From an uncultured Thermoplasmata archaeon (GTDB lineage: Archaea > Thermoplasmatota > Thermoplasmata > Lutacidiplasmatales > UBA184): a stretch of DNA of 64,000 nucleotides. Each line of letters starts with the position of its first letter. The stretch's first letter is position 1. Below the pieces are notes generated by a model. The model was not told the origin of the DNA and searched no databases. It saw only the letters and a program-made list of their open reading frames with translations. Shown piece after piece: positions 1 through 64,000 of the stretch. Location: NCBI GenBank assembly GCA_963708255.1, contig CAVPSE010000005.1:182347-246346 (forward strand), written 5' to 3'. Both the position numbers and the translations under genes were made by a program.

Positions 1-2641
1 TCGGCCGTCAGGACCCCCTCCGCCACCAGGGACGCGACCCACTCCGTGACCTCCTCGGGGGTCGGCGGTGGTCCGGGGAACCGATCCGAAAGCTCGTCGA
101 GGGTCCTCCCCACTTCGGGGTCGGCGCGGGCGAGGACGTGGGCCCGGCCCTCGGAGAGCCGATGGAGCTCCTCCTCGGTCGCCGGCGACAGTTCGCCGGG
201 CCTCGGCCCGGCGCCCGAGTCGCCAGGGCGCCGGCGGCGCGCGATCGCCATCGCTGCGAGCCATAGCCCCGCGACCGTCCCGACGAGCGCCAGCACCTCC
301 CACCACGGGAACGGGGGGGCCGCGGCGGGCACGGCCACCGTCAGCAGCGGCACCGCATCCTCCTCGTAGCTGACGTTCACGGTCCCGGCGGACCCGGAGA
401 GCGCGGTGAAGTTGACCCAGACCGTGGAACCGTCCGGGTCCGGATCGGACCGCCGTGACGTTCGAGCTCGACAGGGACCCGAAGCTCTCCCGGGTCACGA
501 GGAAGCCTCCCGTGATGTTGTCATCGAAGGCGTCCGTGATCCGGTAGAGCGCGGCGGTGCCCCGGGGGTCGCCGACGACCTGGGTGGGGTCCCAGAGTTT
601 GAGGAGATGGACGTTCGGGATGACCTCCAGGGTCGTGCCGGGGGACTCCGGAAGGACCGGAAGCTCACCGCTCAAGGACAGGCCGAACGAACCGTCCCCC
701 GCGACGGTGACGTTGAGGAAGAGGTGACCCAACGACCAGTCGTTCGGCGCGATCATGAACGTCCCGTTCGGTCCGGCCGGGGCGGGGCCCGCGGAGCCGT
801 TCACCCACGCGCCTCGTGCCGGCCCCGACCCGACGGAGGTGACCGTCAGGAGCTCCTGGGCCTGGTAGGACGGCGTGGTGACGCCGGGTCCATCCGAAGC
901 GACCCACTCGAGCTCGTACGGCTCGCCGGCGGCCACGGTGCCATCCCCGCCGCCCCGGACCAGTTCGACCTCGGCCGCATCGCCCGGGACGATGAGGGCA
1001 GGGAACTCGACGGCCTCCCGGGTGCCGAGACGGTCCACGAGCTCGAGGCTCACGTTCGCCCAACCGAGCGCCGCCGGGGCGTACCAGTAGTACATCGTGC
1101 CGTCGGTCCCGACCGTGCCTTCCATCAGGGTCGTGCCGCCGGTGGTGTTCCACCAGTAGCTCAGAGGCAATGCCCCGCCCCGGACGGAGGCCGTAAGGCC
1201 GTATGATCCCCCCAGCGACCCCGGATTGAGAGCGCCCGAGGAGATCCAGGTCGCGTTCATCATGGAATAGATCTCGACCGGCACGGCGACGGAGACGTTC
1301 GCCCCGGTGCCATCCGCGACGGTGACCCCGGCGTTGTAGGAGCCGGCGCTCCCCCACTCCACCTGGAACGGGTAGGCCGGACCGGGGCCGGTGTCGCAGA
1401 ACTCGCGGCCGTTCCCGCTCGACAGGCACGCGGGACCGAGCGGAGGCGTTCCCGTCGACCCCGCGACGTCGACCGTCACCGTCGTCGGCGTGCCGACATA
1501 GGCGACGACCGGCGATGGGGAGACACTGAACGCGGGGGAAGGGGCGACGGTGAGCGACGGAAATGTCCAGGAAGCGAACGAGTAGCCGTTGGTGAGCACC
1601 GCCGAGGGCTGCACCACCCCCGTGGAGTTGTAGACGACCGACGTCGTGCAGTCGACGAACTCCGTCCCCCCGTTGGTACCGTTCTCCACGCAGGGGGCCA
1701 ATACCGAGCGGGTCCCGACCCCCACGAAGATCTGGGCGGAATACGGGTAGCCGATGGCCCCGCTGCCAACGAGATCGAACCGGGCCGCCACCCCGACGTC
1801 CAGGGAGGTCGGGCGCACCGAACCGTCGGTGGCGGAGGTCGCGACCGCATCGAGGATGAGGTCGGCCGCGGGCGCGGACTCCGCGGTGCCGTTGAACGTT
1901 CCGTTCACCCAGAGGGCGAGGGCGCCCGGGTCAGCGATGCTGGCCTTGATCGTGAGGTTCGGGGAGCCGATCCCCGAGACGACGTTCCAGCCGTACCCCG
2001 TCAGGTGCCAGTCGTAGGAGACCGAGGCCGGTGACGGAGAGCCGTCGCCGGCCTCGGGGGTTGCGCGGATGACCGTCGGGGCATCCGTGCTGAGGGTGGC
2101 GCGGCCCGGCGGATCGAGGGCGACGGTCGAGAGCGCGTAGACGTAGGACACTGTCACGGCGGGGCCGTCCACCGAACTTGTGACGAAGTACCCGGCGGGG
2201 ATGGACCCGGCGACGGAGAAGTTGAGCGGTGCCAGCGGGCCGGCGTAGAACGTGCAGGACGCCCGGTTGCAGCCTGACGCGGGCACGACCGCCGGGATCG
2301 AGAATCCACCCAGGCCATCGGTGACCCCGCTCGCCCGGGTCCTGGACACAGGTGACCGTCGAGGGTCCTCCCAGAGGAGAGTAGTTCTCCCGGACGAAGT
2401 AGGAGAACGCGACCGTCCGGCCGCCCACCGCGGGCAGCGGCGCGGGTCCGCCATCGACGAGGAGGGACCCCGAGAAGTTCGAGGGAAGCGCCAACCCCGA
2501 GCAGGGGGTGGCGGCGGCCGGACCCGCCCCGATTCCGTGCGGGGACAGGTCCCCTACCGCGTCCGCGGCGGGGGCGGCGGCGGTAAGCGCTAGGCTCGCC
2601 GCCAGCAGGGCCACGATCTTCAATCGGGTGGGCGCGAGCAA
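1..2641 (-). CDS. Large secreted surface protein (signal peptide at N-terminus, Asn-glycosylation-rich beta-rich body, C-terminal TM anchor plus cytoplasmic tail); runs off the left window edge and is interrupted by at least two apparent frameshifts
   Basis: Reverse-strand translation is clean protein across 1-2641. It starts MLAPTRLKIVALLAASLALTAAAPAADA at 2641. The listed ORF 1931..2641 turns into R-rich junk after about 100 aa, while a different frame continues as real protein (AVTVSYVYALSTVALDPPGR, GLTASVRGGALPLSYWWNTT). Near the left end a TM-like WWEVLALVGTVAGLWLAAMAIARRRR is followed by an acidic tail. Plus-strand ORFs 406..1206 and 665..1429(-) look like antisense or out-of-frame junk. 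Confidence 0.5.
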
Positions 2642-2767
2642 CCGTCTCTCCCGGGGACGTTCGGCCCCCGGTCCGACAATCCACCGGGGTCCCCCCCTTT
2701 AATCGTGGCGAATCGAGGGCGCTCGGGGTCGAACGATGAACGATGACCGAGAGCGCCTAATCCCCGG

Positions 2768-3706
2768 GTGCCTGCGTGCGGCGTGCGTCGGATCCCCCGC
2801 CGGTTCACGGCCGCGGACCGTGTGGTCACCTACCTGACGCCTCCGAGGCTGAGTTCCCTTCCCCAGGAGCGCGGGCAGCTGGAGTACTCCTCCCGGTCCA
2901 TGGTGTTTCGGGACGACGGACGCTCCCTACGACGGGTCTGGGGACCGCCCGACGACCCGTGGGCCGTCGGGGTCGAGGAGGCCGGCGCACGATGGCGGAT
3001 CACCGCCTGGGGGCGGGATGCCCCGGAGGCCCGGGACGCCGTCCGATCGATGTTCGCGCTCGAAGATCCGTTGGAGGAGTTCTACCGGCAGGTCCGGGCC
3101 GAGCCTATCCTCCGGGGGACCGAGCGGCGGTTCCGCGGCCTCCGACTCCCGAGGGACCCCAGCCTGTACGAGGCAATCCTTCACGCCATCCTCGGCCAAC
3201 AGCTGAGCGTGGCCGCCGCCCACACGATCAAGCGGCGTCTCACGGAACGGACCGGGGCCTTTCTGAACGTGGAAGGAGTGGACCTACCGAGGGTTCCGTC
3301 CCCCGCCGAGATCGCCGAGCTGGGATTCGACGGCCTACGGTCGGTCGGGGCCAGCGGCGCGAAGGCCCGCTCTCTGCTGGCGCTTGCTGAACGGTGGGCT
3401 TCGGGCGCCCTCGATCCGAAGGGGCTTTACTCAGGCGATCCGGAGGCCGCGATCGAGCGGCTCGATCAGGAGCCAGGCGTGGGGCGTTGGACCGCGGAGA
3501 ATGCCCTCCTTCGGGGGATCGGCCGCCGCGACCTGTTCGTGGCCGGGGACCTCGGCCTGAGAGTGGCGCTGGACCGGTACGGCGCAGTGCCGCGCGCAGC
3601 CCCGGAGGAGGTGGCCCGATCCTGGGGGGAACGGTGGTACCCCGGATGGGGAAGTTACGCGACGCTCTACCTGTGGCGACGGCTGGTCACCGACCGGCCC
3701 GGCTAG
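2768..3706 (+). CDS. alkA: DNA-3-methyladenine glycosylase II / HhH-GPD base-excision glycosylase (AlkA-like)
   Basis: 312-aa ORF with a helix-hairpin-helix GPD region (LDQEPGVGRWTAENALLRGIGRRDLFVAGDLGL), a catalytic Asp context, and an AlkA-like N-terminal domain. Confidence 0.7.
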   Translation: MPACGVRRIPRRFTAADRVVTYLTPPRLSSLPQERGQLEYSSRSMVFRDDGRSLRRVWGPPDDPWAVGVEEAGARWRITAWGRDAPEARDAVRSMFALEDPLEEFYRQVRAEPILRGTERRFRGLRLPRDPSLYEAILHAILGQQLSVAAAHTIKRRLTERTGAFLNVEGVDLPRVPSPAEIAELGFDGLRSVGASGAKARSLLALAERWASGALDPKGLYSGDPEAAIERLDQEPGVGRWTAENALLRGIGRRDLFVAGDLGLRVALDRYGAVPRAAPEEVARSWGERWYPGWGSYATLYLWRRLVTDRPG

Positions 3707-3945
3707 CGTCGGCCCGCGGTCCGGACCCGCCATATCGCCGAGCAAGACGCGGCGTACGACTTCGTTACGCCGGCCCCGCATGTTTGTCGGTGTTCCGGCC
3801 CACCATCCTTATCCACCTCGGGACGGACAGAGCCTACCAACCGTCGTGACGCGGGTGGGAGTCGCCAGGGCACTTGGGGTGAGACCCCAGGGTCGGCCGG
3901 ATCGGAACCGACCGGCCCCGCCAATCCTCGCCGTCGGGACAGCGA

Positions 3946-6086
3946 GTGCGAACTAGGATGGCAGAGACCGAGGAACAGCCGCGGGGCGGCTCCCAGGTGC
4001 GAACCGCGCGGCTAGGTCTCTTCGTCCTGATCGTAGGGGTCACGCTCGTGACCGTGCTGGGCGCCATGAGCCCATCCCATTCGGCCGGCCCGCAGGCCGC
4101 CGGCCCCGGGCGAATCCCCGGGGTCACGTCGTTTAGCCCCAACCCCCTCTCGGTCGGGGGCCTGACGACCACGATCTCGGACTCGCTCCAGCTTGGGATC
4201 TCGGACAATCCCCACACGATCTGCGCCTTCGGGGCCGATTCGTGCCCCGCCGGGGTCGGGCTCTCGCGCGTCACGCTTTCTGCCGCCGCGGGGAGCTCAG
4301 GAGTGCTCGCCTGGCCGAACGTCGAGATCGCCTTCGTGATCGAGACCACCGCGTACGACGGGGTGTACGATCCGACCGCCAGCGATCCGGGGCTGGACCC
4401 CTGCGCCGGCGCGGCCGCGGGCTCCGGTATCGTCTGCGAGGAATCGAACGGGGTTCCGTTCTTCGTCGCGAACGCGCAGCTCATCGCCAACTCGATCTCC
4501 GCGGCGAACCCTCACAGCCAGGTGTCGTTCGCGATGGTCGACTACTTCGCCAACATCAACAACTGGGACGACGGCGACGGGGCCGAGTACCACGTCGACA
4601 TCCCCCAGTTCATCCCGTCCTCCCAGTTCGGCCAGGCCGTGAAGTCGACGTTCCAGGCGACCGTGCTCAACGGTAACTGGTCTACGGCGACTCGGACCTG
4701 TCTGACAACCAGCTCACCGCGTCGACGATCACCGCGATGTACGGGACGATCATGGGATCGGGCCTGGACTGGACGAACGACACCCACCACGTGATCGTCT
4801 GGATGGGCTCTACGGCCCCGAGGGACCCGAACTATCCGGAGGACTACTGCGTGGCACCCGACGACCAGTTCTACGCGTACGAAGGGTGCACCGGGTCCAC
4901 CTGCGAGCCGTCGTACCAGTTCCCGACGGGGTCGAGCCCGCAGTGCGAGGGTTGGGTCAAGAGCCAGGATGGCAACGCGACCCACTCGATCGCAGCGCTC
5001 GCCAAGACCTCCCCGTCGTGCACCGGGTCGGTCGGGGGGGTCTGCACCGTGGATGCGATCGACTACTACGACACCCCGACCGATTATGAGAGCCAAGGGT
5101 GGCCCAGCGGCGCTCACAACGGCGGACCGGGCGGGTCGGCCGTGGTCCAGGACGCCTCCCACATCATTCTCGCAGGGTGTGACATCGCAGCTGCGACGGG
5201 AGGGACCTGGGACGGCCCCGCCTGGGCCTCCTGCCCCGATGGAGAGGCGGGAACGCTCCAGTACGTCCCCCACGGGTCGTACTCCTCCCCCAGCACGTCG
5301 AACCCCACGCTGTTCAACGCGCTTCGGCAGGTCGGGTTCGGGCCGGTCCTGGAGACCCAGGTGGCGTCGGGCTCCAATCACCCGATCTTCTCCTTCGTGC
5401 CGTTCGGCAACATCGCCCCCGCTCCGGCCAGCGAGCTGCAGGCGACGGCCTCGTGCGTCCGCAACGGGATCGACCTCCGGACCTGCCAGACGGAGCCCAC
5501 CCTGGTGAACTTCGATGGAGTGAGCTACCTGGGGTGGAACTGGTCCACCAACTCGACGTCGAATGTGATGTTCCTCGGCGACTACTGGACGGCGTCGTTC
5601 AACATCATCGCCAATGGCCCGCCGTACGCCTCCGTGCCGATCGACGCCTGCACGACCACGGACTGCAAGGCGGGCGGTAGCGGGGCGATCAACGGTCTGT
5701 ACTCGTGGGCGTCGTACGTGCCGTACACGAACAACACGGTGATCACGGAGTCGTTCCCGCTCGCCCAGGTGACGGTCCAGCTGACACCCGCGGCGACCTC
5801 GCCTCCGAACGTGCCGCCGGCCCCACCGCCCGCGCCGCCTCCGTTCCCGATCCTGGCGCCATCGCCGCTGCCGGTGGTTCAGCAGATCGGGGTGGGCAAC
5901 AGCGTCGGAGTGGCGAACGTCTCGCTGCAGGCGACGGCCGCCGGGTTCTTGGGCGCAGGGTTCACGACGATCAGCATCAAGAACCGGCCCGTGGCGATGA
6001 AGGTCGCCGCGAAATCCGGTACGTTCCGGTCGGCGTTCGACAAGGAAGTCGGCAAGGGCGACACCGGCATCGGCCGGTTCGAGTAG
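3946..6086 (+). pseudogene. Secreted Cys-rich vWA-like surface protein, tandem paralog copy 1, broken by a 1-nt deletion near 4690 (ORFs 3946..4794 and 4737..6086 are the two halves)
   Basis: About 90% nucleotide similarity by eye to 6519..8648 along the whole length. Copy 1 reads aactggtctacggcgac where copy 2 reads aactggtactacggcgac. N-terminal signal anchor; vWA-like beta-alpha pattern (VAFVIETT.YDG, SFAMVDYFAN, HVIVWMGSTAP); Pro-rich linker and a conserved C-terminal domain. Confidence 0.6.
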
Positions 6087-6518
6087 TCGAGAACTGAGAT
6101 CCGACAGGAGCGCCGTCCGGTTGGTGCCGCGCGCCGGGCCCCGAAGGTCCAGCGATACGGCACATCTGGGACGGGCCAGTCCGACGGGGACATAGGGGAG
6201 CCCTCGTCACGGGAGGTCGAGGGTCTGTTCCGACCGGCAAGATATCCGGGCTGACAGCGCCAGCCAGCGATTCCCTCCATCCGGTAGGCCGGTTTCGCCC
6301 ACCGGGTAATGACGTACGACTCGTTTACGGTGAGGTTTTCCTCTCGTTCAGTGTTCCGGCGCCCTACGCTTATCCCCCTTGGAACCCAGGAAGCCCCCAG
6401 GTGTCGTGAGGCTCGTGGTGATCACCGCGGAGCTCGGGAGGGGGACGTCGAGCGCGTCACCTCCGGCGCGATTCGGATCCCATTCCCTCGGTGCACGAGG
6501 GTGGGCAGGGGAACATAG

Positions 6519-8648
6519 ATGGAGATGAGGGAGGACGTTACGCCGACCAGTCCCCGAGTCCGGAAACTCCGATTGGGCGTTCTTGCGCTGATCTCCGTCG
6601 TCGTCCTCATCACCGTGCTCGGATCGTTCGGCCCTGTCCACGGGACCCCCACGAGGGCCGGTGGCTCCGCTACGATCGCCGGCGCCAGCCCATTCGCTTC
6701 GAACGCTCTTTCCGTCAGCGGGCTCACCACGTCGATCTCGGATTCGCTCCAGCTAGGGATATCGGACAACCCCCACACCATCTGCGCTTTCGGTGAGAAC
6801 TCATGCCCGGCCGGCGTCGGCCTCTCCCGTGTTACCTTGTCCGCCGCGGCGGGGAGCGCGGGCGTCCTCAGCTGGCCCAACGTCGAGGTCGCCTTCGTGA
6901 TCGAGACCACCTCGTACGACGGGGTCTACGACCCTACCGCGGCTGACCCGGGGGGGGATATGTGCGCGAACGCGGCGATCGGGACTGCGACGCTCTGCGA
7001 GGAATCCAACGGGGTTCCGTTCTTCGTCGCGAACGCGCAGCTCATCGCCAACTCGATCTCCGCGGCGAACCCCCACAGCCAGGTGTCGTTCGCGATGGTC
7101 GACTACTTTGCCAACATCAACAACTGGGACGACGGCGACGGGGCGGAGTACCACGTCGACATCCCCCAGTTCATTCCCTCCTCCCAGTTCGGCCAGGCGG
7201 TCAAGTCGACGTTCCAGGCAACCGTCCTCAACGGGAACTGGTACTACGGCGACTCGGACATGTCGGACAACCAGATCACCTCCTCGTCGATCACCGCGAT
7301 GTATGGGACCATCGTCGGGTCGGGGCTGGACTGGACGAACGACACCCACCACGTGATCGTCTGGATGGGATCGACCGCGCCCCGCGACCCGAACTACCCC
7401 GAGGACCATTGCGTCTCACCCGAGGACCAGAACTCGGCGTACTTTGGGTGCATGGGCGCGACGTGCGAGCCGTCGTACCAGTTCCCGACAGGGGCGAGCC
7501 CGCAGTGCGAAGGGTGGGTCAGGAGCCAGGACGGCAACCCGACCCACTCGATCGCGGAGCTCGCCAAGACCGCTCCCTCGTGCACGGGATCCGTCGGAGG
7601 CGTCTGCACGGTGGATGCGATCGACTACTACAACACCCCGACCGACTACCAGAGTCAGGGGTGGCCACTGGGCCGCACGAACGGTGGGCCGGGCGGTACC
7701 GCCGTCGTCGAGGACGTGTCCCAGATCATCCTGGCCGGATGTGACATCGCGGGAGCGACCGGTGGCACGTGGGACGGCCCTGCGTGGGCCTCCTGCCCCA
7801 ATGGGCAGGCCGGTACGCTCCAGTACGTTCCCCATGGGTCGTATTCCGCCCCGGGCACCACCAACCCGAGCTTGTTCAACGCGCTCCGCCAGGTCGGGTT
7901 CGGCCCGGTGCTGGAGACCCAGGTGGCATCGGGCTCCGACCGACCGATCTTCTCGTTCGTGCCTTTCGGTAACATCGTGCCGGCACCCGCGAGCGAGCTC
8001 CAGGCGACCGCCTCGTGCGTCCGGAGCGGGATCGACCTCCGGAGCTGCCAGACGGAACCCAGTGTCGTCAACCTCGACGGCGTGACCTACCTCGGGTGGA
8101 ACTGGTCGACCAACTCGACGTCGAACGTGATGTACCTGGGGGACTACTGGACCGCCTCGTTCAATATCATCGCCAACGGCCCGCCGTACTCGACGGTGCC
8201 GGTGGACGCGTGTACGACGACGCCCTGCGAGGCCGGTGGGAGCGGGGCCATCAACGGCCTCTACTCGTCCGCCTCGTTCGTGCCATACACGAACAACACG
8301 GTGCTCACGGAGTCGTTCCCGCTCGCGCAAGTGACCGTGCAGCTGACGCCCACGGCGACATCACCTCCGACCGTGCCGCCGGCTCCACCGCCGGTCCCGC
8401 CCCCATTCCCGATCCTGGCCCCGTCGCCGCTGCCGGTCGTGCAGCAGATCGGCGTGGGCAACAGCGTGGGGGTGGCGAACCTGTCGCTGCAGGCGACGGC
8501 CGCCGGGTTCCTGGGCGCCGGGTTCATGACGATCAGCATCAAGAACCGGCCCGTGGCGATGAAGGTCGCGGCGAAGTCCGGCACGTTCAGGTCGGCGTTC
8601 GACACGGAAGCTGGCGAGGGCGATACCGGCATCGGGCGGTTCGAGTAA
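6519..8648 (+). CDS. Secreted Cys-rich vWA-like surface protein, tandem paralog copy 2 (intact, 709 aa)
   Basis: Uninterrupted ORF. N-terminal hydrophobic anchor, many Cys and N-x-S/T sites, a PPAPPPVPPPFPILAP linker, and C-terminal ...GFLGAGFMTISIKNRPVAMKVAAK...GIGRFE. About 150 bp of upstream sequence is also duplicated. Confidence 0.75.
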   Translation: MEMREDVTPTSPRVRKLRLGVLALISVVVLITVLGSFGPVHGTPTRAGGSATIAGASPFASNALSVSGLTTSISDSLQLGISDNPHTICAFGENSCPAGVGLSRVTLSAAAGSAGVLSWPNVEVAFVIETTSYDGVYDPTAADPGGDMCANAAIGTATLCEESNGVPFFVANAQLIANSISAANPHSQVSFAMVDYFANINNWDDGDGAEYHVDIPQFIPSSQFGQAVKSTFQATVLNGNWYYGDSDMSDNQITSSSITAMYGTIVGSGLDWTNDTHHVIVWMGSTAPRDPNYPEDHCVSPEDQNSAYFGCMGATCEPSYQFPTGASPQCEGWVRSQDGNPTHSIAELAKTAPSCTGSVGGVCTVDAIDYYNTPTDYQSQGWPLGRTNGGPGGTAVVEDVSQIILAGCDIAGATGGTWDGPAWASCPNGQAGTLQYVPHGSYSAPGTTNPSLFNALRQVGFGPVLETQVASGSDRPIFSFVPFGNIVPAPASELQATASCVRSGIDLRSCQTEPSVVNLDGVTYLGWNWSTNSTSNVMYLGDYWTASFNIIANGPPYSTVPVDACTTTPCEAGGSGAINGLYSSASFVPYTNNTVLTESFPLAQVTVQLTPTATSPPTVPPAPPPVPPPFPILAPSPLPVVQQIGVGNSVGVANLSLQATAAGFLGAGFMTISIKNRPVAMKVAAKSGTFRSAFDTEAGEGDTGIGRFE

Positions 8649-8818
8649 GCCGGAGATCCGGGCCGCCTGCACAGGGGGCGCTGTCAGAGAGACCGCTCTC
8701 GCCTCCGCCGGGCCTACAGGGCGATACGCCAGCCCGTCCTAGGGAGGGTGCAGCCGGGGGGAGGAACGCCCCCCTCGATAGGGAGAGCACCCGACCGTCG
8801 ACCCGGGGGACAGGCCCA

Positions 8819-9376
8819 TCAGTCGACCTGTGGGTGAGTCCGGTCCCCATGCTCGCCGCCGCGCAACGGGAGTCGGGCCTCGACGTGGTGAACCGGGCCC
8901 CCACGTCCCAGGACGCTCGATTTCAGGAGGAGCTCGGTCACCCGGGTCGTCCCGAACGGCGTTTCCGAGAAGCGGGTCCGCAGAACATGGGCCAGCGCGG
9001 CGTCCTTCGGTGACCGGACCCTGAGAACGGTAAGGTGGGCCACGAACGGCCGGTCCTCCACAGGGAGCCCGTGCGATCGGGCCACGGCCACCAGCCGGTC
9101 GTGCAGGCGGGCGAGCTCCGCGGTGCCCTCGGCGATGCCGACGAACACGACTCGCGGCCGTTCGTCGGAAGGGAACGCACCCAGCCCGTGGAGGCGCAGC
9201 TCGAAGGGGGGCTCGGACTCCACCGCGCGCGCGAACGAAGCTCCCAGCGGGGCCGCGGCAGCGGCCTCGATATCACCGAGGAAGAGCAGGGTAAGGTGGC
9301 TCGGGGCTCCCTCCCCAGGCGTCCGGATGCCGGGGAGCTCCGGGGTCGGCAGCTCGACGGCGACGAACGCTCGCAC
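8819..9376 (-). CDS. thpR: RNA 2',3'-cyclic phosphodiesterase (2H phosphoesterase, ThpR/LigT family)
   Basis: Two H-x-T-x motifs (HLTLLFLG and HLTVLRV) in a roughly 185-aa protein. Overlaps the stop of the upstream ATPase gene by about 20 nt. Confidence 0.8.
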   Translation of the reverse strand: MRAFVAVELPTPELPGIRTPGEGAPSHLTLLFLGDIEAAAAAPLGASFARAVESEPPFELRLHGLGAFPSDERPRVVFVGIAEGTAELARLHDRLVAVARSHGLPVEDRPFVAHLTVLRVRSPKDAALAHVLRTRFSETPFGTTRVTELLLKSSVLGRGGPVHHVEARLPLRGGEHGDRTHPQVD

Positions 9377-9394
9377 GACACCGTGAGACCGCCG

Positions 9395-11982
9395 TCACCG
9401 ATGAAGTCGGCCGTCCGGTCCCCGCCGGGCCGCCTTCGGGAGGGTCCAGACACCGGCCCGGCCGGGATAGGCGCCGGCAGCCTCCAGCACCGCTCGGACC
9501 CGGCGGGCCCGGGCCCCGTCGGCGACCAGGAAGAGCACGAACGCCCCCACCCGCTCCCCTTTCGACAGCCCGCGCCGGATCCGCTCGGGCCGAAGGGCTC
9601 CGGACACCTCGGCCTCCACATGCACGTCCCGGCCACGAAAGTAGCGCCACCCCCACTCCCCCCGGTGGCGCTCCAGCGCGTCGTAGAGTTCGCCGGGGGA
9701 GCGCGTCTCCTCGGGAAGCTCGGCGATGCGGACCCGCGCGTCGGGGAGCCGCGTGTCGAACCTCCCCTGCCGGATCGGCTCCAACCGGAGCCCGTGACGC
9801 GCGAAGATCCGCGCGGCCTCCACCACGAGCGCACGATGCTCCGAGCTTTCGGTCGCCGCCCCGGTCGGCGCTCCGATCCCCAGGATCCGCGCGCCGGCTG
9901 GCGTGATCCCGAGACGGCCGTCGTGGGCCTCGAGCCATCCCCGCCGGAGAAGCCGTCCGGTCCGAGCCACGGTCCGGTCCGCGGAGTCCACCGCCGCCGC
10001 CGCGCTCTCGACCCACGGGAGGGGATGGCCACGTTCCTGGGCTCCCCAGACCTCGAAGAGCACCTGGTCATCCTCGCCCGGGAGCCACGGTTCCTCCGGA
10101 TCGACCGGACCCACCGTGGCGCGGGTCGACGCAGTGAGGGATTCCCATGCCCCTCGGGGGGACGAGGGCAACGGTCGGGTGGAGACGAGCCGGGCGGGCA
10201 CTCCGGGGGTGGCGGCGAGGGCGTGACCGACCGGAAGAACCGGGAGCCACCGGCGGGCCTCGGCGTCCGAAAGCCCGATCCATGCGCCAGTGGTTCGCGC
10301 CGCCGCGGCGGGGACCCGGAACAGGACGTGCGAACCGGCTGCCCCGGCGGCCGCGGCGCGCAGTTCGGTCGACCATCGCTCCGGGTACTGGGTCGCCAGG
10401 AGGAGCGACACGCCGAACTTGCGACCTTCGCCCAGGATCTCTGAGACGAGCCGGGGGGAGAACGCATGGGCCTCGTCGAGGACGAAGAGGCATTCCGGGG
10501 CCCCGGCACCCCCGGCCGGCGGACCGCCGCGAGGTACGCCCGGGTCGCGAGCAGCGTCGCCGCGAAGGTGCTCGCTTCCGGACCCAGGGTCCGGAACGGG
10601 ATCCGGACCAGCAGGGAGCCCCCGGTCGAAAGCCAGGGACCGAGCTCCACGCCGCCGCTGGGCGGGGCGAGAAGATCGCGCAGCCGCTCCGACAACAGGA
10701 CCTTGGTGACGCGGGAGGCCGCCGGCCACAGGAACTCCGGGCTCCGCCGTTCGATCGCCGGCAGCTCCTCGAGGAACCGGGCGAGCTCCGGTCGACGTGT
10801 GGTGAGGCGTGCCGCCTCCCGCCGCCGCGGGTCCGTCAGGAGCTCGGCGAGGTCCGAGAGATCTCCCCCTCCTCGAGGGTGAGCCGGACGAACGTGTCGA
10901 ACAGCCGTTCCAGCCGGAACCCCCAGTACACCTCCGAGCCCTCCACCGAGAGCCGTTTGAGCGCCGCCACGAGCTCCTGGGCCTCGCTCTCGCCATCGGC
11001 GTCGGGAGCCAGGATCCTCACGCCGGTCCGGGTGCCGGCCGCTCCCTCGACGTCGACGGCTGCGACCTTCCCGTGAGGCATCCCCGCGAGGAGTGCCGAT
11101 GTCGCCGGGGCCAGGTCGCCGTGGATGTCGAAGAGGACCACGCTCCGTCCCGTTCGAAGCCGCTCGGCCGCGACGGACGCGAGCATCGAGGTCTTCCCGC
11201 TGCCGCTCGCGCCCACGACGACCGTGTGCAATCGGAGGTCGGCGTCACGGGGGAACGGAGGCGCCGGGGGTCCCGGGACGGCGGAGGCGGCCCGGGCCGG
11301 AGGCACCATCACGGGTCCGCGTGCGCAAAGACCGGGCAGTGTCCCTCTCTCCCAGGCCCGCCGGGCTCGCCATCCGTCGGCCACTCGCCGGGGGCGGATC
11401 GGAACCGCCGCGGACCGGCCGAGCAGCTCCGCCACCGGCACGGCGGCCGCGAGGAGCCGGCCCCCGAGTTCGTGGGCCGGTGACGGCGACCCGGACGCGG
11501 GCCCACACTCGCAGACCCTCCGGCCCCCCGGGGAACCAGTGCCACTGGGCCGACGACCCCGTCTGTTCATCGAACCGTTCGCCGACCGGGCGAAACGGGG
11601 GGGTGCTCGCGGTCCCGGCGGGATCGGTCGTTCGCCGGCCCTCGTCGACGGGGAGGGGGTTCGCTCTCGCGGGGGTGGGGAGGCCTTCGAGCACGGCGTA
11701 CGCGACGATCTCGCCGCCCCTCCGAACTACCCGGGGAAGGGCGACGGACCGGCGCAGGGTTCCCGGGAGCCCTTCGGCCGCGGAGACGATCAACATCGCC
11801 CCCTCCGGCGTGGCCGGGACGAGGAAGGGCGAGGGGGTCCCCGCGTGTCGCTCGATGAGGAGGCCGAGTCCGGTGGGCGCGAACGCCATCCGGCTGGCCA
11901 CCCGATCCAGGAACTCGGCCGCCCAGGCGCTCCCGGCGGTCCGGAACTCGTAGACGGGGAGGCCCGATCCCGCGGCCCCCAT
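9395..11982 (-). CDS. HerA/FtsK-like P-loop ATPase (DUF87/AAA_10 type) with an extra C-terminal domain of about 200 aa; broken by at least two frame changes, near 10860 and 10490, the latter in a G/C run
   Basis: Walker A VVVGASGSGKTSMLAS (in ORF 10836..11570). Walker B and Arg-finger region CLFVLDEAHAF...LGEGRKFGVSLLLATQYP (in ORF 9395..10996). An intermediate segment is in the frame of ORF 8938..10695. N-terminal barrel-like domain in ORF 11245..12117 (MGAAGSGLPVYEF...). The start ATG overlaps the TGA of the upstream small gene. Confidence 0.6.
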
Positions 11983-12317
11983 CACCGGCACCGTCCTCTC
12001 AGCTCGAGGATCTCCGCCTCGAGCTGACGGAGCCGGCTCCGCCGGGCGTACTCCAGCAGGGTCGAGGTACCGAGGGTCCTCCGTACGGGGTGATCGCCCT
12101 CCCAGAGACGGAGGCACCAGAGCTCCCGCCCGTCAGGGAGCCGGTACAGGGTCGCCCACGGTTGGTACGCACCCGCGATCGGGACGCGGAGGCGTCCTAC
12201 CCGGACGACGCGGTACGGCGCGCCGGAGCGCGGCGCCGTTCCCGAACGGCTGGCGTGGTCGGCGATGGCGAACGGAACGGGTTCCCAGGTCGGTGTAACG
12301 GGGCGCGTACGCGCCAT
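11982..12317 (-). CDS. Small hypothetical protein (111 aa), translationally coupled to the HerA-like ATPase
   Basis: ORF with protein-like composition (YRLPDGRELWCLRLWEGDHPVRRTLGTSTLLEYARR). Its stop TGA overlaps the ATG of the downstream gene by one nucleotide. Confidence 0.4.
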   Translation of the reverse strand: MARTRPVTPTWEPVPFAIADHASRSGTAPRSGAPYRVVRVGRLRVPIAGAYQPWATLYRLPDGRELWCLRLWEGDHPVRRTLGTSTLLEYARRSRLRQLEAEILELRGRCR

Positions 12318-12983
12318 AGAGAACTCCCGGGACCCCCGGCCGCGGCACCAGCGACCTGGGGTCCCCTCGCGGGTCGGGGGCGTCGGGCACGAGCCCGATC
12401 ACCCAGGTCGTCGGGACCCCGGGGATGCCCGGCGGGAGCACCGCCGCCCGGGGTCGGTCAGCCCGTCCGAAGGACGGGGAAGGTCTCCTCCAAGCCTGCC
12501 GGGGCCGCGGGAGCGCTCTAGTTGAAAGCGCTCAGGCTCGCGGTGCCGTCGGGAGGGTCCCCGCCCTCACCGTGCCGGCGTCGGGGGTCGGTTCGGTCCT
12601 CGGAGCGCCGGGGGGCCGATGGATCGGCGGGTCCGGTCTCCGGGGGCCGTGGCGTTCGGGGCGACGCGCGGTGTCGGGTTCCTTCGACCGGTCGAGATCG
12701 ACGGGGTCGAAGCAACGGGGAACCAGCGTGGGCCCGTTCTGATACGCCGAGCCGATCGGCCCGGGGGGATGGAGGCCGAGGCCCTCACTGAACGATGAAA
12801 GGTGGGGTCTCGAGCACGAAGGGGGAAGGGATGGAAGACCCCGCCGCACGCCAGGGACGCGGTGCCGTCCCTCTAGGCGATGTGAGCGGGGTCTTCCGGG
12901 GTGGTTGCAGACCAACAGTGGGTATCCGGGGTATTTGAACGCCGGATCGGGGGGTGGTGAAACACCCCCTCGTGAGGGCGTTG

Positions 12984-13460
12984 CTAATGCGCCCGGCGGA
13001 CCGAATCGTCCACCACGATGCGGGGGAGCTCGCCCTGGATCGCGGGGGTGCGCGAGCCGGGTCGCTCGGAGTCGGCTGCCCGAAGCCGCGGTGTAAGGTA
13101 CCTCTCACCCCAGAGACGTAGCTCCCGGGCCGCCGGCCCGAGGCCCGTTCCCATCTCGGTCAGGGAGTAGACGACCACGAAGGGACGCGTGCTGACCACG
13201 TTCCGTTGGACGACGCCGGAGCCCTCCAGGAACTTGAGGGTCGCGCTGAGCGTCTTCGCGTTCAGGCGCGGGTTGGACTTCAACAGTTCACTGAACCGCT
13301 GAGGGCCTTCAAGGAGCCGGTGGATGATGGCCAGACGCCACTCGGTACCGATCACGCCGACCGCGGCAATGACGGGGCACAGGGCCCGTCCCTTCGCCTC
13401 GCACGGTTCGTCCTTGGAGTGCAGAGTGAGGGCGGTTCGCCTCGACGGAGAGGGCTGCAT
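12984..13460 (-). CDS. HxlR-family (MarR-like) transcriptional regulator
   Basis: CPVIAAVGVIGTEWRLAIIHRLLEGPQRFSELLKSNPRLNAKTLSATLKFLEGSGVV...PFVVVYSLTEMG is the HxlR/DUF24 winged-helix signature. Confidence 0.8.
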   Translation of the reverse strand: MQPSPSRRTALTLHSKDEPCEAKGRALCPVIAAVGVIGTEWRLAIIHRLLEGPQRFSELLKSNPRLNAKTLSATLKFLEGSGVVQRNVVSTRPFVVVYSLTEMGTGLGPAARELRLWGERYLTPRLRAADSERPGSRTPAIQGELPRIVVDDSVRRAH

Positions 13461-13553
13461 GGGTCGCCTTATTGCTCACATGGAGGCGCGTATATTAAGG
13501 CTTACGGTGGGTAACCGAGTTACCAAGGGTAAGTAGGTGCCACCTGACCGTCG

Positions 13554-14225
13554 GTGGGGCCTCCATCGTTCCCGTGGCCGGCAAATGGTTTTGGCTCCGT
13601 TCGGCTGCGTATCGACAGCATGCATCGAACCGGGACCGACCTCACGGTCGAGCGAGAGGTCGAGGACGACCTCGGGGTGCGCCGACGCTACCGGATCTCG
13701 GCCCGGTTCGAGCCGGGCGCGGGCGAACCCGCCCCCGGGCCGGAGGAGACCGCCCGCCTTCTCGCGGGGCTCTCCGGCGAGCTCGATGCGGCGCTCTCGG
13801 CGGGACCGATCCCCGGAGCCGCCGTGCGGCCGGACCGCTCCGTGGCGGAGCTCGTCGAGGTGTACCATCCTCGACAGGTGGAGCTGGTGGAGCTGCTCCT
13901 CGCCGAGGGAGAGCTCACCCGGGGCGAGTCCGCGCGTCTTCGAGAGTATCTCTCGACCGGCGGGGCGCCGACGCCGCCGGTCCCCGAGATCGGGGGCGTC
14001 CCGCCCACCGAGCGGCCCCTCGCCGCCGCCCCCCTCTCTCAGGACCGGACGTCGAGCTCGGTGCGCCCGGTCGATGAGCTGGTGCGGTTGTACCGGATCG
14101 AGTCCCTGAAGCAGGCGGGCGCGGTCCGCGGCCGTCGTCAGATATCCTACGAGGAGTACATGGCCCTCAAGCGCCACTTCGGCTCGGCCGAGACGGTCGC
14201 GTCCAACGAGCCTCCGCGGTCCTAG
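13554..14225 (+). CDS. Hypothetical protein
   Basis: The plus-strand ORF has ordinary protein composition, while the overlapping minus ORF 13476..14231 is R/G junk. An internal Met at about 13620 may be the true start. An AT-rich patch (tatattaagg) lies in the divergent intergenic region. Confidence 0.4.
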   Translation: MGPPSFPWPANGFGSVRLRIDSMHRTGTDLTVEREVEDDLGVRRRYRISARFEPGAGEPAPGPEETARLLAGLSGELDAALSAGPIPGAAVRPDRSVAELVEVYHPRQVELVELLLAEGELTRGESARLREYLSTGGAPTPPVPEIGGVPPTERPLAAAPLSQDRTSSSVRPVDELVRLYRIESLKQAGAVRGRRQISYEEYMALKRHFGSAETVASNEPPRS

Positions 14226-14374
14226 CGCCATCGCCGCCGCTGCGCGCGAGGCCGAGATCTCCGGCCCCCGCCTCTCTCACGACGAGATGGCGGCGGGCGG
14301 GCATCTGCCTCCGGGGAGCGCCGTCGCTGCGCGAAACCTCCAAGACGACCCGGCCGATCGGGGGAGAGACGAGC

Positions 14375-15336
14375 ATGCGGTTCCGGACGTACGACGAGCT
14401 GACCCCCTCGATGGAGGTCGACCGTTCGCTCCTCCACCTCGCCGCGTTCAACGGGGTCTTCGCCCGTCGTTCTGTCGACATCTGGCGCCGCCGGGCGAAG
14501 GCGTTCGCCGAGTACGTCGGGCTGTTCGCCGAGGAACGCGGGCGCCTGGTCGGACAGATGTTCGTGCTCCGGATCGCGCTCACGCTCCCGAGCGGGCGGG
14601 AGACCGTGACCGGCATCGCCGGCGTCGGGACCCGGCCGGACCGGGGCGGCACGGGGGTCGCCCGGCGGCTCCTCACGGAAGCGCATCACCGCGAGAAAGA
14701 GGCCGGGATCCGGGTACTCGACCCTATGGACGAACCGGTCGTGGGGGGCGCATCGGCTGTACGAGAAGCTGGGATACCGGGACGTCTACTCCTCGCCGTG
14801 GGCGGTCCATGCCCCGCTCGATCCGTTGCCCCGGAAGCCCCGTGGGGCCTGACCCCGGCCGGCGCGCGGACCTCCCCGATATGGAGAAGCTCCATGCGAA
14901 GCAGGCCGAGGGACGCCTCGGGTTCGTCCGGGAGCCGAACGGCTACTTTTCGGCCTGGGTGGCCGCCGGCGATCTGGATCCCGCCCACGACCTCGTGGTG
15001 GTCCGTGGTGGGGGACGCGTTCAGGGGTACGCGCACATGGAGGTCTCGAAGCCCCGCGTGATCTGTGGCGAGATCGTGGCGAGCTCCTCGGCGGTCCGCC
15101 GGGCGCTGGTCCGGGAGGTGGAACGCCGAGCCGGCCGCCGGCCGTTCGCGTTCCAGATGACCCCCGTGACCGACACGCCCGAGCTCTTCCGGGGGAGCGG
15201 GTTCTCCAACTCTCCCCAGGGGTGGTACGTGTTCATGGCGAGCGCCCTCCGGCGCGCGTGGTCCCCACGGGCCGCGATCTCGGAGCTCGGAACCCAGGAC
15301 CGTCGGTTCCTCTGCCTCTCCGGGGATCGGTTCTAG
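14375..15336 (+). CDS. GNAT N-acetyltransferase with C-terminal SCP2-like domain (Eis-like); frameshifted in a GGGGGG run near 14750 and again near 14850
   Basis: GNAT motif GIAGVGTRPDRGGTGVARRLL and ...RLYEKLGYRD in a third frame. C-terminal domain MEKLHAKQAEGRLGFVREPNGYF...VICGEIVASSSAVRRAL in ORF 14287..15336. Confidence 0.6.
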
Positions 15337-15377
15337 CGCGCGCCACCGGCTCCCGGCCGATCCCGGGCAACGTCCGC

Positions 15378-16634
15378 CTAGAATGCGAGCCGGCGCAGGG
15401 CCGGGATCGTGGTCAGGGCGACGATGCCGATCGCGGCGAAGGAGACGGCCAGCGCGAGCGCGACCGGGAGCAGGGCGAACGCGGCGACCGCGACCCCGAT
15501 CAAGGCCGCCCCGGCCGCCCGGGCCGACCCCCGGAACAGGTACGTGTTCCCGAGAGTACGCCCGATGAGCCCCGGGGGGGTCGCGGCCTGGAGCAGCACG
15601 AGCAGGGTCGTGTAGAATGCGACGTCCACGAACCCCACGAAGAACCAGGCGGCGAGACTGAGCCCGAGCGACGGGGCTGCGGCCACCGCCGCGAGGACGA
15701 GCACTCCTTCGAGGGCCGTCGCCCCGGCGAGGATCATCCCCACCGAGCGCCGGGGCGAGAGAGCCCCGAGCGCGAAGCTGCCGGCGACGCCCCCGACCGC
15801 GAAGGCGGTGAACAGGAGACCGTACGATCGGAGCGGGTCCGCGAAGCTCCGATCGGCGACCAGGGCCACGAGGACCGGGGCGGTGCCGCTCAGGATCCCC
15901 TGCACCGCGGAGAAGCCGACCAGGGTCCGCATCGGGGGTGACCGGCTCGTCGACAGGTAATTCCACCCTTCCCGGAACTCGTCGGAGAAACCGGTCGACG
16001 CCGGCCGGACGAGCCGTGCCTGGAGCGGGACGGCCAGGACCGCCCCCAGGAGGTTGAACGCCCCATAGAGGAGCATGCCGTCGGCCGGGCCCACCACGAT
16101 GAGGAGCGCCGCCCCGACGGCGAACCCGGCGATCTGGTTGCCGCCCGAGACGGCTCCGGAGAGACCGTTGGCGGCGAACAGGTCCCCGGGGGCGACGATC
16201 CGGGTCGGCGTGGCGTTGAGCGCGGTCCACGTGAAGTCCCACAGAAGGGAGATCGCCGCCACGATGGCCAGCAGCAGCAGGGGGGTGAGGCGGCCATCGC
16301 CGGCCAGGACCCCCAGAAGGAGCGCGAGTCCCCCCTGCAACGGGTAGCCGATCAGCAGGATGGTGCGGAGGTTGGTGACCCGGTCGACGAACGGGGCCAC
16401 CGCGAAGGTCAGGGCGTAGATCCCGAACTCCAGACCTACGACGATCCCGGTGAACTGGGCGCTCCCGCTGATCTGCAGAGCGAGCCAGATGACCGCTACC
16501 GCGTAGACCGAGTAGCCGGTTTCGCCGGCCGCCAGGGAGAGGAAGTACGAACGGAACGACCGGTTCCGCAGCAGCGGACCGAACCGGCCCACCCCGGCGG
16601 CTCGACGGCCCGCCCCGGCAGCTGGGTCGGCCAC
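15378..16634 (-). CDS. MFS transporter
   Basis: 418-aa uninterrupted ORF with about 12 hydrophobic helices, typical of the major facilitator superfamily. Confidence 0.85.
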   Translation of the reverse strand: MADPAAGAGRRAAGVGRFGPLLRNRSFRSYFLSLAAGETGYSVYAVAVIWLALQISGSAQFTGIVVGLEFGIYALTFAVAPFVDRVTNLRTILLIGYPLQGGLALLLGVLAGDGRLTPLLLLAIVAAISLLWDFTWTALNATPTRIVAPGDLFAANGLSGAVSGGNQIAGFAVGAALLIVVGPADGMLLYGAFNLLGAVLAVPLQARLVRPASTGFSDEFREGWNYLSTSRSPPMRTLVGFSAVQGILSGTAPVLVALVADRSFADPLRSYGLLFTAFAVGGVAGSFALGALSPRRSVGMILAGATALEGVLVLAAVAAAPSLGLSLAAWFFVGFVDVAFYTTLLVLLQAATPPGLIGRTLGNTYLFRGSARAAGAALIGVAVAAFALLPVALALAVSFAAIGIVALTTIPALRRLAF

Positions 16635-16640
16635 GATCCC

Positions 16641-17945
16641 CTACGAGGCGGGCGCCCTCGGCACCACGGCCGTGGCGATGGCGCCGACGTCGGTGATCCC
16701 GGGCTGGAGGAGGATCGCGCGGGCCCTCGGGACGGCTCCCGACTCGGAGGAGGCCGCGACGACGCCGCCCGCCGGGGTCCGGTCCCCTTTGGCGGCGCCA
16801 GCGGTCCGGGCGACGCCGATCGTCATGTCGCGCCGGGTGAGCCGCCGGCTCGCCCGGGTCAGGAACTGACCGATGGCGGAGCGTTCGTCGGCGCCCTCGA
16901 GGAGACCGAGACTGAGCGGCGAGAAGGCCACCCACCCGCGCGAGGAGGGGTCCCCGTCGATCTGGATCGCCTCTTCCACCTTGAGGAGGAACCGGTCCGC
17001 CGCTTCCATCGGGGGGAGCGGGTTCGACAGTTCCGCGAGGCGGGGGAGCCAGCGCTTCTCGCCGACGACCTCGGAAGCGTCCCTCAGAGCATCGGCCGGC
17101 TCCGCGACGATCACCGGTCGGTCCACATTGGAGGGTCGGTCGACGGGGCGGGTGGGGTCCGGCAGGAACTGGGAGCGCATCTCCTCCGAGAGCCGGTTCC
17201 ACTCGCCGATCCGTTCGAGGGTCGCTCGCCCCGCTCTCCGCTCCGGCTCCGAGACCGGGACCGTGGGGCCGCCGCCCAGCAGCGCCGCCCCCTCGCCCCG
17301 GTCCACCACGAGGGTGACGACGTTCGCCTTCACCGCATCCGCGAACCGTCCGGCCACGGGACCTCCGGCGGTGAGCCGCGCGATCTGACCTACCTCGGCC
17401 GGGGAGGCACCGGCTCGGGAGAACGACTCCAGGGAGGAGGTCCAGGCCGACGCCCCGTCCCGGGGAGGCGACGCGAGGTAGCCGAACGCGCCGGGCGACA
17501 GGAGGAGGATCAGGAGGTCCCGGTCCGACAGCTCCCGGGCCAGTTCCTGGGCCGAGGCCGCGATCTCGGAGGCGATGGGGGCGCCCGGCCCGGACGCCGG
17601 GACGGTGCGGGAGCGGAACGGCACCTCCGGAGGAAGCTCGTCCGGCCCCACCGAGAATCCTTGGGTCAACCGGCTCCCGAGCGCCTCCGTGACGGCGAGC
17701 GATTGCGAGATGGACGCCCGGCCGAGCGCGAGGAACGCGATCTCCCGGTACCGGGTAATCCGAACGAACCGGTTGCCGATCCGCAGGACTTCGCCATCAC
17801 GTCGCACCGCGGCGCGGGTCAGTCGGTACGCGTCTGCGCCGGCGAGGGCGGCCCGGAACGCGGCCCGGTGGACCGGGTCGGCCTCGTCGGGTCCCGGGAG
17901 CTTCGACGGATCGAACGGCTCCAGAGGGAACGGCGGGGTCGCCAC
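16641..17945 (-). CDS. Glycerate 2-kinase (MOFRL / DUF4147 family)
   Basis: 434-aa ORF with the overall MOFRL-family layout (hydroxypyruvate reductase-like glycerate kinase). Sits immediately upstream of the MFS gene. Confidence 0.7.
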   Translation of the reverse strand: MATPPFPLEPFDPSKLPGPDEADPVHRAAFRAALAGADAYRLTRAAVRRDGEVLRIGNRFVRITRYREIAFLALGRASISQSLAVTEALGSRLTQGFSVGPDELPPEVPFRSRTVPASGPGAPIASEIAASAQELARELSDRDLLILLLSPGAFGYLASPPRDGASAWTSSLESFSRAGASPAEVGQIARLTAGGPVAGRFADAVKANVVTLVVDRGEGAALLGGGPTVPVSEPERRAGRATLERIGEWNRLSEEMRSQFLPDPTRPVDRPSNVDRPVIVAEPADALRDASEVVGEKRWLPRLAELSNPLPPMEAADRFLLKVEEAIQIDGDPSSRGWVAFSPLSLGLLEGADERSAIGQFLTRASRRLTRRDMTIGVARTAGAAKGDRTPAGGVVAASSESGAVPRARAILLQPGITDVGAIATAVVPRAPAS

Positions 17946-17999
17946 GATGAGGCGAGGGGGGCGGGGCTAATACTCCGTCGCCGGGGCGTCAGCCGAGGC

Positions 18000-19158
18000 T
18001 CAGCCGCTCCGCGGCGGCCGCGGGGCGGGGGCCGAGGAACGGCCCGGACCGAACAGGGTCGGGTCGAGGTCGCTCTTCTCGCCCAGCACCGCCCGGGCGA
18101 CGCGGCGGGTCGACGCCGGCGCGAGCATGAACCCGTGGCCCGCGAACCCGTTGGCGTGCACGAAACCGGGGAGCCGAGGGTCCTCGCCGATCACCGGGAG
18201 GCCGTCGGGGGTGTCGTCGTAGAACCCGGACCATGCCCGAAGGACCCCGATCCGGCCCAGGCGCGGGACGAGGCCCGTCAAGGCCCGGGCCATGGAGGTG
18301 AGGAACTCCGGGGAGCTCGGCATCCCGAGGCGGGTGCCCGGGGGCGGGTGGAGCGTGAGCCCCCCGACGATCTCGCCCCGCAGGGTCTGGCTGAAGTACA
18401 GGCCGTCGGAGGGTCCGGACCACCATCGGGTCCAGGAACGGTTTCATCGGCTCGGTGGCCAGGATCTCGTGCCGGCTCGCGACGTTGGGGGCCTCGAGCC
18501 CGGCCATCCGGCTGACGTCGCCGGACCACCCGCCGGCCGCGTTGACGACGATGTCGGCCCGGAGGGGACCTTGAGACGTGTCGACGCCGGCCACTCGGCC
18601 TCCTTCCGTCCGAAGTCCTTTCACCTCCGTACCGAGGAGGACCTCGACGCCCTGCCGACGGACCGCCTCGTAAAGGCCCCAGATCGCAGGGAACGGGTAG
18701 AGCGTCCCATCGGTGCGAAGGAACGTGCCCCCGACGATGCGGTCGATCGAAAGGCACGGCGCGCGCTGGCGGACCTGCTCGGGGTCGAGGACACGGGCCG
18801 GCAGTCCCTCGGCCGCGACGACCCGCTGGACCCCTCGGAGCCGGTCGAGCTCGGCCTCGGTTTCCGCGAGGAAGAGGTAGCCCCCCTGCCGGAACCAGAT
18901 GTTGTAGCCGAACTCCGTCCCGAACCGCCGGTAGTCCTTGACCGACTCCCGGGCGAGACGGACCGTCGCGGCGGTCTCCCACTGCTGCCGGACCCCGCCC
19001 CCGTTCCGCCCCGAGGCCCCGGCGGAGAGGAAGCCCCGGTCCAGCACCACGATCGGCCCGGCGCCGGCCGAGGCCAGGTGATGGGCGGTGTAGAGGCCGA
19101 TGATGCCTCCACCGACGATGGCGATCCGGTAGTCGGAGCGGGAGGGACCGTCGGTCAC
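18000..19158 (-). CDS. FAD-dependent oxidoreductase, SoxB / L-proline dehydrogenase beta-like (DAO family); frameshift near 18425
   Basis: GTG start inside a GTGA overlap with the upstream gene. YRIAIVGGGIIGLYTAHHLA (FAD Rossmann). C-terminal GFYDDTPDGLPVIGEDPRLPGFVHANGFAGHGFMLAPA in ORF 18000..18323. Confidence 0.65.
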
Positions 19159-20800
19159 GGCGTCTCCGGCGGAATCCCGGCGAGCGCCGAGAGCGGGGTC
19201 GGGGTGACCGGGGGCCGCTGGGTGATGTACCCCACCTCCGACGGCGGCCGCCCCTCGAGCTGGCTCAGGAGCAGGATGACGTCGGGGAGGCAGTAGCGAC
19301 CCTGGCAAAGGCCGGTCCCTGCGGCCGTGTACCGCTTGATCACTTCGATCCCCCGGTACCCGCGGTGGGACGCTTCCTCGATCTCCTCCAGGAGCACATC
19401 CTCGCACGGACAGAGCACGAGCTTGCCGCGACCCCGGGGCCGGCCGAGCCACTCCCGATAGTAGCCCTCCAGCTCCCCGGGAACGTCGTCCGCGACGCGG
19501 GGGGGCGCTCCGACGGCGCGACCGAGTCCCCGAGGAGCTCCCGGGCGGCCGCCGCCCCGCTGGAAGGGGACCCGGCCGCGTCGACGAATCCGGCGGAGGT
19601 GCCGGCGGCCCACAATCCGGGAACGGTGGTGGCGCATCCCTGGAGCTCCGGATAGTACGCCCCGCCCGTCGAACGCCAGGCCATGCGGGCCCCTGCCTGG
19701 AAGAACAGCTGTGGGTTCGGGAGTCGCCGGTGCGCCAGGACGATCGCGTCCGCCGGGACGATCGTTGGGACACCCCCCCCGCGGGCCGCGAGGCGGACCG
19801 ACCGGACCCGCCCGCCGCCATGGGCGCCGAGGAGCAAGGTGCGGGGGTAGACGGGCACCCCGAGCCGGGCCGCCCGCTCCGCGACGAGGCCGTGGACCGC
19901 GCCCGGGGCGACCACCGCCTCGACGCGCTCCCCCCACGTGTCGAGAAGCGTTGCGACCCGGGGGCTTCCCCCGACGAGAACGGCGTGGCGGAACGGCGGA
20001 GCGCCCTCGGGGGCGGAGATCGCGAGCGCGCCGTCCGCCGTGAGAACGCCGGGGCGATCGTTGCCAGGGAACATCAGCGGGCCATCGTACCCGCCCGTGA
20101 CCACGAGAACGCGCTTCGCGGAGATGGAGATCCCGACCGTACCGTCCCGCACCGCCAGGGCGCGGAACGGCCGGTCCGGGTCGGGGCGGCCGGGGAGGAA
20201 CGACAGCTCCGTTCCCCCGAGCCACGGGACCCCGGCGACCTTTGGGAGTCCGGGGAATCGTTCGACGACCGTAGGCACGATCCCTCGATCGAGCAGGATG
20301 CGTGCGGCGTCAGAGCCGCTCCGCCCGCCCCCGACGATCAGGACGTCCGTCTCGATCCGCTCCCCGGGCGTAGGGGGAGGGGCCGGCGTGTCCGGGACAC
20401 GACCGTAACCGGCCAGGCGCCGGACGACGCGCTGGTAGAGGGGGGTGAACGCCCGGGGACGCCGGAACCCGTGGGACGTGTCGAGACCGCGGGGGAAGAG
20501 GTGGTCGAGCAGGCCCATCATGTCCCACCGGGGGGATGGCCACGCGTTCTCGGTCCGGATCGCGTCCCCCGGGGAGGGGACGTACCGGCACCCGCGGACA
20601 TTAGGGACGCCGTTCACCCGCACGAGGCAGCCGGTACACTGTCCCGTCCCGCAGAACGGGGCCCGCGGCCGGTGGTATCGGATGGACCGCTGGAGGACCG
20701 GGATCTCCCGGTGCGAGAGGGCCTGGACGAGCGTTTCCCCGGGCGCGGACGCCAGCGGGCGCCCGTCAAAGCGGGCCTCCCGCGGCCTTTCGCTCGCCAT
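19155..20800 (-). CDS. SoxA/HcnAB-like alpha subunit: N-terminal 2Fe-2S domain fused to an FAD/NAD pyridine-nucleotide oxidoreductase with a BFD-like [2Fe-2S] domain; frameshifted between about 19450 and 19700
   Basis: CGTGQCTGCLVRVNG (2Fe-2S). DVLIVGGGRSGSDAARILLDRG (dinucleotide fold). BFD-like LCPCEDV...EVIKRYTAAGTGLCQGRYC in ORF 19155..20225. Confidence 0.6.
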
Positions 20801-20913
20801 GCAGAACGACCGGACGGCACCGGGCGGGCGGCTATTTAGGTCGGTCGGGCCGGCCGTCGGTGGAACCGGTTCCGGAGGGTAGAAGCGACGTGGCGAGGCG
20901 TCGTGCAGGGTAC

Positions 20914-20920
20914 CTATATA
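20914..20920 (+). promoter_or_regulatory. TATA-like box (ctatata) about 30 nt upstream of the AbrB-PhoU paralog 1 start; likely a leaderless or short-leader transcript
   Basis: An AT-rich hexamer in otherwise roughly 70% GC DNA, at the archaeal promoter distance from the ATG at 20950. Confidence 0.4.
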
Positions 20921-20949
20921 GTGTAGGGAGAGGTCCCCAACCCATCCCC

Positions 20950-22026
20950 ATGCGGACCGCCGGCGGATTTCACGGACGACGCATCCAGAAGACCGGCGGC
21001 TCGACGTTCATCATCTCTCTCCCCAAGAGCTGGGTGACAGGCCGGGGCCTTCGCCCGGGGGATGTCCTGTTCTTCGCCCCCCGGTCGGACGGGTCTCTCA
21101 CGGTCTACCCCGAGGAGGGCAGCCGCACGGAAGACCTCCGCCGGACCGTCGAGGTCTCCAACGAGATGGAGGAGGACCACCTCTTCCGCCGGCTGGTGGC
21201 GGAGTACATCGCCGGCGCCCCGCTGCTGGAGGTCCGGACCCCCGGGCGGATGAACGCCCGCACCCGGGACGTGGTCCGGAGCTTCACGCAACGGATGATC
21301 GGCCCCGAGATCCTCGAGGAGACCGCGGACGCGGTGGTCCTCCAGGACGTGGTCGGCTCGAACCCTCTGCCGATCCCGTCGGTCATCCGACGGATGCACC
21401 AGATGGTCCGCGCGATGCAGTCCGACGCCATGGCGGCGTTCCGGGCCCAGGACGGCTCCATCGCCAAGGATGTGGTCGAGCGGGACTGGGAGGTGGACCG
21501 GTTGCACTGGTTCGTCCAGAAGCAGGTCACGACCGCCCTCCGGGACGCCCGGACCCTGGCCTCCCTCGGGCTCACCCTTCCGGAGTGCGCCACCTACCTG
21601 CTCGCCTCCCGGGTCCTCGAGCGGATCGCCGACCACGCGGTCCGGATCGCGGAGACGGTCCAGATCCTCGACAACGAGAAGCTTCCGGCCGGGCTCGTCG
21701 ACTCCCTCGACCGGCTGGCGGCCTCGGCCGCCCAGACCCTGAGCGATGCGGTGGACGCCCTGGAGACGAAGGACATCGACCGCGCGAACAAGGTCGTCGA
21801 CGACGCGAAGCGAGTGGTGAAGGAGAGGGAGAAGATCCTTCGCGAGCTCGCCACGAAGCGGGGCCGGATGGCCGTCGGCCTCGCCTACGTTCTGGAGAGC
21901 CTCGAGCGGAGCGCATCGTACGCGAGCGACCTCGCCGAGATCGCGATCAACCACGCGGTCTCCAACCGGGCCGAACCGCCCATGGCACCCGTGCCGACCG
22001 GCAAGGCGGCCAAGGCCGCGGCCTAG
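20950..22026 (+). CDS. AbrB/SpoVT-domain plus PhoU-domain regulator (archaeal PhoU-like phosphate-signalling regulator), paralog 1
   Basis: N-terminal swapped-hairpin RIQKTGGSTFIISLPKSWVTGRGLRPGDVL, followed by two PhoU-like helical repeats (…RVLERIADHAVRIAE…, …ESLERSASYASDLAEIA…). Confidence 0.75.
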   Translation: MRTAGGFHGRRIQKTGGSTFIISLPKSWVTGRGLRPGDVLFFAPRSDGSLTVYPEEGSRTEDLRRTVEVSNEMEEDHLFRRLVAEYIAGAPLLEVRTPGRMNARTRDVVRSFTQRMIGPEILEETADAVVLQDVVGSNPLPIPSVIRRMHQMVRAMQSDAMAAFRAQDGSIAKDVVERDWEVDRLHWFVQKQVTTALRDARTLASLGLTLPECATYLLASRVLERIADHAVRIAETVQILDNEKLPAGLVDSLDRLAASAAQTLSDAVDALETKDIDRANKVVDDAKRVVKEREKILRELATKRGRMAVGLAYVLESLERSASYASDLAEIAINHAVSNRAEPPMAPVPTGKAAKAAA

Positions 22027-23174
22027 AAATCCACCGGGCTCCCGGCCGCGGCGGCGCGAAGGAGAAGCCCTGCCTCCGCGGCGGAGGGGACCCGCGGGTT
22101 CGACGTGATCCCTGACATCCGAAGCGCGCGTGCGACGACCACGTCGAGCTTCCCCTCCAGCGAGGAGGTCGGGATGCCCGCGTCCCGCAGGGTCTTCGGG
22201 AGCCCCGCGGCCTCGGTGGCCGAGCGGAGCGCCCCGGAGAGGGCGTACCGGTTCTGGACCAGCGCCACGCCCAGGGTCGGTCCGAGCGCGGCGTACCGGT
22301 CCCGGGCCGAGGGGAAGTTGAACTCGACGACCGGGGGGAGCAACGGGGCCGCGAGGCGGGCGTGAGGGACGGCGAACTCCGTCGACAGGGCGTGGGCGAG
22401 CGCGTGGGTGAGACCCACCTGGGCGTTCGATGCGGCGATCCCGGCCTGGGTCGACGCGTAGAGCAACGACTCTCGGAGATCGTCATCGGGCTTCCGACCG
22501 AGACGGGTAAGTCCGGGTACGCCGACCGAGAGGGCGGCGCGGGCGTGGGCGTCCGAGAAGGGGTTCGCCCACTCCGAGACCGCGGCCTCCAGGGCGTGGG
22601 AGATGGCATCGGCGGTGGTCTCCGCGGCGACCCTCGCGGGGAGGCTCGTCAGGAACGATGGGTCCACGATCGCCCAGTCCGGCACCAGCTCCCGGGAGGC
22701 GACCTCGAGGAACCCCCCGTCGTCGCCGTGCAGGTGAGCGACCCAGCTTCCCTCGCTCCCGCTCCCGTGCGTGGTGGGGACCGCCGCGAACCGGCTTCGC
22801 TCTCGGAGGGAGAGAGAGGTGAGGGGGGTGATCGACTCCCACGCGAGGTCGGGGTGCGACCCCCGGATCCAGAGCGCCTTGGCCGTATCGATGGTGCTCC
22901 CCCCTCCGATCGCGACGATCCAATCGGGCGTCGAGGAGCGGGCCGCCGGCACGAGCGCCTCCACGGTCCGGACCGTGGGCTCTCCAGGAGGGATCGTCAA
23001 CACCTCGACCGAACCGTCCATCTTCCGCAGCTCCTCGACCGCGCGGACCCCGGCCGGGGTGGGGGCGACCCCAGGGTCGAGGATCGCCAACGTCCGTCGC
23101 GCGTCGAGCGCGCTCAGCTGCTGGACGGCCCCGGGACCGAGGGCGATCCGCGGGGTGGTGAAGAATCCGAGCAT
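22023..23174 (-). CDS. Iron-containing alcohol dehydrogenase family (Fe-ADH / glycerol dehydrogenase-like) oxidoreductase
   Basis: DWIVAIGGGSTIDTAKA nucleotide-binding motif. 383 aa. The overall Fe-ADH architecture also covers archaeal G1P dehydrogenase relatives. Confidence 0.7.
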   Translation of the reverse strand: MLGFFTTPRIALGPGAVQQLSALDARRTLAILDPGVAPTPAGVRAVEELRKMDGSVEVLTIPPGEPTVRTVEALVPAARSSTPDWIVAIGGGSTIDTAKALWIRGSHPDLAWESITPLTSLSLRERSRFAAVPTTHGSGSEGSWVAHLHGDDGGFLEVASRELVPDWAIVDPSFLTSLPARVAAETTADAISHALEAAVSEWANPFSDAHARAALSVGVPGLTRLGRKPDDDLRESLLYASTQAGIAASNAQVGLTHALAHALSTEFAVPHARLAAPLLPPVVEFNFPSARDRYAALGPTLGVALVQNRYALSGALRSATEAAGLPKTLRDAGIPTSSLEGKLDVVVARALRMSGITSNPRVPSAAEAGLLLRAAAAGSPVDF

Positions 23175-23193
23175 CGGTCCCCCGGCGATGGGT

Positions 23194-23584
23194 CTACTCG
23201 GGGGCCGCGGGACCCTGCCGGCAGCGCGGGCAGGCCCCGGTCAGAGAGAACGCTACCAGGTCCACCGACCACCCGTCCGGCGCGGACCGGGAGATCGCCT
23301 CGAGCCGAAGCTCCTCGTCGGTCTCCAAGGCGAGGGCCGCGATCCGCCCGCAGTTCCGGCAGACGATGTGCGCGTGGGGCCTCTCCGCCAACAGCGGACG
23401 AGGGCCGTCCGAGCGGACCGGACGGGCCGGTTCCCGCGGGGGGACCGGCTTCGCCCGGCGCCGGGGACGCGGTGGGAGGGTCTTTCGCGACCGACGTGGG
23501 GAGGGCACGTCGTCTCCGACGGAGCCCCCGTATTTGAGATGGCGGCGGGCGCCCCCGAACGTAAGCGAACGGTGAAATTCCATC
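23194..23584 (-). CDS. Fur-family C-terminal (metal-binding/dimerisation) domain ORF; the N-terminal wHTH is not recognisable (truncated or frameshifted)
   Basis: HAHIVCRNCGRI (HxHxxCxxCG) and GACPRCR (CxxC) at the C-terminus of the frame in ORF 23194..24351. The preceding 60 aa are R/P-rich and low-complexity. Confidence 0.35.
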
Positions 23585-23610
23585 GAGGTCGTGATCCACC
23601 GGAGGGAGCG

Positions 23611-23940
23611 ATGGCGGTCCGACCCGTTCGGCTGGACCTCGTGATGGCCGAGTGGTGTCCGCACTGCTATCCATTGTCCACCGAGCAGGCGAAGCTGCTC
23701 GCCAAGGATCTCGATGTACCCCTTCGGGTCCTCGACATCGATCAGCGTGAGCAGGAGCTGGTGGCGGATGATCTCGTCCGACGGTACGGCGACTGGACCG
23801 AGGACTACCTGATCCCCCAGGTGTTCCTTACCCTCGACGACGGCCGGGTCGTGCACCTCCTGACGGGGACGCCGGGCAGCGTCGCGGCCACGGGGCGCTC
23901 CTGGGAGCGGGTCCGGGCCGAGCTCGCTCGCCCGGCCTGA
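23611..23940 (+). CDS. Thioredoxin-fold / glutaredoxin-like small redox protein (CPHC active site)
   Basis: MAVRPVRLDLVMAEWCPHCY... (109 aa). A ggaggga SD-like stretch lies 4 nt upstream of the ATG. The C-terminal part of ORF 22771..23940 is the only part that is not antisense to the ADH. Confidence 0.6.
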   Translation: MAVRPVRLDLVMAEWCPHCYPLSTEQAKLLAKDLDVPLRVLDIDQREQELVADDLVRRYGDWTEDYLIPQVFLTLDDGRVVHLLTGTPGSVAATGRSWERVRAELARPA

Positions 23941-23949
23941 TCGGTCCGG

Positions 23950-25133
23950 GACGCTAGGCGGACGGCGCCGCGGCGGGGATCGGTGGCCCGGACGGGGCGG
24001 GGGGCTCGGACCGGCGCGTCGCCCCGGATCCGTTCGATCCGGGCGGCGATCGCCCGGTCGAGCCCGACCTGGGCGATGTCCTGGGCGTACGCCGCCGTGC
24101 GGTCGATGGACTGGAGAACCAGCCCCAGGGACGCGGAGGCGAGGGGGGAGAGCTCCGGGGCACCGTCGCGGACCAGGAAGCTCTCGGTGAGCGTCGCGTG
24201 GGCGGCCAGGAGCGCTTCGCCCGTATCGATGAGGTCGTTGGCCCGGTCCACCTCCGGGTGCTCGGTCACCTCGAACGCGCTCGCCAGGTACTCCACGGCC
24301 TGTCGGTGGTAGGCCCTCAGGGCGGCGGTCACGGCCTCCGGCACCGGGCACTCGGCGAGGCGGGCCGCGTTCTCACCAAGGATGACCGCGTGGTCCCCGA
24401 CCCGCTCCAGGGCCCGGGCGAGCAGCAGAGGAGAGAGCGGGTCGTGCCGGGGGGCCGGTTCCCCCTCCCCGAGGTGGTGTGGGTCGAGGCGGAGCACGAG
24501 CGTCCGCTCCACGAGCCAGGCCTGGCGATCCACCTCGTCGTCCCGCTGGGCGAGGCTCCCGAGATCGGCGTGCTGGCGGAGGTCCAGGAACCCGCCGGCG
24601 GTCGTCTGCATCTCATGGACGAGCTGGAACATCCGGCGGAGCAGGAGGGGTGGGGCCAGGTCGGGTCCCGCGGTGATGTCCCGGAGGACGAGCACCTCGC
24701 CTTCGTCGCTCACGACCTCCGGCTGGACCGCCCGGCGTCCGAACATGCGGGCGATGCTACGGGTCTCGGCCGTGATCCCGCCGGGTTCCAGCAGGACGAC
24801 GTCCGTGGCGCCGCCGAGGTACGCGGCCACGAGCTGGCGGAACAGGTGCTCGGGCGGGGTGTTCGGCGGGACCGCTATCGTGCAGGTGTCCCGGTCGGCC
24901 TCGGCCAAGGGGGCCCGGACCAGCAGCGCCCCGTCCTGCAGGGTCTTCAGTTCCACAGGGCTTCCCGGCGCCAGGCCGCGTTCACCGACCCAGGACTTGG
25001 GGAGCACAACGCCCACCGTCACCGAGCCCATTCGCTGGAGGCGCCGCGGCGTGTTCGTCGATCCGTCGGCCCCGCGATCGGGGGCCGGGCGCCGCCCCGA
25101 GGCGGCCGTTCCCTTCTTTCCCTTCGTTGTCAT
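23950..25133 (-). CDS. AbrB/SpoVT-domain plus PhoU-domain regulator, paralog 2 (the C-terminal tail of the listed ORF is probably out of frame)
   Basis: MGSVTVGVVLPKSWVGERGLAPGSPVEL (AbrB-like) followed by PhoU-like repeats (ARALERVGDHAVILGE, QSIDRTAAYAQDIAQ). The last roughly 60 aa of ORF 23805..25133 are R-rich junk. Confidence 0.65.
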
Positions 25134-25157
25134 CGGAGGGAAGATGTCCGAGGACGG

Positions 25158-25165
25158 ATATATAG
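25158..25165 (-). promoter_or_regulatory. TATA box (tatatat) about 25 nt upstream of the paralog 2 start (leaderless mRNA); flanked by a direct repeat ATAGACT x2
   Basis: An AT-rich island ggatatatagcgattggatttagaatATAGACTtagcaATAGACTatagg inside GC-rich DNA, immediately 5' of the ATG at 25133. Confidence 0.45.
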
Positions 25166-25229
25166 CGATTGGATTTAGAATATAGACTTAGCAATAGACT
25201 ATAGGTTACACGTGCCCGCCAGCCCGGGC

Positions 25230-26060
25230 TCACTCGACCTTGAGGTAGCGGCTCGCGACGAGGGTCCCTCCGACGAGCATCACCGCGGCGAACACGGCGA
25301 GGTAGCCGAGGTAGGCCCAATCGGCGACGCCGTTGACGAGGATCCCGCGTCCGAACAGCGCCGAGTAGCCGACGGGGTTCCAGTTGGCGATGTCCTGCAT
25401 CCAAGTCGGATAGTTCGCGGAGGGGAACAGCGCCCCGCTCGCGAACATCAGTGGCATGGTGATGAAGTTCGAGATGACGCCGGGGGTCTGCCAATCGGTG
25501 CTGGAGGCCGTCACGGCGAGGAAGAACGCCGAGAAACCGATGCCCAGGAACAGAGGCCGAGGATCCAGTCCGACCCACATCAGCGGGTCCCCCTCGAAGC
25601 GGACCCCGAAGACGTACGCCGCGGCGACCATGACGGGGATCTGGACCAACCCCCGGGTCGCGGAGCCGAGCGCCTTGGTGAGGTAGACGGTCGCCTTGCT
25701 CGTCGGGGTCAGCAGGATGCGCTTCATGAAACCGAACCGCTTGTCCTGGATCGTGCTCATGGAGCCGAACATCCCGATGGAGAGCATCGAGGTGCTCAGG
25801 ACCCCGGGCAGTAGGAACTGGAGGTAGCCCGTCCCGGGGGGCGCGTGGAGCAGCTGCGTCCAGCTAGGCGACCGGGACGTTGGCGAAGCTGCTCCCGAAG
25901 AAGGCGAGCCACATGAACGGCTGGACCAGGGTGATGACCAGGACCCAGGGGTTCCGGAACGTCTTCGACGACCTCGCGGGCGTAGAGGCCGATAGAACTG
26001 GCTCCCCTGGGCGACCCAGTCGCCGTGCCCGGTGCTCGGAGCGGTAGCGGGCAGCGCCAC
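25230..26060 (-). CDS. ABC-2 type exporter permease (the N-terminal part of the listed ORF is out of frame)
   Basis: C-terminal 200 aa have the ABC-2 membrane pattern (LQFLLPGVLSTSMLSIGMFGSMSTIQDKRFGFMKRILLTPTSK...). The first 60 aa of the ORF are R/S junk. Confidence 0.6.
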   Translation of the reverse strand: MALPATAPSTGHGDWVAQGSQFYRPLRPRGRRRRSGTPGSWSSPWSSRSCGSPSSGAASPTSRSPSWTQLLHAPPGTGYLQFLLPGVLSTSMLSIGMFGSMSTIQDKRFGFMKRILLTPTSKATVYLTKALGSATRGLVQIPVMVAAAYVFGVRFEGDPLMWVGLDPRPLFLGIGFSAFFLAVTASSTDWQTPGVISNFITMPLMFASGALFPSANYPTWMQDIANWNPVGYSALFGRGILVNGVADWAYLGYLAVFAAVMLVGGTLVASRYLKVE

Positions 26061-26089
26061 GATTCGGTCGTCCGGGTGCTCATTGTCGC

Positions 26090-27075
26090 GCCCTCCGCAC
26101 GTTCATGTAGAACTTCCGGAAATCGTGGACGTCGCTCGCCGGCCTGGTCGATCTGCTTGCCGGTCATGTCCATGAAGACCGATTCCAGGCTCGGCTTCTC
26201 GACGTTCAGGCGGCGGATCCGGTCGGTCCCTGACCAGCTGGAACAGCTGCGGGAGGACCTCCTCGGCAGCTGCTCACCTTGAGGATCCAGGCCTTTCCCT
26301 GGCTCCGGACCTCGAGACCCCGGGGATCGCCCGGAGCAACGCCTCGTCGATCCCGTCGGCGAGGTCTCGAGCTCGATGAAGTCGGCCTTCACCCGGGACT
26401 TGAGCTCGCCGGGGGAGCCCGTGGCGATGAACTTGCCCGTGGTCGATGATCGAGATCTGGTCGCAGAGGGCGTCGGCCTCCTCGATGTAGTGGGAGGTGA
26501 GCAGGACCGTGACGCCGAACTCCCTGTTGACGCCGGTGATGAGCTCCCAGAGCATCCGTCGGGTGCTCGCATCGAGGCCGATCGTCGGCTCGTCCATGAA
26601 GATCACCTCGGGCTGGTGGAGGAGCGCGAGCGCGATCTCGAGCTTCTTGCGCATCCCGGTGGAGTAGCGCCGAGACCTTGTCGTCCTTCCGGTCGCGTGA
26701 GGTCGAAGTACTGGAGGAGCTCCGTCGCCCGTGTCCTTCCAGTCGGACAGCCGCTGGAGCTTCGCCTGGAGCCAGAGGTTCTCCCACCCGGAGAAGTCGT
26801 CGTCGAGGATCACCTCGGCCGCCACCCAGCCGATCGTTCTCCTTGACGTGCATCGGCTCCGTCCGGACGTCGTACCCCGCGACCGAGGCGTCCCCCGCCG
26901 TGATGTCGCTGAGCCCCGTGAGGAGCTTGATGATGGTCGTCTTCCCGGCGCCGTTGGGGCCGAGGAGCCCGAAGACGCCCCCGACCCGGACGTCCATGTC
27001 CACGTGGTCGACCGCCAGGAGCTTGCCGTACGCTTTGGTGAGGCCGACCGCGCGGATCGCGCTCCCGTCGGTCAC
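26090..27075 (-). CDS. ABC transporter ATP-binding protein (DrrA-like), split across three overlapping ORFs by frameshifts
   Basis: Walker A GLLGPNGAGKTTIIKLL in ORF 26389..27075. Signature and Walker B regions ...KKLEIALALLHQPEVIFMDEPTIGLDA...VLLTSH in ORF 26274..26825. C-terminal ...IATGSPGELKSRVKADFIELE in ORF 25796..26572. Confidence 0.65.
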
Positions 27076-27599
27076 GGGCCCCGCCTGCCCCGCCGCGTGC
27101 GACGCAGCTTCTCCAGCCCCCGCGTCAGCTCGGCCACCGCGTCCGAGCGGAGGTGTCGCCCCTCCGCCGCGTCCGTGGTGGCGCGCTGCAAGTGGAGGGT
27201 TAGGCCATCGATGGACGTTCTCAATCGCACCAGCAGGAAGGCGCCGGGGTCCCCCGCCCCCATGACCTCAGCCCACAGGGCCGTCAGGTCCGGGGTCCCC
27301 GGCCGGGCTGGGGCAGACCGGGCCCGGAGGCGGGCAAGGAGCTGCCTTCCCGGCTCGGTGATAGTGTAGTCCTGGCGACGGCCACGCCGGGTCCGGCGGG
27401 CGAGGTCGCGGCGCACTAAGCGCTGGAGCGCCGGGTACACCGCCCCCGGCCCCGGGCGCCAGGCACCGTCCGTCCTCTCCTCGATGCGTTCGGCGAGCCG
27501 ATAGCCGTAGATCGGTCCTTCGCGCTCCATCAGAGCGAGGGCGTACAGCGTGAGGGCCCCCCGGGCCCTTTCGCCGCTCCGGGGGGGGTTGGGGACCAT
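27072..27599 (-). CDS. PadR-family transcriptional regulator, first gene of a PadR-ABC2 operon
   Basis: LYALALMEREGPIYGYRLAERIEERTDGAWRPGPGAVYPALQRLVRRDL is the PadR wHTH. The start is the internal Met MVPNPPRS of ORF 27072..28286. An AT-rich patch (taaaata) lies about 30 nt upstream. Confidence 0.75.
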   Translation of the reverse strand: MVPNPPRSGERARGALTLYALALMEREGPIYGYRLAERIEERTDGAWRPGPGAVYPALQRLVRRDLARRTRRGRRQDYTITEPGRQLLARLRARSAPARPGTPDLTALWAEVMGAGDPGAFLLVRLRTSIDGLTLHLQRATTDAAEGRHLRSDAVAELTRGLEKLRRTRRGRRGP

Positions 27600-27891
27600 G
27601 CTACCCCCACCGCGGCAGATAGGTATTTTACTATTACGTATGCGATACATGAGGCCCGGCTCCGGTCGCGAGGATATGGTCCCGCCGGGGGCCGGTGTCG
27701 GGGTCCCAGGCAAACGGACGCCGGATCCCAAAGCACGGGATGGGTCCGACATCACCGCGACGTTCGGGCCAGCTCCTTGGCGGATTCCCTGACGCCCTGG
27801 GGCCTCCTCCCATCCAACGCTGACGCGCGTGGGAGGAGGGGACCCGCAGGGAGGTACGCGGGTCCCGGAACGGGTTGTGGAACAGGATCCC

Positions 27892-30775
27892 TCAGTTCTC
27901 GTTCTGGAACTTAGCGGTCCCTGCCGATCCGCCCTGGGCATTCGTCCCGAACACGCCGACGCTGCCCTTGGAGCCAGTGCCGCCGTTCGTCCCGCTGGCG
28001 GCCCGGTGGGAGCCCGCCCCGTCCGTCCCGCCGAGCCCTCCGCTACCGGCGCTGCCGCCGGAGCCCAGGGCACCGCCGATACCGGGACAGGCCGTGCCCG
28101 CGGCGCAGTTGTTGACGCCACCGTTCCCACCGACGATGCTGTTCGCCCCGAAGGTGAGCCCGGAGACCGAGGTGTGGGACCCGTTGAAGATCGCGCCCCC
28201 TTCGCCCGCCCCGCCGTTCCCTCCGGCGCCCGACCCTCCGCCCGTGCCCCCGGTGCCGCCGGTGCCGCCGGAACCTCCGTTGCCACCGACGGCGCCGGAT
28301 CCTACCGTGGTGCCGGATCCCCCGTTCCCGCCGTTGCCGCCGGTGCCTCCGGTCCCGCCGCTGCCGCCGGTGCCAGCGTTGCCGCCGGCCCCCCCGGACG
28401 CGCCGGCACCGCCGACCGCGGAGTTGTACGTGAAGACGTCGGTGGTGAGGGTGAGCGTTCCGGAGCTGAACCAGGCTCCGCCCTCCGCGGTGCCGCCGAC
28501 GCCGCCGGTCCCGCCGAGGCCGCCGGTGCCACCGTTCGAGGTGTTTCCGCCGAAGCTGCCGGAACCACCGGCCCCGACCGGAGCCTCCCTTCCCTCCGGA
28601 GACCCCGCTGCCCCCCGAGCCGCCCGATGTGCCCGGCGCCCGGACCCGCCGGTGCCGCCCGAGCCGCCACCCCCGCCGTACCCGCCCGTGCTGCCGGCCC
28701 CGCCGGTGGCGATACCGAATTGGAAGGTGGAGGCGCGCGAAGAGGCCGTTCCGCTCGCGTAAACGCCTCCGCCCATCCCGCCCCCTCCGGCGCCCGCAGG
28801 TCCGCCGGCCCCGCCGTTACCGCCCAGGCCGCCCGGCGCCCCGGCCGACGTGGGCTGGCCGCCTGCGCCGCCGGCTCCGCCGTTCTCGGCCGGAGAGTTC
28901 GAGCCACCCGAGCCACCGGACCCTCCGAAACCGCCCTGGCCCGCCGCACCGCCCGTCGACCCGAAGATGCCCGAGCCGCCCGGACCTCCGTACCCCCCCG
29001 TGCCTCCGGTCGCCGTGGCCTCGTAGATCAGTGTGTTGTTGAGCCACAGGTGGACGCCACTCGAGTAGACCGCGCCTCCGGTACCCGCCCCGCCGATGCC
29101 GCCACCGCCCCCCGCGCCCGCGGTCCCGGGAGAGCCGGGCTGAGCGGCAGCCCCGCCCGATGCGCCGCTCGCGCCGGCACCCCCGGTCCCACCCGTCCCC
29201 GTCGTGCTGGGAGCACCGTTGCCGCCCGCGCCGCCGCGACCGCCGGTGTCACCGATGCCGCCGTTCCCGCCGGCGCCGCCCTGTTCGCCGCTGCCGCCGC
29301 TGCCGCCGCTACCACCATACACGTGGTTGTACTCGATCGTGCTGTTGAAGATCGTCACCGTTCCGGGTACCTGTAGATCGCACCGCCTCGGCCGGCGCCG
29401 GCCGCGCCGCCCTTGCCACCAGCGCCGCCGGCCCCGCCGGTCGCGCCGTTGGAACCCGCGGAGGCCGCCCCGCCGGCTCCGCCGCTGCCGCCGTTCCCGC
29501 CCGAGCTCGACGGAGTTCCACCGTTCCCGCCACTACCGGCGAGAGCCGCTCCCCGCGCCGCCGCCGCCGCTCCCGCCGAACCAGCCTGTGCCTCCGGACC
29601 CCCCGGTTCCGCCATAGGCGTAGTTACTTTCGAAGAAGGAGCCGGTGACGTTGAGCTTCCCGGTGTTGAACACCGCGCCGCCCTCGCCCACGCCGCCGCC
29701 CCCGGCGACCCCGCCGTTGCCCGCCGCGCCGCCCGCGGCCGACGCGCCGTTCGTGCCGGATGCGCCGCCGGCGCCGCCCCGAGTGCCGGTGGACGGAGTG
29801 CCGCCCATCGCGCCGGAGCCGCCACCTCCGCCGGCCCCGCCCGCCCCACCGGACCCACCGGTGGCGCCCGCTCCCCCCGTGCCGCCGTCGACTTGGTTGG
29901 ACTCGAAGATGGCGTTGGTGAGGACGAGGGTGCCAGCGTTGTAGATGGCACCGCCCTCGGCGGCGCCCCCGGCTCCCCCACTCCCGCCATTGCCGCCGTT
30001 GCCGCCCGTCGCTCCTGCGCCGCCGGCTCCGCCGGCGCCCCCCGCCGAGCTCGATGGGTTGGTGGGGCTCGCGCCGGTGCCTCCGCTCCCGCCGGCACCC
30101 CCGGCCCCGCCGGCCGCCCCGTTGCCCCCGGTCCCGCCGGTGCCACCGACCGCCTGGTTCGAGTAGAAGTTGTCCGAAACGAGGATCACGGTCCCGCTGG
30201 TGATCTGGATGGCGCCGCCCTGGGCTGTGCCTCCGGCCCCGCCGTTGGTACCAGCGCCTCCGGCGCCGCCGGGCAGTGCCGGTACCGCCCGTGCCTCCGG
30301 CCTGGCCGGTGCCCCCAGTCCCGCTACTGCCCGTCGCCCCATTGGAGCCGGTGCTCCCGGCGGTCCCGGTACCTCCCGTGGTGCCGGCCTTCCCGGCGAC
30401 GTGCCCGCTCTCCAGGGTGATGGAGGTGATATTGAGATGGCCGCCCTTGACGAGGAAGAGCTGGCTGGTCGAGCCGCCGGTGAACGTGATTGAGAAACCG
30501 CCCGACGTGATGTTCACCGTCAGGGTCGAGCCGATGGTGACCGCCGAAGTGAAGGTCATCGTGCAGGCGGCGCCGAACGTGACCGTGCCGCCGAGCGCGA
30601 CGTCGCTCTTGAAGGTGGTAAAGGTGCACGGGGAAATGACCGTCCCGGCCGAGTGCCGGAGAGGTGCCGTGTGGCCGGCCGCGGTCGGCAGGACCGCCAC
30701 GAGCAGGAACACCGTCACGAACGCGATCAGACCCCACAGACCCGGCCGTACCTTGGACACCGACAACTCGAACAC
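27892..30775 (-). CDS. Giant Gly-rich surface protein of about 960 aa with repeated GGA[IVW]-[FY]-N...F-x-x-N motifs (Pmp-like, predicted parallel beta-helix), an N-terminal signal peptide, at least four apparent frame changes inside the repeats
   Basis: Minus-strand fragments 29624..31441 (part), 29533..30342, 29355..30146 and 27892..29358 join in order. Repeats include [79 protein letters not shown] and [26 protein letters not shown]. Signal peptide [29 protein letters not shown] follows a GTG at 30775. The plus-strand Pro-rich ORFs are its antisense. Confidence 0.6.
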
Positions 30776-30810
30776 GAAGACCCCCGGTGGCGCTCGCACC
30801 GAATTTCCGC

Positions 30811-30818
30811 TATAAAGA
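30811..30818 (-). promoter_or_regulatory. Archaeal TATA box (TTTATA on the minus strand) about 35 nt upstream of the giant Gly-rich gene start
   Basis: ccgctataaagatatacg is the only AT-rich patch in this GC-rich stretch. Its spacing to the GTG at 30775 fits a TATA-to-TSS-to-start arrangement with a short leader. Confidence 0.4.
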
Positions 30819-30972
30819 TATACGACATTCCGCGACGGTTCGACGACGCTGATATCGGGCACCGACGTGACCGGGCGTCGCATTCCGCGGGTCCCGTTGC
30901 GCTCAGGACCCCGGGTCGAGAACCGCCTAGCTGTCGGCCACCGGCGGGGTCGATTTCTGGGGTCGGGACGAT

Positions 30973-31441
30973 TCAGCCGGGGGGCGGGCGCCGGCTCGCG
31001 CGGAAGTCCTGCTCGAGGGCCCGCGCCAGGTGGCCCCACATCACCCGGAGCTCTTTTTCGAGGACGGGCTTCGGAGGGTTCCTGACGCCGAGAGCAGTGG
31101 CCCGGCGTTCGCCTCGCATCGTGAACTCGGTACCGACCGTCCGGGAGCTCTCGGAGAGCGTAGTCGAGGACCCAGGTCCGGTAGTTGCCGATCGCCACGG
31201 CATGCCACCGGTCAGGGGGATGCAAGCCTACCGTCTGCCGGCTCCACATCCATCCGTCCGGGGTGTCGTCGAGGTCCTCATAGACAACGGTCCGGGCGGT
31301 GCGACGGAGTATCCTGCGCGTGCCCGTTTCCCCCTCGAGCTCGCGGTCCTTTGGGGTGTAGTCGGTGCACCACTCATACGAGAACGCAAGGGGGGCACGA
31401 AAAACGGTGCGGATCCTGTAGACTCTGACGGGGGACGCCAT
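30973..31441 (-). CDS. Small hypothetical protein (possible START/SRPBCC-like fold), with a frame change near 31100
   Basis: N-terminus MASPVRVYRIRTVFRAPLAFSYEWCTDYTPKDRELEGETGTRRILRRTARTVVYEDLDD... in ORF 29624..31441. Plausible C-terminus ...NPPKPVLEKELRVMWGHLARALEQDF in ORF 30973..31203. Confidence 0.35.
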
Positions 31442-31798
31442 GACCGGAGGTCTCCAGGTGCGTCCAGTCTCGAACGAGGCAAATACCTTGAGGGGCCGAT
31501 CGACGGGGGCGTGCTCCTCGGCGACGCGTCCGAGCCATGAAACGGTTGGGTGCGGGATGATGGACCTGAACCGCCGGGTGGGTCGAGTATCGTCGAACTC
31601 GCCAAGGCCCGACGTGACCTATCGGCTCCCGGACGGTCGAGACTCCATCCCATCGATCCGACAGCTCCCCCTGACTGGGACGGACTCTAGGGACTGGCGA
31701 TCGCTGGGCGGAGCGATCCAGGGCGCGATGAGGGAGCCGAACGCCAGGCACTCAGCGCCCGCTCACAAGGTCAAACGGTGTTTGTGGGTCCGGCACTC

Positions 31799-31991
31799 GT
31801 CGGTGCGCCCGGGGTGGCACAGGATGCGGTAGAGGTTCTGTACGGGCGGAATCTGTCACTGCAGGCTCAGGGCAGAGCCATCGAGAGCAGAGGATCGGAC
31901 GTGTCCGCGAACCACAGGGCCTCGGTCGGGCATGGGCGGATTCGTGCCAGTATTTGGACCCTCTGACCCCGACAAGAAGCGAGTAGAAGAG
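31799..31991 (+). repeat. Conserved noncoding element X, copy 1 (about 190 bp), direct repeat of 53741..53930
   Basis: An alignable block (tcggtgcgcccgg.gtggc.cagga.gcggtagaggttctg...cagggcagagcc.tcga..gcagaggatcggac...ccgcgaaccacagggcctcgg...tatttgga.c.tctg.cc..acaagaagcgagtag). Substitutions are scattered and not biased to third codon positions. No credible ORF. Confidence 0.6.
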
Positions 31992-32310
31992 TCCGGCTCA
32001 CCTGTTCTTGCGGGGCTCCCCCCGTCCCATCCTAGTGGCCTGGGCCGGGGTGGTCCGGCGGGATGTCAGACGACGGCGAGAACGAGATCGTGTCGGTGTC
32101 GCCGGGGCCGGATGCGACAACAGCGAGACCCGACCGGGGTGCTCTAAGAAGGGTGGCACCCGCCCGGAGCGCGAACCCGGACCTGCCACGCCCGATGGCC
32201 GGCGTTCCATCGATTAGGGTCGGGGTAGGGCGAGGGTAGGGCCGGGCACGGGCACGAGTGGGACCTGTTTGTGACCTACCCGTAAATGGAGGCGGGCCGG
32301 TCGGGCGCTG

Positions 32311-33465
32311 ATGACGCGACCCGGAACGCTCGCCCTTGTAACGACCGCCGCGCTGCTCATGCTGATCGTGCCCGTCGCCGCCCAGGCCCAATCGGTGCCG
32401 TCCAACACGCCGGCGGCTCACACCCCCGGGAGTTCCGGGGTAAGCGCGGTGTTCACGATGACCGACAATGCGACCGCCAACTCGGTCCTGGCCTACCGGA
32501 TCGCCTCCGGCGGCTCCCTCGTCGCCTATGGAGCGTTCCCGACCCACGGGGCCGGCCTCGGCGCCAGCCTCGCCGACCAGGGGTCCCTGGCCCTCACCGC
32601 CGATCACCAGTGGTTGCTGGTCGTCGACGCGGGCAGCGACCAGGTGTCGGTGTTCCACGTGAACGCACCGGGTTCCTCCCTTCCGCTGCTCACGTACACG
32701 GACCGTGTCGCCTCCGGCGGAGTCCTCCCCGTCAGCATCACGATCCATGGATCCCTGGTGTACGTCCTGAACGACGGGAACTCGACGACGGCCGGCACCA
32801 TCGCCGGCTTCACCCTGAGCAGCTCCGGCCGCTTGGCGGCCCTCGTCGGCTCGTCACTCCCGCTGAGCACCCCCACCCCGACCGGATCGGCCCAGATCTC
32901 GTTCAACCCCGCCGGCACGGTCCTCGCGGTGACCGAGAAGGCCACCAGCGTCATCGACACCTACACGGTGGCGACGACGGGGCTCGCCTCAGGTCCGACC
33001 AGCACAGCCTCGAACGGGAGCACGCCGTACGGCTTCGCGTTCTCGCCGAACGGCAACCTTGTCGTCAGTGATGCCGGCCCGGGCGCCCTCTCCAGCTACA
33101 GCATCTCATCGACGGGCGCCCTGACGGTCGTCAGCGGGACTGTGTTGGACAACCAGTCGGCACCGTGCTGGGTCTCGTTCGCCGAGGGCGGGCGGTACGC
33201 GTACACCACCAACGCCCACAGCAACTCGATCTCGACCTACCAGGTCGCGCGGAACGGGAGCCTGGTGCTCCAGGCGTCCGTCGGCGCCACCACGGGTGCG
33301 GCCCCCACAGATGTCGCTGTGACCACCGGAAGCCAGTACTTCCTCAGCTACGATGCCGGTGCCGGGGAGATCGATGTGTTCTCCCTCGGGACCTCCGGCT
33401 CGCTGACCGAGGTCGCCAGCGTCTATGGCCTGCCGGCCACGGCGGAGGGGCTGGTCGCGTTCTGA
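32311..33465 (+). CDS. Secreted 7-bladed beta-propeller lactonase-family protein (6-phosphogluconolactonase / 3-carboxymuconate cyclase-like)
   Basis: Signal peptide MTRPGTLALVTTAALLMLIVPVAAQA. Repeated blade pattern (SV.HVN..GS, V.V.NDG, VSDAGPGALSSYSIS, TNAHSNSISTYQV, YDAGAGEIDVFSL). Confidence 0.7.
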   Translation: MTRPGTLALVTTAALLMLIVPVAAQAQSVPSNTPAAHTPGSSGVSAVFTMTDNATANSVLAYRIASGGSLVAYGAFPTHGAGLGASLADQGSLALTADHQWLLVVDAGSDQVSVFHVNAPGSSLPLLTYTDRVASGGVLPVSITIHGSLVYVLNDGNSTTAGTIAGFTLSSSGRLAALVGSSLPLSTPTPTGSAQISFNPAGTVLAVTEKATSVIDTYTVATTGLASGPTSTASNGSTPYGFAFSPNGNLVVSDAGPGALSSYSISSTGALTVVSGTVLDNQSAPCWVSFAEGGRYAYTTNAHSNSISTYQVARNGSLVLQASVGATTGAAPTDVAVTTGSQYFLSYDAGAGEIDVFSLGTSGSLTEVASVYGLPATAEGLVAF

Positions 33466-33525
33466 GCGGTGGATGCGCCGGGGGGTGCCCGTGATAAGGG
33501 GCACCTCCCTCGGAAACAGGCCGTG

Positions 33526-33879
33526 ATGAACCCCGCGTTCCGCTCACTGATGTGGTACCTCCTGATCGGGACCCGTGGGGGACCGAACCGTTGGAGGCTG
33601 CTCGAGGAACTGCACCGGTCCCCGGCCAACGCCCACCAGTTGGCCTCGTCGCTCGGCCTCGATTATCGGACCGTCCGGCACCACCTGAGGCTCCTGGAGC
33701 AGAACGGCGTGGTGGCCCGGACCGTCCCCGGGGCGTACGCCCCGCCGTACGAGCTCTCTCCCTACCTGGCGGAGCACTTCGAGCTCGTCCGGGACACCGT
33801 TCGGACCCCTCCGACGCCCCGGGGCCGCCGGGTGCGCTTCCCGGCCGCGGATCGGCGCGGACCGGAGGCGGCACTATGA
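33526..33879 (+). CDS. ArsR-like winged-helix transcriptional regulator
   Basis: MNPAFRSLMWYLLIGTRGGPNRWRLLEELHRSPANAHQLASSLGLDYRTVRHHLRLLEQNGVVARTVPG. Stop-start overlap (TATGA) with the next gene. Confidence 0.55.
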   Translation: MNPAFRSLMWYLLIGTRGGPNRWRLLEELHRSPANAHQLASSLGLDYRTVRHHLRLLEQNGVVARTVPGAYAPPYELSPYLAEHFELVRDTVRTPPTPRGRRVRFPAADRRGPEAAL

Positions 33880-34163
33880 CGAGCGCCCTGATGGAGGCCA
33901 GTATCGTCCTAGGGATCGTCAGCATCGGCCTGGCAGCGGGGCTGTTCGCGCTCTACCGTCGGCTCTACGCCCAGACCCGCAGCCACTTCGGGCTAGCCCT
34001 TCTGGTCTTCGCCGGGGCCTTCGTCGCTCAGAGCGCCCTCACAGTGTTCTCCGACCTGTCGGCGATGCCGCTCATCCCGGATTCGTTCGTCCCGTTCCTC
34101 TTCGGTATCGGGCTGTGCGAGGCCACCGGCCTCGCCGCGATGGTCTGGACCGCCTCGCGATGA
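33876..34163 (+). CDS. Small membrane protein (2-3 TM helices), co-transcribed with the ArsR-like regulator
   Basis: MTSALMEASIVLGIVSIGLAAGLFALYRRL...LLVFAGAFVAQSALTVF...FLFGIGLCEATGLAAMVW. Confidence 0.45.
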   Translation: MTSALMEASIVLGIVSIGLAAGLFALYRRLYAQTRSHFGLALLVFAGAFVAQSALTVFSDLSAMPLIPDSFVPFLFGIGLCEATGLAAMVWTASR

Positions 34164-34372
34164 ACCGGCGAGGTCGGTCCCTTCGCGCGGCGGGCCGCCA
34201 TCCTCGTTCCGGATCACCCACGGCTCCGGCTCTACGTTTCGAGCCCGGGCCGGCGGTGGCCCGGTTCAGCCGACGTCCGTGATGCGAACGCCCGAAAGCT
34301 CGACTCAGCCACGAGGGTGCCGAGCCCGAGTTAGAAGAGTGTCAAGGCAAGAGGCAACCCCCCCTCGGGCGA

Positions 34373-34714
34373 GTGCCACTCGAAGCATCGTGGGGGGTGA
34401 TAAGTGCTTATGAGGGCATAGCTCTGCTAGAGCGTATGGCACTCGCCACATCCGCGCGCCGGGTCGACGTCACCCTCGGCACCACAGAAATTGTGATGGC
34501 GCTGCTCCAGGAAGCCGGGGACCCGGTAAGCCGGAACTGGCTCCTGGAACGGCTGAAAGAGTCTGGTCACACGACCACCCGTGCCCGCCTAAACCGGGCG
34601 TTAGCGTTCTGCCTTGACATGGGCTTGGCGATCGAGGGGTCCAAAGGCATCCAATGGACCCACACGACGAGTCCGAGTCTCCACCGATCCCCTGCGAAGG
34701 GCAAGCGGCTCTGA
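34373..34714 (+). CDS. Small winged-helix-like protein, paralog of 47245..47546
   Basis: ...GDPVSRNWLLERLKESGHTTTRARLNRALAFCLDMGLAIEGSKGIQW aligns with ...DGPVSRNRLLDQLAEWGHSTSRQSLNAAVAFLAADGNVVEGSKGILW. GTG start in the track. Confidence 0.5.
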   Translation: MPLEASWGVISAYEGIALLERMALATSARRVDVTLGTTEIVMALLQEAGDPVSRNWLLERLKESGHTTTRARLNRALAFCLDMGLAIEGSKGIQWTHTTSPSLHRSPAKGKRL

Positions 34715-34772
34715 AGATAGGATCGGTTCGGCACCGGCCGGTACGGTCGAATCGACCGTCGCCCCCGAAAAA

Positions 34773-34954
34773 GTCCGTCCATGTTCAGACCGGGGCCGGC
34801 GTCCGCCCGAGCGGGGCGTGATCCCGGTCCAAGGGCTCGATCCCTCCGGAAGCCGTGCGACCCCGATCCATCTCAGCACGTTGCACCCCCGGTCAAAGCA
34901 GATGAACTGGTTAGATGCGGGGCGAGGGACTTGAACCGTCGGGCGGCTCAAATA
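34773..34954 (-). repeat. att-like repeat A: degenerate copy of the tRNA-Leu 3' end plus trailer (long form, about 180 bp, shares extra upstream homology with repeat G)
   Basis: Minus-strand reading ...GAGCCGCCCGACGGTTCAAGTCCCTCGCCCCGCATCTAACCAGTTCATCTGCTTTG... versus the tRNA ...GGGTTCAAATCCCTCTCCCCGCATCGAACCCATTCATCTAGG. No complementary 5' acceptor strand upstream. Confidence 0.6.
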
Positions 34955-35356
34955 CTGTAGAAAACGCGTTTTGCTGTCCGTCTTCCCGTCCCCACGAAGC
35001 ACCCTCTTCCGAGCTACGGCTCGGATCGCCATTCAGCTACTCCCTCTCGGGGTTCCGATCGCTGAAGCCGCCCGGCCCGATTGGCCCCCGGAGACACCCC
35101 TTCTCGTAGGGATCAACTTGCCCAACGGCAGGCGGAGCCCTACGAGGGTGGGCTCACCCCCCGCAGAAACTCAGGCGCGACCCGCGGGCCTCCCGTCCGC
35201 CCACCCCAAGGTCTACCTGGCACCCCGGACAGCCTTCGGCCCGCTCCCAAAAGGATCCAGCTCCGCCGTGGTCGACCTCGTTGGGGTCGCCATGTCACTT
35301 ACTTGGCACTAACAATTAGGGTTAGGTTTAAATCACTCGCCCAAGTGGACTCCACT

Positions 35357-35788
35357 ATGGAAACCCTCCAGAAGCTGACCCGTCGACAGCTGGAAGCCCT
35401 CCGAGCGGTCGTCGTCAAGGAGACTCCTGAGAAGGGAGTCTCCCTCAAGCTCATCGCCTCCACGATGAAGGTCAGCCCCCCCTCCGCCCTCGCCCATCTC
35501 ACCCCCCTCGAGGAGCTAGGGCTGGTAGAGCGCTATCGGGGGAAGAGTCGCCTCACCGAGCGCGGCCGGGGGACGTGGCTCGAGTACCAGCGTCATCACC
35601 GCGTTGCCGAGACGTTGTTCGGGAACCTGGGCCTAGCTCCGGACGCCAGTTGCTCCGCTGCGCGGGAGATTGACCTTGCGATCTCGCACCGCACCGTGGA
35701 AGACGTCTGCCGGGCTGCCCAGCACCCCGTGACCTGCCCGCACGGCGAGCCCATCCTCCCTTGCCATTCCTCGAACAGAGGAAGCTAG
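35357..35788 (+). CDS. DtxR/MntR-family metal-dependent transcriptional repressor
   Basis: METLQKLTRRQLEALRAVVV... (HTH) plus ...LTERGRGTWLEYQRHHRVAETLFGNLGL...HPVTCPHGEPI, a DtxR-type metal-binding and dimerisation region. Confidence 0.7.
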   Translation: METLQKLTRRQLEALRAVVVKETPEKGVSLKLIASTMKVSPPSALAHLTPLEELGLVERYRGKSRLTERGRGTWLEYQRHHRVAETLFGNLGLAPDASCSAAREIDLAISHRTVEDVCRAAQHPVTCPHGEPILPCHSSNRGS

Positions 35789-35818
35789 CCCGACGGCTCG
35801 ACATAGAGGACTTCGCAA

Positions 35819-36930
35819 ATGCAGAAGTGGACCAAGATCTGGGTCAGCGTAGCGATCGCTCTCGTGCTCGTAGGTGGGGGGGCGTACGCCTTCCTAACCA
35901 GCACGACCCCGACCAACCCGTGCGCCGGGGTCGCGACCGGCTCAACCTCAAGCGGATCCCAGGCCGCAGGAGTCGCCACCGGCCAGCTCGCCACCCCACC
36001 TCCCTCCTCGGTGGCCGCCCAGAAGAAGACGTCGGGCTCGATCCTCAGCCCTGGGGTGCGCACTCCGAGCGGTGGACCCAGAATGGCGACCGGTTCGGGA
36101 GTGATCGAGGTCGTCGCCGCGGAGAACTTCTGGGGAAGCCTCGTGTCCCAGCTCGGTGGGAATGACACCTCCGTCCTGAGCATCGTTTCGGATCCGAACG
36201 CGGACCCCCACGAGTACGAGGCCAACACCTCCGACGCCATCGCGATCACCAATGCCCAGTTCATTATCGTCAATGGGGTGGGGTACGACGATTGGGCCCT
36301 CCAGCTCATCTCGGCCGAAACGACCCCCAACCAGCTCGTCCTGAACGTAGGGGATCTGAACGGGGTCACCGTCGGTGGAGGGGTCGTGAGTGGCAACCCC
36401 CACCAGTGGTACAATCCCCCCTACGTCAACCACACCATCGCCGCGATGTACGCGGATCTCGTGCAGATCGCGCCGTCCGATGCGGCGTACTTCCAGCACA
36501 ACTATGGGGCGCTGAACGCGTCGCTCGCCTCCCTCTACGGAGAGGCCACGAGCATCAAGACGCACTTCGCCGGCACCGTCGTAGCGGCCACCGAGGACAT
36601 CTTCGTGTATCTTGCCAACTTCACGAACCTCGACCTGGTCTCCCCCCGGAGTTCATGGAGGCGGTCGCGGAGGGGAACGATCCGCCGGCCCAGAGCGTCG
36701 TGACGTTCCAGTGTCAGCTGGAGAGCGGGAGCGTCAAGGTGCTGGTGTACAACGAGCAGACCGTGACACCTATCACGATGAGCCTCAAGTCGATCGCGGC
36801 CGAGAACAACGTCACGATCGTGGGGGTTACCGAGACGATCCAGCCTCCCGGCGTGTCGTTCCAGACATGGATGGACGCTCAGTACCTGCAGCTCTACAAC
36901 GCACTGAACGCAGACCAGTTGGGCCAATGA
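35819..36930 (+). CDS. Metal (Zn/Mn/Fe) ABC importer substrate-binding protein, TroA/ZnuA cluster-9 type; frameshift near 36640
   Basis: N-terminal TM/signal MQKWTKIWVSVAIALVLVGG plus a Ser/Thr linker. Core GVIEVVAAENFWGSL...DPHEYEANTSD...NPHQWYNP (TroA-like His/Asp ligands). C-terminus in ORF 36292..36930. Confidence 0.65.
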
Positions 36931-36973
36931 GGGCACGGCATGAGTCCCCAGGGACCTGGGGCACGAGCCCTCG

Positions 36974-37784
36974 ATGGGATGGGTCGCCTTGAGCGGCGAT
37001 CTGGTCATTCAAGCGGATCACCTGGAGGTGGGGTTCCGCGACAAGGTCGTCTGGCGCGACGCCCAGTTCGACGTCCGGCGCGGTGAGTTCGTCGCCGTGA
37101 TCGGCCCGAACGGGGCCGGCAAGACGACGCTGTTCCGGATGCTCCTCGGCCTCCAGCGACCCCTGGCCGGGCTCTCAGGCGTCTTCGGAGGCGTGCCCCG
37201 GCGAGGAAACGACCGGATCGGCTACGTTCCTCAGCGCCACTCCATCGACATCGATACCCACATCGACTGCGAGAGTTTCGTCCGTCTCGGCGTTACCGGG
37301 ACCCGGTGGGGGCCGGGGCTGGCCCGCCGGGAGGAGCGGAAGGCGGCGGCGAGCGCCCTGGAGGCCGTCGGTGCGACCGACCTCGCACCCAAGTGCATCG
37401 GTACCCTTTCCGGCGGGGAGCTCCAGCGGATATTCCTCGCCGAAGCGATGGTGGGGAACCCAGAGATGCTCCTCCTGGACGAACCGCTGTCAAACCTCGA
37501 CATCCGACGGAGCCGTGACCTGGTGGCGCTCGTCTACCGGCTGGTCCGATCCGCGCAACGTGACCACCCTCCTCGTGGCCCACGACATCAACCCCCTGAT
37601 CCAGTGCCTCGACAAGGTGATCTACATCGCCAACGGCCGGGTGGCCACGGGATCACCGGCCACCGTCCTCACTTCGGAGAGCCTGACGGCCCTCTACGGG
37701 GTTCCCGTGGAGGTGCTCCATGACTCTCGGAACAACATCGTGATCGTCGGCGGCGAGGAGAACGTCGGGGGGGAGCACGGATGA
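36974..37784 (+). CDS. Metal ABC importer ATP-binding protein (TroB/ZnuC-like); frameshift near 37540
   Basis: Walker A GPNGAGKTTLFRML; signature LSGGELQRIFLAEA; Walker B LLLDEPLSNLD. C-terminus ...TTLLVAHDINPLIQCLDKVIYIANGRV in ORF 37371..37784. Confidence 0.65.
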
Positions 37785-38687
37785 CGTTCGGGTTCAGCTG
37801 GAACCTCGTCACCGACCTGCGGGTCATGTGGCAGTTCGAGTTCATGCGCAACGCCTTCGAGGCGGGAACGATCATCGCCATCGTCGCAGGGATCATCGGC
37901 TACTTCGTGGTCCTCCGCCGGTCGGCGTTCGCCACGCACGCCCTCGGACATGTGGGGTTCTCGGGGGCTGCCGGCGCGGTCTTCCTCGGAGTGAACCCGG
38001 TCTTTGGGCTGCTAGCGTTCACCATGTCGGGGGCCGCCGGGATGGCCGCTGTTAGGGCGGCGGGCCGCGGCGCGGGACATGGAGATCGGCACGGTCCTCG
38101 CGTTCATGCTGGCCCTCGGGCTCCTCTTCCTGAGCCTGTACAAGGGATTCGCGACGGAGGCGTACTCGATCCTCTTCGGAGAGGTCCTGGGGATCAGCGA
38201 CGCGGGTGTGATCTTCACCCTGGAGGCGAGCGTCGTCGTCCTGGCCGTTCTGCTTCTGATCTACCGCCGCCTGCTCTTCGCTTCCCTCGACGAGGACGTG
38301 GCGGAAGCGAAGGGGCTTCCGATGCTGTCCCTGGGCCTCGCGTTCATGCTCCTGCTGGCGGTGTCGATCTCGATCGCGGTCCAGGTCATCGGCGTTCTGC
38401 TGATCTTCGCGCTGATGGTGACCCCCGCGGCGACGGCCGTTCGACTGACGCGGAGCCCGCTCACGGCGATTCTCGTATCCATCTCCGTCGCGGTCTTCTC
38501 GGTCTGGCTCGGTCTGTCAATCGCCTTCTTCTCGGTCGAGCCGTATCCCGCGAGCTTCTTCATCGTTACGACCTCGTTCCTCCTCTACGTAGCGGTTCGC
38601 GGCGCGGGCGCGCTTCGGGGACGGTTGGTGCCTCGGACGACGCGCGATGTGCATGCCGGCGCGTCGATGGGACGGGGTCCGGATTAG
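37781..38687 (+). CDS. Metal ABC importer permease (TroC/ZnuB-like); frameshift near 38060
   Basis: MTFGFSWNLVTDLRVMWQFEFMRNAFEAGTIIAIVAGIIGYFVVLRR... then ...LAFMLALGLLFLSLYKG...LIFALMVTPAATAVRLT in ORF 38079..38687. Confidence 0.65.
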
Positions 38688-38958
38688 AATCGACGGATGC
38701 CTAGGCCTGGCCCGCCAGCCGGGGACGGTCCGTCGCGGCCGCCGCCCGGGACCGGGAAGAAGCTTCGGGGAGAGGACGGAGGAGGAACCGAACGGCCCCA
38801 TCGGCTCCCCGAGGCCCCGACGGTGCGGGTCTGCCTGCCGTGAGAGATCGCACCTAACGGCGAGGTGCGGACCCACAGTGGGGTGGGCCCCCCTACCTTG
38901 GGCGTTCGGGACATAGGATGCGAACCGCCGGAGTGTTCGAACTCGTCCTACGCCGTGC

Positions 38959-39053
38959 TCAAACCAGATGAAATGGTTGGGTACGGCGAGAGGTATTCGA
39001 ACCGCCCGGCGGTTCAAATATCGTGAAAGGTGGACCTGCCGAAGGGGTCCACC
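38959..39053 (-). repeat. att-like repeat B (tRNA-Leu 3'-end/trailer copy) ending in a strong hairpin between convergent genes
   Basis: ccagatgaaatggttgggtacggcgagaggtattcgaaccgcccggcggttcaaatatcgtgaaagg followed by GGTGGACC-TGCCGAAGG-GGTCCACC. Confidence 0.55.
39029..39053. terminator. Perfect 8-bp stem hairpin between the convergent metal-permease and ClC genes (possible bidirectional terminator)
   Basis: ggtggacctgccgaaggggtccacc sits between the 3' ends of 37781..38687(+) and 39088..40564(-). Confidence 0.35.
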
Positions 39054-39087
39054 GCCAGGCGGTCGGTCATGGGGCGTGGGAGGGGCC

Positions 39088-40564
39088 TCAGTCCGATTCG
39101 AGGTCCGGAGGGTGGAAGAGGCGGGCATACTCTTCGCGATGGGCGGGACTATCAAGGCGGGTGTGGACCTGGGCCCGGTAGAGGTGGTTCTTGCCGGTCG
39201 CGATGTACGCGATGAAGATGGCGATCATGGCGGGCGCGAGTATCTCGTAACTCCCCGTCATCTCGACCGCCATGACAAGGACCGCGAGGGGGGCCTTGGA
39301 AATCCCACCAAAGAAGGTCATCATCCCCACGATCGCGAAGGCGGAGATGGCCCCGACATCGAAGAAGTTCGGCAGGAGCGAGTGGAATGCGGCACCGACG
39401 CTCGCCCCGATCATCGATCCGATCACGACCGAGGTGCCGAACAGGCCCGCGGCTCCCCCACTCCCCACCGTGAGTGATGTCGTGACCATTCGAAGGGGGA
39501 TCGCGACCGCCAAGGCAACCAACCCGAGCGGAACGAGCGCTGTGAGGCCTACTTGGCCCAGCACGACGGCCTGTACGAAACCGTAGCCCACATTTACCGC
39601 GGACAGCGCGGCGAAGTGCCCCTGCCAAGGCAGGAGGAAGTAGACCGCGAGGATCGCGAGCCCGGAGAGCCCGGTACCGACCGCGACCCGTACGGACAGA
39701 GGCCATGGAAGCGCCGCGAACCGTCGATGGGTGCCCCAGAACAGGCGCACAAAGACGACCCCGACCCCGGCGCACAGCAGCCCGAGAAGGACGTAGAACG
39801 GGAGTTGAACGGGATTCCAGTCGAGGTTGGCGGGGGTCCCGAACAGGGTGCCGAAACCGTAGATCGAGGCGTAAATCGAGTAGCTTGCTACCGAAGCGAT
39901 GATCGAAGGCACGAACACCGCGGGTTCGAAATCGCCCGTGTACATGATCTTCGGCCGCGAAGATCGCGCCTCCGAGGGGCGCACGGAAGATCGCACCCAC
40001 TCCGGCTCCGAGGCCCGTGGCAAGTGCAATGCGCCTGTCCCGGTCGCCGAGACGGAGCTGATCGGCCCACCAAGACCCGAACCCGGTGCCGATCTGGGAG
40101 GTTGGCCCCTCGCGTCCTCCGCTTCCACCCGACCCGAGGGTTAGCGCCGAGGCGATCATCTTCAGGATCGGGACTCGGCCACGGATCTCCCCGCCCCGAT
40201 TGTGGAAGGAGTCGATCGTCGCGTCCGTTCCGTGTCCGGCGACCTCGGGCGCCAGATATTGGGCGATCAGGCCGGCCCCGAGGCCCCCAAGCGCCATGAT
40301 GACCGGGAGCAGAAGGATTCGGGGGAAGCTGCTCGACCAGATGACGATCTGGGCCCCCGAGGCCCCCGGGTAGGGATAGCCGATGCCGACGATGTAAGCG
40401 AGGAAGAACTGGGTGGACTCGCTCCAGAGGAAGAAGAACAATGACGCCCCGACGCCCGCCACGATTCCGATCGGAACCGCGACGGCGGCCCAGTGGGCGA
40501 GGTCCCGGGACGCCCCGGACCACCCCGTCTGACTGGCGGTCCGTAGAGCATTCCACAGCCGCAT
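39088..40564 (-). CDS. ClC-family voltage-gated chloride channel / H+-Cl- antiporter; frameshift near 39960
   Basis: GSGGREGP (selectivity filter GSGIP-like) and GGAIFAAE in ORF 39152..40564. C-terminal TM helices ...GTPANLDWNPVQLPFYVLLGLLCAGVGVVFV...GMMTFFGGISKAPLAVLVMAVEMTG in ORF 39088..40128. Confidence 0.65.
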
Positions 40565-40687
40565 GGGCCATTGCCGGTACTCCGAAACAGCTGAGGCGTG
40601 AGGCGAATCGGGAGCTCGATGGAGCCGGAGGCCGATCCGGCGCGTCGGGTGTCGACACGATGTGACTCTCGCAGGTCCCGTGCGGTC

Positions 40688-43258
40688 CTAAGACCCTAGT
40701 GGTTGGCCAGCAGGGAGGTCGAAGCCGTCGAGGACCTTCCCCGGTGGCGCGACGGGAAAAACCATCGCCACGGGTATCGTGCAACGAGGGCTGCTGCCGG
40801 GGACCGACGCATTGTTCTCTGCCTCGCCTGGTCGCTCCACCGGTACGCCCATCGCTTTACGAGGTCCGCGACGAGCATCTCGGTGGCCGCGTACCCCCAG
40901 ATCGCCAGGATACCACAGGGGAGGAACGGCGCTCAGGAGCCAGCCCTCGAAGGCGAGGAGGGATGCGATGAGTTGCGTCCCGAGCACACTGAACACAAGC
41001 AGATTGGCCGGACGGGACCTCCAGAAAGGCCCCTCGGTCCGGGTGAGGAATATGACGAAGTGGCCTGCCACCGAGAGCTTGAGGTAGATCAGCGTCTGGA
41101 GGGCGCCGCCCGAGATGTGGAAAGTGCCGATCGCGAGCAGGAGGAGGAGAAAACTGGAGGCCACCCCCGTGACGCCAATGGAGGTCGCCACTCGCATGAC
41201 GCGTCCCATCCGCCACGAGACCGGTCTGGGGGAGATCGGGGTTCGGTCGTACGCGATCGCCAGGATCGCCCCGTCGTTCAGGAGGGCGATGAGCACGATC
41301 ATGATGGCCGTCACGGGGAAGAACCCGAGCAGGAGGATCGAGAGCGTGATGAACATCAGCAGTCGGATGGTCTCCTCGATCCGGTAGATGGCGTAAGAGG
41401 TCATGCGCGCGAACGTCTGTCGCGCTTGCTGGATCGCCGTCAGAATGACGCCCAGTCCCGGGGCCGTCAGGACGACGGCCGCGGCGGCGCGGGCGGCGTC
41501 CGTCGCCCCCGCGACCGCGATGCCGACATCCGCCTTCTTCAGCGCCGGGGCATCGTTGACCCCGTCCCCGGTCATCCCGACGATGTGGCCCTGCCGTTGG
41601 AGCTCTTCGACGATGGCGTACTTGTGTTCGGGAAAGACCTGGGCGAACACTGTGGCGGATCCGACTAAGCGGGCGCGTCGCTGCGGGTCGGCTTCACGAG
41701 TCCACTCCTCGGGAACCCTGACCTCCCCGACAAGGCCTAGCTGCTTAGCGGTCTCCCGCGCGATCGCAGCCTGGTCGCCCGTGACCATCTTGACTTGGAC
41801 CCCGAGCTCCCGAAGGCCCGCCAGCACCTCCGTCGAGTCAGGGCGGAGCGGATCGAACAGGGGGATAACTCCGAGGTACCGCCATGGGCCATCCCCCTCA
41901 GCCTTGGCGACCCCGAGGGCCCGGAAGCCACGGCGCGCGATCTCCGCCACGGCGTGATCGAGCGCCGCTGTGAGGCTGGCTGTTGACCCAACGAGGGCCA
42001 GGATGGCCTGGGGGGCCCCCTTGCTCACATGGATTCGCCGGCCGTCGGAGGTGCGAACCTCGGCCTCGGTCCGCTTCCGCACCGGGTCGAACGGGTCGAA
42101 CCGGACTCGCTCGATCCCCTCCGCAACGTTGGGGGCCCCCCGGGGCGCCCAGGATGGCGTCATCGATCGGGTCGTGGTCTTCCACCCGGGATGCGAGCAC
42201 GGCAGCCTCCAGCAGCTCGGACCTTGTCGCGTCACCAAGTGGCAATGGGTCCCCGACCGTCAGCTGGTTCTGGGTTAGGGTGCCCGTCTTGTCCGAGCAG
42301 AGCACGTCGACGCCCGGCGAGCTCCTCCAGGGCCTCGAGCCGGCTCACAATGGCCTTTCTGCTGGCGAGGGAGCGGGCGCCCACCGCCATCGTCACGGAG
42401 AGCACGGTCGGCATGGCAACGGGGATGGCCGCGATCGTCAGGACCAGGGCAAACTGCAGCGACGTCAGCAGGTCGACGCCACGGAAGAGCGAGACAGCCT
42501 CGATGACGATCGCGAGCCCGATGGCCAGGGCGATGAGCGTGTCCCCGATCCCTAGGACTGCTCGCTGCAAGTGGCTCACCGAGTGAGCCTCGGCCACGAG
42601 CTGGGCGGTTCGACCGAGGAATGTCCTGGCCCCGATCGCGGTCACGCGAGCCGTACCCTCACCCCGTCGGACGATCGCCCCGGAATACGCCGAGTCTCTC
42701 GGCCCCCGGGTCACGCTCAGCGACTCCCCGGTAAGGGCCGACTGGTCAAGCTCGAGGGTCGCGCCTGGCAGGAGCACGACATCAGCCGGCACGATGTCGC
42801 CCATCCGGAGGCGAACGATGTCGTCGGGGACGAGCTCCCCGGCTCGGGAGGGAGAGCCAGTGGCCGCTCCGTAGGACCCGGGCCTGCGGGGCTAGGTGGG
42901 CCTTCAGCGCGGCGACCGCGTTGCCTGCCTGGTACTCCTCCCAGAATCCAACGACGGCGTTTACGAGCAACAGAGTTAGGATGATCGCAAAATCATCCCA
43001 GTGCTGCAAGATGGCGGCCAGGACCAGGGCTGCTTCGATCATCCAGGGGATCGGCCCCCAGAAGTAGCCCAAGAGACGCCGCCATCCACTCACCTTTCGT
43101 TCAACGACTTCGTTGAACCCTTCCCCGGCCCGCCGAGTGGCGACGTCGGAGGCGGAAAGGCCGAGCGGGCCGGCCGAAACTTTCGGGGGGCGGGTCAAGC
43201 CGGTGGGAGGGGGTGTCGCCGCGCCGCCGGCGGAAGCGGGTTTGCCGTCCCCCGACAC
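40688..43258 (-). CDS. P-type ATPase (plasma-membrane H+/cation ATPase-like, P3A-like); split into four ORF fragments by frame changes
   Basis: N-terminus in 42782..43258 (GFNEVVERKVSGWRRLLGYFWGPIPWMIEAAL). TGES and M4 in 42232..42804. DKTGTLT phosphorylation motif in 41898..42305. MTGDQAAIARETAKQLGL and GDGVNDAPALKKADVGIAVAG in 40688..42238. Confidence 0.6.
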
Positions 43259-43636
43259 GACCTCTCCGGTCCCCCGGGTGAGCCTCTCGCTACCCTGCCC
43301 AGTCCGGACGAGGGGGAGAAGATCGCCCGCTTGCGGGGCGGACTCCGACCGGGGTGCTTAGCGGCGACGGTCGCGAGCGCCGGCCGGACGCCGTTGGCCC
43401 GCTGCCTCGCGGGTCAGCGGCTGAGCGATGGCAGAGGAAGGGTACCCGGGCGCGATCGCACCGTCCCCGCAGGGTGTAGACCCGACTCTTGCGGACGGGC
43501 TCGGAGGAATCATTGAATCGTTGAGATGCCAGACTTCCGACAGTTCAAGTCGAGCGGCCCGCCCGTTGGTGGGGGGTCAGGTACGGGGGCGGAGGAGTCG
43601 AACGGGTCTAGGGCGTCGCGCACGTTCCGCGCCGCG

Positions 43637-43712
43637 CTCAAAGTATATGAAATGGTTAGGTGGGGGGAGAGGTTTTCGAACCGCCCGACGGTTCAGATAT
43701 GGTGGAACGTGG
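43637..43712 (-). repeat. att-like repeat C (tRNA-Leu 3'-end/trailer copy)
   Basis: ctcaaagtatatgaaatggttaggtggggggagaggttttcgaaccgcccgacggttcagatatggtggaacgtgg. Confidence 0.55.
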
Positions 43713-44096
43713 GCACTTCCGGGGCGTTGGTTGGATATCGAATTCCTTGCGACGGTCGCCGCCTCCCCCTCGGAGGCAGTTCCGTTGCCGCCGGCAATCC
43801 GTCCCCTCCAGGCTGGGGTCCTCACGGGCCGGAACCCCGCCCCTCGCACCCACGGCCGCCGCGGGGCCATGGCACCGTGTCGGGGACCGAGGGGGGGTCG
43901 ATCCCCCAGTGCCCAAGCGCGCCCCCACGATCAGCGCTCGCTCACGGGGTTGGACGGGCGGCTCGGGCGACCGTCACACTCGGCGGTCGAGTGACACTTC
44001 CGGGGGTCGGTTATATACCCGGATTCGGCGAGACCATCGACTGTCCTGTTCCGAGCCGGGAGTCCCGGAACACCAGTCCAACGGAACGCTCAGTGA

Positions 44097-46191
44097 AAGA
44101 TGTTCAGGCGGCGTCGTCTGGCGGGGAGCAGCCTAGAGGCCATCGGGCCGGTCCCGCCGTTCCGTGGCTCGGGATTGTGGGGGTCATGGTGGTCGTGGTG
44201 CTGCTCGCAGCGCCGTCAGTGCCTGTCCCCCCCGTCGGTGCCGGCCCCCTCGCCGTGGCGTCCGCTTCATTGGTCGGCGCCTCGCCCTCTGCTCCTGGGG
44301 GCCATCTGGTCTCGTACAGTTCTAGCGTCGACGGGTGGCCGCTCAGCTACGAGGAGTGGCTTCCGACCGGGTACACCTCCGGGAGTTCGTACCCGCTCGC
44401 CGTCTATCTCCATGGGGAGGTCGGCCAGTCCGGGACCTGGGTCCGCGGCGGAGTCGTCTCCGGGCTGATGGCGACCGCGTGGGGCACCACCTTGATCCAG
44501 GCGGCTCGGTCCCACGGCTTCCTCCTCATCGCACTCAACACCAGGACTGGCGACGGGTTCTACGTCAACAGCCCGTTCACTGGGCCCCAACAGACGGACG
44601 TCCTCGACGCGATCGCCCACGAGGAGGAGATCCGCTCGGTGGCGTCCCTCTACCTGGTCGGCGATAGCATGGGGAGCGTCGGTGCACTTCAGATCGCGGA
44701 CCATCTGCCCGGGGCGTTCGCGGGGATCGGCTCCATCGAGGGGTGCACGGACGTTTTCGAGATGCTGCAGTGGCGGAACACGCAGCACCAATCGGGCCCC
44801 GTCGCCCAGACGCTGCAGTCGAGCGGCGGCCAATGGCCCAACGGCAGTGCGGTCGCGGCCGGCCTGTTCTACTATGAAAGCGCGGCCCGCTTCTTTCCCG
44901 GGAACCTGACGAACCTCCGGCTGTACTATGCAGCCGGCGGGCAAGCACGGTCCTGCCCTTCGAACGCCTCCGTGTACGCCTTTCAGCAGGCGAACAACAC
45001 GATCCTTCGCCCGAGCTGCCTCGTGGCCGCGCGGGTCGCGGAGCCGGCCAATTGCACGGGACCGCTCGCGACGCTGTCGGGTAACGAGCCCGGCAGCTAC
45101 CTCTGGCGGTATGATTACGTGGCCAATGGTACGCACAACGGCTCCATCCTCGATGCCGCCGATATGCTGGCTTTCTGGGCGGGGTCGGTCCCGGGAGGCG
45201 TCGTCTGCGGCCTCCCCGGCGCGACCCCGGTGCCGTGCGCGCGGCCTGGGGTCGCCACCAGCCCATTCACGACCCAGTACTATGACTCCAGCGTCGACGG
45301 GGCGCTCCTCTCGTACTGCGAGTGGCTTCCCTCATCGGTACAGCGCCGCCGAGCGGTACCCTGTCCTTCTCTACCTCCATGGGAAGGGGTATCAAGGGAA
45401 TTCTCTCTACACGGATACCGACGGGGTCACCCTGATCCAGGACGCCCTCGCTGACGGGTTCATCGTCCTATCCTTGAACACCCGAACATCAGGGGGCTTC
45501 TACGTGAACTCCCTCTACACCGGACCGCAGGAGCAGGACGTCCTCGACGCGATCGCGCACGCGAAAACCCTCCGGTCCGTCTCCCAACTGTGGCTCACCG
45601 GAGTGTCGATGGGCACGATGGGCGCCTTCTCACTGGTCGCGCACCACCCCGGCCTGATCCGCGGGATCGGCGTCATCGCATCCTGCTCGGATCTCTATGA
45701 GGTCCAGGCGTACAAGATCGCCACGAACCAGAGCAGTGATTTCGACGACTTCCTCAACACGACCGGCGGCTATCTGGCGAACCAGTCCCTGTCTGCGGCC
45801 GCCGAGACGTACTACCTTTCCTCCTTGCGGTTCTACCCACAGAACTTCTCGCAGGTCCGTATCTACGCCGCGCAGGGCGGTGACGATCTCTCCTGTCCGA
45901 ACAATCCGGCGTTGTGGGGCTACCAGCAGGCGAACAATACGTTCGTCAACTCCACCTGCCTCGTGGCGACCAATCTCTCGGAACCGGCCCAGTGCACCCG
46001 CCCGCTGGCGACCCTGGCGGCCCGAAACCCCGGGAAGTACCAGTTCCGGTACCGTTTACGTCGCGAACGGCACCCACACTTTGGACATCCTGGATCCGGC
46101 CGACATGCTGGCGTACTTCCTCGGTAACGAATCGAACGGGATCTACTTGTCGAGCCCTGGCGGGGTCCCGTATCCATCGGGCCCCGGATAG
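44097..46191 (+). CDS. Secreted protein with two tandem alpha/beta-hydrolase (esterase / PHB-depolymerase-like) domains; frame changes near 45330 and 46050
   Basis: Domain 1: YPLAVYLHGEVGQSG...LYLVGDSMGSVGALQIADHLPG. Domain 2: YPVLLYLHGKGYQGN...LWLTGVSMGTMGAFSLVAHHPG in ORF 44928..46127. The tail ...VYVANGTHTLDILDPADMLAYFLG mirrors ...YDYVANGTHNGSILDAADMLAFWAG of domain 1. Confidence 0.55.
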
Positions 46192-46360
46192 CACTCGCGT
46201 CCGCCCGGGCGGTCACCCCGCTGCCGGCCGGATTCCATCGGCCCTTGATGGAGTCACGCTCCGGGTCGTGCTCCGCGTCGTGCTCGAGGCGCAGGAACGG
46301 GTAGAGGCGGGGAGTGGACTCGCAGGGGGCCATGAACACGTTCCACCCCACGGTCAGGCG

Positions 46361-46427
46361 ATACGAAATGGTTGGAATCCGGGGGGAGGAACTCGAACTG
46401 CCAGTCGGCTCAAATCCCCTCGCGGGG
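46361..46427 (-). repeat. att-like repeat D (diverged tRNA-Leu 3'-end/trailer copy)
   Basis: gatacgaaatggttggaatccggggggaggaactcgaactgccagtcggctcaaatcccctcgcgggg. Confidence 0.45.
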
Positions 46428-46996
46428 ACGGCCTGGAGCACCTGGGCGGTCGGGAGATCCACCCGGTCAGCCGGCCCTCGCCGCTGTACCCGGAGCTCCC
46501 CCTCACCTGTCACCAGCAGAATGTGCTCATCTCTCGGACCGACATAATGATTCAATCATGAGTGCTGCCGATCGGATGTCCAGCATCCCAGCCCACCAGT
46601 CTACCATTGCGCTTCTCCAGCGGCTAAAGCCCAAATCGAAGAACTGGGACGACTTCCTGCTCTCTTCAGGTCGCCTTCTTGGGCACCTTCCCGACGTTCG
46701 TAAGGCACCCTTGGCGGGCGAGCCCTGAGTTGGATGTGGCGCCTCTGAGGGATATGCCCGAGCGCTGGCGTTGGAAGGTGGCCGGCGGTCACCGAGGATC
46801 TACCGCATCGTCCAGGGTTTGCCAGAATTCGAAATGTTCGAGACGCGCTATCAGGTGTACGCTCGACTCCGTCGCTATCTGGCCGGCAAGCCCTGACTCG
46901 TAAGGAGCCGTTCATTGGCGCCGACGCCATGGGTGTAACCAGAGCGGATCTCAGACAACTAGCCCGCGAGGGCTCGGGCACCTTTCACGGCACTCG

Positions 46997-47070
46997 CAAA
47001 GTAGATGAAAGAGTTCGATGCGGGGAGAGGTATTCGAACCGCCCGGCGGTTCAAACATCGCGGGAGGTGG
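46997..47070 (-). repeat. att-like repeat E (tRNA-Leu 3'-end/trailer copy)
   Basis: caaagtagatgaaagagttcgatgcggggagaggtattcgaaccgcccggcggttcaaacatcgcgggaggtgg. Confidence 0.55.
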
Positions 47071-47244
47071 CCCGCGCCGGAGTTTTCTCGCAGGGCCCCC
47101 CGGGAGATCGTCGTCCTAGGTCGGACCGCTTGGAGTGGGCGGTTCCCAACCAAAACCTGCGCAGTCCGCCTCCACCGAGAGACGGCACCACCATCGTGAA
47201 GAGGGGGGGGTATGCGTATATAGGGAGGGTGTGTATGAATGCAT

Positions 47245-47546
47245 CCATGGCGATATCGGCGAGGGCCCCGCGGCCGGTCTTCTCTCGGCCGCGGGCCAAT
47301 CCCACGCTCGAGACGATCGAGTACATCCGAGCCGCCCTTCAGGGGTCCGATGGGCCCGTGAGCCGGAACCGGCTCCTCGATCAGCTCGCGGAATGGGGGC
47401 ATTCAACCTCGCGTCAGAGCCTCAACGCGGCGGTTGCCTTCCTGGCCGCCGACGGAAATGTTGTCGAGGGAAGCAAAGGGATACTCTGGGTTCCCCCGGC
47501 GTCGGCCCAGCTACGTGAGATCATCCTCACCGGCGAGCGGCTCTGA
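47245..47546 (+). CDS. Small winged-helix-like protein, paralog of 34373..34714
   Basis: MNASMAIS...TLETIEYIRAALQGSDGPVSRNRLLDQLAEWGHSTSRQSLNAAVAFLAADGNVVEGSKGILW. A gggaggg SD-like stretch 6 nt upstream of the ATG. Confidence 0.5.
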
Positions 47547-47593
47547 CGCATCCGGGCGCCGAGGAGATCGTTCTCTCCCCGTCGGCGGCCTCG

Positions 47594-47899
47594 GTGCTCC
47601 GGTCTCTGGAAGGCTCCACGACGAAGGACGCAGGCTCGATCGCCCATCGGGTCCACGAGCTTAGGAAGGTGCTTCTGGCCGACTGCCTCCACGGAGAAGT
47701 CGTCAGGAAGCGCTCGATTCCACGCCCACTCCGGGACCGGTACGGGGTCTCGAACCTTTTCGTGGAGGACCTCCCGTCATTCTGGAGACTCCTCTACACG
47801 GTGGTTCATGAGGGCCCCGAGCGGCACGTGGTCGTTCTCGAGATCGTAGACCATCGCGTCTACGACCGCTGGTTTCCGGGAAGAGGACGTGGTCGATAG
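47594..47899 (+). CDS. RelE/ParE-superfamily toxin-like protein
   Basis: ...IPRPLRDRYGVSNLFVEDLPSFWRLLYTVVHEGPERHVVVLEIVDHRVYDRWF matches the RelE/ParE C-terminal pattern (…LYRV…V.VL.I.HRKD.Y). Confidence 0.5.
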   Translation: MLRSLEGSTTKDAGSIAHRVHELRKVLLADCLHGEVVRKRSIPRPLRDRYGVSNLFVEDLPSFWRLLYTVVHEGPERHVVVLEIVDHRVYDRWFPGRGRGR

Positions 47900-48003
47900 C
47901 GCCCTTCGGATCCGAACCTTCTCCCGGCGGCGAAGTTCGCGCCCTGTCCGTGCGGGGGGCCCGCCTCGAGCGTCCTTGGGCTCCTTTCACCTTCCTCGTC
48001 GCG

Positions 48004-48079
48004 CTCAAAGTAAATGAATGGGTTCGATGCGGGGAGAGGGATTCGAACCGCCCGGCGGTTCAAATATCGTGAAGGAAGG
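48004..48079 (-). repeat. att-like repeat F (closest copy of the tRNA-Leu 3'-end/trailer)
   Basis: ctcaaagtaaatgaatgggttcgatgcggggagagggattcgaaccgcccggcggttcaaatatcgtgaaggaagg. The minus strand has ...GGTTCGAATCCCTCTCCCCGCATCGAACCCATTCAT. Confidence 0.6.
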
Positions 48080-48274
48080 CCCATCGAAAGGGTCCGTTGC
48101 GCGGTGTGCCGGGGCGGGCGCAATTGACGGGATCGGGACCCGCGGCCAGGGCGGTCGCGAGAGTCTTTCCCGGTGTACCGCTTAGGGCCTTTCCGGAATA
48201 CGGCAACCAATTCGCTCCTCACGCGCTAGGTGGTCCCAAATCAGCTGTCCGGGGTCCCCCGGTGAAACCGCCGA

Positions 48275-48625
48275 TTAGACTGGACCGACTCGGGAGGCAT
48301 CTTCCTCGGCGAGGGCGGCTCGCAATCGCTTGAGTTTGTCGTAGAACTCGGGAAGTCGGAAGCCGAACCCTATGAAGACCAGGACGGCCCCTCTCCGATA
48401 GAAGACTCCCCGCCAGAGCTCGCCGACGTGGAGTGAGAACAGGCCCTCAGGAGCCACCCGCTGTCGTTGACGCAGTTCCTCGGTGTACCAGCCCCGTGCT
48501 GATGTGACTGGCGAATCGGAGACCGAGAGCTCGCGGAAGGCCGTAATGAAAACGTCCCGCACCTCCGGGGGCAGAGCTAGGAACTCGATGTCCGCCTCGT
48601 CGATGCTCTCGAGGGTGAATGGCAC
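48275..48625 (-). CDS. RelE/ParE-like toxin (type II TA module)
   Basis: ...LFSLHVGELWRGVFYRRGAVLVFIGFGFRLPEFYDKL. The upstream small gene overlaps its start. Confidence 0.45.
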   Translation of the reverse strand: MPFTLESIDEADIEFLALPPEVRDVFITAFRELSVSDSPVTSARGWYTEELRQRQRVAPEGLFSLHVGELWRGVFYRRGAVLVFIGFGFRLPEFYDKLKRLRAALAEEDASRVGPV

Positions 48626-48867
48626 GGCTGGCTCAGTACCGGCTGCGCGCGGCTTTGCGCGATCAGATGCTCGATCGGATGGGACTTCCCCTCCCGGATG
48701 CGCCGGGCCAGCTCAGCTGCCGCCAGTTGGGTCGGGTGGGCCACAAGAAGCCCGCGAATGACCTCGTCGTACGTGGAGCCGCCGGTCTTGAGGCTCTCAA
48801 GGAGCTTCCGCGTCTCGGCTGATACGGTAATTGTGGTAGCCGCCATAGTCCGATCCAATTGACTCAA
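48577..48867 (-). CDS. Putative antitoxin of the adjacent RelE/ParE-like toxin
   Basis: MAATTITVSAETRKLLESLKTGGSTYDEVIRGLLVAHP... is antitoxin-like. The 3' end overlaps the toxin start by about 48 nt. Confidence 0.4.
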   Translation of the reverse strand: MSQLDRTMAATTITVSAETRKLLESLKTGGSTYDEVIRGLLVAHPTQLAAAELARRIREGKSHPIEHLIAQSRAQPVLSQPCHSPSRASTRRTSSS

Positions 48868-48987
48868 TGGCTATCAGCCACTTAACTCTGTCGCGGACCC
48901 GGTCGCGCAAACGCTGGGCTCCCCGACGTCGCCAGGATCGGCTGGGCACCGGCCGCTAGGATTGGATTGACCGTCGCCTCCTAAAGG

Positions 48988-49186
48988 TCCGTCCATGTTC
49001 GGATCGGGGCCAGGGTCCGCCAGTGCGGGGCGTGATTCCGGTCCACGGGCTCGATCATTCCGCAGGCGGTGCGGGACGGACGCGATCCGTCTCAGCACGT
49101 TCCACGCCGCGGTCAAAGCATTTGAAATGGTTAGATGCGGGGGGAGGTACTCAAAACGCCGGGCGGGTCAATAATCGTGGGATACG
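48988..49186 (-). repeat. att-like repeat G (long form; shares about 190 bp with repeat A, including upstream gtccgtccatgttc...ggggcgtgat.ccggtcca.gggctcgatc)
   Basis: Core caaagcatttgaaatggttagatgcggggggaggtactcaaaacgccgggcgggtcaataatcgtgg plus an extended upstream block alignable to 34773..34890. Confidence 0.55.
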
Positions 49187-49319
49187 ACACATCTCGACGT
49201 ACCCTGCCCAGGTATCCGTCGTCGCCGGACACGTTGGCGCCGGGAACCTGTCGGGCCCGGGGGTGGGTCCGTCCGTGGTACCGACGATAGGCCCCCCGGG
49301 CCCTCGCCCTGGGAGGATC

Positions 49320-49790
49320 CTACCCGGGGCAGAATCCTGAGTATTCGGTCGGGTAGAGTTGGATCAACACAAGGTTCAGCGCGTTCACGTCGACGTAACC
49401 TGGCGCCAGGAATCCGTTTTGGTCCGCGTTGGTGTTGATGTTCTGCTGGATGAGGTAGTCGAGACTCGACTGGGGGATACCTGTCGCGTTCGACACCGCA
49501 GGGACCTGCCCGTAGGCGTCCGAGGGGGTGATGTCCGGGTCGACACCTGAGTCGGAAGCCGTGGCGTTCCGGGGTTCGAAGAACTTGGGAGAACTGATGT
49601 TCTCCGCGATAAGCTTCGAGCCGACCTCGGTCCCGTTGCATATCATCGGACTTCCGATGGCCCCATTCGGGTTCTCTACCTGGTCGATGGCGGCCAGCGT
49701 GATCGGATACACTCCCATCAGGAGCACCGCGCAGATCGCGAGCAGGACGACGAGGGGTCGCACGTGCTCAAAGAGCGCCCTAAGCTGCAT
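49320..49790 (-). CDS. kdpC: Potassium-transporting ATPase subunit C
   Basis: N-terminal TM helix followed by ...AENISSPKFFEPRNATASDSGVDPDITPSDAYGQVPAVSNATG..., the KdpC pattern. Immediately downstream of kdpB. Confidence 0.8.
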   Translation of the reverse strand: MQLRALFEHVRPLVVLLAICAVLLMGVYPITLAAIDQVENPNGAIGSPMICNGTEVGSKLIAENISSPKFFEPRNATASDSGVDPDITPSDAYGQVPAVSNATGIPQSSLDYLIQQNINTNADQNGFLAPGYVDVNALNLVLIQLYPTEYSGFCPG

Positions 49791-49793
49791 GGT

Positions 49794-51932
49794 TCAGTGG
49801 ATCACCCAGGTTAGCACGATGTCGAGGGCCTTGATGGCCACGAACGGGAGGACCGCTCCGCCCACCCCATAGATCGCCATGTTGCGGAGGAACGTCCGCT
49901 CCGGGAGTTCCGGGCGGAACCTCACGCCGCGGAATGCGAGTGGGATGAGGGCCGGTATGACGGCAGCGTTGAAGATCATCGTGGCCAGGATCGCGGTCAC
50001 GGGGCTGTGCAGTTGCAGGATGTTGAGCTTCTGCGCGGCCACACTGGCGGGCAGCATCGCGGGGAAGAGCGCGAAGTACTTCGAGACGTCGTTCGTGACG
50101 CTGAACGTTGTGATGGCCCCCCGCGTCATCAACAGCTCCTTGCCCGTCTCGACCACCTTGGTCACTTTGGACGGGTCCGAATCCAGATCGATCATGTTCG
50201 CTGCCTCCCGGGCCGCAGCGGTGCCCGAGTTCATCGCGATCCCGACGTCCGCGATGGCCAGCGCGGGGGCATCGTTCGTCCCGTCCCCCTCGACCCCCAC
50301 GACGTGGGCCTGGGCCTGTTCCTGCTTGACCCGGGTGAGCTTGTCGGCCGGCTTCGCCTGGGCGATCACCTCCGCGATACCTGCCTCGTCGGCGATGACC
50401 CGGGCCGTGATCTCCGTATCGCCCGTGACCATCACGGTGCGGATCCCTGTCGCCTGGACCGCCGCCAAGCGCCCCCGGATCCCGGGCTTCAACTGGTCCC
50501 GGAGGTCGATCAGCCCGACGACCTTGGACCCGACGGCAACGGCCAGCGGAGTGCCACCTTGTCGGGAAATCTCCTGCGACTTCCAGAGCAGCTCGCCCCG
50601 ATTGACCTCGGGGGCGATGGCCAGCACCGCATCGACGGACCCCTTGACGATGCGATCCGGGGCTCCGGATCCTTCGAGTTCGACGAGCTTCTTCCAAACC
50701 GGCCCCCGAGCCACGTCGGCCGAGACCATGGGAAGTTCCGGACGGCGCGCGGGATTCGAACCGAAGTTGGCCAGAAGCTCCACGCCGCTGAGACGGGTCT
50801 CCGCGCTGAAGTCAATGGTCGTTCCGGCCAGGACCCGGGGGGTAAGGGGAAGGGCCAAGCCCCGAGCCGTGGCCACCTCCGCGACGGATCGTCCCTCGGG
50901 GGTCCGGTCCAGCGCCGACGCCAAGAACGCGGCCTGGCCGACGTCCGCCTCAGTAAACCCTTCGAGGGGGATGAACTGCTTGACACTGCGCTGTCCCTGG
51001 GTGATCGTGCCCGTCTTGTCGAGGATGAGCGTGTCGACGTCCCCCGCGGCCTCCACAGCCTTGCCGGACTTGGCGATCACGTTGGCCCGCCCCACGCGCG
51101 TGATGCCCGCGATGCCGATGGCAGGCAGCAGCCCTCCCACGGTCGTCGGCATCAGCGCTACGAGGAAGGAGAGAAGGATGGCGAGGTCCACCACGAAACC
51201 GAGAGAGTCGGCGAGAACGAGGAAGCTTCCCACGACCAGGATGAAGATTCCAGTGAGGCCCACGAGGAGAAGATTGAGGCTGACCTCGTTCGGGGAGCGC
51301 GGTCGGTGGGCTCCCTCGACCAGCTTGATCATGTCGTCGAGGTAGCTGCGACCGGACTCCGCGACGATCCGCATGACCAGCGCATCGGAGGCCAGAGCGG
51401 TCCCTCCGATCAGGGGATCTCCCACTTTCTTCACGACGGGGGCGGACTCGCCCGTCATGAGCGATTCGTCCAAGTACGCGGTGCCTTCGAGGACTACTCC
51501 GTCCCGGGGAACGATTTCCGGGGGCCGGAGCCGCACCACGTCTCCCGGAACGAGGCTCTTGGACGGGACGACGATCACAGTCCCATCCACGACCTTCCTC
51601 GCCAGGACGTCCTGCTCGAGCCGGCGGAGGGAGTCTACACGGGCTTGGCCCTGGATCTCGGAGATCGACTCGGCCAGGGTCGCAAACCAAACGGTCAGAA
51701 CGAGGATCAGGGTCAGGGCCACGTAGATCCACTGCGGCTCGGTGGTCAGACCCGCGAAGGCTTCCGGATCGAGGGACATCGCGCCGGTGATCACGGCAGT
51801 GGCCTCGACGATGAGCATGATGAGGTTCGTCCTCAGGAGGTATCGAGGGTCGAGCTTGCGAACGGACTGGACTACGGCCCGTTCGATCTCCCCCCGACCA
51901 AACCCACTTTCCCTCGTCTTGTGGTCCGACAT
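49794..51932 (-). CDS. kdpB: Potassium-transporting P-type ATPase subunit B
   Basis: 712-aa uninterrupted ORF with LDKTGTITQG phosphorylation motif, MVTGDTEITARVIADEAG, GDGTNDAPALA and KdpB-type TM topology. Confidence 0.85.
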   Translation of the reverse strand: MSDHKTRESGFGRGEIERAVVQSVRKLDPRYLLRTNLIMLIVEATAVITGAMSLDPEAFAGLTTEPQWIYVALTLILVLTVWFATLAESISEIQGQARVDSLRRLEQDVLARKVVDGTVIVVPSKSLVPGDVVRLRPPEIVPRDGVVLEGTAYLDESLMTGESAPVVKKVGDPLIGGTALASDALVMRIVAESGRSYLDDMIKLVEGAHRPRSPNEVSLNLLLVGLTGIFILVVGSFLVLADSLGFVVDLAILLSFLVALMPTTVGGLLPAIGIAGITRVGRANVIAKSGKAVEAAGDVDTLILDKTGTITQGQRSVKQFIPLEGFTEADVGQAAFLASALDRTPEGRSVAEVATARGLALPLTPRVLAGTTIDFSAETRLSGVELLANFGSNPARRPELPMVSADVARGPVWKKLVELEGSGAPDRIVKGSVDAVLAIAPEVNRGELLWKSQEISRQGGTPLAVAVGSKVVGLIDLRDQLKPGIRGRLAAVQATGIRTVMVTGDTEITARVIADEAGIAEVIAQAKPADKLTRVKQEQAQAHVVGVEGDGTNDAPALAIADVGIAMNSGTAAAREAANMIDLDSDPSKVTKVVETGKELLMTRGAITTFSVTNDVSKYFALFPAMLPASVAAQKLNILQLHSPVTAILATMIFNAAVIPALIPLAFRGVRFRPELPERTFLRNMAIYGVGGAVLPFVAIKALDIVLTWVIH

Positions 51933-51942
51933 TGTAGTACCT

Positions 51943-53564
51943 CTACCCGAAGATCCCGAGGATCAGGAACGGCAAGAACGCCAGGGCCGTCAGCACGAAT
52001 GTCACTCCGATCAGGGTGAGGGTGAAGGGCCAGCCGTCGGTCCTGATCGGCTCGGGCGTGTCCCGGCGGTCCTTGGTGGCAAAGGACCCGGCGATGCCCA
52101 TCATGAAGACGATGGGAGCGAACCGCCCGACGAGCATGACGATCCCCGTCGACACGTTCCAGAAGGGGGTGTTCGCGACGGTCCCCAGGTAGTCGGATCC
52201 GTTGTTCGCCGATGCCGAGGTGTACTCGTAGAACACTTGGGTGAAACCTCCCGCCCCCGAATGGGGACCGAGGATACCGGCGACGTTCCCGCTACTGTAG
52301 GCGATCGCGGCGGGTACCAGGATCATCAGGGGGTGGATGACGAAGGTCAGGACGGCGAGCTTCACGTCCCACCCTGAGATCTTCATCCCCAGGAACTCGG
52401 GCGTCTTGCCGACCATCAGGCCGACCATGAACAGGGTGAGGAACGCGTAGATGACGAGCGTCATGAACCCGACGCCGGACCCCCTGGGATCGCCTGGACG
52501 AACATGAACGTGAACAGGCTGGCCCCAGTCCTCGGGGAAAGCCCCGAGAGGTACGCATTGGTAGACCCGGTATCGCTGGAGATCGAGAAGAACTGGAACA
52601 GGACGCTGCCGAAACCCCCGAACCGCGTTTCGAGCCCGACGGGTCCGCTCACCGTTGTGAGGGAATACGCCAGGAGGGCCACGAACGGCGCGAGGACGGC
52701 CACCATGAAGGCCCGGCCGCGGCCCCTTCCCACCAGCTCCCCGTACGCGAAAATGAACGCTAGGGGGATGATGAGCATCAGGATGAGATAGACCAGGTCC
52801 GAGATGCCGTTCGGATTGGCGAAGGGGCTCCCCAAGTTCGCCCCATAGTACCCTCCGCCGTTCTGCCCCAGCTCCATGATGGAGTCGAACCCCGCCAGTG
52901 GCCCGACGACGAAGGTCTGGTGACCCCCGCCGATCAGCCCGGTGGTCAGAGTTCCGTTCAGGGTCTGGGGGACCCCGACCGCCATGAGAAGGAGGGCGCT
53001 AACGAAGGAGATCGGTAGCAGGATGGTGACCAACGACCGGAAGAAATCTGCGTAGAAGTTCCCGATCCCCTTTCCCTTCTGGATGAAGGGGCGCAGGAAG
53101 GCGAGTCCGACTGCGATGGCCGAGGCCGGAGCCACGTACTGGTTGAGCATGAGCACCAGCTGGGAGGCGACAGTAAGGGCTTGATCACCGGAGTAGTGCT
53201 GGAGATTCGTGTTCGTGATGAACGAGGCGCTGGTGTTGAAGTTCAGGTCCCACGAGAACGGAAGCAGCCCCCGGGGATTGCCCGGCAGCCACCCCTGGAG
53301 GCCCAGGACGACGTAAGTGAAGATGGCGAAAGCCGCATCGAGGAGCACGAGGGCGATGACATACTCCTTCCAATCCATCGATCTCTTGGGGTCGATGCCC
53401 GCCGCCCGGAACACGAGATTCTCGGCCTTCGAGAGGAAGCCCTCGAATGGACGAGGGGTCCCTCGGATCAGGTGGACCAAGTACCTTCCGAGGTAGTATC
53501 CGAGCAACAGGGTGAGGCCGAGCGCCAGCGCCAGTAGCTCGGCATCCGCTACCCCCTCGATCAT
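51943..53564 (-). CDS. kdpA: Potassium-transporting ATPase subunit A (K+ channel-like subunit); frame change near 52460
   Basis: ORF 52461..53564 (MIEGVADAELLALALGLTLLLGYYLGRYL...NTNLQHYSGDQALT...) continues in ORF 51943..52464 (...MTLVIYAFLTLFMVGLMVGKTPEFLGMKI...). The kdpABC gene order is conserved. Confidence 0.75.
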
Positions 53565-53740
53565 CGTGCTCCTCGGGAACCGTTGGTCCGCGAAGGCGGA
53601 GTCACCCGGTGGGCCCGGGAGTCCGCACGTTCGGCTGCGCCGAAGTGGTCGTCAGCCGGGTCCCACGCCGGGTCCGTCGACCCGGTTGGCATGGCTGCTG
53701 GTGCTGGAATTGCGAACATCGGGCCACCTCGGTCGGCGCT

Positions 53741-53930
53741 AGTCGGTGCGCCCGGAGTGGCGCAGGAGGCGGTAGAGGTTCTGAACGGACGGAATCTGCT
53801 GGAGATTCAGGGCAGAGCCGTCGATGGCAGAGGATCGGACTTCTCCGCGAACCACAGGGCCTCGGACGGGCACGGGTGGATTCACGCACGTATTTGGAAC
53901 CTCTGTCCCTAACAAGAAGCGAGTAGGAGG
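53741..53930 (+). repeat. Conserved noncoding element X, copy 2, between the kdpA start and the tRNA-Leu
   Basis: Alignable base for base with 31799..31991 (same orientation). Lies about 175 nt upstream of the kdpA start on the opposite strand. Confidence 0.6.
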
Positions 53931-54502
53931 TACCGAACCGGTTCGCAGGTGGCGGCGTCACCCTCCTCCACGTCGCTGTCCTTCGTCGTCTTGGGCCCGC
54001 GATAAGTCCGACGATCTCCACGGGAGCCTCCGTTCGCTACACGGCCGACGCGTTCGGTCAACACGGGGGCCCCCGAGGGTCCCCCCGGGCGTCGCAACGT
54101 ATGCTCCCGCGTAAGGTGGCGGGGTCTCTCCACCGGTAGGTTCGTGGCTGCCGCGAGCCCCGGACCCCCCGACGACCGCCGCCGACGGGAATGGGAATCG
54201 GCCCGCCCTCGATCCTGAGTGGCATCTCTCGGGCCGAGCACTCCCGCGACCCAGCCTAACCCCGCCGAGGGAGCCACGTCTCGGCGGAGCGATGCCCCCG
54301 CCCAACCCGTCCCGCCCCGCGGTCACCGGTTCTGCAGTCGGAGCCCGCGTGCAGAGCGCGGAGAGCGAACGCACCTGCCAGGGCCGGGAGGGCTCCCGAC
54401 ACTTGGTGGTCAATGCCGAGGCTGGAAAGGGACCGTAAGACCCGAGGTGTCCGCGGGTCGAACTCGTTCCAAGGGGTTCCCAGCCTAGATGAATGGGTTC
54501 GA

Positions 54503-54587
54503 TGCGGGGAGAGGGATTTGAACCCACGAACTCCTACGAGACCAGACCCTGAATCTGGCGCCTTTGGCCAAGCTGGGCGATCCCCGC
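54503..54587 (-). tRNA. tRNA-Leu (anticodon CAG), class II with long variable arm, no encoded CCA
   Basis: Minus strand GCGGGGA-TC-GCCC...; 7-bp acceptor GCGGGGA/TCCCCGC plus discriminator A; 3-bp D stem; anticodon stem CCAGA/TCTGG with loop TTCAGGG (CAG, G37); about 14-nt variable arm; T arm GTGGG-TTCAAAT-CCCTC. 85 nt. Confidence 0.75.
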
Positions 54588-54643
54588 GCCACGGCGTTGG
54601 AACCGACCGGGCTAATGAGGGTTCCCGGGGAGCTGGGAGCTGC

Positions 54644-55462
54644 CTAGGCGGGCGCCGCGGGCCGGGCGTGATCGTGGGCCTTCTCGGCCGCGAGTACATC
54701 GATCGCCTCGCCGACCGTCGCCTTCTCGTGGACGATCGCCCGGAGGGCCCGGAGCATGGGGACGGGGTGGTCCGACTGCCAGATGTTGCGCCCCATGTCG
54801 ATACCGTGGGCGCCGAGCGCGATCGCATCGTGGGCCAGCTCGAGGGCCGCGCGGTCGCTGTCCAGTTTGGGGCCTCCCGCTACCACCAGGGGGACCGGGC
54901 ACCCTTCGACGACCTTCTCGAAATCGTCGCAGTAGTAGGTCTTCACGAGGTGGGCGCCGAGCTCCGCGGAGACCCGGCAGGCGAGCGCCAGGTACCGTGC
55001 GTCGCGCTTCTCGAGCTCCTTGCCCACGGCCGTGATCGCCATCACCGGCATGCCGGTGTCCTCGCCCTCGCTGACGAGCTGGGCCAGGTTGTTCAGGGAG
55101 GAGTGCTCGTGCGGGGCCCCCACGAAGACGGAGAGGGCCACCGCGGAGCAGTTCAAACGAAGCGCCTCTTTCATGGGGGTGGTGAGGGCCTCGTCGCTCA
55201 GGTCCTCCTTCAGGACGGTGACGCCGCCCGAGACCCGCAGGACGATCGGGACCTGGGCGGTCGGGGGCACGGAGGTGCGAAGGATCCCGCGGGTCACGGC
55301 GAGGGCGTCCGCGTGGGGGATCAACGGCCCGATGGTCGTTCGGGCGTTCTCCAACCGGCGGGTCGGGCCCATGAAGTAGCCGTGGTCGACGGCGAGCATC
55401 ACCGTGTTGCCGTCCCCCGTGGGGAACATCCGCGCGATCCGGTTCGAAAGACCCCAGCTCAT
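54644..55462 (-). CDS. fba: Class I fructose-bisphosphate aldolase, archaeal DhnA type (or the related ADH synthase AroA')
   Basis: 272-aa ORF with MLAVDHGYFMGP..., Schiff-base Lys region ...AHLVKTYY... and ...VVAGGPK...; the DeoC/FbaB archaeal aldolase family layout. Confidence 0.75.
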   Translation of the reverse strand: MSWGLSNRIARMFPTGDGNTVMLAVDHGYFMGPTRRLENARTTIGPLIPHADALAVTRGILRTSVPPTAQVPIVLRVSGGVTVLKEDLSDEALTTPMKEALRLNCSAVALSVFVGAPHEHSSLNNLAQLVSEGEDTGMPVMAITAVGKELEKRDARYLALACRVSAELGAHLVKTYYCDDFEKVVEGCPVPLVVAGGPKLDSDRAALELAHDAIALGAHGIDMGRNIWQSDHPVPMLRALRAIVHEKATVGEAIDVLAAEKAHDHARPAAPA

Positions 55463-55515
55463 GGACTCCTCCGGCGCTCCTCGGGGAACCGGCTCTTAGG
55501 CGTTACCGACGTCCG

Positions 55516-56010
55516 TCATATCGCGCCCTCCCGCTCGGCGGAACGCAGCGTGACGGGGACCCGCGGGTCCTCCTTGACCCGGTTGAGGACGACCTGGGTG
55601 TTCGACCGCTCCACGTACGGGTCCTGGAGGGCACGCTTGACGAACCGGTCGAGGTCCCGGCGGTCGCGGAACCTCCCGATCAGGAGCGCGTCAAAGTCGC
55701 CGGTCACATCGTAGATGGCGTACGCGCGCGGGTCCTTGGCGAGCCGCTCCTCGACCTCCCGGAGCTTCCCCTTCGAGATCCGGATGCCGATGGTCGCCGC
55801 GAGGTCCCAGCCGAGCTGCTCGTCATCGAGGAGCGGGACGTACCCCTTGATCACCCCATCGCGCTCGAGGCGGGCGACCCGGGCGCTGACGGTCGTCGGG
55901 GAGACCTTCAGTCGGTGGGCGAGCTCCCGGTGGCTCCGGCGGGCATCGACGTTGAGCTCCTGGAGGATCGACCGGTCGAGGTCGTCGAGGAGGCTGGACT
56001 TTCGTGGCAT
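55516..56010 (-). CDS. lrp: Lrp/AsnC-family transcriptional regulator
   Basis: LDDLDRSILQELNVDARRSHRELAHRLKVSPTTVSARVARLERDGVIKGY (HTH) plus a RAM domain ...AIYDVTGDFDALLIGRFRDRRDLDRFV. Confidence 0.85.
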   Translation of the reverse strand: MPRKSSLLDDLDRSILQELNVDARRSHRELAHRLKVSPTTVSARVARLERDGVIKGYVPLLDDEQLGWDLAATIGIRISKGKLREVEERLAKDPRAYAIYDVTGDFDALLIGRFRDRRDLDRFVKRALQDPYVERSNTQVVLNRVKEDPRVPVTLRSAEREGAI

Positions 56011-56128
56011 GTATCGATAAACAACGGGACAGAAATAAAGGGTATCATTCCAAACATGGACATTCGTCCACTATTGTTCGACGAGGGTTGAAGTACCCCC
56101 AAGAGGTCGGGGAGCTGGGGGAGCTCGA

Positions 56129-57609
56129 TTGGCAGTAGCGGGAGGGCGAGGCAGCGTCGCACAGCAGGAAGCTCGAGGGGCCGAGGCGCTGGCCGCGGAT
56201 CAAGTCGGAGGGACTGCGCTGGGTGGAGCTGTTCTACACGGACCTCTCGGCGGGTTCAATCACATCCACGTGCCCTCGGCGACCCTCGACGCCGACTCGT
56301 TCGTCTCGGGCGTTCCGAAGCTGGACGGTTCCTCCGTCCGCGGGTTCCGTGAGATCTTCGAGTCCGACATGATCCTCGCTTCCCGACCCCGTCTACGTTC
56401 GGCGTGATGCCGTGGGGCGCCAGGAGCACGGCGGCACGGCGCGGTTCATCTGCGACATCCTGGTGGGCGCAAGCAAGGAAGCGTACGGCCACGACCCCCG
56501 GGGGATCGCCCGGCGGACGGTCGACGTGCTCGGCTCGGGCCGGGTACGACCGGTCCTACTGGGGCCCGGAGGTCGAGTTCTTCGTCTTTGATTCGGTGAA
56601 GCTGGTCCCCTCCGCGAACGCCGTCCGGGACGCCTGGGGCGGCGCCGGCTACCTCATCGACAGCGCCGAGGCCCCGTGGAACCTCTCTGACGGCCACGGG
56701 TCGATCCGGTTCAAGGAAGGGTACCACCGGAGCGCCCCGTCCGATATCCTGGAGGGAATGCGTTCCGAGATGTGCAACATCCTCGCCGACAGCTTCCACA
56801 TCACCATGGACGCCCACCACCATGAGGTGGCGACGGCGGGCCAGGGGGAGATCAACATCCGGTTCGACGATCTCATCCCGGCCGCCGACCACGTGCAGGA
56901 CGTCCACTACGTGATCAAGAACGTCGCCGCGCGGCACGGGAAGGTCGCCTCGTTCATGCCGAAACCGGTCTTCGGCGACAACGGGATCGGGATGCACATG
57001 AACCAGTCGATCTGGACCGGGGGCCACAACGCGTTCTACGACGCCACGGACCCGTATGCCGAGGTCAGCCAGACCTGCCGGTACTATGTCGGGGGGCTCC
57101 TGGACCACGCCCGGGCCCTCTGCGCCATCACCAACCCGACCACCAACTCCTACCGTCGGCTGGTCCCGGGTACGAGGCGCCCGTGTTCATCGCGTGGAGC
57201 CGGGCCGAACCGATCGGCGAACGTCCGGATCCCGTTCTACCACCGGGGTCGCCCGGACGTGAAGCGGGTGGAGTACCCGGACCCCGGACTCGGCCGCGAA
57301 CATCTACCTCACCGAGGCGGCCCTCGCCCTCGCCGGGCTCGATGGGATCCGCCGGAAGATCGAACCGCCACCCCCTGTCGACCACGACATCTACAAGCTG
57401 AGCCCCGCCCGGCGGAAGGAGCTGGGGATCCGGGAGCTCCCCGGTTCGCTCGGCGAGGCGCTCGAGGCGCTCTCCTCGGACGACAGCTTCCTGAGGGAAG
57501 TGTTCGGCTCCTCGGTCCTCGACGTCTGGCACGAGCTCAAGCGCGAGGAACAGCTCCAGGTGAACCTGCGGCCCCACCCGTACGAGTTCTACCGGTACCT
57601 CGACGTATA
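56129..57609 (+). CDS. glnA: Glutamine synthetase type I; several frame changes, including inside the N-terminal domain and after the NSYRRLVPG motif
   Basis: N-terminal ...IHVPSATLDADSFVSGVPKLDGSSVRGFREIFESDMIL (ORF 56129..56407). Core GPEVEFFVFD...MPKPVFGDNGIGMHMNQS...NSYRRLVPG (ORF 56404..58134). C-terminus continues out of frame (…RIPFYHRGRPDVKRVEY…, then ...ELGIRELPGSLGEALEAL...HPYEFYRYLDV*). Confidence 0.7.
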
Positions 57610-57649
57610 GTCGGGGCACCCGGCCTCGGGCGTAGGCGGGGGACAGGGG

Positions 57650-59194
57650 ATGCGGCCTCCGGAGCCACGGCTTTGGCAGAACGGGGTCATCCTCGGCCCA
57701 AGCATCGCCGAGGCCCTCTACGCCGAAGAGGGCCGGGTCCTCGCCGTCGGGTCGATCTCCGAGGTGCTCCGCTCGGTCCCGACAGGCGCCGAAAGAGTGG
57801 ACCTCGGAGGCCGCTGCGTCATTCCCGGACTGGTCGACTGCCACCTCCACGTCGCCGCCTCGGTCCGGGCGGAAGCCTCGGTGGACCTCTCGGGGGCCCG
57901 GACCGTGCCCGAGCTGTTGGGGACCATCGAACTGTACCTGGCCCACCACCCGGGCCCCGTTCTCGGCGGAGGGTGGGACCAGGAACGGCTCGAGGAGCGG
58001 CGCATGCCCAGCCGAACCGACCTCGATCGGCTCCCCACCGACCAGCCGGTGATACTCTACCGGCGCTGCGGCCACGTGGCCGTGCTCAACTCGGCCGCCC
58101 TCGACGCCGCCGGGCTCCGGGACGCCACCCCTGATCCGCCGGACGGTACCTTCGGCCGCTCGGAGGGATCGTTGGACGGACGGCTGTTCGATGGCGCCAT
58201 GGCGGTCCTCCCGGCCCTGGAGGACCGATGGTTCCCCCTGGAGCCCCACGCAGTTCGCCGTTGGTTCGAGGAGGAGGCGTCGGTGGGGGTCACGGCCCTC
58301 GGGGCCATGAGCGCCGAACCGGAGGAGCTGAGGAGCCTGGGTGACGCTCTCGGCGTGGGCCTCCCGATCGTGAAGGTGGGCGCGTATCTTCGGGCGTCGT
58401 GGCTGGGGGAGTTCGCGGCCCTGCGCCGGGAACTGGACGGGGCCTCCCTGCGAGTCAACGGAGCGAAGGTGATGTCGGACGGCTCGTTGGGGGCCCGGAC
58501 CGCCTGGCTTTCCGAGCCCTACGAGGACGCGACGGGTACCTCGGGCACCTCCCTCCTCGGGCCCGGAGAGCTCGAACAGGTCCTTCGCGAAGCCGCGAAG
58601 CTCGGCGCTGCCACCGCGATCCATGCGATCGGGGACCGAGCCTTCCGAGGGGTCCTGGACGCGATAGAAAGGGTCCCCGACCGCGGGGTCGTCCGGATCG
58701 AGCATGCCTCCCTGGCCCTCCCCGAGCTGATCGAACGTGCCGCCACACTTCGTCTCCCCATCGCCGTCCAGCCCTCGTTCGTGCCCAGCGACCGATGGAT
58801 CCCCGACCGGCTCGGGGCGAGCCGGGGCCGGTGGGCCTACCCGTTCCAGAGCATGCTCGAGCGAGGGATCCGGTTGGGAGGGTCCAGCGATGCCCCGATC
58901 GAGTCCCGGGACCCGTGGGAAGGGATCGCGGCGGCGATCTCGCCGGAGGCCGGCCGGTCCGAGAACCTCACCGCTCAGCAGGCCTTGGAGCTGTACACGA
59001 GCGGGTCGAGCTATCTGATGGGAGAGGACGGCGGAGGGACCCTCGCCCCGGGGACCCCGGCCGACCTGGTGGTCCTCCGGGCTCCCCGGTGGCCGGAGGC
59101 GGCGCTGCTCGGACGCTCCCAGGTGGAAGCGACGTATCTGGGGGGCGGCGCCACGTTCGTATCGTCGGGCTTCCGAGCCTCGCAGGGGCTATGA
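57650..59194 (+). CDS. Metal-dependent amidohydrolase-family protein (Amidohydro_3 / YtcJ-like)
   Basis: 514-aa uninterrupted ORF. GLVDCHLHV (metal-binding HxH), ...AIHAIGDRA..., ...GSSDAPIE... Confidence 0.75.
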   Translation: MRPPEPRLWQNGVILGPSIAEALYAEEGRVLAVGSISEVLRSVPTGAERVDLGGRCVIPGLVDCHLHVAASVRAEASVDLSGARTVPELLGTIELYLAHHPGPVLGGGWDQERLEERRMPSRTDLDRLPTDQPVILYRRCGHVAVLNSAALDAAGLRDATPDPPDGTFGRSEGSLDGRLFDGAMAVLPALEDRWFPLEPHAVRRWFEEEASVGVTALGAMSAEPEELRSLGDALGVGLPIVKVGAYLRASWLGEFAALRRELDGASLRVNGAKVMSDGSLGARTAWLSEPYEDATGTSGTSLLGPGELEQVLREAAKLGAATAIHAIGDRAFRGVLDAIERVPDRGVVRIEHASLALPELIERAATLRLPIAVQPSFVPSDRWIPDRLGASRGRWAYPFQSMLERGIRLGGSSDAPIESRDPWEGIAAAISPEAGRSENLTAQQALELYTSGSSYLMGEDGGGTLAPGTPADLVVLRAPRWPEAALLGRSQVEATYLGGGATFVSSGFRASQGL

Positions 59195-59216
59195 ACGGCT
59201 GACACTCCCGGGCGCG

Positions 59217-59891
59217 ATGGCCGAGCCGGCACGCGTCCCGACCCAGCGGTCCTTCTCTCCGACGATGCGGGTGGACGCGTTGATCTCCGACTGGCGCGCC
59301 GAGCTCGCCGGCGTCGGCGGGAGCGCCGAGGAACAGGAGAGGGGACTGTTCGCCCGGGCGTTCGACGAGTACCTCGAGGGTGACTACGGGTTCGGGCTCT
59401 GGTGCTGGCACGAGTGCGACCGCCTTACCAACGCGTTCAACGGCAGCGTTCGCGAGGTGACGCGGGTGCTGGGTCCGGGGAAGTACGTCGGGTTCAGCCA
59501 CCGGCGGGCGCTCGCCGAGGCCGTCCCGGTCGACCGGATCTACCGGCCCCGGAAGGGCGACATGAGCACTCCACGGACCGACGCCTTCGTGCTCCCCCAC
59601 TACCAGGTCCTGTGCGTCTACCTGGTCCGGGCCCGGGGCGGCGACCCGAAGGCGAAGGCGCAGCTCGACATCGCGATGGGCGAGCTCGAGGATCGCCGCC
59701 GGGCCGACCCGTTCCTGCGCCATTTCGAGACGTTCCGACGGCTCCTGGAGCGCCCGGCGGCCGGCCCCGATCCCCCCGGGACGGGATCCAGCGCTCCCGC
59801 CCCGACCGCCCCTCCGGACACGGCGCCGGTGCCGGACCCGCCCGCCCCTGCGCGGCCCCCTCGGCGCAAGGCGCCGGCCAAGAACTCATAG
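59217..59891 (+). CDS. Hypothetical protein with Pro-rich C-terminal tail
   Basis: 224-aa ORF with ordinary composition in the first 180 aa (…YGFGLWCWHECDRLTNAFNGSVREVTRVLGPGKYVGFSHRRAL…). No recognisable motif. Confidence 0.4.
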   Translation: MAEPARVPTQRSFSPTMRVDALISDWRAELAGVGGSAEEQERGLFARAFDEYLEGDYGFGLWCWHECDRLTNAFNGSVREVTRVLGPGKYVGFSHRRALAEAVPVDRIYRPRKGDMSTPRTDAFVLPHYQVLCVYLVRARGGDPKAKAQLDIAMGELEDRRRADPFLRHFETFRRLLERPAAGPDPPGTGSSAPAPTAPPDTAPVPDPPAPARPPRRKAPAKNS

Positions 59892-59924
59892 ACCGCCGGT
59901 CGCTCGCCGCCCCACGACTCGCTG

Positions 59925-60753
59925 GCTCGTCCGTTTCGGGTACGATGGGAGCGGCTTCGCCGGCTGGGCCCGCCAGCCGGGGTTCCGAACGGTCGAAGGG
60001 ACACTTCGCGACGGGGTCCGACGAGCCGGGATCGCCGCCGGCCCCGACGCCGGGACCCCTGACGTCGCGAGCCGCACCGACCGGGGCGTGCACGCCCGGG
60101 GCAATGCCGTCGCCCTCACCTCCGAGCTCGCCGGTCCCGCGCTGCTACGGGCCCTCAATGCGATCGCCCCCGACCTGTACTTCACCCATGCTCGCTCGGT
60201 GCCGTCGTCGTTCCGACCCCGACGCGTGGACCGGCGGTGGTATCGGTATTTCGAGCCCTCCGAGGGGCGGTCCATCGCCCGGTGGAGGACCGCCGCCCGG
60301 CTCCTGACGGGCCCGTTGGACGCCCGATCGTTCGGCCGGGGGTTCCCGGCGGGGACCCCCGCGGTCCGAACCGTCGACCGGATCGAGGTCAGCCCCTTTG
60401 GGGACCTCCTCCAGATCGACGTGGAGGCCCGGTCGTTCGTCTGGGGGATGGTCCGCAAGATCGTCTCCGCCCTGCGCGCCTTCGACCGCGGCGAGCTTTC
60501 CGCCGCCGAGCTGACGGACGGGGCAGCCGGCCGACGGCGACTCGCGCTTCCGCTGGCCGAGCCCGACGGGCTCGTCCTATGGGAGGTGGTCTACCCGGAG
60601 CCGTGGGAGTTCACGACGTCCCACGCCTCGGCCAGTCAGACCCGTGCCAGGGCCGCCGCCCGGCGGCGGCTGCAGGTCCGGGGGGCCGTCCTGGACGCCC
60701 TCGAGGGTATCTCCCCGTCGGTCCCGCGTGGGAACCAGGCGGATGGATTATAG
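59925..60753 (+). CDS. truA: tRNA pseudouridine(38-40) synthase
   Basis: ...LVRFGYDGSGFAGWARQPGFRTVEGTLRDGV...ASRTDRGVHARGNAVAL...RRWYRYF... The N-terminal 55 aa are in a different frame from the listed ORF 60088..60753, so the start codon is not cleanly resolved. Confidence 0.65.
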
Positions 60754-60801
60754 ACCACCTCGGGGTGGTTCCCGCCGGACCGGAGGGTCCTCGAACATGA
60801 A

Positions 60802-61609
60802 GTGGAGCACCACCGCACTGAGCCTCGGAGTCATCGTCATGATGCTCGGCGTACCGGCCGCGGCCGCCTCGGCACCGGTCGCCGCGCACGTCGCGCCGTA
60901 CTTCGCCAACCACGGAGGGCCGATCCGCATGAGCAGCAGCTCCTCGACCAACTGGGCCGGGTACGCGGTCACCGGTCCGCGCGCGAGCGTTACGAGCGTG
61001 GTCGGCTCGTGGACCCAGCCCACGGCGACCTGCAGCGGATCCTCCACCCAGTACGCCGCCTTCTGGGTCGGGATCGACGGCTACACCTCCAGCACGGTGG
61101 AACAGACCGGGACCGACTCGGACTGCTCCCACGGTAGCGCGTCCTACTACGCCTGGTTCGAGTTCTACCCCAGCCCGTCCCGCGTGATCAGCACGGTCAC
61201 CGTCCACGCGGGGGACGTGATCTCCGCCCAGGTCACCTTCTCGACGACCACGCACAAGTTCACCGTCAGCCTGAAGGATGTCACCACGGGTAAGTCGTTC
61301 TCCAAGACGGCCGCCGTGACGTCCGCGAAGCGGACCAGCGCCGAGTGGATCGCCGAGGCGCCCTACTCGGGTGGTATCCTACCCCTCGCCGACTTCGGCA
61401 CGATCAACTTCGGTGTCGACAATACCTCGGTATCGGGGACCAACGACGCCACGATCAGCGGCACGACGGGGGACCTCGGCTCCTTCACGACCTCCGTCTC
61501 GATCAACATGATCGGGGTCTCTAACTCGAGCCTGACGAAGGCGTCCACCTCCGCGATCTCCACCGACGGGACCAGCTTCTCCGTCACGTGGCTGGCGGCG
61601 GGCCCCTAG
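60802..61609 (+). CDS. Secreted peptidase G1 (eqolisin / scytalidoglutamic peptidase-like) family protein
   Basis: Signal peptide MKWSTTALSLGVIVMMLGVPAAAASA. STNWAGYAV...AFWVGIDG...VEQTG (catalytic Gln context)...YYAWFEFYP...SAEWIAEAP (catalytic Glu context). Internal Met of ORF 60644..61609. Confidence 0.6.
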
Positions 61610-61767
61610 GCGAGACCCGTCCCCGCGGCGAACCCTTTCCCTTCCCGGGCGGATTCCCCTAGTTCTTCGGTCATCGGCGATGTACGACGCTCGCGAGCGT
61701 CCCACGCGCCCGTCACTGTCGTACCGGCGACGGACCCTTATGAGGCGGGAGCACGGAACGGGTCTCG

Positions 61768-64000
61768 ATGTCGCGCAGCTTCGCCGCGGTGGGGATCGTC
61801 GCCGTGTTCTTGATCATCGTCGCTTTGGCACCCCTGGCGACCGCTCCCGGGACCTCGGCCGGGATGTCCCCCCTCCAGAGCGTGGCCGTTACCCCCGGTC
61901 TCGGACCGATCACGCCGGCAGTCCAGAACTGCACCTGGGGGGGCTCGGCCTCAACTTCGGGGTCGCCGGCCTTGGCAACACCACGCGTGACGTCGGGCTG
62001 GCGCCGGCGATCGTGAACTTCACCGGCGACGCCGTCGGCGGTCCCGGGAACTACACCTATTCCCTCTCCTACGGGGACGGCACGTTCTCGAACGGCTCCT
62101 ATGTCCAGAACGTTACGGCGACCCAGTGGCTCAATTTCAGCCACCTGTACACACTTCCGGCGTCCTACGATCTCAACATCGAGGTCACCGGCACCTGCAC
62201 CTCCGGCAACAGCTCCGGAACCTTCGGGGCCGGCCAGGGGTTCACCATCCTCGTCGGGGGGCCCGGCGGCTACACACCGGTCACCCTCACCGCGAACGTC
62301 ACGAACGGGACCGTCCCCCTTTCCACCCACCTTCAGGTCGCTATCAATGACAGTCCCGCCAACGCGACGATCCTCTGGACGATCACGAACAACTACGCCC
62401 TCAGCCTGCTGACGTTCACGAACCAAACGAGCCTGAACCTCACCCTGCGCCAGCCCGGGCTCTACTTTCCGTCGGTCAGCGTGATCTACCCGAACTCGAA
62501 CATCGTGTTCGGGATCGGGTACCTGCCCAGCGCCTACATCCTGGTCCAGCCGCTGGTCGATATCGCGATCTCCCAGTCCGCGCCGGTCTCGAACACCTCG
62601 GCGACGACGATCACGTTCTTCGCGAACGCGACCAACCTGACCGGCGGTCCGTACACGGGACCTGGGAACCTCAACTGGAGCTTCCCGAACCCCGGGGGTT
62701 ACTCGAACCTCACCCCGATCGTGGTCCGAACCGGCCCGACCACGGGCTCCGAGGTCACGGAGACGTTCACCGTCGGCTTCCCCGGGCTCAACGCATGGTT
62801 GGGGACCTATGCGACCGCGGCGTTCGTCGACCCCTCGAACACGACCCTCGGGTTGAACTACACCTACTTCACCCTCATCTTCGGGAACTCGACGGGGGGA
62901 GGGACGGGGTTCGGGCTCACCGCCACCGCGAGCCCGTCCGTGGGGGTGGCTCCGTTCGCGACCAACATCACCCTTACATCGAGCCCGAACCCGCTCCCGC
63001 CGCTACCGCCCCCGGTGAACCTGACCGCGGGCTACGAACTGGATCTCTGCATCGCACCCTCGTCCCTGGGCTGGAACAGCACCTGCCCCACGTTCTCGGA
63101 TACGATCGCCAACTGGACCGGCGGTCCCACCGTGGTGCCGGTCACCGGCCTTCCCGCCGGGACCTACCTCGTGGTGGCGAACCTCTGGCAGAGCGGCCCC
63201 AACGGGAGCCGCGTCTTCCTCGCGGCGGGAAACACGACGCTCTCGGTCGGCGTGGGCGGATCGGGGGCGACCCCCTTGACGGCGGTCGCGGCCGGCTCAC
63301 CCCTGAGCGGGACGGCCCCGCTCAGCACGTCGCTGGGCGTCGCAGCGGCCGGGGGAGCGGCGCCGTACGACCTCTCGGTATGCACGGAGGGCCCGCTCTC
63401 GGCTCCGACGGGATCCGCGCCGTGCCACCCCGTGTCGGCGCTCACGGGATGGAACGGATCGTCCGCGTCCATCCCCCTTACCCTCACCGCGTCAGGGTAC
63501 TGACGACGCGGTCGCGACCGTGACCGACTCCGGGAGCAACAGCACCACGGTGTCGGTGACGTTCAACGTGACGGCCACCGCGAACGCGAGCCCGCTCCAG
63601 GTCCACGCCTCCAGTTCGCCGTCCACGCTCGCTCCCGGCTCGTACTCGTTCACCGCCACGATCCAGGGCGGCGTGGCCCCGTACCGACATCCAGTGGGCG
63701 TTCGGGGATGGGACGTACGGCGCCAGCACGTCCGGCGGTACCGTGACGCACGTCTACCAGGCGAGCGGCAGCTACACCGCTACCCTCACGGTGACCGACT
63801 CCCGGGGCGCCGTCCAGACCTCGAGCGTGGGTCCCCTGGTCGTGGTGCTGCCCGCCTCCTCCGGCACGTCGCTCCTCTCCGGAGCTTCGTTGGGGATCAC
63901 CGCCGCCTCGGTGGCGGTCATCCTCGCCTCGCTGGTCGCGATCGCGTACATGGCGCGGACCGCGGCCGAACGGCGACGCACCGACGCGTGGCTCCGGTCC
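61768..64000 (+). CDS. Large N-glycosylation-rich surface protein with PKD domain and C-terminal TM anchor; frame changes near 61930, 63500 and 63680; continues to the window end
   Basis: Signal peptide MSRSFAAVGIVAVFLIIVALAPLATAPG (ORF 61768..62016). The body 61680..63503 is dense in NxT/NxS sites. After 63503 another frame gives ...WAFGDGTYGASTSGGTVTHVYQASGSYTATLTVTDSRGA (PKD) and LGITAASVAVILASLVAIAYMARTAAERRR (TM anchor plus basic tail). Confidence 0.55.

Follow-up and report, generated by a model that had tools for sequence, protein, structure and literature searches.

Tandem gene modules bounded by copies of the tRNA-Leu(CAG) 3' end in a Thermoplasmata archaeon

How did eight small gene modules, each terminated by a copy of the last 22 bases of tRNA-Leu(CAG), come to lie behind this tRNA gene? 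The arrangement was found in a 64-kb stretch of DNA (the window) whose host is an uncultured, high-GC, UBA184/Lutacidiplasma-like member of the Thermoplasmata from soil; an earlier assignment to the haloarchaea was not borne out. Because every module ends in a copy of the tRNA 3' end, new DNA has been inserted repeatedly at this spot. On balance, we favour a site-specific insertion hotspot downstream of tRNA-Leu(CAG), in which small cassettes that lack an integrase and are moved in trans have collected as a tandem array.

Repeats and modules behind the tRNA gene

As the earlier note stated, the window contains a single tRNA gene, tRNA-Leu(CAG), identified by ARAGORN with Rfam in agreement. A repeat search and nhmmer located eight direct copies of a unit of about 105 nt, all on the minus strand and downstream of this gene. 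The nhmmer model was built from the repeat copies with the tRNA left out. It detected the eight copies with E-values between 9e-30 and 2e-18, and also matched the tRNA 3' end together with about 47 nt of trailer (54456-54524, E=1.7e-11). There was no further same-strand match in the 64-kb window; weak plus-strand matches at the repeat loci represent the palindrome aligning to itself. The direct repeats of the tRNA 3' end and trailer described in the earlier note are thus real, but they number eight rather than seven, the additional copy (c31) lying outside the range considered then. Rfam calls none of the copies a tRNA, as had been supposed. Array and tRNA span 31512-54587, and the variable region continues to the conserved Fe-ADH gene (23174), thus the previous estimate of an island of about 20 kb was too small. 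The features are listed from the proximal to the distal flank.

54644..55462, minus strand: DeoC-family aldolase, conserved proximal flank, then lrp and glnA (Pfam; synteny)
54503..54587, minus strand: tRNA-Leu(CAG), intact target gene, attL side (ARAGORN; Rfam tRNA, 42.2 bits)
54456..54502, minus strand: T-rich tRNA trailer (TCGAACCCATTCATCT...), homologous to the repeat trailers (nhmmer)
49191..54455, minus strand: module 1, 5.3 kb, with kdpA (51943-53651, broken across two frames), kdpB (49794-51932), kdpC (49320-49790) and 0.8 kb of unknown sequence adjoining the tRNA (Pfam KdpA, E1-E2_ATPase, KdpC)
49086..49190, minus strand: repeat G, arm, tRNA 3' core 16/22, trailer; hairpin lost
48084..49085, no strand: module 2, 1.0 kb, small toxin-antitoxin-like cassette
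47977..48083, minus strand: repeat F, best preserved, core 21/22, perfect palindrome
47073..47976, plus strand: module 3, 0.9 kb, winged-helix protein (47235-47546) and RelE/ParE-fold toxin (about 47555-47899)
46971..47072, minus strand: repeat E, core 20/22, perfect palindrome
46426..46970, no strand: module 4, 0.55 kb, small ORFs only, none of which matches a family
46327..46425, minus strand: repeat D, core 16/22, GGGATTTGAGCC-type arm, hairpin decayed
43715..46326, plus strand: module 5, 2.6 kb, two ORFs resembling esterases or alpha/beta-hydrolases, each a weak match (Pfam)
43610..43714, minus strand: repeat C, core 18/22, hairpin weakened
39037..43609, minus strand: module 6, 4.6 kb, ClC channel (39088-40140) and P-type ATPase (40688-43357, broken across three frames)
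38930..39036, minus strand: repeat B, core 18/22, perfect palindrome
34970..38929, plus strand: module 7, 3.9 kb, DtxR-type repressor, ZnuA-like binding protein, ABC ATPase and ABC-3 permease (Pfam)
34866..34969, minus strand: repeat A, core 20/22, hairpin weakened
31605..34865, plus strand: module 8, 3.3 kb, lactonase, ArsR-type wHTH, small ORF and a cassette wHTH paralogue (34373-34714)
31512..31604, minus strand: repeat c31, the eighth and most diverged copy, core 17/22; hairpin lost
23175..31511, no strand: variable DNA without recognisable repeats, PhoU/MazE paralogue, ABC-2 transporter, PadR and Gly-rich repeat protein (Pfam)
22023..23174, minus strand: Fe-ADH, with which the conserved distal flank begins (Pfam; synteny with L096, L097, L099, L030 and L036)

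The cargo had been essentially correctly described before. Modules can be as small as 0.55-1 kb, and the small ones often consist of a toxin-antitoxin pair alone. One ORF of module 2 (48577-48870, minus strand) gave a weak DUF7557/VapB-like antitoxin match, and the two proteins of module 3, with AlphaFold pLDDT values of 94 and 83, were matched by Foldseek to YoeB/ParE/HigB and to wHTH regulators. Pfam matches in module 6 were Voltage_CLC, Cation_ATPase_N, E1-E2_ATPase and Hydrolase. The lactonase block of module 8, which also lies 3' of the tRNA in L013, L014 and L022, is inverted in the window. Since the core gene glnA itself has two frameshifts, the apparent pseudogenes are probably indel errors of the assembly.

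Structure of the repeat unit

The unit (about 100 nt) consists of an arm, the last 22 nt of the tRNA and a T-rich trailer. The 22-nt core, GGTTCRAATCCCTCTCCCCGCA, extends from the T-loop through the discriminator base. The arm, CACGATATTTGAACCGCCGGGC or TTCGGGATTYGAACCGCCGGGC, is derived from the element; its TTYGAACC repeats the T-loop sequence in inverted orientation and forms the palindrome with it. A perfect hairpin had been ascribed to every copy; the exact form, GAACCGCC-N-GGCGGTTC, is indeed present in B, E and F (3/8), but A and C retain a weakened version and the remaining copies, D, G and c31, have lost it. No compensating changes accompany these losses; the scars decay neutrally. 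The palindrome may have a role. The T-rich trailer at 54456..54502 probably serves as the terminator of the tRNA.

From the proximal to the distal end, core identity to the tRNA is 16 (G), 21 (F), 20 (E), 16 (D), 18 (C), 18 (B), 20 (A) and 17 (c31) of 22 positions; among the eight copies, the more distant ones are not progressively more decayed. Proximal-only accretion in its simple form is therefore not the whole story.

Distribution of the repeat

Many MAGs of related organisms carry the unit behind this tRNA. When one genome per species was scanned for the exact pattern, 14 loci were found, all of them in Thermoplasmata MAGs; six of the 8-kb loci contain tRNA-Leu(CAG), followed at 0-4 kb by the unit in the orientation of the tRNA. 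Pattern matches numbered 1-2 per genome across 185,579 species representatives. In related DNA, eight repeat matches were found in 111 kb downstream of the tRNA versus none in 681 kb elsewhere (169 kb upstream and 512 kb of other related loci). The palindrome motif was likewise confined to the array context in 1.13 Mb of related DNA. Across the lineage the repeat is restricted to this locus; judging from the relatives, the same would apply to the whole source genome, of which the 64-kb window was searched.

Accretion, empty and variable states in related loci

Direct evidence that insertion at the tRNA 3' end displaces older modules outward came from cassettes found in two states. The 0.73-kb cassette alpha adjoins the true tRNA in L007, L008 and L014, whereas in L006 a new 4.2-kb module separates it from the tRNA and it adjoins a repeat copy (scar) instead; its junctions are identical to the base between L006 and the tRNA-adjacent loci. 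Cassette beta shows the same two-state pattern (L005/L011 versus L026/L004). The hotspot proposed in the earlier note, with newcomers pushing older elements outward, is thus supported.

The cassette between repeats E and F (module 3) is common to the window (48038-47013) and L015 (12718-13737), with 84.8% nucleotide identity compared to 78.4% over 7 kb of flanking core genes. The homology begins within one core and ends where the next core ends. Between genomes, conservation breaks off exactly at the tRNA 3' end, as it should if an incoming element has to restore the tRNA. The same wHTH/RelE cassette (0.9 kb) was also found in L110, flanked there by tRNA-Arg(CCG) on one side and by a decayed 3' fragment of this tRNA on the other.

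An empty site is represented by L030 and L036, in which an Fe-ADH homologue follows 0.45 kb after the tRNA. The earlier note had expected lrp-glnA-fba next to the tRNA where the island is absent, but these genes lie on its 5' side in all genomes. L015 and L096-L099 have variable content between the tRNA and Fe-ADH. Of those related loci that carry variable DNA 3' of the tRNA, about half (L018, L020, L021, L036, L038, L096-L099) are free of repeats, so other processes also shuffle the region.

Search for an integrase

No integrase was found in the eight modules of the window or in about 20 bounded modules of relatives, the most recent insertions included. Pfam detected none in the relatives or among the ORFs tested in the 15.4-63.5 kb part of the window, nor did a bulk Pfam scan of 99 ORFs at once, in which an integrase in a single member would escape report. 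PHROGs, and jackhmmer with SSV1 and lambda Int queries against 11,738 ORFs, were also negative; all these searches were ORF-based, and the assembly carries frameshifts. Annotated genes fill the island, leaving no room for a 250-aa gene. The statement that the island has no recognisable integrase was thus upheld. SSV-type int(N)/int(C) fragments were not found next to the cores, at variance with the SSV-type footprint proposed previously. Neither a free attP form (circular or plasmid/virus-borne) nor the recombinase was found, and three scans of viral contigs were empty.

Origin of the array

With modules this small and no integrase in any of them, integrase-less cassettes moved in trans are the best reading. 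The earlier note regarded the modules as old elements that had decayed and lost their integrases. In this view they would be remnants of complete plasmids or viruses with their own SSV-, pNOB8- or pTN3-type integrase, integrated in tandem, of which only some cargo and the att scars are left, toxin-antitoxin pairs being kept since their loss is lethal. Tandem integration and post-integration loss of integrase genes are documented in archaea (review PMC8371274), which provides a precedent, and neutral decay of the scars, the over-representation of toxin-antitoxin pairs in the smallest modules and the wHTH/RelE pair standing alone at tRNA-Arg (a different att type, as if a passenger left by different elements) are all compatible with it. 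We nevertheless consider this explanation rather unlikely. Even the most recent insertions (module N of L006 and the L026 module) lack an integrase, as do all the other modules; many cassettes measure 0.55-1 kb, and those of 0.7-1 kb hold the same precise ends in several species. Absence of int(N)/int(C) fragments at the cores also speaks against it, and the pseudogenes that might have indicated decay are probably an assembly artefact. More doubtful still is an integron-like platform, in which the unit would fold as a single-stranded hairpin like attC, the T-loop half-site of the tRNA would act as attI, and a dedicated recombinase encoded elsewhere would capture cassettes without long identity. 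Most copies are perfect 12-15-bp palindromes centred on a single base, which is the sole difference (G or C) between some copies. The 7 nt enclosed by TTYGAACC/GGTTCRAA vary while these arms do not, the hairpin sometimes precedes 3' ends other than that of tRNA-Leu, cassette sizes and toxin-antitoxin content resemble chromosomal integrons, and no cassette contains an integrase. However, there is no IntI-like gene adjoining the array or among the tested ORFs (15-64 kb of the window), the core GGTTCRAAT departs from the integron consensus GTTRRRY, cassettes contain operons in both orientations, and resident copies have lost the hairpin without compensation, spacer changes being too few for a covariation check. 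Moreover, the whole tRNA 3' end is conserved to the discriminator base, as a classical attP x attB exchange predicts.

A further reading does without ongoing site-specific recombination: after one or a few ancient integrations had left att scars, the arrays would have been built and shuffled by homologous recombination, gene conversion and DNA uptake from relatives, for which the tRNA and the approximately 100-nt repeats would provide portable homology. The length of the repeats suffices for homologous recombination, copies decay without positional gradient, the lactonase module has the opposite orientation to that in L013, L014 and L022, and repeat-free variable content in many relatives indicates other processes at the locus. 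As an explanation of the array this is improbable, because each new junction (new arm, core, old trailer) must originally have arisen by a precise event at the 3' end of the tRNA, because many independent att-bearing donors are implied by the existence of two or more arm subtypes and several spacer variants, and because in the different species the stretch identical to the tRNA is conserved up to precisely where the tRNA ends. A generic dispersed element (MITE, REP/terminator repeat or transposon end with long target duplication) resembling the tRNA by chance would be palindromic, intergenic and about 100 nt long, like the unit, but this possibility is largely refuted: 8/8 copies share one orientation on one side of one tRNA, the remaining 41 kb of the window contain none, nor do the 681 kb of related DNA that do not lie 3' of the tRNA, the number of matches per genome (see above) is too low, terminal inverted repeats are absent at module ends, and the tRNA match is strong.

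For integrase-less cassettes, recombination would take place within the shared 22 nt and a few trailer bases, joining the tRNA 3' end and trailer of the cassette to the 5' part of the chromosomal tRNA. Since the cassette supplies a 3' end, the tRNA would stay functional; the old 3' end would be left at the distal boundary of the insert, with the arm of the cassette in front of it. Repetition, possibly also at internal copies, would generate tRNA-[module-scar]n. A tyrosine-type integrase encoded elsewhere, on the chromosome or a helper element, is the most likely recombinase, its type and action in trans being what we infer. The trailer of the present tRNA was probably contributed by the last inserted module; L015 has the same trailer 3' of its tRNA. 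The additional upstream homology reported for repeats A and G is also real, with 82% identity over 141 nt (34719-34859 versus 48934-49073).

Repeats downstream of tRNA-Leu(CAG)

ARAGORN found one tRNA gene in the window, and Rfam agreed on its identity, calling no further tRNA between 31 and 55 kb. A search of the window for repeats recovered a direct-repeat family that includes the 3' end of this tRNA (families D3, D5 and D12). With an nhmmer profile made from the repeat copies only, the tRNA being excluded, eight minus-strand copies were obtained in the 64 kb window (E-values 9e-30 to 2e-18), and the ninth match (54456-54524, E=1.7e-11) was the tRNA 3' end with about 47 nt of trailer. No further same-strand matches to the profile were present in the 64 kb window, and weak plus-strand matches at the repeat loci were the palindrome of the unit (see below) matching itself. 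The main features are:

54503-54587, minus strand: tRNA-Leu(CAG)
31512-49190, minus strand: eight direct copies of a unit of about 105 nt, named G to A and c31 with growing distance from the tRNA
31512-31604, minus strand: copy c31
22023-23174, minus strand: Fe-ADH gene, first gene of the conserved distal flank
56223-57607: glnA, a core gene on the 5' side of the tRNA

The repeats that the earlier note had described downstream of the tRNA are thus real, and Rfam does not call them tRNA, as the note had held. Their number was given as seven; the eighth, c31, lies outside the range considered there. All eight displaced 3' fragments have the minus orientation and lie 3' of the intact tRNA, which is the arrangement of fragments looked for in tDNA islands. 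The number of positions of the 22-nt core identical to the tRNA is 16 for G, 21 for F, 20 for E, 16 for D, 18 for C, 18 for B, 20 for A and 17 for c31. Similarity does not drop with growing distance from the tRNA, and there is no age gradient along the array. The additional upstream homology reported between A and G was found to cover 141 nt at 82% identity. The perfect hairpin GAACCGCC-N-GGCGGTTC, previously ascribed to each copy, occurs in B, E and F only; in the others it is weakened or lost, and this decay is not accompanied by compensating changes. The mismatches in the hairpin, read directly from the sequence, are T·G pairs that fall on one strand or the other and so give no indication of a structure at the RNA level. 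The possibility that the repeats are tRNA-like RNAs or belong to known RNA families was ruled out, as Rfam matched the true tRNA only.

Structure of the repeat unit

To describe the unit across genomes, related loci from Thermoplasmata MAGs and metagenomic contigs (designated L004 to L110, with L015 being a close relative) were compared with the window. The conserved part is about 42 nt long and ends exactly at the last tRNA base: (GAT)ATTTGAACCGCC-G-GGCGGTTCAAAT-CCCTCTCCCCGCA. Its right half, GGTTCRAATCCCTCTCCCCGCA, consists of tRNA sequence running from the T-loop through the discriminator base. The left half is absent from the tRNA and represents the T-loop segment copied in inverse, which creates a 12-bp palindrome (15 bp in the GGGATTYGAACC subtype). 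The arms of the palindrome are constant and its 7-nt centre is variable (GCCGGGC, GCCCGGC, GTCGGGC, CATGCAG, CACGGGC, CACTGAC and others). A crossover within this centre with the tRNA as partner was ruled out, since GCCGGGC of the units corresponds to GTTCGTG in the tRNA, and since in L006 a new module, N, was inserted beside a tRNA that has no left arm. The tRNA end is followed by a T-rich trailer, which is conserved inside a lineage and not across lineages: TCGAACCATTTCAT in the window and L015, GTTTCCTATTATT in L006, L008 and L014, and TTTCCAATATT in L005 and L011. We infer that the trailer provides the terminator and processing context, which each insert would have to supply for the rebuilt tRNA.

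A few units end in a 3' end other than that of tRNA-Leu. Extra hairpin units of the form TYGAACC-N7-GGTTCRAATCC were observed at distances of 6-40 nt from the tRNA or a repeat copy (L005 1514-1560, L011 4296-4347, L004 121-170, L022 10985-11035, L026 14160-14210 and 16860-16910, L018 1765-1815). Some of them precede a 3' end different from that of tRNA-Leu (such as CCCAGACCCGCA or CCGTTCCCCTCA), and the extra units may be att sites that originated at other tRNA loci.

Confinement to the tRNA locus

An exact degenerate pattern comprising hairpin and core was run against one genome per species (185,579 species). The 14 stretches that it matched, one or two per genome, all belong to MAGs of Thermoplasmata (UBA184, Ca. 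Lutacidiplasma and similar). The window is accordingly assigned to a high-GC Thermoplasmata of soil, and an origin from a haloarchaeon was ruled out. In six of these 8-kb loci, tRNA-Leu(CAG) was followed, after 0-4 kb, by the unit in the orientation of the tRNA. In 80 metagenomic loci, retrieved via the aldolase gene located before the tRNA, counts of the unit were 8 in 111 kb on the downstream side of the tRNA, 0 in 169 kb upstream and 0 in 512 kb of more distant loci. The palindrome motif TYGARCY-N5-9-RGTTYRA was seen in array context only (1.13 Mb), and neither the window nor the DNA of the relatives showed the unit at unrelated sites, that is, the many dispersed copies of a MITE or REP element. 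With the upstream and distant counts at zero and the motif bound to arrays, the objection that this is a dispersed repeat fails as far as it can be tested, and its characterization as locus-specific holds: in the window and in the relatives the unit is confined to the downstream side of the tRNA. Arrays are present in the window genome, L005-L008, L011, L014, L015, L022, L026 and L029, and are lacking in L018, L020, L036, L038 and L096-L099. Of the relatives in which the DNA at the tRNA-Leu site is variable, about half carry no repeats. This and the missing age gradient make simple accretion at the proximal end only a poor fit.

Displacement of cassettes and extent of the variable region

A 0.73 kb cassette (alpha), homologous to an L015 module that encodes a DUF7557 protein and a ParE-like toxin, adjoins the true tRNA in L007, L008 and L014. 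In L006 it adjoins a repeat copy 4.2 kb downstream (the scar), and the module between the tRNA and this copy consists of a single gene for a 1139-aa PKD-domain protein. The junctions (marked by a slash) read as follows:

L014, tRNA-alpha: ...CCCCGCA/GTTTCCTATTATTTCTAG
L006, scar-alpha: ...GAACCGCCGGGCGGTTCAAATCCCTCTCCCCGCA/GTTTCCTATTATTTCTCG
L006, tRNA-new module: ...CCCCGCA/GTTTCCTATTATTAATATG

The same shift of position was found for a second cassette, beta (ParE toxin), between L005/L011 and L026/L004. Both cassettes document accretion directly.

The cassette between copies E and F of the window also occurs in L015, whose aldolase is 91% identical and which is the closest relative found. 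Homology begins within the core of F and ends at the core end of E, the span that would be expected from recombination in the core. The cassette is 84.8% identical at the nucleotide level (proteins 96% and 87%), and the flanking core genes (7 kb) are below this, with 78.4% (proteins 62-94%). An empty state is represented by L030 and L036, in which the Fe-ADH homologue is 0.45 kb from the tRNA. Judged by this arrangement, the variable region of the window extends from 23.2 to 54.5 kb, and the repeats occupy its tRNA-proximal 23 kb.

The kdpA and P-type ATPase genes of the array are each split across reading frames. The same applies to glnA, which has two frameshifts near short C runs or homopolymers and is distributed over three frames; its L015 orthologue, 80-94% identical to it, is intact (460 aa). 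The frameshifts are probably indel errors of the assembly and say nothing about age. As even the core gene glnA is split, a broken reading frame in another part of the window is no reason to assume a pseudogene, and pseudogenes were discarded as evidence of age.

Cargo of the modules

The cargo had been listed correctly in the earlier note. The modules, numbered outward from the tRNA, are summarized below.

Modules of the repeat array in the window
Module 1, 5.3 kb: kdpABC
Module 2, 1.0 kb: TA-like cassette, weak DUF7557 match
Module 3 (E-F cassette), 0.9 kb: winged-helix protein and RelE/ParE-fold toxin
Module 4, 0.55 kb: only small ORFs
Module 5, 2.6 kb: two weak esterase matches
Module 6, 4.6 kb: ClC channel and P-type ATPase
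Module 7, 3.9 kb: DtxR repressor and ZnuA/ABC/ABC-3 importer
Module 8, 3.3 kb: lactonase, ArsR, small ORF, second copy of winged-helix protein

The kdpABC, znu-like and ClC-ATPase operons are distributed over both strands. Neither module 3 protein had a sequence match in Pfam or PDB. Their predicted structures (pLDDT 94 and 83) were compared by Foldseek, which related the toxin to YoeB/ParE/HigB and its partner to wHTH regulators. This pair (window 47235-47899), a winged-helix protein of 99-103 aa and a RelE/ParE-fold protein of about 115 aa, belongs to a widespread two-gene family that has no Pfam model. At E<=1e-5 it comprised 262 and 215 protein clusters, mostly of Thermoplasmata (alignments A3 and A4), and it is likely an unnamed toxin-antitoxin family. 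One other lineage has the pair 6 kb from tRNA-Leu(GAG), without repeats, and another has it within a TA cluster in a 20-kb locus free of tRNA.

In L110 (9778-12125), from another Thermoplasmata MAG, the 0.9 kb wHTH/RelE cassette stands alone between tRNA-Arg(CCG) and a decayed 3' fragment of about 57 nt, with a second tRNA-Arg fragment 1.35 kb beyond the first. Small-cassette arrays behind tRNAs are, on this example, not restricted to tRNA-Leu(CAG) or to the palindromic att type. L010 (1-6281) is a low-GC contig (0.59) with one repeat copy beside an IS66 fragment, an N6/N4 methylase with an MTaX1/HNH partner, and a pair formed by a UvrD helicase and a PD-(D/E)XK nuclease; this neighbourhood shows that defence-type genes also move in these arrays. 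A block of lactonase, ArsR and small ORF is kept downstream of tRNA-Leu in several species (L014 3384-5437, L022 12782-14752, L013 5998-7998), and in the window (32275-34163) it is inverted relative to the tRNA.

Search for a recombinase

No integrase family was detected in the ORFs tested between 15.4 and 63.5 kb of the window or in the individually tested ORFs of related arrays, and a bulk Pfam search of 99 ORFs of related loci found no integrase family with two or more members. Using the SSV1 and lambda integrases as queries, jackhmmer returned nothing from the 11,738 ORFs (50 aa or longer) of the window and all loci. Together with PHROG-type searches, these results bear out the statement that the island has no recognisable integrase gene. 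Annotated genes occupy the island, and space for a 250-aa gene is absent. All eight window modules and roughly 20 bounded modules of relatives (0.55-8 kb) are free of integrase, the two demonstrably most recent insertions among them. Scans of viral contigs for a free attP gave zero matches to unit or core, and no integrase-bearing element with the same att site occurred in 106 related loci or in the scanned viral contigs.

The proposed footprint of an SSV-type integrase was not substantiated: the jackhmmer search with SSV1 Int was negative and no int(N) or int(C) halves lie by the cores. That the repeat flanks are remnants of an SSV-type int was ruled out, as the repeat alignment has no conserved reading frame and no homology to SSV1 Int.

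Relation to known mobile systems

CIMEs are cis-mobilizable elements of Streptococcus, att-flanked islets without recombination genes, which are moved by a tandem-integrated ICE. The present modules resemble them in being att-flanked, integrase-less and accreted at the 3' end of a conserved gene, with mobility presumed to need the recombinase of another element. In contrast to CIMEs, no helper with the same att was found (106 related loci, viral contigs), the host is an archaeon, the target is a tRNA, and the cassettes are far smaller and more numerous. Xer-dependent modules (IMEX; pdif modules of Acinetobacter plasmids) use short palindromic tyrosine-recombinase sites and the enzyme of the host; small size, lack of integrase, frequent TA pairs and palindromic boundaries are common to both, whereas a tRNA 3' end forms part of the present sites, every one of which is located behind a tRNA gene. 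In IMEX and pdif modules the sites mimic the dif site of the host; neither the host dif site nor XerA is contained in the window.

Chromosomal integron arrays are similarly long, with small cassettes and many TA pairs; a palindromic site ends each cassette, a short core is shared with the insertion point, and cassettes differ in position between genomes. On the other hand, no IntI/attI is adjacent (the tRNA-side flank is aldolase, lrp and glnA, and the ORFs tested between 15 and 64 kb include no integrase). Sites of the attC type are imperfect palindromes with R''/L''/L'/R' boxes and a GTTRRRY core; the units here have a palindrome, and their core GGTTCRAAT does not fit GTTRRRY. Moreover, there are multi-gene operons in both orientations instead of mostly single ORFs in the same orientation, and insertion takes place at a tRNA gene, which has to be restored. 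The closest functional analogues are CIMEs, integron cassette arrays and Xer-dependent modules, and the window array departs from each of them in at least one feature.

The order of intact tRNA and displaced 3' fragments in direct orientation, with newer inserts nearest the tRNA, is that of tRNA islands, and the identity block begins in the T-loop/T-stem region, a common sublocation of crossover (PMC4383910). By the Islander definition, each island has an integrase and a length of at least 2 kb (PMC4383910); no window module has an integrase, and four of the eight are shorter than 2 kb (0.55-1.0 kb). Against the eight scars found here, arrays of three or more were recorded for 4 of 3919 islands in the Islander survey (PMC4383910). 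Standard island finders would miss such arrays because of these two demands. Tandem integration and loss of integrase are known in archaea (PMC8371274). 'Suicidal' integrase capture of the SSV type in Sulfolobus and Thermococcales is also reported to duplicate an archaeal tRNA 3' end and to leave captured DNA in the chromosome (PMC7253208); in the present case the att flanks are non-coding, and no int(N)/int(C) halves border the cores.

Possible explanations

Repeats, junctions and the lack of integrases were observed directly. The explanation that we favour, somewhat above even chances, is an insertion hotspot at the tRNA in which cassettes without integrases accumulate. With each of them would come an att site of about 100 nt that restores the tRNA 3' end together with its terminator, and the cassettes would be moved in trans by a tyrosine-type recombinase whose gene lies elsewhere; the identity of this enzyme and its action in trans are what we infer. 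The earlier note had preferred decayed self-mobile elements; in such a reading, TA pairs would be kept by addiction. The cassette isolated between tRNA-Arg(CCG) and a decayed fragment in L110 lends this some support, but old, decayed elements do not appear to be the best reading, as the frameshifts are best put down to assembly and the newest modules lack integrases as well; we regard it as doubtful.

An integron-like, hairpin-dependent system, to which the palindrome at the end of each cassette points and against which the missing IntI/attI and the deviating core speak, is unlikely. Shuffling by homologous recombination only seems very unlikely, and a dispersed repeat or transposon hardly credible: a long target-site duplication by a transposon was ruled out by module ends without terminal inverted repeats, and IS66, IS630 and IS4 genes are sporadic in the relatives. 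A bolder reading, which we consider speculative and rather improbable, is that soil Thermoplasmata have an integron-like gene-capture platform with a tRNA gene as docking site, where the hairpin site is an inverted T-loop copy and a recombinase from elsewhere in the genome inserts and excises cassettes at the T-arm of tRNA-Leu and other tRNAs. If true, this would be a cassette system distinct from bacterial integrons and from classical integrative elements.

Insertion of foreign DNA at tRNA genes is textbook knowledge; arrays so long, of cassettes so small and free of integrases, are not. The hotspot marked by the array extends across a whole lineage of archaea, which are abundant in acid soils and uncultured, and the array's cargo (Kdp K+ uptake, metal importer with repressor, chloride channel with ion pump, esterases, TA pairs) looks adaptive. 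If the cassettes are moved in trans, there is a recombinase with a compact att site of about 100 nt to be found, which would be relevant to archaeal genome evolution and a possible tool. The conserved att unit offers a simple sequence handle for discovering arrays in metagenomes.

Other features of the region

A 199-nt direct duplicate (31791-31989 and 53734-53929, 85% identity) is present 0.5 kb 3' of the tRNA and again immediately before c31, positions that are not equivalent relative to the repeats. On the minus strand it contains a small ORF (72 aa at 53739-53957), interrupted by a stop codon in the other copy and without family match; the duplicate resembles a short remnant of coding sequence. 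Periodic 9-bp repeats, very rich in GC, at 27892-31441 (minus strand) and 3946-8648 code for Gly-rich (GGx-type) proteins without Pfam match. A 2.56-kb tandem duplication (70-96% identity) covers 4027-8648, and a relative of the Gly-rich proteins is located within the L015 island (L015 17068-19161). At the distal edge of the variable region, the Fe-ADH gene is flanked by two MazE-like and PhoU-domain paralogues (20860-22026 and 23805-25133).
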